Notes: generated by a model from the sequence alone, not told the origin. A stretch of 64,000 nucleotides of DNA from an uncultured Nitrospiraceae bacterium (GCA_963727775.1 CAVSHB010000001.1:224001-288000), one strand, 5' to 3'; shown: positions 1-64,000, numbered from the stretch's first letter. Translations and numbers: made by a program.

Positions 1-1622
1 AAAGCGGCCCTCATCGCTACTTCTGTTTTCCCGTATCCTACATCTCCGCAGATGAGCCTGTCCACGGGTTTGTCGGATTCCATGTCCCTTTTAATGTCCA
101 CTATTGCTTTAAGCTGGTCCGGCGTTGCTTCATACGTGAAAAAGCTGTCGAATTCCCTGTGCAGTTCCGTATCCGGGCTGAAAGTAAACCCTTTATGTAT
201 CTTTCTTTCCGCGTAAAGGCCGACGAGCTTTTCCGCCATTTCCTGAATCTTCTTTATTACTCTGTCTTTTGTCTTCTGCCATGTCTTCCCGCCGAGCCTG
301 TCGACCTTGGGAGTAATGCCTTCTTCTGAATGGTATTTGCTGATCTTGTTGATGGACTGTAAGGGCAGGTACAATCTTCCGCCTTCGTATTCTATCTGCA
401 CCAAATCTTCTTTAATGCCTTCTATGTTCTGCTGCACGAGGCCGTAGAACCTGCCTATGCCGTGGTCCTTATGGACGATGAAATCTCCGGGCCGCAGGTC
501 ATCGAGTGATGTAAGAAGCCCGGATATCTTCGATTTCTTGATAGGCCTGTAATTAGGTCTTTCCCCGAATATCTCTTTTTCAGTCAGGATTAAAAGGCCC
601 GGCATATGGAGCCCTGCTGAAAGGCTCCCGATCGTTATGGAGATTGCACCTTCATATTCATAAAGCTCACCCTTATCGATTAAGGGCGCAACGACACCCC
701 CTTCCATCAGAATGTCTTTCAGTCGTTCTGCCTGTCCGCCGGATGAACAAATAATCGCGATTCTGTTTTCTCTTATGAGGGGCTTGATATTGACCGGCAG
801 ATCCCCTATGTCTTTCCTCTCTTCAGGCGTTATCCCAAGACCTTTTAGCGGCAATGCTTCTGCGCTGTATCCGGGGCCTTGTATGGAATATCTCGAAAAA
901 AATACAACTTCTTCGGGAAGACCGTCTTTTTCGTGGATAGAATCCGAGAAAAAGTATTTAATCCATGGCATCAACCCGAGAGGGGTTGTGCCTGATGCAG
1001 GGTCTGCCGCGGGCAGCATCAGGACAAAAGATACTTCTCCCGTGGACCTCTGCGTATCCACATCGAATATTTTGATGATATCTATCTCATCCCCGAAGAA
1101 CTCAAGCCTCGCTGGCGTTTCGGATGTCGAAGGGAAAACATCGAGAAGCCAGCCGCGACGGCTGTACTCTCCTTTTCCGGAAACGAGGGGTACATTCGTA
1201 TACCCCATTCCCCGCAGTCTTTCTTCAATTTCCTGCCGGCTGATAACCATTCCTTTTCTAATGTTCAGTGCCTTCTCGGCCAGCTCTTCCCATGGCCATA
1301 CCGTTGACTGGAGACTCTTAAAAGAACAGACGACGGATTCATTCCCTTTAAGAGAGTTGACCAGGTTGGCCCTTTCACCCGACACAGAGGGACCGTTGGG
1401 TTCCGGGAGGAAAAGGGTATGGTCTTTTTTCAGGATATCCCTGAAGAAATTTGTGTCCGCATACAGTTCCCTTGCGAGTTCTTCGGTCGATTCAACTGCC
1501 AGAAAAGGTCCATCACAGAGCGCGAGTAACAAAGCGGCCGCCGAACCGCCCAAGTTATAAATGCGTGGCCCGCTTAAGCCATTCTTGATTATGTTTTGTA
1601 TAGATGTGAAATCCATCGGCAT
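1..1622 (-). CDS. mfd: Transcription-repair coupling factor, N-terminal part (runs off the window start)
   Basis: Manual minus-strand translation gives GDFIVHKDHGIGRFYG (CarD/RID region) and DRLICGDVGYGKTEVAMRAA (helicase motif I). Start is ATG at 1622 or 1616. Confidence 0.95.
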   Translation of the reverse strand, partial: MPMDFTSIQNIIKNGLSGPRIYNLGGSAAALLLALCDGPFLAVESTEELARELYADTNFFRDILKKDHTLFLPEPNGPSVSGERANLVNSLKGNESVVCSFKSLQSTVWPWEELAEKALNIRKGMVISRQEIEERLRGMGYTNVPLVSGKGEYSRRGWLLDVFPSTSETPARLEFFGDEIDIIKIFDVDTQRSTGEVSFVLMLPAADPASGTTPLGLMPWIKYFFSDSIHEKDGLPEEVVFFSRYSIQGPGYSAEALPLKGLGITPEERKDIGDLPVNIKPLIRENRIAIICSSGGQAERLKDILMEGGVVAPLIDKGELYEYEGAISITIGSLSAGLHMPGLLILTEKEIFGERPNYRPIKKSKISGLLTSLDDLRPGDFIVHKDHGIGRFYGLVQQNIEGIKEDLVQIEYEGGRLYLPLQSINKISKYHSEEGITPKVDRLGGKTWQKTKDRVIKKIQEMAEKLVGLYAERKIHKGFTFSPDTELHREFDSFFTYEATPDQLKAIVDIKRDMESDKPVDRLICGDVGYGKTEVAMRAA

Positions 1623-1832
1623 TGTAACAGCTTCAATAATATGGTAAATTATATATTCTGAATTGTGCTTTAGGGTGCGTTGTTTTTATCGGCCTCTTAA
1701 CTCGGCATCTGTTGATCTGAACGCAGGCTAAGTCCCGGCGGCTGCGGGAGGAATAAAATAAACTTTAGGATACATTATGTTTAATTATATCATAAACTTG
1801 CGAAGCTATTTTTCAAAGGGAAAGGTGACACC

Positions 1833-2708
1833 ATGAATAAAATATTGCGACTTGGTCTTCCGAAAGGAAGCCTGCAGGAATCCACATTAAAGCTTTTTAG
1901 AAAGGCTGGATACCGTATTAACATATCGAGCCGTTCTTATTATCCGTCTTTTGATGATACCGAGATAGAATCCATGTTAATCAGGGCCCAGGAGATGGCA
2001 GGATATGTCGAAGCAGGAATACTCGATTGCGGCCTTACAGGGAAAGACTGGATCATGGAGCAGAACGTATCGGTGCATGAGGTTGCAGAGCTTATTTATG
2101 CAAAAGAAGGGCTCAGGCCGGTAAAGTGGGTCATCGCGGTACCCAATGATTCTAAAATTAAAACAATTAAGGACCTTAACGGGAAACGTATTTCAACGGA
2201 GCTCGTCGGGTTTACAAAAAGATATCTGAAATCAAAAGGGGTAAAAGCAGAGGTGGATTTTTCATGGGGCGCCACGGAGGTAAAACCTCCTCATCTTGCC
2301 GACGCGATCGTTGAACTCACCGAAACAGGCACGTCTTTGCGGGCAAATAACCTCAGGGTCATCGATATTATTCTCCAGTCAAGCACGAGGTTTGTCGCGA
2401 ACAAAAAGGCCTGGAACGATAAATGGAAGCGGCAGAAGATGGAGAATATCGTGATGCTTCTCAAAGGAGCTCTTGCGGCTGAAGAGAAAGTAGGCCTTAA
2501 AATGAACGTTTCCACAAAGTCGCTTAAACGGGTAATGAGCCTGCTCTCTTCAATGCACTCTCCGACAATATCCGCGCTATCAGACGAGGGATGGTATGCC
2601 CTGGAGGTTATTATCAATGAGAAGCAGGTTCGGGACCTTATACCTAAACTCAAGATGGCAGGCGCTACGGGCCTTGTAGAATATCCGCTGAATAAGGTGA
2701 TACCTTAA
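1833..2708 (+). CDS. hisG: ATP phosphoribosyltransferase (long form)
   Basis: [17 protein letters not shown] and [10 protein letters not shown] motifs, plus a C-terminal regulatory domain with PTISAL. Confidence 0.96.
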
Positions 2709-2751
2709 TACTTTTTTCAGCGGGTTTGACTCAGAACGGGCTTTGAATTAT

Positions 2752-2919
2752 TTACACCCTGTTGCAAGGACGGTGGGATATCTTCTCCCACATCTCATCG
2801 TTCATGTCATCCGCATATTCATCTATGGAAAAGATCTTACCGCACTCCGTGCAGTGTAAACTGACGCCCCTTCACCCAAAGGCGAGTCTGATCTTCCCCC
2901 CGCATTCTTTGCATTTCAT
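2752..2919 (-). CDS. Dual CxxC motif small (seleno)protein, 55 aa, with in-frame UGA at codon 16
   Basis: Translates as MKCKECGGKIRLAFG(U)RGVSLHCTECGKIFSIDEYADDMNDEMWEKISHRPCNRV. TGA is at 2872-2874. A downstream hairpin ACUGCAC-GGA-GUGCGGU is present, and a -10 box TATACT lies 6 nt before the ATG. Confidence 0.8.
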
Positions 2920-3289
2920 TTCATTAGTATAAACGATAAGGACCCAAAAACCAATATCCTGAGACCCGCGCGGGACATCTTCACGGATAAAGATTTGCCG
3001 GAGATGAAAGTTACTGCCCGCAACATGACACGTCCTTCTGCATAAGGTGGCAAGATTTCAGACCACACGGACGCCGGAACTCAGATTTCTGCGCCTCAAT
3101 TACAAAGAGAAATATGCGTCGGAATAAGATGAATAGCTCGGAGGGATTATCTTCGAGGTCGGGTGCGGGTAACACCTCAACTATTGATTTTTGAGGTGAT
3201 AGGAAAATCACTGATTTACATTAGAAACAAACACACAAAAGGCAGTGCCTTTTGTGTTACTTTAGATAATTATAATGTGTAAAGGGTAG

Positions 3290-4855
3290 TTAGGCTTTGG
3301 ATGAGACTAATTTTTGAATTTCTTCTGAAACCTTTTCAATCACGGAATTCCAATCACCTGGAATAGGTTGCCGAAAAAGTCTAATTGTTGGATACCAAGG
3401 ACTGTCATCACGGTTTAACATCCACCGCCAGTCTGGTGCAAATGGAAGTAATGTCCACACAGGTTTACCAAGTGCTCCGGCTAAGTGGACAACAGAAGTG
3501 TCTACGGAAAGAACTAAATCAAGGTTCTCTATTAACGCAGCTGTATCTGAAAAATCACTGATTTCTTCTGTATAGTCAATAAGCTTCATGCCTCTTGGAG
3601 GATTCTCCGCCTGTTTTGCAGCCTCACCTTTTTGCAAACTGTAGAATGAAACATCCCTAAGTTCTGAGAGAGGAGAAAAAACATCAAGAGGACACGAACG
3701 ATTGCGGTCGTTCTTATGTTCTGGCTTTCCAGCCCAAACTAACCCTATTTTAATACATGAATTGTCATATTGAATTTTATCTTTCCATTTCTGCGCTAAT
3801 AGAGATTCGACCATTATATATGGAACTTTTGAGGGAATAGTTTCAAGTGTGGCATTGAATATTAAAGGAAGACTTAATAACGGACAGTATACATCGAATT
3901 CGGGCAATTCTTCTCCCTGCATAATGACCCGCTGTATCCCCTCAGCATTTTTTATCAAGGAGACTAATTCTCTTTGGCAGTCAACTATTACCTTTGCGCC
4001 TTTTTGTGCAATCAAGGGGGCATAACGAATAAATTGTATTGTATCTCCTAAGCCCTGTTCATATTGTAATAAAATAGTAAGTCCTTTAATTTCAGATCCA
4101 TTCCATAAGGGCTTAGGGAAATTACGACAGTATTGGATGAAATCTTTTGTTTTCCATCGCCACTCATACTCTTTCAAGCCCTCTTGAAAATTGCCATTAA
4201 GTAAAAAAGTCATGGACAACCCATAGTGAATCACGGCATGAGTTGGATTCAGCTGTAAAGCTTTCTGATAATGTTTTATAGCTTCATCAAGGTTCCCCTT
4301 ATTTTTAAAAACAATTGCAAGATTATTGTAAGGGCTTTCAAAGTTAGGGTTAAGCTGAAGGGCTTTTTGATAACATTTTATTGCCTCATCGTATTGTCCT
4401 TTTTCATTAAGGATAATTCCAATATTGTTACATGCATCAGCACAATTCGGATTAAGCTCCAGTACCCTTCTATAAAAAGTTACAGCTTCATCGAGTCTCC
4501 CCTCATCTTGGAGCGTTTCCCCAAGATTGAAATATGCCAGCGCAAAAAGGGGATCATATTTAATTACTTTTTTATAACAATGAATAGATTCTTCAATTTG
4601 GCCTTTTTCTTGATAAATCTTTCCCAAAATATAATATGCATTTGCATTGTTGGGGTAAAGTCGAAGTGATTTTTCGATATATCTTATTGCAAAATCATAA
4701 TTGCCTACTTGAGCATACAATACTCCGAGTTTATACAGGACATCAACATTGTTATGTTGTTTTTTTAATATTTTTTTGAAAATATATTCTGCCTCTTGTA
4801 GATCCCCCGACTGATGATATTGCAGGGCTAATTGTATTTGCTTATCGATATTCAT
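3290..4855 (-). CDS. TPR-repeat protein with C-terminal glycosyltransferase family 9-like domain
   Basis: About 6 TPR repeats, followed by EQGLGDTIQF, IGLVWAG, SVDTSVVHLAGALGKP and DWRW...SPWYP. Confidence 0.9.
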   Translation of the reverse strand: MNIDKQIQLALQYHQSGDLQEAEYIFKKILKKQHNNVDVLYKLGVLYAQVGNYDFAIRYIEKSLRLYPNNANAYYILGKIYQEKGQIEESIHCYKKVIKYDPLFALAYFNLGETLQDEGRLDEAVTFYRRVLELNPNCADACNNIGIILNEKGQYDEAIKCYQKALQLNPNFESPYNNLAIVFKNKGNLDEAIKHYQKALQLNPTHAVIHYGLSMTFLLNGNFQEGLKEYEWRWKTKDFIQYCRNFPKPLWNGSEIKGLTILLQYEQGLGDTIQFIRYAPLIAQKGAKVIVDCQRELVSLIKNAEGIQRVIMQGEELPEFDVYCPLLSLPLIFNATLETIPSKVPYIMVESLLAQKWKDKIQYDNSCIKIGLVWAGKPEHKNDRNRSCPLDVFSPLSELRDVSFYSLQKGEAAKQAENPPRGMKLIDYTEEISDFSDTAALIENLDLVLSVDTSVVHLAGALGKPVWTLLPFAPDWRWMLNRDDSPWYPTIRLFRQPIPGDWNSVIEKVSEEIQKLVSSKA

Positions 4856-5741
4856 CGTTGCCCGTATATTTTTTTATCGAAATAAGCTTCTCGTTTATAA
4901 CATGTAAAACTTGTTCAATAGTAGGAATACATCTGAATTCACCATACTTAGAACAATTGCCACTTTGGCAACAATAAATCTTGCAATTGCCCTTCACATA
5001 AGAGACTTTATAATGAGGGTCCTCATTGCGGTAAATTGCCCTCTTGCTCCATTCTATAGACATATCTAAAACAATAATCTCAGTATCTGTAGCTCCACTC
5101 AAAACAGAAAGTCCATTTTGACAAGTAATAAAAAGATGGCTATTTCTAATTGTATAATATGTTTGATCCAAGCTTAGCTTGTTTGTCAAATCTATGCATC
5201 CTTGCAATCCAATAGACTTTTTCCACAGATTGTCGGCTTTAGTAAAAACATCTTTTCCTACAACAGCAACTGATAAGTTTTGGGCTATGATGAAATCCGC
5301 TACCTTTTGCCAGTTCTCTATAGGCCAGCTTCGACTTGGCCACGTAACAGATGTATTTATAACTACATCAAAATGTTCTGCGCTATCTTGCTCAATAGGG
5401 AAATACTCGATCTGCTTTTCCCTAAAACTTAGTTCTCCTATCCCAATTGGTATACTGATAAAATCAAAAGTGTCCATAAGGTAATGCGGGAGCTTCGAAG
5501 GGTCAAACAATTCAACTGTTTTTTTATACTTAGCTGTCTGACGGATATAATGAATATCACATGCCTTATAAATATATGGGCAATTTTTGAATCAATTTGG
5601 ATGGTGAGTAAAAATCACAGCTTTTAAATCCTTTTCTGTCATCAGACTTAATAACTTTCTTATAATAGGGATTGCAAACAGACAATCACCCATTCCTTCA
5701 CATTTTAAGATAACTGCAATTTGCTCAGAATAAATTCCCAT
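4842..5741 (-). pseudogene. Glycosyltransferase family 9 (heptosyltransferase-like) with internal TGA at codon 50
   Basis: The frame opens at ATG 5741 with the GT9 N-terminal motif GMGDCLFAIPIIRKL. An in-frame TGA at 5592-5594 (HPN*FKNCPY) is followed by ORF 4842..5510 (RSWPIENW, DLTNKLSL). Confidence 0.75.
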
Positions 5742-5863
5742 CTACCGCCGCGCTCTAAAATATATGTAGCATTTGCCACATTGGTTATCAATAGAAATAT
5801 ACACTATTTTAACAATTCCGATATGTGAGGTGTAGGAGGAAGAACTCTTTGCCTCTGATCATT

Positions 5864-6190
5864 TCATATCCCTTCAATTAGTTTGTAATACTCCTTGAGA
5901 GTGCGGATGGATTGCATCGTGGTTTGTAATAAGATACAACTGAGAACAAGGATTCCTATTGTGAGTCCGATCTTCCATGCCCGCGTCGTTTGTGGACGCA
6001 ACCAAATCAGGGGCAACGCCAGAGGCCCCACACAACAGACTGCGATGATAATAAAGGATTTTCGGAAATACCATTGAATCTTTTCCTCTGTAAAGCGTGG
6101 GGGGTTGGAGGCATACAGAAACTCACCGCAGTGTTTACACTTTATCGCGTCGTCTTGAATTTCTTCAGCGCGGAATGGACACTTTTTCAT
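5864..6190 (-). CDS. Zinc-ribbon domain membrane protein
   Basis: MKKCPFRAEEIQDDAIKCKHCGEFL (second Cys replaced by Arg), then two hydrophobic segments. Confidence 0.75.
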   Translation of the reverse strand: MKKCPFRAEEIQDDAIKCKHCGEFLYASNPPRFTEEKIQWYFRKSFIIIAVCCVGPLALPLIWLRPQTTRAWKIGLTIGILVLSCILLQTTMQSIRTLKEYYKLIEGI

Positions 6191-6637
6191 TATCATCTCT
6201 CTTGGTAGAACAACGATTATACCGACACCTTATTTTTTTGGTTTTATGGCCGAAACCAGAGTACATCTTTCACTTGGACGGGACATCATCGCTGATTATC
6301 TACCCGTTATTTTTCTTATAAGAATATTACGCCTCCGATGATGAAGGCAAAGCAAACGGAATGAGCATACACCCTGGTGTAGGTTTGTAGATATATCTTC
6401 CACGACCGGCGTAATAACCCGTAAATGAGCCGATTTCGTTCCTAAAGACGAGCATGATTATTCCAAGGACAATGATCAACAGATTCGACAAAAATGGAAT
6501 TACGCGGCATTGTTGTCATCATAAGAGTAACCTGCGAATGATTATACTATAAAGCTGCATAAAGGTGAAGGCAGGCAAGCACATTTGCACACCTTAAAGA
6601 TTATAGTGGTCGCAATGACATATGTTATTATCTTTAT

Positions 6638-7240
6638 ATGCAATCTCCTGGTGAAGAAAAGGCGTGGGAAGTGCTTGGAGGCCTCCATTATCAGGATGTA
6701 TGCAAAAATGCCGCAGCGGCATATGACGGCTCTCGCATATCCTATCTTATAAGATCATTCTGCTGGGAATTTTCCGTAAGCCCTGAAGAAAAAGATATAA
6801 AGAGCTCTGTCGAACAAGGTAAAATCCTCATCGAAAGATACGGTTATTTCTTTCGACACTCTTGTCTCTGGTATCTGATTTACGCAAAAGACATCCCTCT
6901 CACTGGAAAACTCGTTAAGCCCTCTGATATAAAAGGCGGAGAAATGTTCTTCAGGGGCAGCCATGTCCTGCCTTTAAGCAATATCGCAAATAAATACGGG
7001 AATGATACAAATGCCTTTTTAAATAGAGGGGCAATGCTTTGCGCGGAGCCGCTTGATTACGGGGATGCTTCATTAAGGCTTTGGCCGATGCCGAGGATCC
7101 CGGTGATAATAATTCTCCGGCTTGGTGATGAAGAGTTCCCCCCGAGGGTTGACCTTCTCCTGGATTCTACATGCGAGCTGCACCTCCCGCTCGATATCAT
7201 CTGGTCGATAGCCATGATGAGCGCGCTGGTGATGTTGTGA
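6638..7240 (+). CDS. DUF3786-like domain protein
   Basis: GGEMFFRG, GDASLRLWPMPRIPV and GDEEFPP motifs typical of this family. Confidence 0.75.
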   Translation: MQSPGEEKAWEVLGGLHYQDVCKNAAAAYDGSRISYLIRSFCWEFSVSPEEKDIKSSVEQGKILIERYGYFFRHSCLWYLIYAKDIPLTGKLVKPSDIKGGEMFFRGSHVLPLSNIANKYGNDTNAFLNRGAMLCAEPLDYGDASLRLWPMPRIPVIIILRLGDEEFPPRVDLLLDSTCELHLPLDIIWSIAMMSALVML

Positions 7241-8868
7241 GCCTGAAGCTCAAAGAAAAGACAGGCTTCCTTTTGTCAAAAGAAAAAGGCACGGTCTATA
7301 AAGATCCCGGCGGAAAGATCAACGTTGTCCTTGTGTATCCGAACACATACCATGTCGGGATGTCCAACCTCGGATTCCAGGGGATATATGGTCTTTTGAA
7401 CAGCATGAGAGATGTTGTATGCGAGAGGGCGTTCCTTCCCGAGGACAAAGACATGGATGAGTATGTCAGAACGGATACCAAGCTTTTTGCCATGGAATCA
7501 CAGAGACCTTTGAACCGTTTTGATATTGTTGCTTTTTCAGTCTCTTTCGAAAATGATTATCCAAACATTGCAAGTATTCTTACTCTCGCAAAGCTGCCGC
7601 TGAAAAGTGCGGGAAGGAATTCCAGGCATCCCTTGATTATCATGGGGGGCCCGTGCGCTTTTTTTAATCCTGAGCCGGTTGCCGATTTTTTCGATATCTG
7701 TTTTATCGGCGAGGCGGACGAGATGCTGCCTGAATTTTTCGACGTATACAGGACTGCCGCGGACAGAAAAGAGGTCCTCAAAAGATCTTTGACTATAGAG
7801 GGCTTGTATGTCCCGATATTTTATAGCGTGTCTTATGATGCGGGCGGAAAAATCGTAGGCAGACATCAATCGGAGGATGTCCCTGAGATTATAAAAAGGC
7901 GCTGTTTGAAAGATATAACGAAGTCAAAGATCATGACGTCCGTCATCACATCAGAGACGGAATTCTCCGATATGTATCTGATAGAGGCCATGAGGGGATG
8001 CCCGTGGAATTGCAGGTTCTGTGTTGCCGGAAAGATATATAATCCTCCGAGGAAAAAAGGATTAAAGGCAATTGAAGATGAGATCCGGGCAGCGCTGAAG
8101 ACGACGAAGAGAGTAGGGCTGATCGGACCTTCTTTATCGGACTACCCGCACATAAAAGATGTGCTGAAAATACCCGGAGTTGATTTTTCGATCACCTCTC
8201 TGAGGGCAAGCCAAAAGAGCGCTGAACTGGTGAGTTTGATAAAGGGGCACAAGAGCGTATCGATTGCGCCCGAGGCCGGGACTGAAAGGCTTAGAACGGT
8301 CATCAATAAAAAAATTACCGAGGAAGACATCCTCCATACTTCGGAAATGCTCTTATCCGAAGGGATCGAGACCCTGAGGCTTTACTTTATGGTCGGCCTG
8401 CCGACAGAAACAAGGGATGACATCGAGGGAATAATTCATCTGACAAAAAAGATAAGGGACATTTCGAAAAAAGGACATATTACCCTCAGTGTCAGCACCT
8501 TTGTACCGAAACCGTTTACACCTTTTCAGTGGCATCCGATGTCCCCTCCTTTTGAGGTCAAGGAAAGATTGAAAATAATCAAGAAAGGACTTCTCCCGTT
8601 CAAGGGGATTAAGGTCTTTCATGATGTCCCGAAGTATGCGTATATGCAGGGGTTATTTGCCTTGGGGGGCAGGAGCATATCAGCGGTGATCGCGGAGATG
8701 CTCAGATCCGGTGATTGGATAAAGGCAGCGGAGACTGTGGGCATCGATAAGGATTTCTATATCTTCAGGGAAAAAATAAGGGATGAAATCTTGCCGTGGG
8801 ATTTTATTGATACGGGAACGGAAAAAGAAAAGTTGTGGACAGAATACCGGGAAGCCCTCGGCTGCTGA
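7237..8868 (+). CDS. B12-binding-domain radical SAM protein
   Basis: YPNTYHVGMSNLG, RGCPWNCRFC (CxxxCxxC), IAPEAGTERLR and YFMVGLPTE. The GTG start at 7237 overlaps the upstream stop. Confidence 0.9.
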   Translation: MSLKLKEKTGFLLSKEKGTVYKDPGGKINVVLVYPNTYHVGMSNLGFQGIYGLLNSMRDVVCERAFLPEDKDMDEYVRTDTKLFAMESQRPLNRFDIVAFSVSFENDYPNIASILTLAKLPLKSAGRNSRHPLIIMGGPCAFFNPEPVADFFDICFIGEADEMLPEFFDVYRTAADRKEVLKRSLTIEGLYVPIFYSVSYDAGGKIVGRHQSEDVPEIIKRRCLKDITKSKIMTSVITSETEFSDMYLIEAMRGCPWNCRFCVAGKIYNPPRKKGLKAIEDEIRAALKTTKRVGLIGPSLSDYPHIKDVLKIPGVDFSITSLRASQKSAELVSLIKGHKSVSIAPEAGTERLRTVINKKITEEDILHTSEMLLSEGIETLRLYFMVGLPTETRDDIEGIIHLTKKIRDISKKGHITLSVSTFVPKPFTPFQWHPMSPPFEVKERLKIIKKGLLPFKGIKVFHDVPKYAYMQGLFALGGRSISAVIAEMLRSGDWIKAAETVGIDKDFYIFREKIRDEILPWDFIDTGTEKEKLWTEYREALGC

Positions 8869-8907
8869 TATTTGACATATGGTCTGTAACGTGATAAGTT
8901 TTAATCG

Positions 8908-9258
8908 ATGAACAGAAATTTATGTATCTCAATTATTGCAGTACTCTTAATTTCCACCATCCTTACGGCTCCTTTATCTGCAGCTGCAGCAGACCCTTGC
9001 GCGGCAGAAGGTATTGTCGTGAAGAATTTGACGATGCTTGATCTTTGGTACAGGAAAGACAATGGAGATTGTGTCATGTGGAGACGCAATTATATCTTTA
9101 GGATAACGCCTGAAGATATAATAATAATATTTTCCGATCTCACCTGCGAGACACTGTATTGCAGGCGTAACCCGACCTACGGAGATTATAAGTTTATCGA
9201 CGGGGATGGAAATTGCGCCGTCAGGATTCTCCCGGATTGTAACCTTTCGGACATGTAA
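8908..9258 (+). CDS. Secreted Cys-rich hypothetical protein
   Basis: Signal peptide ending in AAA, six Cys in the mature part, and TTGACA-17-TAAGTT directly upstream. Confidence 0.65.
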   Translation: MNRNLCISIIAVLLISTILTAPLSAAAADPCAAEGIVVKNLTMLDLWYRKDNGDCVMWRRNYIFRITPEDIIIIFSDLTCETLYCRRNPTYGDYKFIDGDGNCAVRILPDCNLSDM

Positions 9259-9306
9259 TTTGGTTATTATGGAGTTGCCTTCCCCGTGAATAGAACTTCC
9301 TTAATC

Positions 9307-9472
9307 CTAACCTGCAGTATTCATATAATTGCCGACAGATACAGTATTTGAGCAGTTTTAAATTCTTTCGAAGAAAGAATTTACCTCGGAGGCCCGATTT
9401 GTAACGGGCCGAGAATGAGCGCAAATACTGTATCTGTCGGCATCCACAAATTCCATGAATTAAGTGGGCTAA
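9307..9472 (+). repeat. Dispersed structured repeat, copy 1 (MITE/REPIN-like or ncRNA)
   Basis: A perfect 21-bp stem (9330-9350 with 9422-9442) encloses two hairpins and the core ACCTCGGAGG...CCGAGAATGAGCG. Near-identical to 42687-42851 and 53763-53933. Confidence 0.9.
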
Positions 9473-9576
9473 GATAGTTCAATCGGCGTTATGCTAAAAT
9501 AGCATTCAAATAGAAAATACTTTTCTCTGATAACTATCAATAACAAACAGGAATCTTTTTTTCGATTTGCAATTGC

Positions 9577-10284
9577 ATGATTGACAATGTGCTTTTAGAG
9601 AATATAAAAAATATATACAGAAAAATTTCGTCCGCTGCTCTTAGATCAGGCAGAGACCCTTTTGATGTGAAACTCGTTACTGTTACAAAGACGGTTGATA
9701 TCGAGAGGATAAAAGCTGCGATAGATTTAGGGTTGAGGACATTCGGGGAAAACAAGGTCCAGGAAGCTCAAAAAAAAATTGCCGAATGTAAATCTAAGTG
9801 CGCGGACTGCGGGATTGAATGGCATATGATAGGCCATCTCCAGAAAAATAAGGCAAAGACCGCGGTACAGCTTTTTGACCTGATCCATTCTCTCGATTCT
9901 GTCGGACTGGCTGAAGAGATCAATAAATATGCGGAGAAGGCGGGGAAAATCACGAGGGGTTTAATAGAGGTCAAACTCTCAGGAGAGGAGAGCAAGCACG
10001 GCATTTCGAGAGAAGATGTCATGCAATTAATAGAAGCTGTATCACGGATGAAGAACCTGAGACTCGAAGGCCTGATGACCATGCCGCCGTTCTTTGAGGA
10101 CCCTGAGATGGCAAGACCTTTTTTCAGGGAGCTGAGAGAAGTAAGGGACAAAGCAGAGAGGTCGGGCTATAAACTGCCGGAGCTTTCTATGGGCATGACA
10201 AATGACTTCGAGGTTGCAATCCTGGAAGGCGCGACAATAGTAAGGATCGGTACGGGGATATTCGGGGAAAGAATCAGGAAATAA
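9577..10284 (+). CDS. yggS: Pyridoxal phosphate homeostasis protein
   Basis: FGENKVQE, WHMIGHLQKNK, LSMGMTNDF and GATIVRIGTGIFG. Confidence 0.95.
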   Translation: MIDNVLLENIKNIYRKISSAALRSGRDPFDVKLVTVTKTVDIERIKAAIDLGLRTFGENKVQEAQKKIAECKSKCADCGIEWHMIGHLQKNKAKTAVQLFDLIHSLDSVGLAEEINKYAEKAGKITRGLIEVKLSGEESKHGISREDVMQLIEAVSRMKNLRLEGLMTMPPFFEDPEMARPFFRELREVRDKAERSGYKLPELSMGMTNDFEVAILEGATIVRIGTGIFGERIRK

Positions 10285-10557
10285 GACAAAAGAATAAGTT
10301 ATTATTTGAGACATATATTATTAAAACCGAAAAATGCAGGTACTGTTCAAAAAATTATTTAACTCGATGAATGTATTGAGAATATCTTTATGCTGGTAAT
10401 CACAAAAATATTTCAGTGGCCAGCCGTTAAATGTACAATAAGGTATCGAAAAACAATTTTTTTCACAACACCAGCATTTTTCTAATTGCAGTTTTTGGGT
10501 TAACCCGGTTACATATATTAAGCTAACAGAAATGTTTTCTTGACTACAGGAGGAGAG

Positions 10558-11346
10558 ATGATAGGTTTTATCGGCGGCGGGAATATGGCGGAGGCTCTGA
10601 TAAAAGGTATACTGCAGAGCGGGGTAAAAGATATAACAGTGTCCGAGCCAAGGGAAGAAAGGCGCATATACCTTGAAAAGGCTTATGGCGTGAAGGCCAC
10701 CCCTGACAATAAGGAAGTTGTAAGAAACAGCAATATTATAATCCTGGCTGTAAAGCCCCAGAATATGGATGAAGTGACTGCCGGTATCGCTGATTCAGTC
10801 ACCGCCGATAAGATAATAGTGTCTATTGCTGCCGGTGTAACATTAGCATATCTTTCATCGCGGCTAAAGACTTCTAAGATAATCCGTGTAATGCCGAACA
10901 CCCCGGCACTCGTTCAGGAGGGCATGTCCGTACTGTCAATGTGTGAATGCATTCAGGACAAAGAAATGAGTTTGGTGCGGGGTATTTTTATGTCCGCCGG
11001 AAAGATTCTCGTACTCCCTGAAAAATATATGGATGCAGTGACCGCTGTTTCGGGGAGCGGGCCTGCTTTCATCGCCTTATTTGTCGAAAAAATGACGGAT
11101 GCGGGTGTTATGGCCGGGCTCAGCAGAGATAATGCCTCTGAGCTTGCAATCCAGACATTGATAGGCACTGCAAAATTGTTGGAGACGGGCATGCCGCCCG
11201 ATAAACTCAGGGAAATGGTCACTTCACCCGGCGGAACGACTGCGGCAGGGCTTAAAGTTTTTGAAGAAAAAGGTCTGAAAAATATAGTTTCTGCCGCGAT
11301 TGAAGCCGCAACAAACAGGTCGAAGGAATTGGGGAGAAAAGAATAA
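10558..11346 (+). CDS. proC: Pyrroline-5-carboxylate reductase
   Basis: IGFIGGGNMA, RVMPNTP, TAVSGSGPA and VTSPGGTT. Confidence 0.96.
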   Translation: MIGFIGGGNMAEALIKGILQSGVKDITVSEPREERRIYLEKAYGVKATPDNKEVVRNSNIIILAVKPQNMDEVTAGIADSVTADKIIVSIAAGVTLAYLSSRLKTSKIIRVMPNTPALVQEGMSVLSMCECIQDKEMSLVRGIFMSAGKILVLPEKYMDAVTAVSGSGPAFIALFVEKMTDAGVMAGLSRDNASELAIQTLIGTAKLLETGMPPDKLREMVTSPGGTTAAGLKVFEEKGLKNIVSAAIEAATNRSKELGRKE

Positions 11347-11658
11347 ATGTTTATCTTCGCGAATTTATTGCTTGCCTCAGCCAGGATTCTCGATGTGTTG
11401 CTTTCTGCTTATATGTGGGTAGTAATAATCTCGGCCTTAATAAGCTGGGTGAATCCCGATCCTTATAACCCGATAGTCAGGTTCCTTTATTCTGTTACTG
11501 AACCGGTATTTAGGCGGATCAGGCGGATTATAGGTTTCCGGCTGGGCGTTATCGACATATCACCCATGGTTGCAATACTCGCGATAATGTTTGTAAAGTA
11601 TTTTTTGATACAGTCATTAATAGAGCTTGCCTATAAATTGAAAGGAGGCATTTTATGA
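11347..11658 (+). CDS. yggT: YggT family membrane protein
   Basis: SWVNPDPYNPIVRFL...TEP and IDISP motifs; canonical context after proC. Confidence 0.92.
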   Translation: MFIFANLLLASARILDVLLSAYMWVVIISALISWVNPDPYNPIVRFLYSVTEPVFRRIRRIIGFRLGVIDISPMVAILAIMFVKYFLIQSLIELAYKLKGGIL

Positions 11659-12134
11659 GAATAACGCCGCTTGATATCCAGCAGAAACAATTCCCCATGA
11701 AGTTCAGGGGGTTCGATGTTGAAGAGGTATACGCATTCCTTGAGATAGTCAGGGAAGAAATGGAAGACCTCCTCAGGGACAACGCGAATCTGAAGGAGAA
11801 TATCCAGAGGCTGGAAACCCAGATTAAAGATTACAAGGACATGGAGACCACTCTGAGAGAAACGCTCCTGACCGCCCAGCAGATGGTCGAGGACTATAAG
11901 ACAAACGCCCGTAAGGAGGCAGAACTCGTTGTGAAGGAGGCGGAACTTAAAGCAGACTCCTTACTTAAAGAAGCTCAGGAGAAGGTCATAAAGATCCATG
12001 AGGACATAGTAGATCTTAAGGGGATCAGACGCCATTTTAAAGAAGAGTTGAGGAGGCTTGTTGAAAGCCATCTGAAGATGCTCGAATTCGATAAGGAGAG
12101 AGAGGAAGAAGAGGGAGGCATGAAGCAGGAATGA
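11655..12134 (+). CDS. divIVA: DivIVA domain protein
   Basis: ITPLDIQQKQF...FRGFDVEEV N-terminus followed by a coiled coil. Confidence 0.9.
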   Translation: MRITPLDIQQKQFPMKFRGFDVEEVYAFLEIVREEMEDLLRDNANLKENIQRLETQIKDYKDMETTLRETLLTAQQMVEDYKTNARKEAELVVKEAELKADSLLKEAQEKVIKIHEDIVDLKGIRRHFKEELRRLVESHLKMLEFDKEREEEEGGMKQE

Positions 12135-13399
12135 AGTATAATGCCCTGAAGGGTGTCCATGACATCTTCCCGCCGGAGATTTACATATGGCAGAAAGTGG
12201 AAAAAGTTGCAAGGGATATATTCTCTGTTTACGGCTTTCAGGAAGTGCGTCCGCCCATCATCGAGTCAACGGATATTTTTATAAGGAGTATAGGCGACAC
12301 TACCGATATTGTCGAAAAAGAAATGTACACATTCTCCGATAAAGCGGAGAGGCATATAACCCTCCGCCCGGAAGGCACGGCGCCTGTTGTAAGGTGCTAT
12401 GTGGAGAACCACCTTTATAACCTGCCGCCGCCGCAGAAATTTTTTTACTCGGGGCCGATGTTCAGATACGAAAGACCGCAGGCAGGACGTTTCAGACAGT
12501 TTTTTCAGATAGGCGCAGAGGCCTTCGGCGCGGCAGACCCGAAGATCGATGCGGAGATACTTTCGATGCTAAAGCTTTTTTTCGAGCGGCTCGGGCTGAA
12601 AGGTCTTAATTTCCAGGTGAATTCCATCGGCTGTGAAAAATGCAGGCCCGATTACAAAAAGGCCCTGCTGAATTTCTTTTCGGACCGCCTCGACGGCTTC
12701 TGTCCTGACTGTAAAAGGAGATATGACCAGAACCCGCTCAGGATACTTGATTGCAAAGTTGAGTCATGCGTGAAGCTTAGAGAAGGTTCTCCGTGCGTCA
12801 CGGATTTCCTGTGCGATGAATGCAGAGAGCACTTCAGTTCATTCCAGTCTTTGCTGAACATTCTGAGCATACCGTTTGTGATTAACCCCAATATGGTCAG
12901 GGGTCTCGATTATTACACGAGGACGACCTTTGAGGTCACTTGTGAAGACCTCGGGGCGCAAAATGCAGTAGCTGCCGGCGGACGTTATGATAAGCTTGTC
13001 GAAGACTTCGGAGGTCCGGCTACCCCTGCGATCGGCTTTGCGATCGGGATGGAAAGAATAACGACTCTGCTTAAGGCATCGACCACCGATACCATACCGT
13101 CTCCACAAGTCTTTATTGCAACGATAGGGTCGTTTGCTGGGAGAGAAAGTCTTGCTATTGCCGATAATCTGAGGAAAAACGGGACATGGGTTGAACTCGG
13201 ATACACGGGGAATTCTTTAAAGAGCCAATTAAGAAGGGCGGACAGACTTTCCGCCCAATATGTCCTGATTGTAGGCGACGATGAGATTGCGTCGGGTAAA
13301 TTGAAATGGAAACGACTTTCAGACAGCAGCCAGGGCGAGATACCGATCACGGAAGTATACGATTTCTTTACCCCACCACATCAAGCTCCCTCACCCTGA
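12131..13399 (+). CDS. hisS: Histidine--tRNA ligase
   Basis: LRPEGTA, FRYERPQAGRFRQF, VRGLDYY and AGGRYD. Confidence 0.97.
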   Translation: MKYNALKGVHDIFPPEIYIWQKVEKVARDIFSVYGFQEVRPPIIESTDIFIRSIGDTTDIVEKEMYTFSDKAERHITLRPEGTAPVVRCYVENHLYNLPPPQKFFYSGPMFRYERPQAGRFRQFFQIGAEAFGAADPKIDAEILSMLKLFFERLGLKGLNFQVNSIGCEKCRPDYKKALLNFFSDRLDGFCPDCKRRYDQNPLRILDCKVESCVKLREGSPCVTDFLCDECREHFSSFQSLLNILSIPFVINPNMVRGLDYYTRTTFEVTCEDLGAQNAVAAGGRYDKLVEDFGGPATPAIGFAIGMERITTLLKASTTDTIPSPQVFIATIGSFAGRESLAIADNLRKNGTWVELGYTGNSLKSQLRRADRLSAQYVLIVGDDEIASGKLKWKRLSDSSQGEIPITEVYDFFTPPHQAPSP

Positions 13400-14792
13400 A
13401 TCCGACGCCCAGTTCTTCGGTTATCTTTCTGCATTTCTCTATATCTACTCCGTCAAGTTTTACAACTGTAACCAGGACGTCGGGTATGTATTTTTTTGAT
13501 TCCTTTATAAAATCTATAATCCCCCGGAATGCATTTTCCAACGCAGGCTTGCAGATTAAGTTATATGTATCCTCATCATGTGCGTTGAGGCTTATGGAGA
13601 TACTGTCGACAATACCTTTGAGATCGGGTAGTATGTTTCTCCGGTGTATCATATTCCCGTGCCCGTTTGTATTTATCCTTACCTTACCGTTGTTCTGCTT
13701 TACCCATGCTGCGACACTTTTAACCAGCCCAAGCCTCAAGAGCGGCTCTCCATAACCACAGAATACGATCTCGGTATATTCTGCCGGGTCTCCTATCGCG
13801 TTCTTCAGGTCTTCTTCCGACGGCTCGTCTGAGTGTCGCAGGTTGTGGCCTTTTACAAAGTCCGACTGGAACCTTATGCAGAATGAGCACGTGTTCGTAC
13901 ATCTGTTGGTAATGTTGAGGTAAAGACTGTCTCTTATACTGTACGTTATTTCGCCTGTACGGGGAATCTGTCCTATCCTGAAAAGCCGCTTTGCATTCAG
14001 TGTCGTAATCCTTGATATGTCTTCAAGTGTGACGCCCCTCAACTCCGCGATCGTCATAGCCGTATGCAAAAGGTAAGAAGGTTCGTTCCTTCTGCCCCTG
14101 AAAGGTTCAGGGGTGAGATAAGGCGCGTCTGTTTCGATAAGCAGATAATCATCAGGTATTGCCCTTGCAATATCTTGCAGATTTTTTGCCTTCTTAAAAG
14201 TGACGGGGCCCGCAATCGATATATACAAACCCATAGCCATCGCCTTTTCGGCCATATCTATGTCGCCGGAAAAACAATGCATGACGCCGCTATTTATTCC
14301 TGATTTATTGATAATATCGAGAGTATCTTCCTTTGCCTCCCTGCTATGGATGAGCACCGGAAGGTTGATCTCACCGGCAAACTGAAGCTGCTTCATAAAT
14401 ACTTCCCGCTGTATTTCACGGGGCGAATGATCATAATGGTAATCAAGGCCGATCTCCCCGATAGCTACGATTTTCGGTTTTAGTTCGGAGTTCGAAGTTC
14501 GGATTCCCGGACTCGTTCTTTTAATTCTATATTCACCGGCCCATGTTTTTATCTGATCAAATATTTCTTCCGTGAAATCCTTGGCATCATGCGGATGGAA
14601 GCCGACCGCTGAATAGATGAAATCGTATTTTCGGGAAAGCTCAAGGCCGCCGATATTGCCTTTCAGGTCGGTGCCTATCGAAATTATTGCCTCGATACCC
14701 GATTCCCTGGCCCTTTTGATAACATCCGCCCTGTCGGGATCAAATGCATCCATCTCAAGATGGCAATGAGTGTCAATCAACTTTGGGATCAT
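13368..14792 (-). CDS. tatD: TatD family hydrolase fused to TatD-associated radical SAM domain
   Basis: IDTHCH, GEIGLDY, IHSR, HCFSG and ETDAP motifs, then YLNITNRCTNTCSFC and VFCGYGEP. Confidence 0.9.
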   Translation of the reverse strand: MIPKLIDTHCHLEMDAFDPDRADVIKRARESGIEAIISIGTDLKGNIGGLELSRKYDFIYSAVGFHPHDAKDFTEEIFDQIKTWAGEYRIKRTSPGIRTSNSELKPKIVAIGEIGLDYHYDHSPREIQREVFMKQLQFAGEINLPVLIHSREAKEDTLDIINKSGINSGVMHCFSGDIDMAEKAMAMGLYISIAGPVTFKKAKNLQDIARAIPDDYLLIETDAPYLTPEPFRGRRNEPSYLLHTAMTIAELRGVTLEDISRITTLNAKRLFRIGQIPRTGEITYSIRDSLYLNITNRCTNTCSFCIRFQSDFVKGHNLRHSDEPSEEDLKNAIGDPAEYTEIVFCGYGEPLLRLGLVKSVAAWVKQNNGKVRINTNGHGNMIHRRNILPDLKGIVDSISISLNAHDEDTYNLICKPALENAFRGIIDFIKESKKYIPDVLVTVVKLDGVDIEKCRKITEELGVGFRVRELDVVG

Positions 14793-14887
14793 AGGTTATT
14801 TCCATAGCTGTATCTAATATTTTTCAAACTTGATGGATTCAATGAAAAATTATAACTTATCTGTCAATTTTCTGTGCTCTTCCTGAA

Positions 14888-15091
14888 TCATTGCATCTCG
14901 CCATTTTGCCCCATGCGGTATTTGATGCCGTAATTAATAATGGAATCAAGTTCCTCGTCTGTGAAGCCGTAATGCTTTGCGAGTACACAGTCGATTTCTG
15001 ATGAAATACAGGCGGGATTAAGCACTCTATCCTCATTGGTAGGCTGCATCATATGCACAGCGAATTCAATAATCTCACGAGGCGTGATTTC
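14888..15091 (-). pseudogene. Collapsed N6-adenine methyltransferase / restriction-modification remnant
   Basis: One frame reads TPREIIEFAVHMMQPTNEDRVLNPAC (motif X and motif I-like), joined to EIDCVLAKHYGFTDEELDSIINYGIKYRMG (C-terminal tail typical of Eco57I-like RM proteins). Confidence 0.65.
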
Positions 15092-15454
15092 TCATCTCCG
15101 CCCGGGCCTGCGTTTTGCCTGGTACGGTGGAGAGGATTCGGCAATACGCATTTCCGTCTCTGTATCAATCGGCTCGAAGACTACGCGGACATGGGCGTGC
15201 AGAGCTTCGGCTACGCGGCGGAGCATACTGAGGGAATGGCCTTCATAGCCGGGAGACTCAAGCCGGCTGATTTGTTGCTGGGAAGTCTTCAGAAGCTTCG
15301 CCAGTTCCTTTTGAGAAAGCCCGGCCTTCTGCCGGAGAACGGCGATTTGCAGCGCCACATCCCAGGCCTCTCCGGCGCGCTCAAAGCGTGAGGCAAAGGA
15401 AGGGTCTTTTCGCTGCTCTTCGAGGTAACGGTCAAAATTAGTTTTTTTCTTCAT
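15092..15454 (-). CDS. Xre/HigA-type HTH antitoxin
   Basis: LRQKAGLSQKELAKLLKTSQQQISRLE HTH; ATGA overlap with the upstream toxin. Confidence 0.88.
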   Translation of the reverse strand: MKKKTNFDRYLEEQRKDPSFASRFERAGEAWDVALQIAVLRQKAGLSQKELAKLLKTSQQQISRLESPGYEGHSLSMLRRVAEALHAHVRVVFEPIDTETEMRIAESSPPYQAKRRPGRR

Positions 15455-15807
15455 TCCGCTCTTTTCTTCCAATCGCTCATTCGTTTCCGCGCAACCGCAA
15501 TATCACGGGCAGGGATATCCTGTCCCTTATGGCGTATGCCGTGTACCGCAACGATCCGGCGATCCTTCATAAAAAACCACAAGACGCGGGTGTTGAGCTT
15601 GCCCACATGGCGTAGCTCGAACAGCCCGTTGTCGAGCGCTTTGGCCAATGGTTCGCGGTGATATTGCTTGTTCCGCAGCTTTGCCAGTCCTGCGACAACC
15701 GCTGCAAAATCATCCGGATCACTGACCTTCAACTCGTCAAGAAATTTACGAAGAGGGCACGCCCCCGAAGCCGTTTCATAAAATTCTATTGTAAAATCCA
15801 TGCTCAT
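15451..15807 (-). CDS. RelE/ParE-superfamily (Gp49/HigB-like) toxin
   Basis: IEFYETASGACPLRKFLDEL...GLFELR...RVLWFF...IVAVHG; toxin-first pair with the HTH gene. Confidence 0.85.
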   Translation of the reverse strand: MSMDFTIEFYETASGACPLRKFLDELKVSDPDDFAAVVAGLAKLRNKQYHREPLAKALDNGLFELRHVGKLNTRVLWFFMKDRRIVAVHGIRHKGQDIPARDIAVARKRMSDWKKRAE

Positions 15808-15892
15808 GTCAACATCAATATTGTTGTACCACCCGCATATCCTCCTCAGTAATCCGCCGCTTGCCGGTGACACATTCGTGGATAGAGGATTT

Positions 15893-15998
15893 GATATTGC
15901 TGCAATGCTGTGATTTGATTTTCTATATTTTTGTTAAGTTTCTTAAGTTCTGCTGTTTTGGCGTCAAGATAATCTGTAAGATTATTCTGCTCTATATT
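15893..15998 (-). pseudogene. Type I RM specificity subunit (HsdS-like) fragment
   Basis: EQNNLTDYLDAKTAELKKLNKNIENQITALQQY resembles the conserved HsdS coiled coil; the flanking sequence is unrelated. Confidence 0.5.
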
Positions 15999-16131
15999 AT
16001 CGAAGATACGCGGTATAGATGCTACAATTCTATCACAGGCAGGGCAATTTTGATAAGGTCTATTCAATGTTATAAAGATACCTGCAAGTAATATAAAATG
16101 AGTTGCAGGCTTAATGAATGTTATAAGAACT

Positions 16132-17340
16132 TTATGCGCCGAATTTCTTGAGGCGCCCTGCATTGGCAAGGGCCAGGGGCATGAGATTTACTGTAGGGAA
16201 AATACCGAGTTCGCCTTTCAGGCACTCCCTTTCGGAAAACGCTTTGCATGTATCACCGAGAACATATGGGGATTTCAGGAGAACAGGCACAGGATGCCAG
16301 CTGTGGCTTTTCATAACGGAGGGAGTTGAATGGTCTCCGGTTATCATGATGACATCGGGATTGAGACTGAGTATTTCCGGGAGGAATGTATCGAATTCCT
16401 CAATCTTTGATACCTTGCCCTGGAAGTTTCCATCCTCACCGTAAGAGTCAATCTTCTTGACATGCATGAAGAAAAAGTCATAGTCATTATAATTCTTTTT
16501 CAGAAAATCGAGCTCTTCTCTTATATCACCTTTTAACGGTGGGGCATCCATACCGATCAATTTGGCAAGACCGCGGTACATGGGATATACCGCTATGCAC
16601 AACGGTTTCAGCCCATAGACGTCATTGAAATGCGGGATATCAGGTACCTGAGAAAAGCCTCTGAGAAGGATAAAGTTGGCCTTTGGTTCATTCTTTATAA
16701 TATCTGTAATACCTGAAATCAGTTTCTCAACAACCTTTGCAACTCTTCCTGCCTCCGGTGTTTCCGGGGTAACCGGAACAGGTGTCTTTCCTTCCTTCTG
16801 GGGATCTGTATCTTTTATGCAGGCTGATCCCTTCGGTAATGGTTCGGGAAATCTAAGCACTGCAGCAAACCGGTGTTCCATGCCCGGGGCGAAGATCACT
16901 TCTGCATCATCAATCTTCTGAATATTCTCCTGAAGCCTCTCGGTTATCTTTCTGTTCTCATCGGTCGGGATTCTTCCTGCTCTTCTGTCCTGGATTATAC
17001 CATCCTTAATCGTGGCATAATTAATACGTATGGCAATGTCCGTCTTGCGTAATTCGATTCCGAGGCCGAGCGCCTCAAGCACTCCTCTGCCTATCTGCCA
17101 TTCAACCGGATCGTAACCGAAAAGCGATAAATGTCCCGGTCCGCTTCCCGGGGTTATCCCTGTTGCAACGGGGATGTGCAGCCCGCACGCGGACCTTGCC
17201 GCTAAAGCATCGAGATTCGGTTTGAGCGCTGTATCGAGCTCTGTCTTTCCGTTTAAGGGCAGGCCTCCGAGGCCGTCAAGAACAACAAGAAATATTTTTG
17301 TATTGTTTTTCTGTATGAGGTCTTTGATGAGTGTCTGCAT
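16132..17340 (-). CDS. apgM: 2,3-bisphosphoglycerate-independent phosphoglycerate mutase (archaeal/ApgM type)
   Basis: VLDGLGG, TPGSGPGHLSLFGYDP, DRRAGRI, TGDHSTP and HSWHPVP. Confidence 0.92.
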   Translation of the reverse strand: MQTLIKDLIQKNNTKIFLVVLDGLGGLPLNGKTELDTALKPNLDALAARSACGLHIPVATGITPGSGPGHLSLFGYDPVEWQIGRGVLEALGLGIELRKTDIAIRINYATIKDGIIQDRRAGRIPTDENRKITERLQENIQKIDDAEVIFAPGMEHRFAAVLRFPEPLPKGSACIKDTDPQKEGKTPVPVTPETPEAGRVAKVVEKLISGITDIIKNEPKANFILLRGFSQVPDIPHFNDVYGLKPLCIAVYPMYRGLAKLIGMDAPPLKGDIREELDFLKKNYNDYDFFFMHVKKIDSYGEDGNFQGKVSKIEEFDTFLPEILSLNPDVIMITGDHSTPSVMKSHSWHPVPVLLKSPYVLGDTCKAFSERECLKGELGIFPTVNLMPLALANAGRLKKFGA

Positions 17341-17354
17341 GGGGAAAAAAATTA

Positions 17355-19517
17355 TTATACCTTGAACCGTGACATCGTGTACTGGAGGACCTGCGCGGAG
17401 TTTGAAAGTTCAGCTGCTGAGGCGGCAAGTTCCTCCATTGCGGCGGTCTGCTCTTCCGATGAAGCCGACGCCTCTTCCGAGGATGAGGCGGTCTCGACAG
17501 CAGACCCTGCAATACTTTCTATCTGCTTTACTATGTTTTTCACCTGTGAAGCAATCCCTGAAAATTGCAGGCTGACCTCCTGTATCAGCACAGCTCCGGA
17601 CTCCATCTCTTTCTTCCCTTCCAGTACGGAGTTTACCGCCTGTTCCGTCTCATTCTGGACCTCTTTTATTATTTGCGATATCTCACGGGCGGAGTTCGCC
17701 GAACTTTCGGCGAGCTTTCTGACCTCGTCGGCGACTACGGCAAACCCATGTCCTGATTCGCCGGCCCTTGCGGCCTCGATCGCGGCATTTAAGGAAAGCA
17801 GGTTTGTTTGAAAAGCTATCTTTGTTATGACCTTTAATATATTCCCGATCTCGGAAGAGCGGGCGGAAAGACCTTTCATCGCTTCAACGGACTTCTCGGT
17901 AGCGACCTGAAGCAGCTTTGTCCTGTCGGCAAGCTTCGTCATCAGCTCACTGCCCTTTTGTGTTGATTCATTTGCCGACAGAGAGGCTGCAGAGGCGTCC
18001 TGAGAATGCTCTGCAATAGCAGATGTGGCTGATGATATCAGAGAAATAGCTGATGAAAGCTCCGACAGCGCGCGCGTTGACTGTTTTGTGACGGACGCCA
18101 TGGAATTTGCCGAATTTGTCAGAAGCTCTGCCTGTTCACGCACTTTTATGGTCAGATCTTTCAGTGAAGAGATCATCATGTTTGTTGCTTTGCCGAGCTG
18201 ATTTAATAAATCATCGCCCGTGTCTTCGCTGGCATTCACGGTCAAGTCACCGGCAGCTACCTGCTGAAGGATCATAAAGTAATCAGTAAGCCCCATGGCG
18301 AGATTCATCGAGGTAGTATGAAGTTCGTCGGAGGTCTCCCGCAGATGCTCGATCATATGGTCAAACCCTATGCCGAGAGAATCTTTTTCAGAGCGGATAG
18401 GCGCCTTGACTTCAAGGTTGCCTTTTTTTACTTCTTCGATACATTCGGAAAGTTTCCTGAATTCGGAAATCATCTCATTGGTGACCTTCCCCAACTGGTT
18501 CATTAGATCGTCGCCGGTGTCTTCAGACGCTTTTACATCAAGATTTCCGAGCGCCAGTTCCGAAACCACAGTAAAAAAATCGCTCATCCCGAGGGCGAGA
18601 TTCATCGAATTAGTATGGAGTTCGTCGACGCTGTGTTTGAGGTTCTCAACCATTCTTGCGATAGCGCCGCCCAGAACGTCTTTTTCCGAGCGGATTTTTA
18701 TAGTAGTATCCAGGTCGCCTGAAGCTATCCTGTCGGCTGTTTTTGAAAGCTCATTTAAAGACACAGCCATCCTGGAAAATACGTCTTCCATTAAGGAAAT
18801 TTCATTGTTGCTTTCCTCCCCGATTTCCACATGTGATATATCTGTGATTTCACCTTCCGCAATTTTACGGGCAGTCTCCGTAACCCGCTTTAACGGTCTT
18901 ACTATGCCCCTGGTCAACAAAACCGCCAAAAAGACAACTAATATTAAAGAAATGCCGATTATGCTTTTTGAAACGGTTTTTTGTTTCCGGACGGATTGTT
19001 CCGAGTCTTCTTTGTATTTATCGTAGACTTCACCTATCCCGTTCAAAAAGGGTTCGTATACTTTCATCAGTTCAGGAAGTTCTACCTGCCGGGCATGCAA
19101 AGAATGCTTTTCAGCGTCTGCAGCGTTGCCTTGCTCTATCGCTTTCACAACAGGGACTCCAGCTTGGTGCAGTCTTTTATGCGGTTCGTCCAGAGCCTTA
19201 AACAACGGCTCCAATTCAGGATAGGGCAACTTATATGAATAATACCACTTCCCGAATGCGCATTTGTGGGGGTCGAGTTCACCTTCAAATTTACCCTTTT
19301 TTCTTGCGGACTCTCTTAAGTGATCAGTCCATTTGTAATGTACCGTCTGCATTTCGCGCAGTTTTTCCTTGAGCTCTATTAAATTGGTTTCTTTCTGCTC
19401 TACATTCTTGAGTATTACAATTCCTCTTTGCCAGAATATGCCGAGAACAAGGACTACTAAAAACAGAAAGCCGAAACTCAACGATATTTTTTTACCTACG
19501 GACAGGTTCTTAATCAT
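17355..19517 (-). CDS. Methyl-accepting chemotaxis protein with CZB-like sensor between the TM helices and tandem HAMP units
   Basis: HYKW...[12 protein letters not shown]...PHKRLH lies between TM1 and TM2. A HAMP segment is duplicated, and the signalling hairpin [34 protein letters not shown] is present. Confidence 0.92.
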
Positions 19518-19548
19518 TCATTAATCCTTAATTCGATCACTCTATGTA

Positions 19549-19773
19549 TTAAAACTGAATCTGGCAGCGCTTTTTGCCGCTGCCTTCGTCTTTTACCCAT
19601 AAAAGGGTCTTCTTTGTCCTTTCACACCACTGGCGGACGTCCTTTTCAAACGTAGGGCAGTCAGCGGTTACTTCCAGAAGATCACTCGGCTTGAGTTCTG
19701 CGGACTTTGCCGCTATCTTAAGTATCGGTTGGGGACATCTAAGCCCCAGGCAATCCAGAGTTACTGTTGCCAT
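19549..19773 (-). CDS. tusA: Sulfurtransferase TusA/SirA family protein
   Basis: LDCLGLRCPQP motif, 74 aa, GGAGG SD. Confidence 0.88.
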   Translation of the reverse strand: MATVTLDCLGLRCPQPILKIAAKSAELKPSDLLEVTADCPTFEKDVRQWCERTKKTLLWVKDEGSGKKRCQIQF

Positions 19774-19844
19774 AACTGTTTACCTCCTTTTTGAAATGTT
19801 TATAGAGATTAATCCTGCCTTGCTGACGACGAAATAAATGCTCG

Positions 19845-21305
19845 CTATCTGCCAAGGGTCTGAACGATATCGCCTTTGTGATTACGTATTGTGATAGACA
19901 AAGGCATTGTGCCCGGCAACGTATGTGTTGCGCAGGCAAAACACGGATCATAAGCGCGGAAAGCCATCTCTACCATATTAAGAAGACCGTCCGAAACTTT
20001 GCCGTTTTTTATCAGACCCTTTGCAGCTTTTTCGATAGACATACAAATTGCTGCTGCATTATTGACAGTGGCGACAATCAGATTCGCTTCAGTTATGATA
20101 CCGTTCTTGTCTGTTTTATAATGGTGAATGAGGGTCCCGCGCGGCGCCTCTACAATGCCGATACCCTCTTCGGGTGTTGCAGTCGGAATATTTCTCACAT
20201 GGGGGTCAGTGATCTCCCTGTCCTGGGCAAGTTCCAGCATGCGTTCTGCAGCATAAAGGGCCTCGATCAACCGGGCCCAGTGAAATGCCAGCGTATTGTG
20301 AGCAGGTTTCCCGCCGAGAGTTTCATACATCCTTTCATATTCAGCCTGTGCCAATGGGGTCGCCATGCCGTCGGAAACATTGAGACGGGCCAACGGAGCT
20401 ACGCGGTATATACCGCTGTCGGCGCCTTCAGTAAATCCTTTCCATCCGACCTTTTTCAGATAAGGGAATTTAACATAGCTCCACGGTTCAACATGTTCGG
20501 CAATATGCTCGAGATAATCTTTCGGTGTGAACCTGGTAAATTCTCTGCCTTCGGGAGTAACAACACGCACATCACCGTCGTAGAAATTGACCTTGTTATT
20601 TTTATCGACCATCCCCATATAGTAAGAGACATGCTTATAAACATCCCCGATTATCAAATCAACATATTCTTTATTCTTGAGCACAATATCATCGAAAATC
20701 TTTAACGAGAATTTGGCGAATTCAATTCCTTCCTTCGCGATCTCTTCGATTTTTATCCTTTCATCTTCAGTAAGGGGTTTTGATATGCCGCCGGGTAGGC
20801 CGCAGACGGGATGGATTACCCTGCCGCCGAAAGAAGTAATAATGTCACGGCACTCTTTCCTCATCTTAATTACTTTGCCGGCTATCTCCACTCCTACCTT
20901 GGCAATCACTCCGAGAATATTCCTTTCCGCAGGCGGCGCAGAAGGGCCGACAACGAAATCCGGGCCTCCGAGGAAAAAGAAATGGAGAGTATGGTCTTCG
21001 AGCATAAAGGCGGAATACATCAGCTCGCGCAATTTCTTTGCAGCCGGAGGAGGCTCCACCTTGAACAGATCGTCCAGTGCTTTAGTTGAACAGATGTGAT
21101 GGGTGGTCGGACATACGCCGCAGATTTTCGAGGTGATCCTCGGCATTTCTTCCGCCGGACGGCCGACAGAGAAGACCTCAAACCCTCTCAGTTCAGGTAC
21201 CTGGAAATAAGCTCTTGCCACGTCCCCATTATCATCAAGGAAAATCTCTATCTTACCGTGACCTTCAAGCCTTGTAATCGGGTCTATAGTAATACGTTTA
21301 TTCAT
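19845..21305 (-). CDS. mvhA: [NiFe] hydrogenase large subunit (Mvh, group 3c-like)
   Basis: IDPITRLEGH, KICGVCP (L1), EAPRG and RAYDPCFACATH (L2) with a C-terminal cleavable extension. ATG at 21305. Confidence 0.92.
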   Translation of the reverse strand: MNKRITIDPITRLEGHGKIEIFLDDNGDVARAYFQVPELRGFEVFSVGRPAEEMPRITSKICGVCPTTHHICSTKALDDLFKVEPPPAAKKLRELMYSAFMLEDHTLHFFFLGGPDFVVGPSAPPAERNILGVIAKVGVEIAGKVIKMRKECRDIITSFGGRVIHPVCGLPGGISKPLTEDERIKIEEIAKEGIEFAKFSLKIFDDIVLKNKEYVDLIIGDVYKHVSYYMGMVDKNNKVNFYDGDVRVVTPEGREFTRFTPKDYLEHIAEHVEPWSYVKFPYLKKVGWKGFTEGADSGIYRVAPLARLNVSDGMATPLAQAEYERMYETLGGKPAHNTLAFHWARLIEALYAAERMLELAQDREITDPHVRNIPTATPEEGIGIVEAPRGTLIHHYKTDKNGIITEANLIVATVNNAAAICMSIEKAAKGLIKNGKVSDGLLNMVEMAFRAYDPCFACATHTLPGTMPLSITIRNHKGDIVQTLGR

Positions 21306-22272
21306 TCTTAACGCCCACTTTCCTTCGCAGCATGGATGCCGGTAATGAATAGAAATAGAAAATACCTGCCGGGTCCGCAATAGAATCCGTAATCTTTTTT
21401 ATCTCTTCTTCATTGTCCGCGTCGATGATAGACGCCAGGGCCGACAAAAACTTCGCCCCCTGATCTTCAACTCTGCTCGTAGGCCCGAAGCAGCCTCTGC
21501 ATGGCATATTAGCATTGATGCACCTTTCTCCGCAACCGTCACGGGTAGCAGGCCCCATACAGATGACGCCCTGGTCCAAAAAGCACTTGACCGGATCCAT
21601 CAGCACTTCGTGTACACGGTTGATTTTTTTGATGACCGCGTTTTCAGGTTTTGTAATTTTTCTTTTGCAGGTATCACACAAAGATTTGTCCGGAGCAAGG
21701 ACAGCCCCTTTTTCGGGGAGATTGCCTGAAAGAATGGCCTCTATCGCCTTCATGATCAGGTCGGGCGGAGGCGCGCACCCGGGAAGATAATAATCAACGT
21801 CTATGACCTGATCCAGTGTATAGACGGTATTATAAAATTTCGGCAGCCTTAATTCTCCTTCATCGACTGTCGTTTTCTCCTGCGGAAATATTTTGTCGGG
21901 ATTACTGACTGAAGGAGATTTCTGATACACATAATCAAAAATTTTACTGCGGTTGTAAAAATTTGCAAGTCCGGGGACCCCTCCCAGATGCGCGCATGCG
22001 CCGTACGCTACAACAAGGCCTGATTTTTTCCTGAGAAGGTTGGCGATATGTTCCTGCTCCCCGGTCCTTATTCCGCCGTTGATGAAACTGACCGCAATTT
22101 CTCCGTCCTTCAGGGCTTCGACATCCTTAATCTTGAAGTCCATTGCAACCGGCCATAATACAAATTCAACCGCATCTGCAACCTTGAGAATATTTTCAGC
22201 CAGGTCTACTATCGACTCTTCACAACCGCCGCATGAAGCGCACCAGTAAAATGCTATCTTCGGTTTAGACAA
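21298..22272 (-). CDS. mvhG: [NiFe] hydrogenase small subunit (Mvh)
   Basis: WCASCGGC, GACAHLGG, LPGCAP and CMGPAT...CRGCFG. Likely TTG start at 22272. Confidence 0.9.
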   Translation of the reverse strand: MSKPKIAFYWCASCGGCEESIVDLAENILKVADAVEFVLWPVAMDFKIKDVEALKDGEIAVSFINGGIRTGEQEHIANLLRKKSGLVVAYGACAHLGGVPGLANFYNRSKIFDYVYQKSPSVSNPDKIFPQEKTTVDEGELRLPKFYNTVYTLDQVIDVDYYLPGCAPPPDLIMKAIEAILSGNLPEKGAVLAPDKSLCDTCKRKITKPENAVIKKINRVHEVLMDPVKCFLDQGVICMGPATRDGCGERCINANMPCRGCFGPTSRVEDQGAKFLSALASIIDADNEEEIKKITDSIADPAGIFYFYSLPASMLRRKVGVKNE

Positions 22273-22732
22273 TGTCGGTCTCCATAAAATCTCCCCTCCC
22301 ACCCTTTTCCAAAGGGGGCTGAAGGGTAATTATATTCAGAGGGCCTAAAGCCTTTACCGTCTTTACCATATCATTAATTGTTTCCACGAATTTGTCGGCT
22401 TCGCTCGCAGAGACCCAATCCAGTCTGACTCTTCCTTCCTCGATCCCAAACTGGCTTAACATCCGTCTTAAGAGATGAAATCTGCGGAGCGCTTTATAGT
22501 TGCCTTCCTTATAATGGCAATCACCGGGATGACATCCGAGTATCATTACTCCGTCAGCCCCCGACTGAAATGCCTTGAGAACAAACTGCGGATCGATCCT
22601 GCCGGTGCACATTATCCGTATGACCCTAACGTTTGGGGCGTAGGTCTTCCGCGCGCTGCCTGCGGCGTCCGCGCCTGCGTAGGAGCACCAGTTGCACAAA
22701 AAACCGACTATCTTGGGCTCAAATTCTTTTAT
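22265..22732 (-). CDS. mvhD: Methyl-viologen-reducing hydrogenase delta subunit ([2Fe-2S])
   Basis: FEPKIVGFLCNWCSYAGAD, MCTGR and GCHPGDCHY. The conserved N-terminus is reached only from the ATA at 22730-22732, which lies behind GAGGAG. Confidence 0.9.
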   Translation of the reverse strand: MKEFEPKIVGFLCNWCSYAGADAAGSARKTYAPNVRVIRIMCTGRIDPQFVLKAFQSGADGVMILGCHPGDCHYKEGNYKALRRFHLLRRMLSQFGIEEGRVRLDWVSASEADKFVETINDMVKTVKALGPLNIITLQPPLEKGGRGDFMETDIV

Positions 22733-24759
22733 TTCAGTATCTCCTCTATTTCAGCGAATATCTGTTGTGTGGTAAAATGCCTGCTTTGTGCAGCTCCGCT
22801 CGGACATGCCGCAACACAGGTGCCGCACCCTTTGCACAGGACTGTATTGACCACGGCGACCTTTTTTTCTTTGTCGAGGACTATTGCTTTATACGGACAT
22901 AATCCTATGCAAATCATGCATTCCGCACAGGCGTTAGCATTGATTTCGGCGGTCATTACATCCAGCTCCAATTTTCTGCCCGGCACAAGAAGTGACAAAG
23001 CCTGGCCTGCTGCCGCGGAAGCCTGTGCGACCGACCCCTGTATATCTTTCGGCCCCTGTGAACAACCGGCAATAAATATCCCCTCAATGTTCGTGGATAC
23101 CGGCGCAAGCTTGGGATGCCCTTCAGTGAAAAATCCTTCTTTGCCCCGTGCGATCAAAAGAAGTTCCGACAGCCTGGCTGAATCTTTTGCGGGGACCATT
23201 GCAGGGCAGAGTATTACCATATCGGCAATAACATCATTCTTTTTCCCTGAAATATCCTTGCAGGACAGGCGGATCGTATCTCCGCTCTGTTTCATATCAA
23301 CGTCCATGGGCAGCGACGTATGTATAAACGTGATATTGCTCCCGGCCTTAACAGAATCGAGAAAAGCCTGGTTGTCTTTTCCTGGGACGCACCAATCGGC
23401 ATATATGTCATAAACCTTGACAGACGGCAGATGTTTTTTCGCCATATGTGCAAATTTCAGGGCATACAGACAACAGACCCCTGAACAGTAATCCTTATGG
23501 TATTGGTCGCGGCTGCCTACACAATGAATAATTGCGATTGCTTTAGGCTCTCTGGAATCCTTCATTAAAAGTTTTCCGCCTGTAGGACCTGTTTGAGAGA
23601 GTATCCTTTCAAATTCCAGACTTGTATATACTTCCGGTATTTTGCCGTACCCGTACCGGGGAAGGACCGAAACGTCGAATAGATCAAATCCTGTCGCAAC
23701 GATTATTCCGCCGACATTTCTTTCAAGGACTTCATCTTTATCATTATAATTTACAGCATCAAACATACACGCTTCTTTACACAACGTGCAGTCATTGTTG
23801 GTGAATTTTTCGTATTCTTCCTTTGTTATTAAACCTGTCTCCAATGCTTCCCTGTAAGTTTCGATATTCTGGCCGCCGAAACGAAGACAACTTTTTGTGT
23901 CAATGAGCGGCACATTCGGCAAAGAACCTGTATACGGCACAAATATCGCTTTGCGGTCGCTGAGATTATAATCGAATTCATTCTTAACTTTTACAGGACA
24001 ATGATCATAACATGCGCTGCAGCCGATACATTTTTCCTTATCGACATAACTTGCTTTTTTAATGATTTTCACTACGAAATTTCCCAGGAACCCTAAAACT
24101 TCCACTATTTCACTGCAGGTCAGCAATTCGATATTGTCATTATGAAGGACCTCGTCCATTTTTGGCTCCAGCATGCACGAAGCGCATTCCATCTTCGGGA
24201 ATACGTCTTCATACCTTGCGACCCTCCCGCCGATAAAAGAATTCTTTTCAACGAGATAAACCTTTCTATCCGCCTTGGCAAGCATTAAGGCAGCTTCCAT
24301 CCCTGCGGGTCCGGCGCCGATTACGAGCACGTCGGAATTGCAATCAATTTCTTTTTTCTCAAGGGGTTCATGTAATGCCACCCGCGCGACGGCCGCTCTT
24401 ATATATGCCTTTGCCTTTTCCGTGGCGCTGGCTTTGTCGGAAGTCACCCAAGCGACCTGCTCTCTGATATTTACCACCTGGAGCAAATAGGGATTGAGCC
24501 CGGCTTTACGTAGAATATTCTTAAAGGTATTTTCGTGTTCTTTCGGGGTGCAGGCGGCAATAACTACCCGGTCGGGTTTTTCCTTGATGATATCATCGGC
24601 GAGAAAACTTTTTCCGTCTTCAGAACAAAGGAGAGGAGCTATTTTTACGTATGAAACATTCTCTAAGGCGGAGGAAAACCGAACAAGCTCATCGATATCG
24701 ACGTTGTCGGAGATATTCGTCCCACAGGTGCATATATAAACACCTACATTAACCTTCAT
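22729..24759 (-). CDS. hdrA: Heterodisulfide reductase subunit A-like flavoprotein
   Basis: VGVYICTCGTNI, VIAACTP, VNIREQ, VIGAGPAG, HCVGSRD...YCSGVCC and GCSQGPKDI, with C-terminal 2x[4Fe-4S] motifs. Confidence 0.93.
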   Translation of the reverse strand: MKVNVGVYICTCGTNISDNVDIDELVRFSSALENVSYVKIAPLLCSEDGKSFLADDIIKEKPDRVVIAACTPKEHENTFKNILRKAGLNPYLLQVVNIREQVAWVTSDKASATEKAKAYIRAAVARVALHEPLEKKEIDCNSDVLVIGAGPAGMEAALMLAKADRKVYLVEKNSFIGGRVARYEDVFPKMECASCMLEPKMDEVLHNDNIELLTCSEIVEVLGFLGNFVVKIIKKASYVDKEKCIGCSACYDHCPVKVKNEFDYNLSDRKAIFVPYTGSLPNVPLIDTKSCLRFGGQNIETYREALETGLITKEEYEKFTNNDCTLCKEACMFDAVNYNDKDEVLERNVGGIIVATGFDLFDVSVLPRYGYGKIPEVYTSLEFERILSQTGPTGGKLLMKDSREPKAIAIIHCVGSRDQYHKDYCSGVCCLYALKFAHMAKKHLPSVKVYDIYADWCVPGKDNQAFLDSVKAGSNITFIHTSLPMDVDMKQSGDTIRLSCKDISGKKNDVIADMVILCPAMVPAKDSARLSELLLIARGKEGFFTEGHPKLAPVSTNIEGIFIAGCSQGPKDIQGSVAQASAAAGQALSLLVPGRKLELDVMTAEINANACAECMICIGLCPYKAIVLDKEKKVAVVNTVLCKGCGTCVAACPSGAAQSRHFTTQQIFAEIEEILK

Positions 24760-24966
24760 AACTCCCACTCTTCCTCTTTGGTCCGGGGACTAAACATTTT
24801 TCTGATCCTTTTACATTTTGTAAGGACCTTGCTATGCTTAATTATGCTTAATATATGCTCAAATGTCAATAAAATAGAAGCCCTCTGTTTCTTATCTTAA
24901 AAAAAGACCAAAATAACTTGTGCGGATGTAAAATACACTTTATAATATCAGCTTGGGTAATGCTGT

Positions 24967-25042
24967 GGGCGGTTAGCTCAGCTGGGAGAGCACCACGTTC
25001 GCAACGTGGGGGTCGAGGGTTCGAATCCCTTACCGTCCACCA
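24967..25042 (+). tRNA. tRNA-Ala (anticodon CGC)
   Basis: 76-nt cloverleaf with G3.U70 pair, anticodon arm CCACG-TTCGCAA-CGTGG, TTCGAAT T-loop and encoded CCA. Confidence 0.97.
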
Positions 25043-25156
25043 ATCCTTTCCCGATGTTTCAATGACTTATCTTCGCGGAGATAGCTGGAAAACAGCCTGC
25101 AAACAGTCCACAAATAATTAGTGCCGCAATAGCTTTTTAACTCTAAACTATTTCAA

Positions 25157-27154
25157 CTAATTTGCCCATAATACTGTCCTGTTTTTACCCCTCATTTTGG
25201 CTTTATAGAGTGCCTTGTCAGCATTTTGTATTAAATCTTTTCTGTTTGTTCCGTCATAAGGAAAGGACGCAATACCGATACTGACAGTTATGCAATCCTT
25301 TGGGAAAACATTCCATGTGCGGCGCAAGGATCCTCCGACAGACTTTCGTATTCTTTCAGTAACCAGCAATGCCTCATCTTTTTCTGTCTGGGGCATGATT
25401 ACCGCAAATTCCTCTCCACCGAATCTCGCTATGACATCAATGATGCGTAAGCTGTCCTTTGCGATATTGGCAACTTGCTTCAATACCTCATCACCAGCCA
25501 GATGCCCTTCTGAATCATTGAAGAGTTTAAAATCATCTATGTCTATCATTGCCAATGAAAAGGACAGATTGTGACGTTTTGAACGCTGGATTTCCTCAAA
25601 AAATCTTTCCTCAAAATACCTTCTGTTGAAAAGGCCAGTCAGAGAGTCAGTTATGGATAACTCTTTCAGGTGTCCGGCAAGACTGTAATAGATTGATCGC
25701 TCAAGAGCGATAGTTGCGAATGATGCAAAAGATTTGAGTAAAACCATGTCTCCTTCTGAAAAAACCTTGCCAGTGATTTTATCAGAGATGTTCAGAACAC
25801 CTAAGGTCTGTTCTCCAATTTTCAGCGGTATGCTTATAAAAGAACCTGTTCTGTATTTCGGTCGTCTTCTGGACAAACCCAATTCAAGCTTTTCGATGTC
25901 ATCCACCATGAGGGGAGTTCCTTCTCTAAAAACCCACCCGGCTATTCCTTCACCTACCTTAATCTTTATCTCGCCCAGAAGTCTTTTATGTATTCCCTTT
26001 GCAGCTTTTACCGTAAGAAATGATGTACCTTCGTCTGCAAGCATCAAAGAGCCTTTTTCCGCATCCGCCAGGTGTACTGACACGTCAAGGATGGCCTCAT
26101 ATAGCATATCAGGTTCTTTTAGCGGGGTGATACGGGCTTTAGCTGTATTTAAAACGTCTATCTCCTTTATATATTTATCGTAGAAGCAATGTAATTCCAT
26201 AAGCCTTAATACAAAGCCTGTTACTCTGCATATTTCCATGATAATATCAGCCTCTTCGTGAGGGATATCAGAGTTAAAGATGTTTAAGATTCCCACAACA
26301 ACATTTTCAGATAGAATGGGGAATGCATAAATGGAAGTAACTTCTTCCGTGAACCCCAGTCGCAATAAATCCATTGCAGATTCGGAAAAAATCGGGCCCT
26401 GTTTTTTGAGCACACTGGATATGATACCTGTAGCCTTTATTGGTATTGATTGGACCTGATCTTTTAATCTTCCTGCTGACTTTTTGGGGATAAACATATC
26501 CTTGTCCTTAATCAGGATAGAGGCGCTGTCAGCGTTGAACAGGAAGAGTATAATGTCCAGTATCAGGTCATAGAATTCTTCAGTCGGTTTATCCAACTTA
26601 ATATCGGATAGCAGGCTTATAACGATTTTCATTAGTCTGAATCTTTTTTCGTTCAGCCTGCCTTTATGGTTACTCTTCAGGACGAGATTAAATATTGAAC
26701 CTATATATCTGGCAGTATCTTGAATATTTGAATGACTATCTATGCGGATATCCGGATACCATGATTTCATCTTATAGGGAAGGAGACCATAAGACGACCC
26801 CTCTTTTTTATAAAAATTTTCAAAATCTTCTAAAGAAAGGTATATGGAGCTGCCTTTAATAATAAGGATTGAATTATCAACGCGAAACGGAACAAAGAAA
26901 TGGCATTGACCTGTAGGGCATTTGAATATAGAAACAGTATTTGAATGAATTGCCTTCTCAATGCTGGTCTTTACGAACTCTTGAAACTCAACTCTTCCCT
27001 TCGCAGTCGATTTAATAACAGACAGGAGTCTGTCCTCTTTTACCGGGGGCACGACAATATTTCCGCTTTTACCATAAAGGGCAATGGACAGATCTGTCAG
27101 ATGTGACAGGTGAGTCAGCAAAGAGGATAGAGTATCAATATCAAGGGATTCCAT
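25157..27154 (-). CDS. Sensor (PocR-like/GAF) diguanylate cyclase
   Basis: Two GAF-like regions, then TDSLTGLFNRR, DIDDFKLFND and ARFGGEEF. Confidence 0.92.
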   Translation of the reverse strand: MESLDIDTLSSLLTHLSHLTDLSIALYGKSGNIVVPPVKEDRLLSVIKSTAKGRVEFQEFVKTSIEKAIHSNTVSIFKCPTGQCHFFVPFRVDNSILIIKGSSIYLSLEDFENFYKKEGSSYGLLPYKMKSWYPDIRIDSHSNIQDTARYIGSIFNLVLKSNHKGRLNEKRFRLMKIVISLLSDIKLDKPTEEFYDLILDIILFLFNADSASILIKDKDMFIPKKSAGRLKDQVQSIPIKATGIISSVLKKQGPIFSESAMDLLRLGFTEEVTSIYAFPILSENVVVGILNIFNSDIPHEEADIIMEICRVTGFVLRLMELHCFYDKYIKEIDVLNTAKARITPLKEPDMLYEAILDVSVHLADAEKGSLMLADEGTSFLTVKAAKGIHKRLLGEIKIKVGEGIAGWVFREGTPLMVDDIEKLELGLSRRRPKYRTGSFISIPLKIGEQTLGVLNISDKITGKVFSEGDMVLLKSFASFATIALERSIYYSLAGHLKELSITDSLTGLFNRRYFEERFFEEIQRSKRHNLSFSLAMIDIDDFKLFNDSEGHLAGDEVLKQVANIAKDSLRIIDVIARFGGEEFAVIMPQTEKDEALLVTERIRKSVGGSLRRTWNVFPKDCITVSIGIASFPYDGTNRKDLIQNADKALYKAKMRGKNRTVLWAN

Positions 27155-27172
27155 GATACCTTGTTGCTTCTT

Positions 27173-27298
27173 TTATGGTTTTTGTAAAAGTTCGCCTATG
27201 CTCAAATTCAGCAAAGGATGCCTTAGATCGGGTGCAATCTCGTACAGGGGTATGAGAACAAAGCCCCTCTCATGCATGCGCTTAAATGGCAGCATTAC
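27173..27298 (-). pseudogene. folK: FolK (HPPK) C-terminal fragment
   Basis: LPFKRMHERGFVLIPLYEIAPDLRHP matches the HPPK C-terminus; the N-terminal part is missing. Confidence 0.7.
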
Positions 27299-27573
27299 GT
27301 CCGGATCGAATTGCAGATATCGAATCAGCTCTGAAAGAATATACTCCTGAGTGGGATCTCCTCCCGATAGATAAGCCCGCAATAAGAGAGAATAACATTG
27401 TAAAAAGGAAATTATCAATGCGAAGGCTCTACGGCTTGTCTGGGGTAAAGGGATGAGACCCTGGCGAAGTCCTGGGGCCTTCTATTTAAGGATTCGGTTA
27501 TAATGTTTAAGATTTCAATGGAACTAATAAATGCAGAGTGCAGGAAATGAAAATAATTTATAAGGAGGGTTGC

Positions 27574-27987
27574 ATGAAAAAAGTTATAGCCCTGGTAGCA
27601 GCAGCTTTCGTGATTATTGGTTGTGCCTCAGTTGTTCGGGAACTCGACCAGGGAGCTGTCGGGAAGATTCAACAAGGAATCACGAAAAGCCAAGTGCTTG
27701 ACCTTATCGGAATTCCTGATAAAGCTTTCTATACAGGGGATGGTGATGTCATTTGGTCATATATTTATGTCCCGGCACCAGTTAAGGCTGCTGCAGTTAT
27801 TCCAGCAGTAAGTCCTCCTGCGCGGGTTGCAAAAACACAACAGCAATCGTTGACGATTACCTTTGGGCCGGATGGGGTTGTGAAAAATATCACGAGCGCT
27901 GAGGGCGGGAAGGAAGCAGACACCAAACTTTCCCCGGGCGGCAAAGTTGATATGCCTAATATTGAGGAAAACAAGAGTCCAAAATAA
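27574..27987 (+). CDS. BamE/SmpA-like lipoprotein
   Basis: Lipobox IIGC; KIQQGITKSQVLDLIGIP...WSY...LTITFGPDGVV. Confidence 0.75.
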   Translation: MKKVIALVAAAFVIIGCASVVRELDQGAVGKIQQGITKSQVLDLIGIPDKAFYTGDGDVIWSYIYVPAPVKAAAVIPAVSPPARVAKTQQQSLTITFGPDGVVKNITSAEGGKEADTKLSPGGKVDMPNIEENKSPK

Positions 27988-28248
27988 ACGCTGGCTGAGA
28001 TATGAGACGTACGCCGCCGATCACCATAATGATTACAAGGTTTTCCTTTCTTGCCCGCCCAATTCTATCTATGGTAGATGATTGTTCATTGCCGCCGAGC
28101 TTCAGAGGCCTTATCAGGCGGTTTGCATCTTATAAACTATTCGAGGTGAAGTGCCACTGCCTTCGGTAGACCTAACAATTTGACTTTACTTTAATTTAAG
28201 AAGATGTCATCATGGAAAATTAATATCTTATTTAAGGGGAGGATAAGT

Positions 28249-29259
28249 ATGAAAAGGTTTGGCAGCATACTCATTATAGGAGTTGTAATACTCTTCCTTT
28301 CATGTTTTATGACGAGCTGCGGAGGCAATGGCGCAAGCACTTCCAGAGGGGGCGGTCCAGATGCATCGCTTACGGCTTCCAATGCCCAGCAGGTCGGTGA
28401 TGCGGTAGCACAGGCAGTGAAACTGGTAGCCCCAACTGCTGCACTGGGAGACTTGAAAGCGTCGAGCATTTCCTCCATGAATAGGCCGCCGCTGGTAAGC
28501 ATCCTCGAGAAGGTTATGTCGGTCTCCGGGAATGGTATTACTGCGGAGCATATAAGCTCGCTTACTACAATTCATGACAATTGCACAAATGGAGGGAGCA
28601 TTAAGATAGACATAACCGGTGTAAATCCATTCAATCAGACTATCGATGCTGACATTAATGTTAATTCTTGTACGATTGGGACACAAACGTTGAATGGCAC
28701 AATGGAGGTGGAGTATGTTGTGGGGTCAATTGATGCCCTTACAAATCCTACGTTTGATAACCTTAAGAACTTCAAACAGGTTACCATTACCACCTCGGGC
28801 TTCACCTATGCAAACACTGAGAGTGAGGATAAAGTCACCTTGACCAGCCTTACCCTGGTATTGAAAAATTTTACCTATAGTGGAAATATTCTTACAGGTG
28901 GTTCGATTACATTGGGAGGTATTGTAACCGGAATAATAGCCGGTGAAACGATAAATATTGAATGTGACAGTTTCGGGCTCCTGTTCACCGAAGATTCAGC
29001 CAGCGACGTAACAGTGTCGGTATCGGGCAGAATAAAACCCTCATGTCTCAGTGGCTGGGTCAGAATTACTGCGAATTCACCAGTTTCCCTCCCTGTAAAT
29101 GCCCCTTGCCCTATTGGGGGTGATATAGTTGTTTCAGCTGGTGGAAATAATGTAAATGTGATTATTGACGCTGATTCCAAAATAACTATTTATTTCAACA
29201 ACGATTTGGTTCAGACGTTTAATAGTTGCGACGATGTTAAAGGGTTCTGTGGTGGTTGA
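28249..29259 (+). CDS. Hypothetical lipoprotein (beta-rich, Cys pairs)
   Basis: SD GGAGG, signal peptide with MTSC lipobox, and long open frame. Confidence 0.75.
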   Translation: MKRFGSILIIGVVILFLSCFMTSCGGNGASTSRGGGPDASLTASNAQQVGDAVAQAVKLVAPTAALGDLKASSISSMNRPPLVSILEKVMSVSGNGITAEHISSLTTIHDNCTNGGSIKIDITGVNPFNQTIDADINVNSCTIGTQTLNGTMEVEYVVGSIDALTNPTFDNLKNFKQVTITTSGFTYANTESEDKVTLTSLTLVLKNFTYSGNILTGGSITLGGIVTGIIAGETINIECDSFGLLFTEDSASDVTVSVSGRIKPSCLSGWVRITANSPVSLPVNAPCPIGGDIVVSAGGNNVNVIIDADSKITIYFNNDLVQTFNSCDDVKGFCGG

Positions 29260-31639
29260 AAATAGAAAGAATCAAAAACTTAATGGTATGAATTAATATA
29301 GCCTCCTTTATACTTAATTATGAGTAAGAAAAGCTTGAATTTCCGGTTTGTGCCAATCATGGTGATTAAAGAACTAACACTTCTGTCATTTCATCCGAGC
29401 AAAAAATCATAGTTTATGAACAAGGGTATTATTTTCTTAAATTATACGATATAAAAAAGTATGCTTATAAAAGTGATGTATCAAGATGGCAAAATTTGAG
29501 AGATAGAAAACGTCCTTTGTAAACCGCAACAGATTTTTTATCAGCTACTTCATCTTCCTTGAAAGAGCCCTTGTCAAGACCTTCATCTCGGAAGAATTAC
29601 CTTTCCAAAACTTCTCTTATTTTTGTCAACAGTTTTGTAGGCGATACCGGTTTCAAGATAAACTCAGACCCTTTTTCGATAATACCATTGATATGATCTG
29701 CCGGGTACCCGCTGGTGAAGAGGACCTTCATGTCAGGACTTGCTTGCTTTATCTTCTCATAAACCTCTCTGCCGTTCAGGTTCGGCATGATGACATCAAG
29801 AAGTACAAGCTGAATTTTATCCTTGTATATATAAAATTTGTTTAACGCATCCTCACCGTCCACCGCTTCTATCACTTCATATCCGTATTCATTAAGCAGC
29901 TCCGTGGTAAATTCTCTCACTTCGGTTTCATCCTCTGCCAGCAGGATTGTCTCCGTACCTGTCTTGAGTAGCTGCATCACCTCCGGTCTTATCTCTTCTG
30001 CCTTTGCCTGTATCAATGGCAGATATATCCTGAATGTCGTCCCTTTCCCCGGTTCACTGTAGACATTTATATATCCCTCATGCTGTTTAATTATCCCGTA
30101 TACCATGGCAAGTCCAAGTCCTGTACCCTTTCCGACCTCTTTTGTCGTAAAGAAAGGCTCAAATATCTTCTCCCTCGTCTCTCTATCCATACCAACTCCT
30201 GTATCCGTCACTAATATGAGGGCATACATCCCTTCTTTACCAAAACCATGCTCCCTGATGAACTCGGGATCAATATCAATAGCGTCTGTAGAGATAGTCA
30301 GCTGACCTCCTTTCGGCATTGCGTCCCTTGCATTCGTTGCAAGGTTCATCAGCACCTGTTCTACCTGCACATGATCTGCCATAACAATTGTGTCTTTCTC
30401 TGCAAAACTTGTTTGTATCCGGATATCCTCTCCTATAATCCTGAGGAGCAATTTCTCTACTGCTCTGATAATCTCATTGAGATTTACCGGCTTTGGATTC
30501 ATCACCTGTTTTCTGCTGAAGGCAAGAAGGCTCTGGGTCAAATTGGCTGCCCTGTCTGATAAGGAAAGGATATGATCGGCAAATGTCCTCAGTGGATCAT
30601 CTTCCTTCAGCTTCATTTTCAACAAATGGCCATATCCTATCATTGCAGTAAGGATATTGTTGAAATCATGTGCAATGCCTCCTGCAAGTTGGCCTACCGC
30701 TTCCATCTTCTGGGCCTGGATGAGTTGTTCCCTGAGCTTCTGCTGTTCTGCCTCTGCCTGTTTGCGCTCGGTGAGGTCTCTAATATTACATTGGATTATC
30801 TTGTGCTGGTCTACCAGATAGACATTGCTGACAAACTCCACATCGATCTTTCGACCAAAGGAAGTCTTCAGTGGCAGGTCTTCATAACGCATGTATTCCT
30901 TCTGCTGCAACGCCAAGAAGTTATCCTTGTTTGCAACGATATCCTTGAATAATCCCAGTTCCCATAATGTTTTTCCAATGATTTCTTCACGCGAGAACCC
31001 CAACAACTCCATCAAAAAAACGGATTCACGTCCACGACCATACCGGTCTCAGCATCGAGAATGAGAATGCCGTCTTTCGCTGTCTCGAAAAGCCGCCGAT
31101 ACCGGATCTCTGAATCTCGCTGTGCTGCCTCAGCACGCGCGCGCCCGGCTTCTTTCTCGGCAAACTCCATCGCAAAGGAAACGTCCATCGCCAGTTCGTC
31201 CAGCAGTTTGAGTTCCCCCTCATCGAAAAAATTCGGTTCGGCAGCATAGAAATTGAGAGCACCCCGAATACTGCCGAACACTCGCAGGGGGAACGACGCC
31301 GAGGAACGCAAACCCAGTTCGAGCATTGTCTTCTGACAAGAAACCAGACGATCATCCTGCTCGATCAAGTTACAGATAACATTCCGTCCTTCACGCAAGG
31401 CGCTGTCAATCGGGCAATAGCTCCGGGGTTCGTCCTCCAATGAGATACTGATTTTTTCCAGATAGCCATCGGCTTTTCCGGCAGATGCGACCGCTCGTAA
31501 TTCTTTGGTTGAAACATCAATAAGGCCAATCCATACAAAACGTATTTTCTTTTATGAAAACACCCATAAATGCTTATATTACAATAGATTACCGTGTATT
31601 TGGCTTTTAAATGTAGCCATATAATATAGCATTTTATAG

Positions 31640-31668
31640 TTGACATAGTGGTAATCATATCCTATAAT
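31640..31668 (+). promoter_or_regulatory. Consensus sigma70 promoter of the transposase (leaderless)
   Basis: TTGACA-17 nt-TATAAT, with the ATG 7 nt downstream. Confidence 0.75.
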
Positions 31669-31675
31669 AGTAGCC

Positions 31676-33307
31676 ATGCCATTTAAAAAGAAGCCACGCC
31701 CCCATCTCGAAATACAGACTTCCGGCAATAAGCACTACGGCGTTATTCGCACTACCTTCCGTGAGAAGGGCGAAATCAGGCACACGACACATGGGACCAT
31801 TAAGGATATGAGTCTTGAACAACTAAAGCTCATACAGGCCGCCTTCAGGGGCGATGTGCTGGTAAAGGGTTCAGCCGACGCTCACAAAATCGCGGAATCG
31901 AAAGAGTACGGCGCTTCCTATGCGGTATTGCAGTTGGCGAAGGAATTAGAGTTGGACAAGATGATTTATTCGAGATATTCCGAGCAGTGGGTTAAAGACT
32001 GTCTTGCCATGATAATCGGCCGTTTAGTATATAGCGGCAGCAAGCTGGCTTTATCGCACAGATGGGAGGACACGGCATTATGGGAACTCTGCGGGATAGA
32101 AGGGCCGGTTGACGTAGATAAGCATTGTTATGAGCCTATGGATCGTCTTTTACAGAGGCAGGATGCCATCCAAAGTACATTGGCGAAAAAGCATCTCCGA
32201 AACGGCGCGCTTGTGCTTTACGATATAACCAGCAGTTATTTTGAGGGCGAGTATGAAGACAGTGAGATCGTTAAATTCGGATATAACCGGGACGGCAAGC
32301 GGGGGCATGAACAGATGGTGATAGGGCTGCTTTGCAGTCCCGAGGGGTGCCCTGTGGGTGTGGAAGTTTTCCCTGGGAATACTCAGGATGCTCAAACGGT
32401 ACCCGATAAAATAGCTGAGGTGCAGAAAAAATATGGGATCCAGGAGATAATCTTTGTAGGTGATCGTGGAATGGTTACTCATGCCAATTACGAAAAGGTT
32501 AAGGATGTAAAAGGGCTCAATATAATATCGGCATTAACACACCACCAGATAAAAGAGCTACTGGAACGCAAGGTGATTCAGATCGATATGTTTGATGAAA
32601 AGGAGATTATTGAAGTAGTGGATCCTGAGGCGATAGGACGGCGATACTGCTTATGCCGCAATCCAAAGACCGCTACAAGGGAAGCTGTGACACGCAAAGG
32701 CTTGATTGAGGTCACCAGAAAGGCATTGGATAGCATAGCCCAATCAAAACGGAAGTCGTCAAACGAGAAGATAGCGGCAAGGGTGGGGAAGGTTCTGGGA
32801 AAGTGGAAGACAGGTAAATTTGTAGAGTGGTCAGTACAGGATGGACGTCTCACATGGAAATTAAAAACAGAGAAGATCGAGACTGAGGAATTGATTGACG
32901 GCTGTTACATCATTGCCTCCGATGTTCCTGCCGGGCTGATGGCAAAGCAGGCAATAGTGGCATCATATAAAAAGCTTGCTCTTGTAGAACAGGCGTTTCG
33001 GAACTTAAAGAGCGTACAGCTTGAGGTGCGGCCCGTTTATCACAAGACCGACGACCGAATCCGCTGTCATGTGTTTCTTTGCATGCTTGCCTACTACTTG
33101 CAGTGGCATATGAATCAGAGACTAAAGCCTCTGTTTCAGTCTGACGGAAAAAATAAACACCGCAGATGGACATTTGAGTATGTGATTGAGAGATTAAAGA
33201 GCCTGAGAAGGCAGAGACTTCAAGTGCAGGGCTCTTCGTGCCGAATTGTTTGCACCCCGGATAACAGTCAGCAAAAGATTCTTGATCTGCTCAAGGTAAA
33301 ATTGTAG
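31676..33307 (+). CDS. IS1634-family DDE transposase
   Basis: LYDITSSYFEG, FGYNRDGK, VGDRGM, VEQAFRNLK and RPVYH...RIRCHVFLCMLAY. Confidence 0.93.
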   Translation: MPFKKKPRPHLEIQTSGNKHYGVIRTTFREKGEIRHTTHGTIKDMSLEQLKLIQAAFRGDVLVKGSADAHKIAESKEYGASYAVLQLAKELELDKMIYSRYSEQWVKDCLAMIIGRLVYSGSKLALSHRWEDTALWELCGIEGPVDVDKHCYEPMDRLLQRQDAIQSTLAKKHLRNGALVLYDITSSYFEGEYEDSEIVKFGYNRDGKRGHEQMVIGLLCSPEGCPVGVEVFPGNTQDAQTVPDKIAEVQKKYGIQEIIFVGDRGMVTHANYEKVKDVKGLNIISALTHHQIKELLERKVIQIDMFDEKEIIEVVDPEAIGRRYCLCRNPKTATREAVTRKGLIEVTRKALDSIAQSKRKSSNEKIAARVGKVLGKWKTGKFVEWSVQDGRLTWKLKTEKIETEELIDGCYIIASDVPAGLMAKQAIVASYKKLALVEQAFRNLKSVQLEVRPVYHKTDDRIRCHVFLCMLAYYLQWHMNQRLKPLFQSDGKNKHRRWTFEYVIERLKSLRRQRLQVQGSSCRIVCTPDNSQQKILDLLKVKL

Positions 33308-34960
33308 CCATTTTCTTGAAATTAGAAATCGCCTTCAAATCATTGCAGCATATGGAGTTCCTCGTAGTTTTTAAAAAGAAAATACGACAAAAGGGAAATC
33401 CCCCTTTTCAATGGCAATGCGGCAGGCTTGCTCAAAGAGCGCCTGCAGATCACGTTCACGTACGATAGCCTGATTGATGTCGCTCAGCATGGCAAGGGTC
33501 CGGGTTAGTTTTCGAATACGTTCTTCCGCTTGTTTGCGCTCGGTGATGTCTTCAATTGTTGCCATGGTACGCAGAGGTTGTCCGTCTGCGTCCCGGAGAA
33601 CGGTCATATTGACATTCACCCAGACCAGAGAGCCGTCCTTACGCACATAGCGCTTCTCCAGACGGTAATCCGGCGCTTCGCCACGAACAACGCCTTGAAA
33701 TGCCTCCCAATCGCGCTCCCGGTCTTCAGGGTGCGTAATCTCTGGGACACGCATCTGAAGCATCTCGTCGGCTGAGTAGCCGGTAATGGAGCACATCTTC
33801 CGGTTCACGCGGAGCCATTGTCCGGTATTTATGTCAGCCTGTGCAATACCGATCGAGGCCATCTCGAACATTGCGCGGAATTGTTCCTCGCTCTCGCGCA
33901 GCGCTTCAGCGGCCTCATACCTTTCCTGGTAGAAGCGCGCTCGCTGATGTCTCCATACACAACCAACGCCTGCACCCGCGCATATCAGCAGGGCGCCTAT
34001 GAGAATTACTACCTCCCAGAGTCTCTCTCTCAGCGGTGCGTACACTTCCGCTATATCCATGCGGGCAACCAGAAACCACGGCGAATTAGGGACATCACGC
34101 ACATAGGCGAGCACCGGCACACCACTATAGTCTCTGCCTTCGACAATCCCTTTCTGTCCTATCGCTGCCTTTACAGCAGGTGTCTCCGTTTTCGATATCG
34201 GAATCCGCAAATTGAGGGCGGCATTCTTTTGGAATTTGAGTTCATTAAGGAAAACAACTTCATTCCCTTCGCTGCGGACGATCAGGGTCTCGGCGGTACG
34301 GCTGGACATGGGCCAGCGGCTGATAAAAGGATAGAGATATTTCTCCGGATCGATCCTGAAGACGAGAAGTCCTATAGCCCGGCTGCTATCCTGACCGTCG
34401 AGAATGGGAACCAAAACCTCCAGGCGGATGGCGCGATCCGGTGCATCGCGATGAAAATCAAGGAAAGTCATCTGCCCCGAACGAAGGGTTTCGGAAGCAT
34501 CCTGCAAAAGATGGGGAGAGATCGGTTCGGATGTAGCAGGGACAGCCATACGCTCGACGCCCTTGGTATCCAGCAGGAAGATCCTGTCGTAGTCATAAGC
34601 CGCCTGGAACTGACTAATCCACGTCCTAAGCTTGGTCCGCGCCTCCGCGTCCCCCGGTGTTTTGAGATACTGCCGCACCCGGGCCGTGAAGTTGTCGTTC
34701 TTGTAAAAAACAGCGGCATCCCCCAACCGCTCTTTTCTCCAATTCACCAATTCATCCACTTTCAGTTCCGCAACGGACGAAAGCTGACGCTCCACCCCGG
34801 CACGGAATTGCCTTTCGTAATTCCGGTAATAGAAATAACCGGCAGCAATAATCCCTAAAGCCAGTACCACAAAGACCAGAATCACCTTATTGGCAGCGCG
34901 CTTGTCTACTGGTTCGACCCTGACGCTCTTTGACCATGCCCGCCGGCCGGCAAACACTAA

Positions 34961-36911
34961 CAGGAGTTTAAGGGGTAACCTCTAAAAAGTCTCACAGATC
35001 TAACAATGACAAGGCTTTAGCTGGTTTTGGGGTGTAAGACCCCACTGGCATTTACTGAGAAACCAAAAGCCGATAGGACTTCGGCTTGGGTCTTCGTCGG
35101 TATCTCTATCTGGCGGCCAGCCTTTCTTCCGCCTTCCTTTAAAAGCAGTACAGAATGTAGATTCCGCATGTCCTCCATGACGTCTTCCGCTGTGCGATGA
35201 ATACCTGTGGCATTAAGTTTCAACTCAATCCGCCGCAAATATGTCATAGCGACAACACAACTGAACAGGTGACAGCGTATCTTGCTGTCGGTCCAGTGTC
35301 TTATGGGCCGCATGGCAACCAGATCGTCTTCTTTGCTAAGCCGGAAGCGGCTCTCCACTTGCCATCGGTCGAGGCTGGCTTTTACTATAGCCGTTGTGGT
35401 CCAATCCACGTTGTCGGTGATAATGATGTTCTTGCCGAGCATTATGCGCTTTCGCTCGATGGCCGTCCCATCTCTCCGGAAACTCATACCCAAACCTTCT
35501 GCCGTCTGAGAGAACTCCAGGGCGTAGAAATCGCTCGGCACGTGAAAACGCTCACAGAGACGCAGATATCTTTCTCGGATCGCTTCCTGTTTGCGCCAAT
35601 GAGGTTCTTTATTACGAACCTTTGACCTCATGGCAAGGAGTTCCTGTCGGATCGCATCCAGTTTACTGTCAAGCGTGTAGGTTTGCTTTCTTGCCGTTAT
35701 CGGATTATACGTTACCACTACCGCCCGTTGCTTGCCCCAGTATTCGCCCTTTGTTCGGTACACGAGCATGCGGTCCTCCTTCTTCCCCTTCTGTAGCAGT
35801 AGCCGATTCTTCTCCGTGTCCGCCGGCTCAAAGACATCCAAAGACGTCATGGCCAGTTCCTCGGCGAAGTAGGTTGAATACGTCGTCACAAAATGTATGC
35901 GGGAGTGCTCGTCTATCCAAGCGAAATTGCCCTCGGAGTTCATCCCTTTGTCTATCACGACGGTAAGTTTTTGTTTCGTCTTGTTCAGTCCGCATACGAC
36001 TCCGAACATCTCATCCATGACCGCCTCAAACTGACGACTGTCATGGAGATTGCCCGGATAGGCGCAATAGTACAACGGCAGCCGGCTATCGCGCGATACC
36101 AGAAGCCCTAATCCGATCTGCCGGAGATTATGTCGTCCTTCCTTGTTCTTCCCCCGGCGAGCAAGCTCAGAGGGCGTATCACTCGCCATAAAGGTGTAGT
36201 AGTTCGTGGTATCGAACAGCAGACAGTCGGCATTAGGGGATTCAAGCTCCCAGATGCTCTCAAAGAATCGCCGGGCAATTGTCTTGAGTGCAGCTTCCGA
36301 TACCCTGTCCCACTTTTCCCAGTAGCGTTGACTGGTGAACTCATCAATATCAACAGGACGAATCTGCTGGACAGCCGTTCGCCCATACCATTGGGCAAGC
36401 TTGTTCTTGCTGGTGCTCTCGCACATCCGATTCCATATGCAGTACAAAAAATACTCTCCTACGGACGGACCTTCCTCCTGAGTACCCCTCTGGATCTCCT
36501 TGTCTACAATGCCCACAAGGTCAACATCTTGGCTAACTTGATGGGCCAGCCACAATGCTCCGAACTCTTCCACTTTGAGCCTGACTGCCGCCTCTGCAGA
36601 GCCTGCCACGAGACCAGCCACCCGTTCAGGAGAGCCGATGTATATTTGGGAGACTACCTTAGGCTTCCCTCCAACGCGGGCAATCTCGCGCACATAGAGG
36701 TAGGGTCTTCCCTTTTTCGTCTTGATATGGAAATGTGCCATGTCAAATACTACCATGGTAGGGTCTTACATGTCAAGCATAAAATGCATTTAAAACGCAC
36801 AAATAATGGGTTTGTTATACAATAATGTAGGGTCTTACAGTAAGTCGTCGGAAAAAGCTAGTAATTTCCAGCGGTTGGAGAGTTCAAATGCAGTTACCCC
36901 TTAAACTCCTG
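34961..36911 (-). mobile_element. IS1634-family insertion sequence (1,951 bp)
   Basis: Perfect 19-bp TIRs CAGGAGTTTAAGGGGTAAC; 5-bp target duplication ACTAA at 34956-34960 and 36912-36916. Confidence 0.93.
35017..36741 (-). CDS. IS1634-family DDE transposase
   Basis: LFDTTNYY, RGKNKEGR...RQIGLGL, VIDKGMNS, VESRFR and RPIRHWTDSKIRCH. Confidence 0.92.
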   Translation of the reverse strand: MAHFHIKTKKGRPYLYVREIARVGGKPKVVSQIYIGSPERVAGLVAGSAEAAVRLKVEEFGALWLAHQVSQDVDLVGIVDKEIQRGTQEEGPSVGEYFLYCIWNRMCESTSKNKLAQWYGRTAVQQIRPVDIDEFTSQRYWEKWDRVSEAALKTIARRFFESIWELESPNADCLLFDTTNYYTFMASDTPSELARRGKNKEGRHNLRQIGLGLLVSRDSRLPLYYCAYPGNLHDSRQFEAVMDEMFGVVCGLNKTKQKLTVVIDKGMNSEGNFAWIDEHSRIHFVTTYSTYFAEELAMTSLDVFEPADTEKNRLLLQKGKKEDRMLVYRTKGEYWGKQRAVVVTYNPITARKQTYTLDSKLDAIRQELLAMRSKVRNKEPHWRKQEAIRERYLRLCERFHVPSDFYALEFSQTAEGLGMSFRRDGTAIERKRIMLGKNIIITDNVDWTTTAIVKASLDRWQVESRFRLSKEDDLVAMRPIRHWTDSKIRCHLFSCVVAMTYLRRIELKLNATGIHRTAEDVMEDMRNLHSVLLLKEGGRKAGRQIEIPTKTQAEVLSAFGFSVNASGVLHPKTS

Positions 36912-37660
36912 ACTAATAGAGCTACCCCAAGAAAGACGAAAGCCAGAGAAGTTGATAACGCAGGCGGAATGAATTGTCCGCCGTAGAGGAGGGGCGTTCC
37001 AAGAAGATAGGCCAGGAGCAGTACAAGGCTTGTCAGAATTATGAGGCAGGCCAGCCAAAAGGCTGCTATTGCGCGTCCCGGTGAGGCTGTGGTCGAGGAC
37101 AAAGCCGTCAATAATGAGAAACCGACGAGCACAAAGTATAACGCCGTCAGCGGTGAGATCTGCCCGATCGGGACCCCGTCTGTTGTCCCTGTGATGGGGA
37201 TTCCGAGGTGTTCGGCGTTCAAATGGATGCCCAGATAAGACAAGAAGAACAACAGCACGGCTATGAATGTGCCTATCGAACCAATGGATCTCCAAATCCC
37301 GTATATATTGCGGTTTAGAGGCTTGCGGACACAGAAATAAACTGCGCTTCCATACAATATGAATAACAGCGCGGCACTCGGCGCCATCGGTACCGGTGAC
37401 CCAAAGCTGGCGAGAAGCAGATGTCCTGTAATCCATCCAAGAAGGGCGACGAGCCCCGAAACAGCCGCAAGCGCTCCACATGCCTGAGCAAGTGCATTCA
37501 ACACGTGACCTTCTTTTAGTTCGTCAGCGCCATTCATCGTCATTTATCTCGTCTTATTGATTCTTCTATCAACAGGAGGAATATCAAGAAAAGCTTAAAG
37601 GGTACTTTTCATCATTTTGATTATATCAACTATAAGAAAATTTGCAACTGCAATGCCCGA

Positions 37661-38960
37661 ATTGACTCAAATTAAATGTTACCGAAGTAAGGAGTAAAAA
37701 GGTATCGTTGACTCATAATGCATGTTACCGAAAAAACATGCATAGAAAGGGACTGCATTATGAGCTCAAAATCGAAGAGAGAATATCTTGAAGCGGTATA
37801 CCTGAGGTACAAAAAAGCATCTCGAAAGAAGAAGGCACTTATCCTGGATGAATTTTGCGCTGCCTGCAGATATCATCGGAAACACGCTATCCGGCTGCTA
37901 AGGAAATTTACCCGTTATATCAAACCAAAAAAGAAGAAGAGAGGGAGAAGACCTTTATACAACAAAGAAGCTATCGTTAAACCCCTGAAGAAGATCTGGC
38001 TATCAGCAAATCTTCCCTGCTCCAAGAGACTGAAAGCCATATTAGTATTATGGCTTCCCGGCTATGTTCAGGAATATGGAAATCTTCCCTCAGAAGTTAC
38101 CAAATCACTCTTGACCGTATCTCCTGCCACTATTGATAGACTTCTAAAACCGGTCAGAGTGAAATATAAAGGGCGGGGCAGGTCTACCACAAAGCCGGGA
38201 ACACTCTTAAGGAAGCAGATACCGATAAAGACAAACCAGTGGGATGAATCCCGTCCGGGGTTTCTGGAAGCTGATACCGTTGCTCATTGCGGCACATCTA
38301 TGTCCGGTATGTTTGCCTTCACCATAGACTGTGTAGACATTGCTACTGGCTGGACTGAACAAAGAGCGGTATGGGGCAAAGGTGAAACAGAGGTGTTAGA
38401 GCAAATCAAAGACATTGAGGTATCTCTCCCGTTCCCATTGCGCGGATTCGACTCTGATAACGGTAGTGAGTTTCTCAATTATCACCTTCTGAGACATTTT
38501 ACGGAAAGAGAACAAAGAGTACAGTTTACTCGGAGCAGAGCATATCACAAAGACGATAACTCACATATCGAACAGAAAAACTGGACGCATGTCAGACAGT
38601 GGCTTGGATATCACCGGTTCGATATCCCTGAGATTGTTCCGCTTCTCAATGATCTCTATAAGACGGAATGGAGATTGTTTCATAATTTCTCTGCCCTTCT
38701 GTGAAGCTTATCGCAAAACAACGGATTGCCTCAAAAACGATAAAGCGCTATGATAATCCCAAGACGCCTTATCAGAGGGTCATGGATTCACCGGATATCG
38801 ATCCCTCTACAAAACAGAAGCTTACAAAGCAGTTTGAAAAGTTGAATCCATTTCACTTGAGAAAGGCCATGGAAGATAAGCTGAAAAAGATCTTCCTTTT
38901 ATGCTACAAAAACTCACGCTGAGTCACCGATCCTTCGGTAACATTTTCTTATGAGTCAAC
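37661..38960 (+). mobile_element. IS with integrase-core (rve) transposase, ISNCY/IS481-like
   Basis: Inverted ends: TTGACTCA(n)ATGTTACCGAA (two copies, at 37662 and 37708) versus TTCGGTAACAT(n)TGAGTCAAC at 38934-38960. Confidence 0.75.
37760..38922 (+). pseudogene. Integrase-core transposase with a 1-nt deletion frameshift near 38690
   Basis: PGFLEADTVAHCG, DSDNGSEF and DNSHIEQKN motifs. The expected HNFFCPSVKL is split between ORFs 37718..38704 and 38701..38922. Confidence 0.8.
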
Positions 38961-38964
38961 TGGT

Positions 38965-39060
38965 GCCTACCTTTCACCGCATGACCTCCGAAGACATTCA
39001 GCAGTTATACTGAAGCGTCAGGACCTGGAAACCACTAAGGTGTATCTCGGCAGATATCGA
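38965..39060 (+). pseudogene. Tyrosine recombinase C-terminal remnant
   Basis: Reads YLSPHDLRRHSA-VILKRQDLETTKVYLG: the HxLRR box and catalytic-Tyr box with an internal deletion. Confidence 0.65.
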
Positions 39061-39131
39061 CTCGATACCGGTTCTCAGCTTTTGGCCCGAATTGGAAGCC
39101 GGGGGAACCGCTGCATAAATCTCCGTCAAGT

Positions 39132-39362
39132 TCAATCATCGTCCATCCACTTCAGTTCGGTCTTACCGTCATGACCGTGAATTTTGATCATCTGTTCGAC
39201 GGTATCATATACCGTTACCGAGGGGATATCTTTAATGGTCCAGGCAAGAACGCACTTCCCCGAAGAAAACTGCACTCCCTCCGCTATCTTCCCAACGCCC
39301 GAGATGCCTGTCTTGTCCTCATATCTGATCATCTCAAATCTTCTAAAGCTATAGGGTTTCAT
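39132..39362 (-). CDS. Small hypothetical protein, phage-associated-like family
   Basis: RRFEMIRYEDKTGISGVGKIAEGVQFSSGKCVLAW...IHGHDGKT pattern, recalled from phage proteins and not verified. Confidence 0.6.
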   Translation of the reverse strand: MKPYSFRRFEMIRYEDKTGISGVGKIAEGVQFSSGKCVLAWTIKDIPSVTVYDTVEQMIKIHGHDGKTELKWMDDD

Positions 39363-39462
39363 ATCGGGCCACCAGGTTTCTTTTTGCAACATGGTGCAAT
39401 CATGCTTTCACCGATAACCTAAATTGGTTATAAGAAAGCGGCGGATTACTTTGTAGAAAATT

Positions 39463-39804
39463 TTACAACCCCAATGCCTCCGCTACCCTCTTTCTCTGTT
39501 TCTCTATAGCTTTCTGCCCCTGGTCAAGATTCTTCAAAATCTCCTTTTTTGCGCTGTCAGAGAGGTCTTTGCCCTGCTCGATGATATCCGTGACCCTGTC
39601 TTTTACATCATCGGCAAAATCATTGATACTGTCAACCGCATCTTCCACTAAATGGACAGTCTCCTTTTTTATCCGGCGCGCGGTCTTCGCGATATCTTTC
39701 CGTGTTTCCTTGCCCGATTTAGGCGCATAGAGCAAAGCAAATGTAGCGCCGGCCAATCCTCCCAACAAAAAAGCCCCTGCGATCTTTCTATAATCGTTTT
39801 CCAT
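39463..39804 (-). CDS. YtxH domain protein
   Basis: FLLGGLAGATFALLYAPKSGKETR; AGGAGG SD. Confidence 0.88.
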   Translation of the reverse strand: MENDYRKIAGAFLLGGLAGATFALLYAPKSGKETRKDIAKTARRIKKETVHLVEDAVDSINDFADDVKDRVTDIIEQGKDLSDSAKKEILKNLDQGQKAIEKQRKRVAEALGL

Positions 39805-39977
39805 TTTATCCTCCTTTATTTATGGCGTTGTCTAAACTTTAGCAAGTACCGGCGACAGAGTCAACCTGTTAGATTCCCATCCATAGAAATAATTTAAGCC
39901 GCCGGTGTCTGCAACGAAGAAAAGCACGGCATTCTGAAAAAGATTGCTTTTTTAACCGATTTCGTTAATATTTAATA

Positions 39978-41861
39978 ATGGCTGAAACCAAAAAAAGCAT
40001 GTCCGATATTATGAAAAGCCCTCAGTGGAAAATCGGCATGGGCATCCTGATCTTTTTTCTTTTCCTCTATCTTTGGAACCAGTTTTTTACCTTAGGGCGT
40101 CCTGAACAATACAGCATTACTTATAGCCAGTTTCTTGAACAGCTGAACACAGGTAACATTAAATCTATCACCATAAAAAACCACCAGGTGAATGGGGAGT
40201 TTATCAAGAAAACAGATTTGCAATTGCATGATGAAAAACAGACTGTATCAATAAAAAATTTTCTGACCTTTCTGCCTTCCTTCCAGGGTGAAGATCTTCT
40301 CAAAAAGCTTCAGGAGAAGAATGTTGCAGTCACTGTCGAACCCTCCGAGAAGGGGTCCATACTCTGGCAGCTGCTAATCGGGGTATTGCCGTGGCTGCTG
40401 ATCATCGGGGTCTGGGTGCTGATCATGAAACGTGCGCAGCAGATGCAGGGAGGACCCGGGGGGCTTTTTAGTTTTGCCTCAAGCAAAGCAAAACTTTTCG
40501 ATGCGAGTAAAAGCAATATAACATTCAAAGACGTTGCCGGTATGGACAATGTAAAACAGGAACTGAGGGAGACGATAGAATACCTGAAAGACGCCTCCAA
40601 ATTCAGGCGTCTCGGCGCAAAGGTCCCTAAGGGAGTGCTTTTGGTAGGACCGCCCGGCACGGGGAAAACCCTTCTGGCCCGCGCGGTTGCGGGTGAGGCC
40701 GCAGTGCCGTTTTACAACATCAGCGCATCGGAATTCATAGAAATGTTCGTCGGGGTCGGAGCTTCCCGTGTAAGGGACATGTTCAAGAAAGCAAAGGAGT
40801 CCCAGCCGAGCATCATTTTCATAGACGAGATCGACGCCGTCGGCCGAACGCGCGGCGCAGGTATGGGCGGAGGTCATGATGAACGTGAGCAGACCCTTAA
40901 TCAGCTTCTGAGTGAGATGGACGGCTTCGAGTCCCATGAAGAGGTGATTGTAATGGCGGCTACAAACAGGCCGGATGTGCTCGACCCCGCGCTGCTCAGA
41001 CCGGGACGTTTCGACAGGCATATCGTAATCGACAGGCCGGGCATGAAGGAACGCAAGGCGATCCTTGAAGTCCACACAAAAAATAAGGTTGTATCGGAAA
41101 ATATTGACCTTGAAAAAATGGCGAGGGGGACCCCCGGCATGACCGGCGCCGACCTTGAGAATATGGCAAATGAAGCTGCGCTTATCGCTATAAGAAAAAA
41201 TAAGGACAAGATAGATATGAGCGATTTTGAAGAAGCAAGGGACATAATACTCATGGGTTCAGTCAGGGAGGAAACAATAAGCGAAACAGAAAAACGTATA
41301 ACTGCCTATCACGAGGCTGGGCATGCATTGGCGGCATGGAGCCTTCCCGGGACAGACCCCTTGCATAAAGTCAGCATCATCCCGCGCGGGATGGCCATGG
41401 GCGTGACCCAGTTACTGCCTGAAGAAGACAGGCACTATTATCCAAAGACGTATCTCATGAACAGGCTGAGCGTTGCGCTTGCCGGAAGAGTTGCGGAAAA
41501 AATGGTATTTAATGATACGAGCAGCGGAGCGCAGAGTGATCTGAAGGAAGCTACCGATCTCGCCGAAAAAATGGTTGCCCAGTGGGGGATGAGCGACAAA
41601 GTCGGTCCAATAAGCCTCGGGAGAGGAGAGGAACATCCCTTCCTGGGGAGAGAGCTTGCGTTGCCGAAGCGATACAGTGAAGAAATGGCATGGATGATGG
41701 ACCAGGAAATCCGCGCACTGATAACCAGCGCAGAATCAAAAGCTGAAGAGGTTTTGAAGGATAAAAGACAGGTGCTTGATAACCTGGCTGACGCGCTCAT
41801 AAAAGAAGAAGTCCTCGACAAAGACGATATAGAGCGGATAATTAAGGAATCAACTCAATAA
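39978..41861 (+). CDS. ftsH: ATP-dependent zinc metalloprotease FtsH
   Basis: Two TM helices, [15 protein letters not shown], the SRH motif and HEAGH. Confidence 0.97.
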
Positions 41862-41867
41862 TCTGCG

Positions 41868-42629
41868 CTAACGATACAGGTCGGCAAGCCTTGCGAACTC
41901 CTCAATGCTTAAGGTCTCCGGCCTTCTGACCGGATCTATTCCGGCACTGGACAGCCATCCTTTTACGTCCGTGCTCAGACTTTTCAGAGAGTTCGAGAGC
42001 ATCTTTCTCCTTTGAGAAAATGATGTCTTTACAAGCTTGAAAAAAAACTTTTCATCTTTCACATCGATCGAAGGCCTCTCAAGGATTTCCATACATATAA
42101 CGGCGGAATCCACTTTCGGCACAGGTCTGAATGCCTCTCTCGGGATTATAAACTTCAGCTCCGGTTTTGCATAATATTGCACCATTATCGAAAGCACGCC
42201 GTAATCCTTTCCACCCGGTTTCGCAACAATCCTTTCAGCGACCTCTTTCTGAATTGTCAGTGTCATGGACTTCAGGTTCTGTCTTGTATCAATGAGCCTG
42301 AAGATAATAGGAGTTGTAATGTAATAAGGGATATTTGCAACGACCCTGAATTCGGGCAGGCTTTCATATGGATATTCAAGGGCGTCTCCATGTATCAATT
42401 CGACATTATGATATCCTTCAAGCGCTGTCTGCAATTTTTCATACAACCTGTCATCCAGCTCGATTGCAATGACCTTCTCGACTTTTGCGGCAAGCATTTT
42501 TGTGAGGATACCAAGGCCGGGGCCTATTTCAGCAACAACATTTTCCGGATCAAGCTGCGCCGCATGAATAATCCTCCCGATTATTTCAGGATGATAAAGA
42601 AAGTTCTGTCCTAAGGATTTTTTTGCCAT
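41868..42629 (-). CDS. rsmA: 16S rRNA m6,2A1518/1519 dimethyltransferase
   Basis: KSLGQNFL, EIGPGLG, VANIPYYIT and FSQRRKML. Confidence 0.96.
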   Translation of the reverse strand: MAKKSLGQNFLYHPEIIGRIIHAAQLDPENVVAEIGPGLGILTKMLAAKVEKVIAIELDDRLYEKLQTALEGYHNVELIHGDALEYPYESLPEFRVVANIPYYITTPIIFRLIDTRQNLKSMTLTIQKEVAERIVAKPGGKDYGVLSIMVQYYAKPELKFIIPREAFRPVPKVDSAVICMEILERPSIDVKDEKFFFKLVKTSFSQRRKMLSNSLKSLSTDVKGWLSSAGIDPVRRPETLSIEEFARLADLYR

Positions 42630-42686
42630 TTGTTTGATAACAGACAAGCTTATAAGCTCTTGATATCATACCATGCCTTTATCACT

Positions 42687-42851
42687 CTAACCCACACTAT
42701 TCATAAGATTGCTGACAGATGCAGTATTTAAGCGGTTTTAAATTCTTTTAAAGAAAGAATTTACCTCGGAGGCCCGATTCGTACCGGGTCGAGAATGAGC
42801 GCAAATACTGTATTTGTCGGTACCACAAATTTTATAAATTGAGTGGGTTAA
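42687..42851 (+). repeat. Dispersed structured repeat, copy 2
   Basis: Same element as 9307-9472. The four substitutions in the long stem all give G.U pairs. Ends are TAACCCAC / GTGGGTTA. Confidence 0.9.
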
Positions 42852-42878
42852 ACAATGATTATTCATACTGCATGGAAT

Positions 42879-42991
42879 ATCAGAGCAGATGCTGTATCAT
42901 CGCTCATTCTCGGTCCCGAAAGCTTTCGGGACCTCCGAGGTATCCCGATCAAATCGGGATAAAGCCGCTCTGATACAGCATCTGCTCTGAT
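42879..42991 (-). repeat. Dispersed structured repeat, divergent covariant copy 3
   Basis: Same core (AGCGGCTTT, ACCTCGGAGG and CCGAGAATGAGCG on the minus strand), but all three stems have different, still perfectly paired sequence. Confidence 0.85.
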
Positions 42992-43014
42992 CGATCAAAA
43001 TTATTCAGATTAGA

Positions 43015-43989
43015 TTAAACTTTCAGCTTTATTGCCAGTTTTATCGCCTCGATCATACTCGACGGATCAGCAATCCCCTTCCATGCTATATCATACGCCG
43101 TTCCGTGGTCCGGCGATGTGCGGACAAAAGGCAGGCCTATTGTGACATTTACACCCCTATCGAATGCGACCATCTTTAAAGGGATTAACCCCTGGTCATG
43201 GTACATACAAACAATAAGGTCTACTTCTCCCTTATATGCCTTATGGAAAATGGTATCGGGCGGGTAAGGCCCGGATACTGGGATGCCTTCTTTTCTCGCC
43301 TTTGCCATTGCAGGGACAATCTTTTTCTTCTCTTCATCGCCGAAAATACCGGCCTCTCCCGCATGAGGATTCAGACCTGCAACGGCGATTCTCGGGTTCC
43401 TGATCTTAAGCATATCACAGGCCTTTTTTGCGAGACGAATGGTCTTGAGCACCTTTTGCATAGTAATCAAATCAGGCACATTCCTTAAAGCTGTGTGGAT
43501 TGTGACGAGAATAACCTTCAATGGACCGCCGGCAAGCATCATTGCATAGTCCTTTGTTCCGGTTAAATCAGCGAGCATTTCCGTATGCCCCGGCCATTTA
43601 ACACCGGCCATCTTCAGAGCTTCTTTTGATATAGGGGCCGTAACAATACCGTCTACCTGCCTGTTTAAAGCAAGCTCAACAGCCTTTTTTATGTAACTCG
43701 TACAGGCACTGCCGCCCTCAACCGTAGGCCTGTTTTTTGGGAACCCTTTTATCATCCCCATATCGATAAGATCAATAGAATTTCCTGCAGGCCTGGATTC
43801 TTTAAGCGATTTGATTATCCTTAGTTTCATAGGGCTTTTAAGAAGTTCTATTGCTTTTCCCATGACCAAAGCATCGCCGATAACAATCGGAGAACAATGT
43901 TGTCTGATTTCAGAAGAAACAAGCGCCTTAACAATTACTTCAGGCCCTACCCCTCCCGGGTCCCCCATTGTGATGGCGAGTTTTTTCAT
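43015..43989 (-). CDS. pdxA: 4-hydroxythreonine-4-phosphate dehydrogenase
   Basis: ITMGDPGGVGPE, GHTE, GLNPHAGE, MYHDQG and RTSPDHGTA. Confidence 0.95.
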   Translation of the reverse strand: MKKLAITMGDPGGVGPEVIVKALVSSEIRQHCSPIVIGDALVMGKAIELLKSPMKLRIIKSLKESRPAGNSIDLIDMGMIKGFPKNRPTVEGGSACTSYIKKAVELALNRQVDGIVTAPISKEALKMAGVKWPGHTEMLADLTGTKDYAMMLAGGPLKVILVTIHTALRNVPDLITMQKVLKTIRLAKKACDMLKIRNPRIAVAGLNPHAGEAGIFGDEEKKKIVPAMAKARKEGIPVSGPYPPDTIFHKAYKGEVDLIVCMYHDQGLIPLKMVAFDRGVNVTIGLPFVRTSPDHGTAYDIAWKGIADPSSMIEAIKLAIKLKV

Positions 43990-44093
43990 CTCATATTTAT
44001 TCCCTTTTATTGACTGAGATACTCCAACGGCAAACTTGTCTTTAATAGAGAATCTTTCCATTTCTTATTCGATTTATTTGTCATTTTATTATT

Positions 44094-44182
44094 TTCTAAC
44101 GTTCGGTTAACCAGCGCGGGTCATAACCTTTGCCAAAATCAAAGCAAGCTTAATCCGCGTCAGGGTTGAGCCGATTTATGCC
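44094..44182 (+). other. attC-like integron cassette recombination site (degenerate)
   Basis: Inverse core TTCTAAC, imperfect palindrome TCGGTTAACC..CGCGG / CCGCG..GGTTGAGCCGA with extra-helical bases, and core (T)TTATGC. Confidence 0.65.
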
Positions 44183-44487
44183 CGCCTTCTCATTTTCTGA
44201 TGCCGTGCAATATCCAGTATCGCCTCAGGATGTGTTGCGGCAACTCTCAATAAAACACGAGCTGCTCCTTCAGGCTTCCGCCGTCCCTGCTCCCAGTTGC
44301 GTAAGGTGGCTACGCTGATCCCAATAAGAGATGCAAATTTGTCCTGGGAAAGGCCATACTGCTTCCGTATCTTCTGAACTTCGGATTCAGGAAACTCAAC
44401 ACTGCGCAAAGGTTTCATTCTGCCTTTCATTATGGCAGCACCTTGCTTAACGCTTTCCAGCAATTCTTCAAATAATTCCTTTTTCAT
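44176..44487 (-). CDS. higA: HigA/NadS-type HTH antitoxin
   Basis: MKKELFEELLESVKQG...LSQDKFASLIGISVATLRNWEQGRRKPEGAARVLL. Confidence 0.88.
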   Translation of the reverse strand: MKKELFEELLESVKQGAAIMKGRMKPLRSVEFPESEVQKIRKQYGLSQDKFASLIGISVATLRNWEQGRRKPEGAARVLLRVAATHPEAILDIARHQKMRRRA

Positions 44488-44891
44488 GTAAACTCCTTTT
44501 CAACAATCTTTTTCAATTGTTTGAGTTGTTCCGGCCTTAAATCATCCTGCTCACTCTTTGGATAGGCATAAAGAAGAAGAATGATGTCCTGAGACACGAA
44601 CCAATAATAAATACTTCTGATACCGCCTCTCTTTCCATGGCCTCCCGCGGACCAGCGGAGTTTTCTTAGGCCACCACTCCCGGGTATTATTTTGCCAACA
44701 TCGGGTCTATTGACCAAATGAGTCTGTAAAAGTCGATATTCATCATCAGTTATTAAACATGGCGACATAATTTTTGCCGCATAATTACAATGCAACCCTA
44801 TAATTCATGCCACTTCATGCGACAATTGTTATGACGGTATGTTTAATTCATGAATTCGCTTTGTGAATATCGGGGTCTCGATAATGACCAT
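44484..44891 (-). pseudogene. higB: HigB/RelE toxin disrupted by a MITE
   Basis: Removing 90 nt restores a 105-aa protein MVIIETPIFTKRIHELITDDEYRLLQ...IPGSGGLRKLRW...GKRGGIRSIYY. The insert contains an in-frame TAA. Confidence 0.85.
44757..44842. mobile_element. 86-bp MITE with TTAA target duplication
   Basis: Imperfect ~26-bp TIRs (ACATGGCGACATAATTTTTGCCGCAT versus ACATACCGTCATAACAATTGTCGCAT), with TTAA at 44753-44756 and 44843-44846. Confidence 0.8.
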
Positions 44892-45001
44892 GGTTTATTA
44901 TACGTCAATGGCTTAGATAAGACAAATGTGATAAATTTATATTTATTTCTTGGCATAACGTGAAGCTCACTGGAGGGGCTGGTAGATTTGTTTTGGAGGT
45001 G

Positions 45002-45029
45002 AGCAGCCAGTAGGAGGGTACTGGCTGCT
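45002..45029. terminator. Perfect 11-bp hairpin, probable intrinsic terminator (minus strand has the T-tract)
   Basis: AGCAGCCAGTA-GGAGGG-TACTGGCTGCT followed by an A-run on the plus strand. Orientation and function are uncertain. Confidence 0.4.
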
Positions 45030-45321
45030 AAAAAGAATAAAAGTTATTTTTCTTGTTTTTAGAATACAGAAAAAATATGAAGAAATTGCGAAGGAAATAT
45101 GAAAACATTATGAAGGTTAAATATCAAACCCTATCGGGGGTACGACATGAAAGGGCGACTACCTGTAGCAAGCCTTTAGTCAGACTCCCGGCTGTGCATT
45201 TCCGTTTTCCATTTTTCACACCTTGCACGGTGTACTAATCAGGATGTCAAAGCAACAATCGTTACCGATATTTGATATAATTTTGTGTACATTTGATATT
45301 GGTTTGTAAAAGGAGTTGCGC

Positions 45322-46428
45322 ATGATTATAGGTGTTCCGAAAGAAATTAAGAAAAGCGAGTTCAGGGTTGGGATGACGCCTTACGGCGTTGAGGAACTTA
45401 AGGCCGGCGGTCACATAATCCTTATTGAGACAGGCGCTGGAGCGGGCAGTGATTTTTCGGATGATGAATATCTGCAGGCAGGCGCTGAGATCGTCGGCAG
45501 AGACACTTTATTTAATAGAGCCGACCTCATCGTGAAAGTAAAGGAACCTGTTTCGTCCGAATACAATCTTTTCAGGGAAAGGCAGGCGATATTTACCTTT
45601 CTTCATCTTGCTGCAAACCGGGAGCTTATTGATCTGTTCCTCACTAAAAAGATTGCCGGCCTTGGCTATGAGACATTGCAGAAGGATGGGTCCCTGCCGC
45701 TCCTCTCACCCATGAGCGAGATCGCGGGAAGGATGGCGCCTATCATGGGGGCTTACTTTCTCCAGAAGGTCCATGGCGGCAGGGGGATTTTGCCCACAGG
45801 GGTAATGGGCGTTGAACCCGCAAAGGCGCTGGTCCTCGGCGCCGGTATCGTCGGCACTAACGCAGCCCGTGATTGTGTCGGCCTCGGGATGGACACCGTT
45901 GTCATGGATATAAGAATGGAGAGATTGCAGAAGATAGACGAGATGTTCATGGGAAGGGTAAAGACACTGCCGGTCACCGTACACAATATAAAGGAAGAGA
46001 TAAAGGATGCGGATATTATAATCGGCGCTGTCCTCATCCCGGGCGGGAAAACACCGGTTTTGATTAAACGGGACATGCTCAAGACCATGAAAAAAGGCTC
46101 TGTTATTATCGACGTGTCGGTGGACCAGGGAGGATGTTTCGAGACATCTAAGCCGACCACGCACGATGCGCCGATCTATGAAGTCGAAGGGATAATTCAT
46201 TACACCGTCGCAAATATGCCCGGTGCGTATCCGAAGACCTCAACCATAGCCCTGACGAATGTGACCCTTCCCTATATTAAGATACTGGCCGATAATGGCA
46301 TTGAAAAAGCGATAAGGGAAGACGCCGCAATAAAAAGTGCCCTTAATACTTACAAAGGTTTTATTGTCCACAGGATGCTCGCGGATTCCATGGGGTATAC
46401 TTTTAAGAATATTGATGAACTGTTTTAG
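45322..46428 (+). CDS. ald: Alanine dehydrogenase
   Basis: IGVPKEIK, VKVKEP, FTFLHLAA, PMSEIAGR, DQGGCFETS and VANMPGA. Confidence 0.95.
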   Translation: MIIGVPKEIKKSEFRVGMTPYGVEELKAGGHIILIETGAGAGSDFSDDEYLQAGAEIVGRDTLFNRADLIVKVKEPVSSEYNLFRERQAIFTFLHLAANRELIDLFLTKKIAGLGYETLQKDGSLPLLSPMSEIAGRMAPIMGAYFLQKVHGGRGILPTGVMGVEPAKALVLGAGIVGTNAARDCVGLGMDTVVMDIRMERLQKIDEMFMGRVKTLPVTVHNIKEEIKDADIIIGAVLIPGGKTPVLIKRDMLKTMKKGSVIIDVSVDQGGCFETSKPTTHDAPIYEVEGIIHYTVANMPGAYPKTSTIALTNVTLPYIKILADNGIEKAIREDAAIKSALNTYKGFIVHRMLADSMGYTFKNIDELF

Positions 46429-46530
46429 CCGGCGAACCGATGAATATTCTCAAAGGCCGGTGGCCGGTCCCTGCCTATTCAGTGACACTGATAGAATTGT
46501 CAAGCCAAAGTAAATCTTTCCACAAAGAAT

Positions 46531-46568
46531 TTCATCAAAAATTAACATTCTATTCATAATCCTGTAAC
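46531..46568 (+). promoter_or_regulatory. Pho-box-like array (4 half-sites, 11-nt period)
   Basis: TTCAT, TTAAC, TTCAT and GTAAC start at 46531, 46542, 46553 and 46564. Confidence 0.6.
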
Positions 46569-46615
46569 GGGAATAAAGTTTAATTATAAAAAAAGATTTT
46601 TATAAGGAACCAGTT

Positions 46616-46783
46616 ATGAAATGCCCGCACCTTATTAAATGGTTGACCTGCAAAGCTCAGGATAAGATATATTCCCCGAGTTCTTTCCAGCTCCAGGAAT
46701 ACTGCAAGAGGAAAGGCCATAAAAAATGTCCTTTTTACTCAAAGGGGGTGCAGATATGTAACGAAACTTTAACGGAATTGTAA
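46616..46783 (+). CDS. Small Cys-rich hypothetical protein (55 aa) ahead of pstS
   Basis: MKCPHLIKWLTCKAQDKIYSPSSFQLQEYCKRKGHKKCPFY...; AAGGA SD upstream. Confidence 0.6.
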   Translation: MKCPHLIKWLTCKAQDKIYSPSSFQLQEYCKRKGHKKCPFYSKGVQICNETLTEL

Positions 46784-46795
46784 CATGCTTGTAAT
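46757..46795 (+). promoter_or_regulatory. Pho box (PhoB/PhoP-type) upstream of pstS
   Basis: TGTAAC, TTTAAC, TGTAAC and TGTAAT at 46757, 46768, 46779 and 46790. Confidence 0.8.
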
Positions 46796-46834
46796 AATTA
46801 AAATATATTATAAACTATTTAAAAGGGAGGAACT

Positions 46835-47842
46835 GTGAAAACAATAATGAAACTGGCACTGGCAATGGTCTTGCTTCTGTCATTCACAAACGTTGAGGCC
46901 GCTGAAACCCTGAACGGCGCAGGAGCGACGTTCCCATATCCCGTCTACTCCGCTTGGGCGTATGACTATAACAAAATCACAGGGGTAAAGCTCAATTATC
47001 AGTCCATCGGTTCAGGGGGAGGCATTAGACAGATCACCGAAAGGACAGTTGACTTTGGTGCTTCTGACGCACCGCTTAAAACTGAGCAGCTCCAGAAAGA
47101 CAAATTGCTGCAGTTTCCCGCCGTCATCGGAGGGGTTGTCCCGGTCGTGAATATTTCAGGAGTAAAAGCAGGGGAGCTGAAACTTGATTCCGAGGCCTTA
47201 TGCAAAATATACCTTGGAGATATCAAAAACTGGGATGACAAAAAGATCAAGACACTTAATCCGAAGATGAGTCTGCCTCACAGCGAAATTACCGTTGTCC
47301 ACAGGTCGGATGGATCGGGGACAACCGCAATATTCACGGAATACCTCAGTGGCATATGCCCTGACTGGAAGGCGAAGGTAGGTTCCGGCACCTCTGTAAA
47401 GTGGCCTGTAGGCATCGGCGGCAAAGGCAATGAAGGAGTAGCAAATTATACTCAAAGGACAGCGTCCTCTATCGGCTATGTCGAATTTGCCTATGCAAAA
47501 CAGAACAAACTGTCTCATGTATCACTGAAGAACCATGCGGGGAATTTTATTGAGCCGAGCTTTGAAAGCTTTGAGGACGCGGCTGAGACCGGTGATTTCA
47601 ATCCAAAGAAAGATTTCTACCTGTGGCTTACTGACGCGCCGGGTAAAGGTTCATGGCCGATAGCAGGAGCAACCTTCATACTCCTCGCAAAAGAAAAGAC
47701 CGGTTCAAATAAAAATGTCATCACATTTTTTGACTGGGCCTTTAAAAACGGAGACAATAAGGCTAAAGAGCTTGTTTATGTCCCCCTGCCGAAATCCTTA
47801 AAGGAAAAGATCAGGACTTACTGGAAGACAAACGGTCTATAA
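46835..47842 (+). CDS. pstS: Phosphate ABC transporter substrate-binding protein
   Basis: GAGATFP, YQSIGSGGG, DFGASD, RSDGSGTT and GKGNEGV. Confidence 0.96.
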   Translation: MKTIMKLALAMVLLLSFTNVEAAETLNGAGATFPYPVYSAWAYDYNKITGVKLNYQSIGSGGGIRQITERTVDFGASDAPLKTEQLQKDKLLQFPAVIGGVVPVVNISGVKAGELKLDSEALCKIYLGDIKNWDDKKIKTLNPKMSLPHSEITVVHRSDGSGTTAIFTEYLSGICPDWKAKVGSGTSVKWPVGIGGKGNEGVANYTQRTASSIGYVEFAYAKQNKLSHVSLKNHAGNFIEPSFESFEDAAETGDFNPKKDFYLWLTDAPGKGSWPIAGATFILLAKEKTGSNKNVITFFDWAFKNGDNKAKELVYVPLPKSLKEKIRTYWKTNGL

Positions 47843-47856
47843 AACGAACTCACATA

Positions 47857-47902
47857 ACTCCCCCCCGCCCCCTCTTAGCTTAAGAGGGGGTTTGGGGGCG
47901 TT
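47857..47902. repeat. C/G-rich REP-like hairpin between pstS and pstC
   Basis: CCCCCTCTTA-GCT-TAAGAGGGGG perfect stem with an outer C-run/G-run stem. Confidence 0.65.
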
Positions 47903-47970
47903 ACCTGAATTTCAATGTCACTATACTTATGAACTCCTTACTAATAACAATGGACAAGGGATAATGCAAA

Positions 47971-48912
47971 ATGGCTACAACAACCAGGAAGAACTCCTTT
48001 GATCTGATCTTTTCGTCTATTACAGCCGTTTCTTCATTCCTGGTTATTTTCTTTATAATCGGAATTGTTTATGTGCTCATTTCAGAATCTTTGCCGGCAA
48101 TAAACAAATTCGGAGTCATAAAATTTCTTGCTTCAACAGACTGGGACCCGGTAAAAGAATCTTTTGGCGCGTGGACCAATATTTACGGTACCATAATTAC
48201 AACGTTTCTCTCGCTGGTCATGGCAATACCTGTTGCTATCGGCATTGCGATCTTTGTTACTGAGATCTCCCCCAATTTCCTGAAAGGACCCATCGGGATG
48301 GCCATCGAACTTCTGGCTGCCATACCGAGCATCATTTACGGCATGTGGGGACTTTTCACTTTGTCCCCTATTATGAGCAACTATGTAGAGCCGTTTCTGA
48401 AAAAGGTCACCGCCGGCATACCTTTGATCGAGACCCTTTTCCGGGGTACGCCCATGGGAATTGATATCCTGACCGCAAGCATAATACTAAGCATCATGAT
48501 AATTCCATTTACCGCAAGCATATCAAGGGACTCTTTTAATCTCACGCCCTCGGTGGTAAAGGAATCCGCCTATGCCCTTGGAGCAACAAAGTGGGAGGTC
48601 GTCAAGGATGTGGTAATGCCCTATTCGAAGCTGGGCGTTTTTGGAGGGATAGTCCTCTCCCTCGGCAGGGCCCTCGGCGAGACTATGGCAGTTGCTTTTG
48701 TGCTCGGTAACAACCACAGGATAACCACATCCCTCCTCGATGCCGCCGCAACTATTACCGTAACGTTGGCAAATGAATTCACGGAAGCGGACAAGGACAT
48801 TTACTTATCTTCGCTTTTTTATCTCGCTCTCGTGCTCTTTGTGATGAGTTTCATTATCCTTGCCATAGCGAAATTTTTCCTTCTGAAAGCTGAGAGGAAG
48901 TATTCACGATGA
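47971..48912 (+). CDS. pstC: Phosphate ABC transporter permease
   Basis: ELLAAIPSIIYGMWG and GRALGETMAV; operon position. Confidence 0.95.
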   Translation: MATTTRKNSFDLIFSSITAVSSFLVIFFIIGIVYVLISESLPAINKFGVIKFLASTDWDPVKESFGAWTNIYGTIITTFLSLVMAIPVAIGIAIFVTEISPNFLKGPIGMAIELLAAIPSIIYGMWGLFTLSPIMSNYVEPFLKKVTAGIPLIETLFRGTPMGIDILTASIILSIMIIPFTASISRDSFNLTPSVVKESAYALGATKWEVVKDVVMPYSKLGVFGGIVLSLGRALGETMAVAFVLGNNHRITTSLLDAAATITVTLANEFTEADKDIYLSSLFYLALVLFVMSFIILAIAKFFLLKAERKYSR

Positions 48913-49748
48913 CCATAGAGCAAAGGAGAAAAACCGAGGCGAGTATCGCCCTAACGCTCAGCACGTTGGCCGCGTTCCTGGGTCTTTTCTGGCTCGTATT
49001 CATCCTCGGTGATGTGCTTGTGCATGGCATAAAGGCGCTGAATCTCAGTCTGTTCATAAATGACCCGACTCCCCCGGGGGTAGAGGGAGGGGGGCTCAGA
49101 AACGCCTTTACAGGGCAGCTGATTATAACGTTATGCGCCACCTTAATCGGGGTTCCTGTCGGCGTGCTCGGAGGCACGTTTCTTGCCGAATATGCACGGG
49201 GCAGAAAAATTGCGAGGACTATAAGCATACTCTCCGATATCATGGTAAGCGTTCCTTCGATTGTTATAGGTACTTTTATCTATGCGATACTCGTAAAGCC
49301 TGTCGGCCACTTTAACGGCTGGGCCGGGTCTGTTGCACTCGCGATAATCATGATTCCCGTGGTCCTCAGGACAACGGAAGATATGCTTTCTCTGGTTCCC
49401 TGGACATTGAGGGAGGCTGCATTTGCCCTCGGCGCACCATATTATAAGGTTATAATACAGGTGGTTTACCGCGGGGCGGCAACGGGTATTCTGACAGGTA
49501 TTCTCCTCTCTATCGCGAGAGTGGCCGGAGAGACGGCGCCGCTGCTGTTTACCGCTTTTAATAACTCTTTTTTCACGCTGGACATGAAACAACCCGTTGC
49601 GTCCTTGACCGTGACCATATTTCAGTATGCCATGGGCCCTTACGAAAACTGGCACGCCCAGGCATGGGCAGCGGCATTTGTTATTACGATATTCATACTT
49701 ATTGTTACAATACTCGGAAGGCTCATTATAAAGTGGAGGTACAGATAG
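48909..49748 (+). CDS. pstA: Phosphate ABC transporter permease
   Basis: [17 protein letters not shown] and [10 protein letters not shown]. Confidence 0.95.
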
Positions 49749-50512
49749 TGCCCGGAACAGTTGAGATAGAAGTAAAAGACCTGGACTTTTATTATTCGGG
49801 GGAAATCCCCGCCCTTAAGAAAATAAATCTTTCAGTATACAAAAATGCCGTTACCGCACTAATAGGTCCTTCAGGCTGCGGGAAGACGACTTTGCTCCGG
49901 TGTTTCAACCGGCTGCATGACCTTTATCCGAAGAACAGGTACGAAGGCCAGATACTTTTTCAGGACGAGAACATCCTCTCAAATGGGACGGATCTCATCA
50001 ACCTGAGGAGCCGCATAGGAATGGTCTTTCAAAAGCCGACACCATTCCCCATGAGCATATTCGACAATATTGCATATGGGCTTAAACTGAAAGGGATTAA
50101 AAAAAGAGCTGACCTTTCGGAGAAGGTCGAAAAAGCCCTCAGGCACGCGGCCCTATGGGACGAGGTGAAGGACAAACTCAATAACAGCGCCTATGACCTT
50201 TCCGGAGGACAACAGCAGAGACTTGTTATTGCAAGGGCTTTGGCCGTAAACCCCGAAGTGCTGCTCTTTGATGAGCCGACATCCGCACTTGATCCGATAT
50301 CCGCTGCAAAGATAGAAGAACTTACGGAAACGCTTAAAAAAGAGATTACGATTATAATAGTAACGCACAATATGCAGCAGGCTGCGCGCATATCGAATTT
50401 TACGGCTTTGATGTATTTGGGAGAGTTGATTGAGTTCGGGGACACGGATACAATATTTGTAAATCCGCAGAATAAACTTACGGAAGAATATATCACAGGG
50501 AGATTCGGCTAA
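49748..50512 (+). CDS. pstB: Phosphate ABC transporter ATPase
   Basis: [29 protein letters not shown] and YITGRFG; GTG start at 49748. Confidence 0.96.
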
Positions 50513-51177
50513 TGGCTATTTTTGACGAAGAATTAAAAGAGCTGAGAGAAAAAGTACTGAAGCTCGGCTATATGGTAGAAAGCGCTATCCGTGATTCGGT
50601 AAAGTCATTGATGGACAGGGACAGCGAGCTCGCAAAAGAAGTCATCACGAGAGACCATCTGATAAACGCCCTCGACGTTGGGATTGATGAAGAATGTGTG
50701 AGGCTCATCGCACTCAGACAGCCCATGGCGAGAGACCTGAGGTTTATAACCACTACCATGAAGATAACCACGGACCTCGAAAGGATGGGAGACCTTGCCG
50801 TCAATATTGCGGAGCGGGCGATAGAGCTGAATCAGGAACCGCTGTTAAAGCCCTTCGTGAACATACCGAAGATGGCTGAGATCTCCCAGTCAATGGTAAG
50901 GGACGCCCTTGACGCATTTGTCACAGGCTGTTCCCGCCTGCCCTATGAAGTTATAAAGAGGGATGACGAAGTGGATGAGCTTACCGTACGGAACTTTGAA
51001 GAACTCATGTCTTTCATGGTACGGGACCCGAAGATTATCCCGCTCGCGGTTAAAAGGACTTACATCGCAAAATATCTCGAAAGGATCGCGGACCATGCAA
51101 CCAATATCTCCGAGATGATCATTTATATGTGCAAGGGCAAAATAATCAGGCATACTGAGATCAAGGACCAGGAGTAG
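50512..51177 (+). CDS. phoU: Phosphate signalling protein PhoU
   Basis: QPMARDLR, DLERMGD and LERIADHATNI. Confidence 0.95.
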   Translation: MAIFDEELKELREKVLKLGYMVESAIRDSVKSLMDRDSELAKEVITRDHLINALDVGIDEECVRLIALRQPMARDLRFITTTMKITTDLERMGDLAVNIAERAIELNQEPLLKPFVNIPKMAEISQSMVRDALDAFVTGCSRLPYEVIKRDDEVDELTVRNFEELMSFMVRDPKIIPLAVKRTYIAKYLERIADHATNISEMIIYMCKGKIIRHTEIKDQE

Positions 51178-51249
51178 GTAATTTTACGATCTGTACGGGC
51201 ACAATCAAAAAATATAATCCCCTTTCGTGTGTGTTATCATAATATTTAA

Positions 51250-52017
51250 ATGCATCCTATACTAATAAGAATAGGTTCGCTGACAATACATACATATGGC
51301 TTTCTTGTGGCCTCGGGGTTTCTGGTCGGCATCTGGCTCGCGGTGCGGCAGGCCAAAAAAGAGGGTATCCCGCCGGACAAGATAATTGATCTCGGGTTCT
51401 ATATACTCCTTGCAGCCATTATCGGATCAAGGCTCCTGTTTATTCTTATTAATTACACCCACTATCTTAGATTCCCTTTGGATATTATTAAGATATGGGA
51501 AGGCGGGCTTGTTTTTTACGGCGGCGTGCTGCTTGCCTTACCCACCGCAGTCTGGTTCGTAATGAAGAACAGGCTTGGCGTCTGGAATACCGCGGATGTT
51601 TTTGCCCCTTCAATCGCGATCGGCCACTCTTTCGGACGGCTTGGGTGCTTTGCCGCCGGGTGCTGCTTCGGCAAGGCATCTGAAGCGCTTCCCTGGGGGA
51701 TTATCTTTACCGACCCTGAATGTCTTGCCCCGACACATATACTTTTGCATCCGACTCAGTTGTATGAATCAGCAGGCGAATTTATGAATTTTCTAATACT
51801 CTTGACCTTAAGAAGCTACAAGTCATTTGACGGCCAGTTAATGATGACATATCTTCTGCTCTATTCAATTCTTAGATTCGTCGTCGAAATTTTCAGAGGG
51901 GATGTGGCAAGAGGCTTTATTTTCTCGACAATCTCGGTATCTCAGGGGATCAGTATTCTCATGTTTCTGGCTGCGATTGTGGGTTTTGTTATTTTAAAGA
52001 AAAAGAAAAAACAATAA
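51250..52017 (+). CDS. lgt: Prolipoprotein diacylglyceryl transferase
   Basis: IWEGGLVFYGG, GRLGCF, HPTQLYE and RFVVEIFR. Confidence 0.95.
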   Translation: MHPILIRIGSLTIHTYGFLVASGFLVGIWLAVRQAKKEGIPPDKIIDLGFYILLAAIIGSRLLFILINYTHYLRFPLDIIKIWEGGLVFYGGVLLALPTAVWFVMKNRLGVWNTADVFAPSIAIGHSFGRLGCFAAGCCFGKASEALPWGIIFTDPECLAPTHILLHPTQLYESAGEFMNFLILLTLRSYKSFDGQLMMTYLLLYSILRFVVEIFRGDVARGFIFSTISVSQGISILMFLAAIVGFVILKKKKKQ

Positions 52018-53037
52018 TCACAACGGCAAGTATGCTATTGGATTCAGGTCAAGTCCCGCGAAGTCTACTGCTTTAAAGTGGTGATATCCTGCTGCCCCGA
52101 TCATCGCCGCATTGTCAGTGCACAGGGATATGGATGGCATAAATATTTCCGTTGCCAGCTCCTCGCCCATCTTTATCAACCTCGCCCGCAATTCACTGTT
52201 TGCCGCAACGCCGCCTGACAGAGTGACCCTTTTAACCCCTTCATTTCCTATGGCCCATTCAGTTTTCCTCACAAGGACATCGACGATAGATGCCTGGAAG
52301 GAAGCGGAGATATCTCTGATTAGTCCCGATTCCAGAGGCCTGATTTCGGTCTGCCGGTTCCCGGAACCCGATCTCAAATAATTTAGCACCGCTGTTTTCA
52401 CCCCGCTGAAGCTGAAGTCGAGTGATTCAGGCAGATAGGCCCTCGGAAAGTCGATAGCCTTTGGGTCGCCGTCGTGCGCAAGTTTATCAATTAACGGACC
52501 GCCCGGATATCCGAGGCCGAGGAGTTTTGAAATTTTATCATAAGCCTCGCCTGCGGCATCGTCCCTTGTCCTGCCCAGTTCCACATATTTGCCGAAGGCA
52601 TCGATCCTGTAAAGGGACGTATGCCCCCCTGACACAATAAGCGCAATAAAAGGGAAGGACGGTCTCGGGTCTTCAAGAAACGAAGAGAATATGTGTCCTT
52701 CGAGGTGGTTCACCGCAATGAGCGGAATTCCTTTTGAATAGCACACAGCCTTCGCAAAAGAACAGCCGACGAGCAGCGAACCTATCAGCCCGGGACCGTG
52801 GCAAACGGCGATCCCTGATAAATCTTCGAAGGGAACTCCCGCGGTTGTCAACGCTTCATCAACAACGGGCCAGATCATCTCGATATGCCTGCGAGATGCA
52901 AGCTCCGGAACAATCCCACCGTATTTTTCATGTATCTCCGTCTGACTCGAAATAATATTGGAGATTATATTTGTGCCGTCTTCAACAACCGAGGCTGAAG
53001 TATCGTCGCAGGATGTATCTATTCCAAGGATAAGCAT
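52018..53037 (-). CDS. tsaD: tRNA N6-adenosine threonylcarbamoyltransferase
   Basis: GIDTSCDD, HLEGH, VSGGHT, DDAAGEAYDK and CTDNAAMI. Confidence 0.96.
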   Translation of the reverse strand: MLILGIDTSCDDTSASVVEDGTNIISNIISSQTEIHEKYGGIVPELASRRHIEMIWPVVDEALTTAGVPFEDLSGIAVCHGPGLIGSLLVGCSFAKAVCYSKGIPLIAVNHLEGHIFSSFLEDPRPSFPFIALIVSGGHTSLYRIDAFGKYVELGRTRDDAAGEAYDKISKLLGLGYPGGPLIDKLAHDGDPKAIDFPRAYLPESLDFSFSGVKTAVLNYLRSGSGNRQTEIRPLESGLIRDISASFQASIVDVLVRKTEWAIGNEGVKRVTLSGGVAANSELRARLIKMGEELATEIFMPSISLCTDNAAMIGAAGYHHFKAVDFAGLDLNPIAYLPL

Positions 53038-53047
53038 TTCAGAGACA

Positions 53048-53695
53048 CTAAGGTTTGTAATTATACTTATTTACGCCTTTCGGCAGAGAGGGTTCGAACA
53101 ATTTGTCTTCCAGTCCCGTATTGATTTTAATGTCCTTTAAAGTCATCTCTATCCTGTTCGAATAAGAATCGTTTACAGTGAATGATTTTATCGGAAACTC
53201 GCCTTCGAAAAGTTCAATCTCTATGGAGAGGATCCCTCCCATCGGCTTTTTGGGTTTAAGGAGCAGCTTCCCGTTTTTGTCGGAGACTGCGAACTCTTCC
53301 TGTATCTTCCCAAACCCGCTTAAGAGGGCGATCGGCGCCTGGCCGTAAGTGTTCCTGTCAAATTTCCCGCTGAAGACCTGTTTTTCTTTTTTCTGAAAGA
53401 TAACGATTTCGTCATTATTAATAAACACATCCTGGGCATGCTCCCCTTTATACTCCCACTTCATCTTCATCGGCATTTTTATAAAAAACTTGCCGTTAAA
53501 TGTGTCGGTACGTTTCAGGTCCTTTACGTAGCTTTTCTGAACGAAGTTTCCTTTTATGTCCTTGATGTTTTCATAAGCCTTCTGTATCTTCGCAATTTCC
53601 TCATCCGCCGACGCAGCAGCCCCAATGACGGGAAACAGTAAACAACAAGCGGCAAGTAGCGAAATAATTACAAACCTGTTTTTAAGATATTTCAT
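53048..53695 (-). CDS. lolA: Outer-membrane lipoprotein carrier protein LolA family
   Basis: Signal peptide, GNFVQK...KMKWEY, and C-terminal INTGLEDKLFEPSLPKGV. Confidence 0.82.
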   Translation of the reverse strand: MKYLKNRFVIISLLAACCLLFPVIGAAASADEEIAKIQKAYENIKDIKGNFVQKSYVKDLKRTDTFNGKFFIKMPMKMKWEYKGEHAQDVFINNDEIVIFQKKEKQVFSGKFDRNTYGQAPIALLSGFGKIQEEFAVSDKNGKLLLKPKKPMGGILSIEIELFEGEFPIKSFTVNDSYSNRIEMTLKDIKINTGLEDKLFEPSLPKGVNKYNYKP

Positions 53696-53762
53696 TTGCT
53701 CCTCTATTATGTTTTATTTTATATTTTAAACGAACCCGCCCGCAGAAAGCCAAGGTTGACCC

Positions 53763-53933
53763 TGAGCCCACTTAATTCATAAAATTTGCCGGTGCCGACA
53801 GATACAGTATTTGCGCTCATTCTCGGCCCGATACCAATTGGGCCTCCGAGGTAAATTCTTTCTTCGAAAGAATTTAAAACCGCTTAAATACTGTATCTGT
53901 CGGCAATCTTATGATATGAATAGCGTAGGTTAG
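53763..53933 (-). repeat. Dispersed structured repeat, copy 4
   Basis: Reverse complement of the 9307-9472 element, with the same long stem and core. Confidence 0.9.
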
Positions 53934-54032
53934 TTTTTTCAATAAAACTTAAAATCGCCCCCACTCCAAATCTGGAACCTGAGCAAGAAAGTCCTTGTTG
54001 ATTAAACCTTAGCCTGCATTTTATAGTTTTGG

Positions 54033-54842
54033 ATGACGGATACCTGGCGTTTTATTGACAGCGGGCCTTGCTCTGCTGCTTACAATATGGCACTGGATGA
54101 AGCGGTTGCCCATGCCGTGAGAAAAGAAAGCGCACCTCCGACATTGAGGTTTTACGGATGGGATGTGCCGTCAGTAAGCATCGGATGTTTTCAGAAGGCG
54201 CATGATATCGATACAATTTTCTGCCGGGAAAACCGTATCCCTTTGGTCAGAAGGATGACAGGCGGACGTGCTGTCCTGCATTACCATGAACTCACCTATA
54301 GTTTTTCAGTAAAAACAGCGTCGGGACCGTTCTCGCAGGGATTGCTTGACAGCTATAAAAAAATCAGCTCTGCATTCGGACTTGCATTATTAAAAACGGG
54401 GATTTCGCCGGAATTAAAATTGCAAAGAGAGGCCGGCCATTGTTCCTCTGCAACGCGACAACCGAGAAGTCCGTCATGTTTTCAGTCAACATCATACGGA
54501 GAAATCTCCGTGAATAGCATAAAAATTATAGGCTCCGCACAAAAGCGCTGGCCCGACGGTCTGCTCCAGCAAGGTTCCATCCCTCTTAGCCAGGATGAAA
54601 ATGCGATGGCTGCGATATTCAGACTCGGTTCAAAGAATGACACCAGAAAGTCTTCTGTCGGGTTGACAGAGATAGTCCCTGAATTAGACATCGATTCAAT
54701 TAAAGATTCCATCAGGATTTCTTTTGAAGAGACGTTTAATGCAAAATTTACTTTTTCAGTTCCGTCAAAAGAAGAAATTGTATTTGCCCGGGAACTCGAA
54801 GCCCAAAAATATCTTTCCCCCCGGTGGACCTTCAAAAGATAG
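54033..54842 (+). CDS. Lipoate-protein ligase A family (LipM/LplA-like)
   Basis: NMALDEA, PTLRFYGW, VRRMTGGRAVLH and KIIGSAQ. Confidence 0.9.
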   Translation: MTDTWRFIDSGPCSAAYNMALDEAVAHAVRKESAPPTLRFYGWDVPSVSIGCFQKAHDIDTIFCRENRIPLVRRMTGGRAVLHYHELTYSFSVKTASGPFSQGLLDSYKKISSAFGLALLKTGISPELKLQREAGHCSSATRQPRSPSCFQSTSYGEISVNSIKIIGSAQKRWPDGLLQQGSIPLSQDENAMAAIFRLGSKNDTRKSSVGLTEIVPELDIDSIKDSIRISFEETFNAKFTFSVPSKEEIVFARELEAQKYLSPRWTFKR

Positions 54843-54873
54843 ACATAAATTATTTGATGGTATAATTGAAACT

Positions 54874-55767
54874 ATGTACATTTATTTAAACGGTAAGATT
54901 GTCCCTTCAAAAGACGCCGTAGTTTCTGTTTTTGATCACGGCTTCCTTTACGGAGACGGTATCTATGAGACTATGAGGAGCTACGATGGCGTTATATTTA
55001 AGCTTGACGAACATCTTAAGAGGCTTTATCGTTCCGCGTCTCTGATAGGACTTGCCATGCCCTCCGGCGCAGACGCCATAAAAATTTCTATTTATGAGAC
55101 GCTCATGGCCAACTCTCTCAGTAATGCCTATATAAGGTTGACTATCTCAAGGGGACGCGGACCTATAGGCCTCGATCCGGACTTATGTCCCGAGCCTACA
55201 ATAGTGATGATAGCGCAGGAACTGAAGGCATACCCGCAGGCATATTACAAAAACGGGCTTGCCCTCATTATTTCCAAAACAAGGAGGAACCTCGCAACGG
55301 CAATAAACCCGAATATAAAATCGCTGAATTTCCTCAACAATATCCTCGCGAAGATAGAGGCAAAAAACAAAGGAGCGTATGAAGCTCTGATGCTGAACGC
55401 ATCGGGAAAGCTTACTGAAGGCACTATCAGTAACGTGTTTTTTTATAAAAGCGGCGTTCTCTATACTCCATCCGTTGACTGCGGAATTCTCGACGGGATA
55501 ACAAGGGGAGTTATCATTGACCTCGCCGGCAAAGAAGATATCAAGGTAAAAGAAGGCAAGTTTACAAAAAACGATGTCTATTCCGCAGAAGAGGTTTTTA
55601 TCACGAATACGACCATGGAGGTCATGCCGGCCTCAAAGGTCGACGATCAGAGATATGCTGTCGGCACAACAGCAAAATTACTTCGCAAGCTATACATGCG
55701 GGAAGTAGCTGCATACGTCGCAAATACGAAGGCACAAGGCCCTTCAATCTGGGGAGAAATGGAATAG
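54874..55767 (+). CDS. PLP-dependent class IV aminotransferase (IlvE/PabC-like)
   Basis: DHGFLYGDGIYET, IKSLNFLNN, EGTISNVF, LDGITR and AEEVFITNT. Confidence 0.92.
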   Translation: MYIYLNGKIVPSKDAVVSVFDHGFLYGDGIYETMRSYDGVIFKLDEHLKRLYRSASLIGLAMPSGADAIKISIYETLMANSLSNAYIRLTISRGRGPIGLDPDLCPEPTIVMIAQELKAYPQAYYKNGLALIISKTRRNLATAINPNIKSLNFLNNILAKIEAKNKGAYEALMLNASGKLTEGTISNVFFYKSGVLYTPSVDCGILDGITRGVIIDLAGKEDIKVKEGKFTKNDVYSAEEVFITNTTMEVMPASKVDDQRYAVGTTAKLLRKLYMREVAAYVANTKAQGPSIWGEME

Positions 55768-56272
55768 CCCTGTCCTTGCCGCAGCTGGATTTTGCCGTGC
55801 TTATAGTTTCTTTCTCACCACACCAATGTCGATGTCCTGAACCTGTTTCTTTCCGTTTCTACTCCTCTGAATCGGGAAATCAGCGCTGACGTTAAATTCT
55901 CCCTAAAACACACGCAGAGAACATTCTCCCCCAAAATGAAGCATTCAACCCGAAATTAAGAATCCCTTCTCCAAGACTTCGTTCAGAAGTTTGCAACGAC
56001 GATTTTTCCGCAAGAGCGTCAACTTCACTTTACAATCAATACGCAGCAATCTGCTATCCTATCTTTTTTCAAAGATAAATTTTCTCGGGTTTGCCAGTGG
56101 TTACTTTGATACATACGCAAAGTAATCATATGACTGTACTGGTTATTCCGATCGGAAGACTTCCGCACTGTGTCTTATGTTTGTCAGATATGGGAGGCTT
56201 TTTAGGCCCGTCGCAGATGTGTAAAGATCAATAGATATCTCACCGAAGTCTTCTTAAACGAGCTCTTTCTTC

Positions 56273-56322
56273 TTTACGAAATCTTTATACTTTTAGGCCT
56301 ATTCTTTATACCTATTTTACAC
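56273..56322 (+). promoter_or_regulatory. KdpE-type binding sites
   Basis: TTTATAC-ctat-TTTACAC (56305-56322) closely matches the E. coli KdpE site. A second 11-nt-spaced pair is at 56273/56284. Confidence 0.7.
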
Positions 56323-56424
56323 ATCTTTTTGATAATCTGGAGTGATGGAGGCAGACAAGAATGGATGGGTATATCTTTTGTGGTTCTTGGGTACCGGACT
56401 GCTGTGAAGCTCTTGAACGCATAA

Positions 56425-56982
56425 ATGACAGAAATGAATAAATTGATTCACTCACAATCTTTGCAGTCCCTTTTCAGTGTGACTGGCGAATCGCAAGCAG
56501 CCGTTACGAAACACCCGTTACTTTATGAGACGGCTCCTGATGCGAAAGGTGGTTTTGTAGTAATCCCTGTCGCAGATGTGGACCAATTGTCGATGAACGC
56601 AATTAGTTATACAAAACTTCTTGGCGGTGAAATTGTTGCCGTCCACATACTTCTTAATCCTTCGGATAGGGATAAGATGGAATACCGGTGGAAATTACAA
56701 AATATGGATATTCCTCTTTATATCGTTGAATCACCCCACAGCTCTATCATTGAGCCGCTCATGACCTATGTCGATGCAATACATCGTCGCCATAACGAAA
56801 GTACCGTCACTATAGTATTGCCTGTGCTTATCACGCTGAAATGGTGGCATCGCTATCTGCACAACCAGACAGTACGATTAATAGAAAGGGCTTTTCAACG
56901 AGAGACAGGAGTGACAACCGTACGCGTTCCGTTTTTCTTAGAAAAAAGAAAAAATGAAACGCGATATTGTAAACGGGGATGA
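56425..56982 (+). CDS. Stand-alone cytosolic C-terminal domain of a KimA/YdaO-type K+ transporter
   Basis: VVIPV...AISY...AVHI...W...IVESPHSSIIEPL..Y...VTIVLP...WWHRYLHNQT...VPF, with no TM segments. Confidence 0.7.
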   Translation: MTEMNKLIHSQSLQSLFSVTGESQAAVTKHPLLYETAPDAKGGFVVIPVADVDQLSMNAISYTKLLGGEIVAVHILLNPSDRDKMEYRWKLQNMDIPLYIVESPHSSIIEPLMTYVDAIHRRHNESTVTIVLPVLITLKWWHRYLHNQTVRLIERAFQRETGVTTVRVPFFLEKRKNETRYCKRG

Positions 56983-57063
56983 AACGACCTATGCTTTGTC
57001 TTAAAAGGACTGGAAAAGTGACCGATTTTTTTCTTATCTCATCTTTAAAAAGGAGGACGCACA

Positions 57064-57159
57064 ATGAACCTTATAATCTGGTTGCCGGCAATGTTTTTTC
57101 TGGGAATTGGTGCAATGACACTATGTTATCTCTTCATAAAAGCTTGCGAGAAAATATAA
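57064..57159 (+). CDS. 31-aa membrane peptide upstream of kdpF
   Basis: MNLIIWLPAMFFLGIGAMTLCYLFIKACEKI with a strong AGGAGG SD. Confidence 0.7.
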   Translation: MNLIIWLPAMFFLGIGAMTLCYLFIKACEKI

Positions 57160-57175
57160 AAGCGAGGTGATGTCA

Positions 57176-57259
57176 ATGCTGATCTATCTGACAGTAGCTG
57201 TTGTGGTGTTCCTGTTCATTTACCTGTTTCTGGCCCTGATCCGGCCGGAATGGTTCTAA
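57176..57259 (+). CDS. kdpF: K+-transporting ATPase subunit F
   Basis: MLIYLTVAVVVFLFIYLFLALIRPEWF (YL..AL.RPE.F motif); GAGGTG SD. Confidence 0.9.
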   Translation: MLIYLTVAVVVFLFIYLFLALIRPEWF

Positions 57260-57305
57260 CAGGGACGTCAATGAAAACCGAAATACTTATTAAAGGAGCT
57301 AAATA

Positions 57306-59135
57306 ATGTTTATGCAAACCTGGTTTCTTCCCATATCGCTTCTGATAGTTGGGAGCTTGATCGCGTTCCCTTTAAGTCGCTACCTGGCGTGGATCATGGA
57401 AGGAAAGTACCGGCCCTTGCCGGTCTTTGGGTGGTTCGAAAAACGCCTGGACAGTGGCCCCCAAAACTGGAGGCAGTACGCCGGCTCTTTGCTCGTCTTC
57501 AACACCTTGCTGTTTGTCTTCGGCTTTCTTGTGCTGGCGCTTCAGCAATGGACGCCTCTGAATCCTGACGGCAAGGTGATGCTTGCCCCAAGTACGATTT
57601 TTAACAGCGTAATCTCATTCATGACGAACACGAATCTCCAGCACTATTCCGGGGACCAACATTTATCCAACTTCAGCCAGATTTTCTTTTGCATCTCCAA
57701 TATGTTTATATCGGCCTCTATCGGCTTCTGCGCGCTGGTGGCGATCATCCGGGCCCTGCGCGGGGAATCCGCCCTCGGCAACTTCTTCGTAGACATGTGG
57801 CGGGTAATAGTCTATATGTTTGTGCCCATTGCCTTTGTCATAGCCCTCTTTTTCCTGGTGCAAGGCAGCCCGATGACTTTAAAGAGCTCTTATCAGGTTT
57901 CGACTCTCGAACCTGCGGCCATGGGAACAACTGACAAGGGCGAAGTGAAGAAGCAGAACATCGTAGTCGGGCCGGTGGCCGCCCTTGAGTCCATCAAGAT
58001 GTTAGGGACGAACGGCGGCGGATTTTACGGCATGAACTCAGCTCATCCTTTCGAAAATCCCACAGCATTGACGAACTTTGTAAACATTTTGTCGATGATG
58101 CTGTTTCCATTCTCTCTCGTGTTGATGTACGGACGGATGCTCGGCCGATTGCGGCACGGCATCGTCATTTTTTCGGTTATGCTGACTTTAATGGCGGGAA
58201 CAATCGCCTGGTCGGTTTACTTTGACACACTAAAACCGAACCCGGGATTGACTGCTCATCCGGGCGCCCGAACGTATGAAATCCCTATCGCGACCGCGCC
58301 TGGCGGTAAGCGGGTTGTGTCTCTGCCGGCAGTCCCCGGCTTGCCGGTGGACCAGCATCTGGGCAATCTCGAGGGCAAAGAGATGCGCTTCGGAACCTCG
58401 GCAGGTGCTACATACGCAGCAGTAACAACAGACGTGACATGCGGCGCTGTCAATACCGAAGCCGACAGCCTTAATCCCCTTGCCGCCTTATCTCCAATGG
58501 CTGGGATGTGGCTGAACTGCATCTTCGGCGGCAAAGGTGTGGGGATGATCAACATGTTGCTGTACCTGATAATCGGAATCTTCTTGGCCGGCCAGATGGT
58601 GGGGCGAACACCAGAATATCTGGGCAGGAAAATCGGGGCGCGCGAGATGAAACTGGCCACTATTGCACTGCTGGTCCATCCAATGCTGATCCTGATGCCC
58701 ACCGGTCTCTTCGCAGCAACGGACTGGGGAATGAAGGCCGTGAGCAATCCCGGGGCGCATGGTTTTTCACAAATGCTCTACCAGTTCTCCTCGGCCTCCG
58801 CAAATAACGGCTCTGCCTTCGACGGATTAGGGGTGACCTACGGTTTCTACAACAGCACAAGTCCTGCGCCGATGGCGGTTGCGTGGGATATTGCGACCGG
58901 TCTGGTGATGCTCTTCAGCCGTTTTCTTCCGATTGTCGCGCCGATCGCTATGGCAGCCTCTCTCGGAGCGAAGAAGGCGAGCCCCTTTGGTTTAGGGACC
59001 CTTCGGGATGACAGCCCCACCTTCGCCTTCCTCTTGATGGCAACAATTCTCATCATCGGAGCATTACTTTTCCTCCCGGTTGCCGCGCTTGGACCGATTG
59101 CCGAGCACTTTGGGCCGATCCCTTTCGGCGGCTGA
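57306..59135 (+). CDS. kdpA: K+-transporting ATPase subunit A
   Basis: SFMTNTNLQHY, LGTNGGGF, NLEGKEMRFG, GRTPEYLG and SASANNGSAF. Confidence 0.96.
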   Translation: MFMQTWFLPISLLIVGSLIAFPLSRYLAWIMEGKYRPLPVFGWFEKRLDSGPQNWRQYAGSLLVFNTLLFVFGFLVLALQQWTPLNPDGKVMLAPSTIFNSVISFMTNTNLQHYSGDQHLSNFSQIFFCISNMFISASIGFCALVAIIRALRGESALGNFFVDMWRVIVYMFVPIAFVIALFFLVQGSPMTLKSSYQVSTLEPAAMGTTDKGEVKKQNIVVGPVAALESIKMLGTNGGGFYGMNSAHPFENPTALTNFVNILSMMLFPFSLVLMYGRMLGRLRHGIVIFSVMLTLMAGTIAWSVYFDTLKPNPGLTAHPGARTYEIPIATAPGGKRVVSLPAVPGLPVDQHLGNLEGKEMRFGTSAGATYAAVTTDVTCGAVNTEADSLNPLAALSPMAGMWLNCIFGGKGVGMINMLLYLIIGIFLAGQMVGRTPEYLGRKIGAREMKLATIALLVHPMLILMPTGLFAATDWGMKAVSNPGAHGFSQMLYQFSSASANNGSAFDGLGVTYGFYNSTSPAPMAVAWDIATGLVMLFSRFLPIVAPIAMAASLGAKKASPFGLGTLRDDSPTFAFLLMATILIIGALLFLPVAALGPIAEHFGPIPFGG

Positions 59136-59207
59136 GGTAGACTTATTGCGCTATGAAAACTACTGAACTTATCAAGAAAGAATTCGAAAACAATAAAGGA
59201 GTGAGAC

Positions 59208-61370
59208 ATGAATTATGTATCGGCTGTCACGGAAGCAATTCCGGAAAAGAGTCAGCCTTCAGGACTGCCGAAGCCGCCGAAACGTATAAAAGGACGGCGA
59301 CTGCTAGAGAAAGAAACAACGGTGGCGGCATTGAAGCAGGCTTTCGTTATGCTCAGGCCAGACATCCAGTGGAACAATCCCGTGATGTTTGTGGTCGAGG
59401 TCGGCGCGTTTTTGACGTTGTTCTTTATTATTAAGGCTGCATGGGGTGGCGCCGCGAGCCAGGTGCCGATAGGCTATTTTATCGCCCTTGACGTGTGGCT
59501 TTTCCTGACCGTTCTGTTTGCGAACTTCGCAACCGCGCTTGCCGAGGCCCGGGGTAAAGCCCAGGCAGACTCGTTGAGACGGGCCCGTCACGACACGGTA
59601 GCGTACCGTTATAATGCCTCGGGCGACATCGAGGAAGTTTCCTCAAATGTCTTGAAGCCGGGTGATAAGGTTGTCGTAGAGGCAGGGCAGATGATCCCCA
59701 GCGACGGAGAGATCATCGAAGGCGTCGCTTCTATTAATGAGGCTGCAATTACAGGCGAGTCGGCGCCGGTCATTCGTGAATCGGGCGGCGACAGGTCCGG
59801 TGTAACAGGGGGCACCGTTGTACTCTCCGACCGGATCGTAGTCCGGATCACCAGCGGCGCGGGCGACACATTCCTAGACCGGATGATAGCCCTGGTTGAG
59901 GGCGCAATTCGTCAAAGGACACCGAACGAGATTGCGCTCACACTGGTTCTTTCGGCCCTGACGCTGGTTTTCCTGATCGTGGTGACTCCCCTCTGGGCAA
60001 TGGCCTGGAACGCCGAGCAATACATGATGGGCTTCCTCGGTATCCAGGAACCCTTGAAGAGTCTCGGCACGGATGTCCCGACTCTTATTGCGCTCCTCGT
60101 ATGTCTTATCCCGACAACTATCGGCGCTTTGCTTGCAGCCATTGGGATTGCAGGTATGGACCGTGCCCTTCAGGCCAACATTATCGCCAAGAGCGGTAAG
60201 GCCGTGGAGCTAGCCGGTGATATAGATACTGTGCTGCTGGACAAAACAGGCACGATTACGATAGGAAACCGCAATGCGACAAAGTTCCTTCCGATAGGAA
60301 AATATTCAGCGGGTGACTTGGGCCGGATAGCTGCTATGGCCTCGGCCGCCGATGAGACTCCAGAGGGTAAAAGCATCGTGAAGTTGTTCGAGAAGCAAAG
60401 CGCTGGCGCTCAGGTCACCGTGCCGACAGATGCCAAATTTATACCTTTTTCAGCGCAAACCCGCATGAGCGGTGTTGATCTTGCAGATGGCCGACGGCTA
60501 CGAAAAGGGGCGCCGGACGCTGTCATCAAATTCATCTCAGCCAATCAGGGCAGTGTGCCGGGTGACCTAGAAGGGTTGGTCCATTCTGTAGCAACCGAAG
60601 GCGCAACCCCGCTCGTCGTCTCTGAGGACGCCCGCATTTTGGGTGTAATCGTTCTTGAGGATATTTTGAAACCCAACATGCATGCCCGGTTCGATCGGCT
60701 GAGGAAGATGGGGCTGAGGACTGTCATGATTACCGGCGACAATCCTCTTACGGCTGCGACCATAGCCGCAAAAGCGGGAGTTGATGATTTTCTCGCCGAG
60801 GCCACGCCTGAGAACAAGCTCGCTTTCATACGGAAGGAACAAACAGGAGGGAAGTTAGTGGCTATGATGGGCGACGGCACAAACGATGCGCCGGCTTTGG
60901 CCCAGGCAGACGTTGCTTTGGCCATGAATGCCGGCACACAGGCGGCCAAGGAAGCGGCTAACATGGTCGATCTGGACAGTGATCCCACCAAGTTGATTGA
61001 GGTCGTCGAAATCGGGAAACAATTGTTGATGACGCGCGGCTCCCTTACGACATTCTCGATCGCAAATGACGTGGCGAAATTCTTTGCAATTATACCGGCG
61101 CTCTTTGCAGGTACGCTGCCGTGGCTGGGGGCAATGGATATTATGCACCTGCATTCACCTACGTCGGCCATTCTGTCAGCCGTCATCTTCAATGCGCTCA
61201 TCATCCCGGCGCTTATCCCGATCGCGCTCAAGGGAGTTGCATATCGGGCACTCGGCGCCGAGGCATTATTGAGGAGGAACCTATTGATATGGGGGCTTGG
61301 AGGCGTGATCGTGCCCTTCATAGGCATCAAACTGATAGACATGACTATGGTTGCCTTGAGTCTGGTATAA
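59208..61370 (+). CDS. kdpB: K+-transporting ATPase subunit B
   Basis: [17 protein letters not shown] and GDGTNDAP. Confidence 0.97.
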
Positions 61371-61385
61371 CCAATTAAGGAGGAC

Positions 61386-62411
61386 ATGAATATGTCGAAA
61401 TATATTTCGAAAAGCATCTTGCTCTTGGCCCTTGCAGTGGTAATCTGCTGCATCCTTTATCCCCTTGCCTTATGGGCGATCGGGCAGGCTGTCTTTCCAT
61501 TCCAGGCCAACGGAAGCCTGGTGAAAGGCCCCGACGGCGCCATCGTCGGATCACGGCTCATTGCGCAGCCGTTTACCAAGGACGAGTACTTTCAGCCCCG
61601 TCCTTCCACGCCGTCGTTCGATGCGTCCGCATCGGCCTCGTCGTCCCTGGCCGCTTCGAACTACGCCCTACGCGACAGGGTAGCTCGTTCGCTAGGACCG
61701 ATTGTGACCTATCGGAGTGGGACTAAGGCCGAAAAGGCCGTGGCTCCAGATGTCGAGCAGTGGTTCCAGAAGGATATATACCAGGGGAACCCGCACATCG
61801 TCGCCCAGTGGGCCGACGTACACAACTCTCTTGCCCAGGCATGGGTCAATGCCGACCCGACACACGGCACGTATGTGGACAATTGGGCGAAAGCGCATCC
61901 GGCAGTGGTAGTGCAGTTCATTAAAGATAATCCTGGTACGCCGCAGCCCAAAGCTGCTGATCTGGCGATCGTGTTCTTTAAGAAATTCTCCGAGGAAAAC
62001 CCCGGAAAATTCCCTTCGGCTGTGACGCACAAAGGAGCGAACGGGAAGGACCAAACGAGCATTGAGCCGGTCAAGGAGGGTTCTGACGTTCAGACGACCT
62101 TTTTTGCTATGTGGAGAGAGGACCATCCCGATGCCGACCTTGAGGATGTTCCCGGCGACATGGTCACCGCTTCAGGTTCCGGGCTCGATCCTCATATTAC
62201 TTTGCAAAACGCCGAGTTTCAACTGGAGCGGGTCGCATCGAAATGGGCGGCTAACCTGAAACGTGAGCCATCGGCAGTTCGAAAAGAGATCGAACAGATA
62301 TTACAGAAGAATGCATCCGCCCCGTTTGGAGGACTCGTAGGTGAGAAGGTCGTCAACGTGCTGGAAGTCAATCTCGAACTTCGCAAGCTCTACGGAGCAC
62401 CGTCGTCATAG
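61386..62411 (+). CDS. kdpC: K+-transporting ATPase subunit C, long form
   Basis: FPFQANGSL, GSRLIAQPF...YFQPRPS, VTASGSGLDPHI and VNVLEVNL, with a large central insertion. Confidence 0.9.
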   Translation: MNMSKYISKSILLLALAVVICCILYPLALWAIGQAVFPFQANGSLVKGPDGAIVGSRLIAQPFTKDEYFQPRPSTPSFDASASASSSLAASNYALRDRVARSLGPIVTYRSGTKAEKAVAPDVEQWFQKDIYQGNPHIVAQWADVHNSLAQAWVNADPTHGTYVDNWAKAHPAVVVQFIKDNPGTPQPKAADLAIVFFKKFSEENPGKFPSAVTHKGANGKDQTSIEPVKEGSDVQTTFFAMWREDHPDADLEDVPGDMVTASGSGLDPHITLQNAEFQLERVASKWAANLKREPSAVRKEIEQILQKNASAPFGGLVGEKVVNVLEVNLELRKLYGAPSS

Positions 62412-62466
62412 ATGCACAACGACGGAGAGGACAATGTATCCATTGATTAATTAAAAGGAGGGAAGG

Positions 62467-63591
62467 ATGACGAAAAGGATTTTTACAATCGGTTTGATGT
62501 TATTAATGATATTAACATTTAGTGCGGGAGCATGGGCGGACGAGGAGAAGAAGGCAAGCAGTATCAATGTTGACGAAATAAAGAAAGCGCTCGGCCTGAG
62601 CATATATCTGCAGGGAGGATACAACTATAACTTTGCGAGCCCGGATTCAGGTGAGAACCAGTTGAGGGTGTTCGACCATAAGGCCAACAGCTTTACGCTG
62701 GACCTTGCGCAGATACAATTTGTAAAAGACCCGGCCGTAGGCGGCTTAGGCTATAAGCTGAAATTATCATTCGGTGAGACCGCTAAGTTCATCCATGCCA
62801 CGGGACTCGGCAATGCAGGCGATGAGTTTGATCTCACCGAGGCGTATATAAGTTATTCAGCGCCGTTGGGGAAAGGCCTCAGGTTTGATTTCGGAAAGAT
62901 GGCGACATATCACGGGGCTGAGGTAATTGAGGCGAGGGACAACCCTAACTATTCCCGTTCATATCTGTTCAACTTTGCAATACCATTCACCCATACAGGG
63001 CTGAAAATGAGTTATGCATTTTCCGATACCCTGAACGCGTCGGTCCATGTAGTCAACGGTTGGGACAACTTCAACGATAACAACAAGTCGAAAACCATGG
63101 GCTTATCAGTCGGCTATACCCCGGTTGAACAGCTTGCAATGATTTTTAACCTTATGTACGGACCTGAGAAGGACGATAACAACCACGACAACCGGTTTCT
63201 GTTCGACTGGGTAGGTACGATAAAGCCTGTAAAGAACCTTAGCATAATACTGAATACCGATTATGCGACAGAGCAACACACTGATCCCGACAGCGGCGGC
63301 ACGGCCAAATGGTATGGAGTATCGGCAATCGCAAAATACGACTTCAGCGACATGTACAGTTTGTCGTTGAGGGGAGAATATTTCAACGACCAGAACGGGG
63401 TGAGAACAGGTACCCCGCAGCATTTGAAAGAAGTAACGCTGACGCCGGAGATCAGGGTAGCACAGGGTTTGATCGTGAGGCCTGAGTACAGGCATGACTG
63501 GTCGAACGGAACGGTATTTGATGCACACGACATGCCGCTGAACAAGAAGCAGCAGGACACCATCGCGGTAGCGTTGATGTATACATGGTAA
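62467..63591 (+). CDS. Outer-membrane beta-barrel porin (kdp-associated)
   Basis: Signal peptide, NYSRSYLF..AIPFTHTG, VNGWD, RPEYRHDWS and an aromatic C-terminal residue. Confidence 0.85.
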   Translation: MTKRIFTIGLMLLMILTFSAGAWADEEKKASSINVDEIKKALGLSIYLQGGYNYNFASPDSGENQLRVFDHKANSFTLDLAQIQFVKDPAVGGLGYKLKLSFGETAKFIHATGLGNAGDEFDLTEAYISYSAPLGKGLRFDFGKMATYHGAEVIEARDNPNYSRSYLFNFAIPFTHTGLKMSYAFSDTLNASVHVVNGWDNFNDNNKSKTMGLSVGYTPVEQLAMIFNLMYGPEKDDNNHDNRFLFDWVGTIKPVKNLSIILNTDYATEQHTDPDSGGTAKWYGVSAIAKYDFSDMYSLSLRGEYFNDQNGVRTGTPQHLKEVTLTPEIRVAQGLIVRPEYRHDWSNGTVFDAHDMPLNKKQQDTIAVALMYTW

Positions 63592-63707
63592 CCCTTAAAG
63601 ACAGGAAGATTTGAGATGAAACGATTCAATAGCGAGTTAATGGTCGCAGTAATACCGTGCAGGAGTGAAGAAAGGAAAGGGGGTGACTAGTGAGGAAGAA
63701 CAAAGTT

Positions 63708-64000
63708 ATGTCCACAATCGATGCTCAGCGGCTTGCGCTCCGTTCACAATCAAGAAGACCAAGGACGACTTTCATTCTCTGCTGCGCACTCCTCTTCCTG
63801 GGCTTGAACATTCCTCTCACTGTTTTTGCTGCTTCCTATGTCCCTGCTCCTCTTTATCATCAACATGAGAAGCAAGAAACTACTATGGGAATCGGTGAAA
63901 CGGTTTATCTGTTTCATAGCGGTACAGATGATGTAAAGAAGACTATTCACGTTGCCGACATCCTTACCGTTCACAGAATAAACCCTTCTTGCCAAGTCAC
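63708..64000 (+). CDS. Exported hypothetical protein, truncated by the window end
   Basis: Open frame from ATG 63708 to the end, with a basic n-region, a hydrophobic stretch and a VFA cleavage-like site. Confidence 0.55.
   Translation, partial: MSTIDAQRLALRSQSRRPRTTFILCCALLFLGLNIPLTVFAASYVPAPLYHQHEKQETTMGIGETVYLFHSGTDDVKKTIHVADILTVHRINPSCQV

Follow-up and report, generated by a model that had tools for sequence, protein, structure and literature searches.

A gene-less IS1380-type MITE of an uncultured Nitrospiraceae bacterium and the conserved, probably RNA, three-way junction that it carries

The TwoAYGGAY RNA motif is listed in Rfam as RF01731 (Weinberg 2010, PMC2864571; Gardner and Eldai, PMC4333381), and the element described here resembles it in several respects. 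In each, a long basal stem bears two hairpins; both carry GGA loops (those of the element in csrA-positive lineages), both show wide variation in copy number and mobile-like spread, and both have an excess of inverted doublets, most of them divergent (6 of 8 for the element; 68.4% for TwoAYGGAY; bioRxiv 10.64898/2026.09.22.753630). No match to RF01731 was found in 20 loci or five genomes, the positive control being detected in 3 of 3, and the element's model scored TwoAYGGAY loci at 19-20 bits, like reverse-strand shadows. Whereas TwoAYGGAY has AYGGAY in both terminal loops and is conserved there, none of 69 parsed copies in the source genome (G000) has a sense A(N)GGA loop, and the conserved part of the element is its junction, kept without GGA. 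Moreover, for the element, unlike TwoAYGGAY, the carrier is shown to be a shell of IS1380 ends, and empty sites are seen.

Other described elements share its mobility or its fold. Like miniature derivatives of IS1380, it has resident IS1380 ends, a 4-base YTAR target duplication, empty sites and no ORF; its interior, however, is not IS1380 sequence, and the module also occurs outside the shell. ERIC/IRU, Correia/NEMIS and YPAL/RU-2 are, likewise, intergenic MITEs of 100-200 bp with transcripts that fold end to end; ERIC has an orientation-dependent effect on mRNA involving RNase E, and the Correia stem is cleaved by RNase III (PMC2229807, PMC10969869). The element differs in that ERIC, Correia and YPAL are each restricted to a narrow taxon, and in that ERIC and Correia have TA termini (PMC2229807, PMC10969869); the duplication of YPAL/RU-2, compared by description, varies from 3-26 bp, that of the element being 4 bp. 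The element's model did not match five loci identified by an ERIC primer (best 6.4 bits), and the E. coli pdhR-aceE interval held no ERIC. As with the Rickettsia palindromic elements (RPE), an in-frame insertion in a conserved protein gene (map) was encountered, but this is a single case, nearly all copies are intergenic, and sequence and hosts differ. Finally, REP/REPIN-RAYT and CGTC-REP/NTS-Ssn systems also involve short palindromic extragenic repeats in inverted doublets near gene ends; a REP or NTS is a 20-40 bp hairpin (PMC3733652, PMC11893778), whereas the element is a three-way junction of ~110 nt that lacks a GTRG or CGTC tag and any SRM match.

The DNA analysed is a stretch of 64,000 nucleotides (GCA_963727775.1 CAVSHB010000001.1:224001-288000; the window), in which an initial annotation had reported four copies of the element. 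A direct check of the window placed all four at the coordinates and on the strands claimed, the spans of copies 1, 2 and 4 being correct in position but including the 4-base target duplication. The covariance-model search that the annotation had proposed retrieved 73 copies from the genome (61-118 bits), with no fifth copy in the window. The features are as follows.

9307..9310, plus strand: left target duplication of copy 1 (CTAA), from empty-site contigs
9311..9468, plus strand: copy 1 MITE, 158 bp, IS1380-type ends matching the autonomous IS at 11/16 and 13/16 letters
9330..9442, plus strand: copy 1 structured module, from the fold
9330-9349/9423-9442, plus strand: copy 1 P1
9352-9355, plus strand: copy 1 GCRG, with a private G>A change
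9359-9383, plus strand: copy 1 P2b, followed by CCTCGGAG at 9384-9391
9392-9409, plus strand: copy 1 P3b, followed by CGAGAATGAGC at 9410-9420
9469..9472, plus strand: right target duplication of copy 1 (CTAA)
42687..42851, plus strand: copy 2 with 4-base flanks CTAA/TTAA
42691-42847, plus strand: copy 2 MITE, 157 bp, ends matching 14/16 and 13/16
42710-42822, plus strand: copy 2 module
42860..42874, minus strand: remains of a decayed terminal repeat, 3' of copy 3, from by-eye comparison with subfamily-b copies
42879..42991, minus strand: copy 3 module, subfamily b
42991-42971/42899-42879, minus strand: copy 3 P1
42968-42965, minus strand: copy 3 GCGG
42961-42941, minus strand: copy 3 P2b, followed by CCTCGGAG at 42940-42933
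42932-42913, minus strand: copy 3 P3b, followed by CGAGAATGAGC at 42912-42902
53763..53933, minus strand: copy 4 with 4-base flanks CTAA/CTCA
53929-53767, minus strand: copy 4 MITE, 163 bp, ends matching 11/16 and 15/16
53905-53793, minus strand: copy 4 module

Copies 2 and 3 form a convergent doublet between pdxA and ksgA, at which no excess of sigma-70 promoters or terminators was found. Copy 3 belongs to a subfamily of seven copies in the genome; its P1, described initially as replaced by different sequence, is not unrelated, the middle of P1 being common to both subfamilies.

In the contigs of one sample, position 9306 is followed directly by 9469; the 162 bases between them are missing, and 4 letters at the join fit both sides. 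Because these 162 bases, with an overlap of 4, are precisely what a related strain lacks, copy 1 is recognized as a MITE insertion of 158 bp, with a 4-base duplication (CTAA) and ends that match the resident IS1380; the comparison of empty orthologous sites proposed by the annotation thereby upheld its view of the element as mobile. A second empty site (L354 against G000:C4:352812) differs by one mismatch, and copies 2 and 4, for neither of which an empty site was seen, have left and right flanks that differ at one base. The MITE-like ends noticed earlier on three copies are those of the resident IS1380 (11-15 of 16 letters), and these shelled copies (1, 2 and 4) belong to a multicopy family of no coding capacity, being 157-163 bp in length. 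The autonomous IS1380 itself is present as four full 1.65-kb copies with the same ends (NF033539, 409.9 bits; cut-off 180), none of which contains the module core. Among 22 shelled copies, the left flank is YTAR in 20 and both flanks are identical in 11. Both IS1380 ends are kept in 21, and one in 22, of the 69 parsed copies, and one shelled copy (G000:C4:4090) lacks the core.

Outside the source genome, 105 of 126 copies have no IS1380-type ends, which counts against our main explanation, and in one genome (G090) the element is surrounded by unrelated ends with TGA on both sides. The module hence turns up inside IS1380 ends, inside unrelated ones and without any, and its core is older than the IS1380 shell. 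IS1380 was detected in 21 of 61 relatives and does not track copy number; MAGs often lack IS contigs. It was not found in the high-copy relatives G027, G035 and G019. Neither the source genome nor the loci yielded an autonomous form that carries an ORF in the loop. A reverse transcriptase, present in 22 of 61 relatives and six times in the element-free G020, was rejected as a partner given that it was not found in the high-copy G027, G035, G019, G016, G024 and G031.

The element is present in 36 of 61 relatives (reversed-pattern control, 0), its insertion sites vary among strains, and its copy number ranges from 0 to 65 within one family. Exact matches numbered 116, 44, 40 and 37 in four genomes outside the Nitrospirota, and the Nitrospirota-built model assigned 42-82 bits to all 12 members of other lineages on which it was tried. 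Seven bacterial phyla share the same 23-nt core, their stems being specific to each lineage and their shells varied; this count leaves out two loci (L051, L108) with Elusimicrobiales and archaeal titles, which are short or at contig ends and of Nitrospirota-type sequence. Phages gave no match with the strict pattern and 49 with a looser one, all without the P1 stem and hence attributable to chance. By blastn, copy 1 had no match in plasmids or E. coli genomes, and a G090 copy had short chance matches only. The annotation had not recognized the core as a known riboswitch or ribozyme, and Rfam likewise gave no relevant match to the window, to the doublet or to any of 20 diverse loci; no description of it was found in the literature searched, most subscription papers lying outside that scope.

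As claimed initially, each of the four copies folds with a long stem closing a three-way junction with two hairpins. Their z-scores are -7.1 to -11.0 on the core strand, with equally stable shuffles in 0 of 200, and the four P1 differences between copies 2 and 1 all produce G.U pairs on the strand that the annotation took to fold. The module spans ~110 nt, comprising a P1 stem of about 21 bp (median 21, 10th-90th percentile 18-25, 227 copies) and an invariant junction. An origin of the P1 arm by copying from a neighbouring gene was rejected, a gene stop lying inside the arm in merely 14 of 227 copies; L055 and L094 are suggestive single cases. A GG/CC pair is also possible in the junction, leaving 3 nt bulged ahead of P2, and its best register is Watson-Crick in 961 of 1,170 cells against 363-623 in shifted registers. 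The k-junction, defined by a 3-nt loop, tandem G.A/A.G with A at 1n, and a third helix on the non-bulged strand (PMC10573300), was considered for this region: by-eye assignment fits the loop, G1b, A2b and the third helix, but 1n is G in 191 of 195 copies.

The stems covary, as had been proposed: two-sided changes occur in 27 of 35 stem pairs (0 of 500 shuffles), the stems are 96% paired against 37-45% when slid, and the unpaired junction residues are invariant while the stems vary. Across 195 copies (218 records less 23 without a scorable P1, of which 5 lie at locus ends and 18 score below 14; the 23 include the chance matches L098 and L147), G.T exceeds A.C by 219 to 50 on one strand, supporting a strand-specific fold. 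However, folding energy prefers that strand under both RNA and DNA rules (167 and 173 of 193), so the bias is no proof of RNA; the three-armed, fixed core likely folds as RNA.

Changes in the core, pooled over three genomes, are 13 private and 0 shared, against 53 private and 49 shared in P1 and P2b (p=0.0005); the contrast derives mostly from the source genome (11 of the 13), the other two sets being top-30 BLAST hits and neither significant alone. The core of the source genome decays at the stem rate, and that of G090 has 0 private changes where 6.3 are expected. The lack of even private changes in G090 points to selection on each copy rather than drift, which counts against the main explanation. 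It is likely that copies need the invariant junction to spread.

GGAYG loops, which carry the motif bound by the regulator CsrA, occur in 33 of 34 csrA-positive and 6 of 57 csrA-negative element-bearing genomes (91 genomes of this order), and in 232 of 314 against 33 of 755 copies, respectively; outside this sample, csrA is present in five of six genomes with sense GGA loops and in none of three without. The co-occurrence expected of a CsrB/RsmY-type CsrA sponge is seen among relatives, where it is confounded with family, and not in the source genome, which has neither csrA nor GGA loops. For the most part the association separates whole families (f1, f2, f12 against f5, f7, f9), within-family contrasts being limited to f3 (1 vs 1) and f6 (1 vs 3). 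GGA copies also occur in csrA-negative MAGs (30 copies in three of them), G088 has GGA loops with no csrA match, and many GGA loops are not preceded by the A found in the best CsrA sites. The ancestral module likely bound CsrA through both of its hairpin loops. An unlikely alternative is that the element is a host-domesticated, dispersed CsrA-sponge or other regulatory RNA, its mobility an incidental MITE capture and the copies here relics left after csrA loss. The tracking of csrA, the twin GGAYG loops of 13 of 27 copies examined from csrA-bearing families, the unblemished core of the csrA-positive G090 and publication of the same idea for TwoAYGGAY (PMC4333381; bioRxiv 10.64898/2026.09.22.753630) would all fit a sponge, but the order's largest expansions, core intact, are those of the csrA-less families, and both the copy-number range within one family and the strain-variable sites speak against it.

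Less likely again is that the T-shaped fold is read as single-stranded DNA by a trans-acting HUH transposase or an Ssn-like nuclease, in the manner of REPINs or NTS. Such a substrate is consistent with the strand preference under DNA rules and with several further features: loops are often 3 nt long or perfectly palindromic (25 P2 loops read cGAAg), inverted doublets number 8 against 1.2-2.5 expected, the core is flipped inside P1 in five copies, and by eye the 3' core, read on its reverse strand, bears a loose likeness to CGTC-type tags. A DNA substrate would have no reason to track csrA, however, and the one clean empty site has a DDE-type duplication. Clustering and by-eye reading of 603, 188 and 103 neighbouring ORFs revealed no recurring mobile gene, transposase, nuclease or small ORF, so that the RAYT/TnpA gene sought beside the copies did not materialize. 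Y1_Tnp is found in 49 of 61 relatives, which is uninformative; at 20 Y1_Tnp loci (of >200 matches) no RAYT gene was flanked by the element, which was missing from 19. With the SRM consensus, the Ssn motif, in 0 of 195 copies and no GTRG tag in the four modules, the HUH/REPIN link suggested initially is not supported. Against the main explanation, such flips, like inverted loops and stem changes on both sides, can result from template switching in palindromes even without selection. Hairpins are exchanged between copies at the same locus, P3b having been swapped wholesale at two of six orthologous pairs (six of eight parsed).

In gaps between co-directional genes, copies of the source genome are antisense in 30 cases and sense in 4, the unshelled ones dividing 12:0 and the flipped ones 3:0; GC skew is too weak for a replication-strand bias to be read. 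This bias is absent outside the Nitrospirota, and GGA-bearing Nitrospirota have 12 antisense and 4 sense copies, both of which count against the main explanation. That CsrA makes the sense orientation tolerable was hinted at by 18:14 against 13:47 and rejected on these last figures. Avoidance of the sense orientation in Nitrospirota operons, together with invariant unpaired residues amid variable stems, would also suit a new self-cleaving ribozyme with the junction as catalytic core. This proposal is improbable, however: a closed 21-bp stem would keep the products together, the bias is confined as stated, and one intact sense copy lies in frame inside map, the single-copy methionine aminopeptidase gene (L055), and another between rpoB and rpoC (named by eye). 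No Rfam ribozyme matched, and the CUGANGA, hairpin and pistol core words are absent from the four modules. The RAYT, Ssn and ribozyme readings thus lack support. Least probable of all is passive cargo with a functionless fold, its stems perfected by template switching and its core homogenized by gene conversion, for although the P3b replacements, the coreless shelled copy and the stem-rate core decay in the source genome suit it, one 23-nt core in seven phyla amid lineage-specific stems and different shells, the one-strand G.T excess, the constant P1 length and the csrA association do not.

Considered together, the element is best read, by analogy, as a TwoAYGGAY-like structured RNA module hitchhiking in MITE shells. 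We put at roughly 50% the full account, namely a gene-less IS1380-type MITE with an older, cross-phylum module, likely RNA, whose loops likely bound CsrA ancestrally and whose junction is likely required for spread. The IS1380 transposase would move shelled copies in trans, and the G.U strand would be transcribed by read-through; the two-turn P1 stem may be cut by RNase III or may merely close the head. A factor is proposed to read the junction during copying or copy-to-copy conversion, such that core mutants become dead ends. In the csrA-less family the loops would have decayed, each copy now drifting, and within Nitrospirota operons sense copies may be purged because the RNA disturbs the message. 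A bolder and doubtful extension is that the junction is the active part of a selfish RNA module of an undescribed kind. Its core would involve no protein and would either be catalytic or be recognized by a housekeeping enzyme; the module would be copied in many phyla, borrow any IS ends, swap its arms as cassettes and, in hosts with a CsrA system, be tuned to it.

MITEs are usually regarded as the lineage-specific scraps of one transposon. A 23-nt junction kept over seven phyla despite changing stems, loops and shells implies an activity or a partner. The open question posed by TwoAYGGAY, of CsrA-type RNAs that behave as mobile DNA, gains a second family, which offers a candidate transposase, real empty sites and, in sister families with and without csrA, a natural experiment. 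With constructs of ~110 nt, one could test directly whether CsrA binds, whether RNase III cuts, whether the RNA cleaves itself and whether mobility depends on the core.

All four copies of a structured repeat reported from the window in the initial annotation were found, each in intergenic sequence adjoining housekeeping genes. An Rfam scan returned a single tRNA gene as its sole match in the window, without a family match for the repeat and with nothing meaningful at the doublet formed by copies 2 and 3.

9307-9472, + strand, copy 1 of the repeat
24967-25039, + strand, single tRNA gene
42687-42851, + strand, copy 2
42879-42991, - strand, copy 3
53763-53933, - strand, copy 4

The genes beside the copies, named from Pfam families, encode a radical SAM protein and a YggS-like protein, KsgA and PdxA, and LolA and a lipoate ligase. 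As claimed, each copy folds on the core strand into a three-way junction closed by a long stem (z -7.1 to -11.0). The anatomy of the module, with helices labeled P1 to P3, was taken from 195 parsed copies out of 218 records. In order, it comprises P1, a two-base internal loop, GC/GC, GG, a 3-nt bulge, a variable P2b, CCTCGGAG and then P3b, which is also variable and is followed by CGAGAATGAGC and P1'. The median length of P1 is 21 bp, with the central 80% of 227 copies spanning 18-25 bp. Several Nitrospirota copies (loci L031, L038 and L060) have a C-run/G-run REP-like palindrome nested within the P2 loop.

The covariation reported initially was also recovered: in a 20-sequence MAFFT alignment, both-sided changes occur in 27 of 35 pairs, a count uncorrected for kinship. 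In the same alignment, 96% of cells pair in the proposed structure vs 37-45% in slid structures, and none of 500 shuffles matched the observed two-sided pairing changes. Template switching in palindromes can give two-sided stem changes without selection. At P1 positions 3-16, the core strand has 219 G.T vs 50 A.C cells, and it is the better folder in 167 of 193 copies by RNA rules and in 173 of 193 by DNA rules; because both sets of rules favor the same strand, folding energy identifies the strand and not the polymer.

The outer repeats represent the termini of a 1.65-kb insertion sequence, present in the window's genome as four full copies and one partial, that encodes an IS1380 transposase scoring above the NCBIfam cut-off; the core sequence was not found inside it. 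The MITE-like ends noted on three copies were borne out, as 11-15 of 16 letters in copies 1, 2, and 4 agree with an IS end, and these copies pass sequence tests for an IS1380-derived MITE. Mobility was seen directly at copy 1, where contigs of a related strain (one sample, three runs) join position 9306 to 9469. The 162 bases are absent and four letters at the join fit either side, and hence copy 1 is a 158-bp insertion with a CTAA duplication. Another filled/empty pair shows the same pattern with one mismatch, and among 22 two-ended copies the left flank is YTAR in 20 and the flanks are identical in 11. We infer that the IS1380 transposase moves the shelled copies. In one copy (contig C4, 4090-4160; L023:1091-1160), two IS1380-type ends still enclose the P1 halves, whereas the core is missing, apparently deleted between short direct repeats; this copy provides a natural control for mobility of the element. 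Elsewhere in this genome, two IS200-type elements (Y1 transposase; C1:672113-672640 and C3:133614-134140) each directly abut a MITE copy on its right, with one shared junction sequence, which suggests a target preference. A second, more divergent multicopy DDE transposase of ~473 aa with a weak PF13701 match occurs at 17 or more places, making it commoner than the IS1380 element studied here.

The core predates the IS1380 shell, because it also occurs without IS1380 ends and within unrelated ends. No IS1380 end is present in 26 of 69 parsed copies of the window's genome or in 105 of 126 copies outside it. In comparison genome G090, the module lies between different ends with TGA at both sides (two pairs read), and further, again different, outer repeats were recognized by eye in other lineages. 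The module is found 3' of pdxA in 6 of 30 family genomes, with both orientations represented; in most others, pdxA runs directly into the next gene or has other repeats. This intergenic region (L150-L178) is a hotspot, which in relatives also contains CGTC-type palindromes, a different-ended MITE, short arrays of tandem repeats and a mini repeat that lacks the core.

The arms are exchanged as well. P3b was swapped wholesale at two of six orthologous pairs with a flank identity of 91-93%, while in the window's genome stems mix freely among copies and the core is inverted within the shell in five of them. Eight inverted doublets (six divergent, two convergent) were observed vs 1.2-2.5 expected. 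In a Saccharibacteria MAG (Patescibacteria; L055:306-1226, - strand), the element lies in frame in the type I methionine aminopeptidase gene map, the only map found in that genome, and lengthens a variable loop of the enzyme by ~30-46 residues; there, host codons may make up the outermost 12 bp of P1.

Constraint on the core was examined with 37 copies collected by BLAST from the window's genome. The 23 core sites hold 11 private and no shared changes, compared to 20 private and 17 shared in P1 and P2b (p=0.004), implying that copies decay after insertion and that core mutants leave no descendants. The best 30 BLAST hits each from G027 (two private, none shared) and G090 (none of either) agree on the absence of sharing, neither being significant alone; in G090, the lack of private changes vs 6.3 expected suggests per-copy selection. 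Core-anchored gene conversion could produce the same private/shared pattern.

A covariance model built from Nitrospirota copies recovered at least 73 copies (61-118 bits) in the 3.4-Mb genome of the window, with 150 of 807 candidates scored. The exact core pattern occurs in 36 of 61 relatives and, order-wide, in 91 of 201 genomes; reversed controls gave 0 and 2, respectively. A GTDB scan yielded at least 125 loci from an estimated total of ~2,000 stretches, and well-formed members are titled Nitrospirota, Desulfobacterota, Planctomycetota, Latescibacterota, Patescibacteria, Gemmatimonadota and Pseudomonadota. Four genomes from phyla other than Nitrospirota hold 116, 44, 40, and 37 exact matches. 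P1 accompanies 106 of 116 matches in metagenomes; core-pattern searches of phage contigs found no element. Two short contigs titled Elusimicrobiales (L051) and Nitrososphaerales (L108) carry copies of the Nitrospirota type, probably through binning contamination.

CsrA binds GGA-containing hairpin loops of RNA in pairs (PMC4333381). Across the order, 91 genomes bear the element, and a P3 loop with GGAYG was seen in 33 of the 34 that have csrA vs 6 of the 57 without it (232 of 314 and 33 of 755 copies, respectively). Of the 33 copies in genomes without csrA, 30 sit in three MAGs from families f5, f7, and f9, the remaining element-bearing genomes of which have csrA. The contrast separates chiefly one family from another; within families it is small and seen in f3 and f6. 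None of 21 genomes of the window genome's own family has csrA, and the loop was not found in the copies of the window's genome. Outside the order sample, csrA is present in five of six genomes with sense GGA loops and in none of three without. Some subtypes in G086 (Planctomycetota; L033, L063, L222), where csrA was not found, have P3 loops that look inverted, reading as the GGA motif in reverse complement. Where the flanking genes run in the same direction, antisense placements of the G.U strand outnumber sense ones 30:4 in the window's genome and 28:6 in other Nitrospirota. This bias tracks core orientation rather than the shell and remains in copies with GGA loops; it is absent in the other phyla examined.

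The observations comprise an insertion that duplicated its target, the IS1380 ends, the fold and its strand bias, a core shared across phyla, the exchange of arms and the association with csrA. In the proposed mechanism, the module would be transcribed by read-through and its loops bound by CsrA in hosts with csrA. RNase III prefers about two helical turns. It may cut the two-turn P1 stem, by analogy with Correia elements, the stem of which is cut by this enzyme (PMC2229807; PMC10969869). Spreading would require a putative core-reading factor; no gene recurs beside the copies to provide a candidate, and none of reverse transcriptase, Y1 transposase and IS1380 tracks element copy number among relatives. 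Reverse-transcriptase genes of the window's genome that appear in two halves (C1:37393-41528, 318274-318971 and 477885-482029), two of them split by ~3.5 kb, suggest interrupted group II introns.

The element did not pass tests for described self-cleaving ribozyme classes, for ERIC and, with residues assigned by eye, for the k-junction (PMC10573300). The HUH/REPIN-like link entertained initially was not upheld: the element also did not pass tests for REP/RAYT and SRM/Ssn identity (PMC3733652; PMC11893778). The element resembles TwoAYGGAY in that its basal stem bears a pair of GGA hairpins, its doublets are mostly divergent and its copy number is mobile-like (PMC4333381; PMC2864571; bioRxiv 10.64898/2026.09.22.753630). 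However, membership was rejected, as RF01731 misses the element yet matches three of three controls, and TwoAYGGAY loci reach only 19-20 bits with the covariance model of this element. A literature search, with subscription papers mostly outside its scope, found no description of the element, and it is apparently uncatalogued. It is a real, widespread structured repeat that belongs with the MITEs carrying folded RNA, and is unusual in its cross-phylum core and exchangeable shells.
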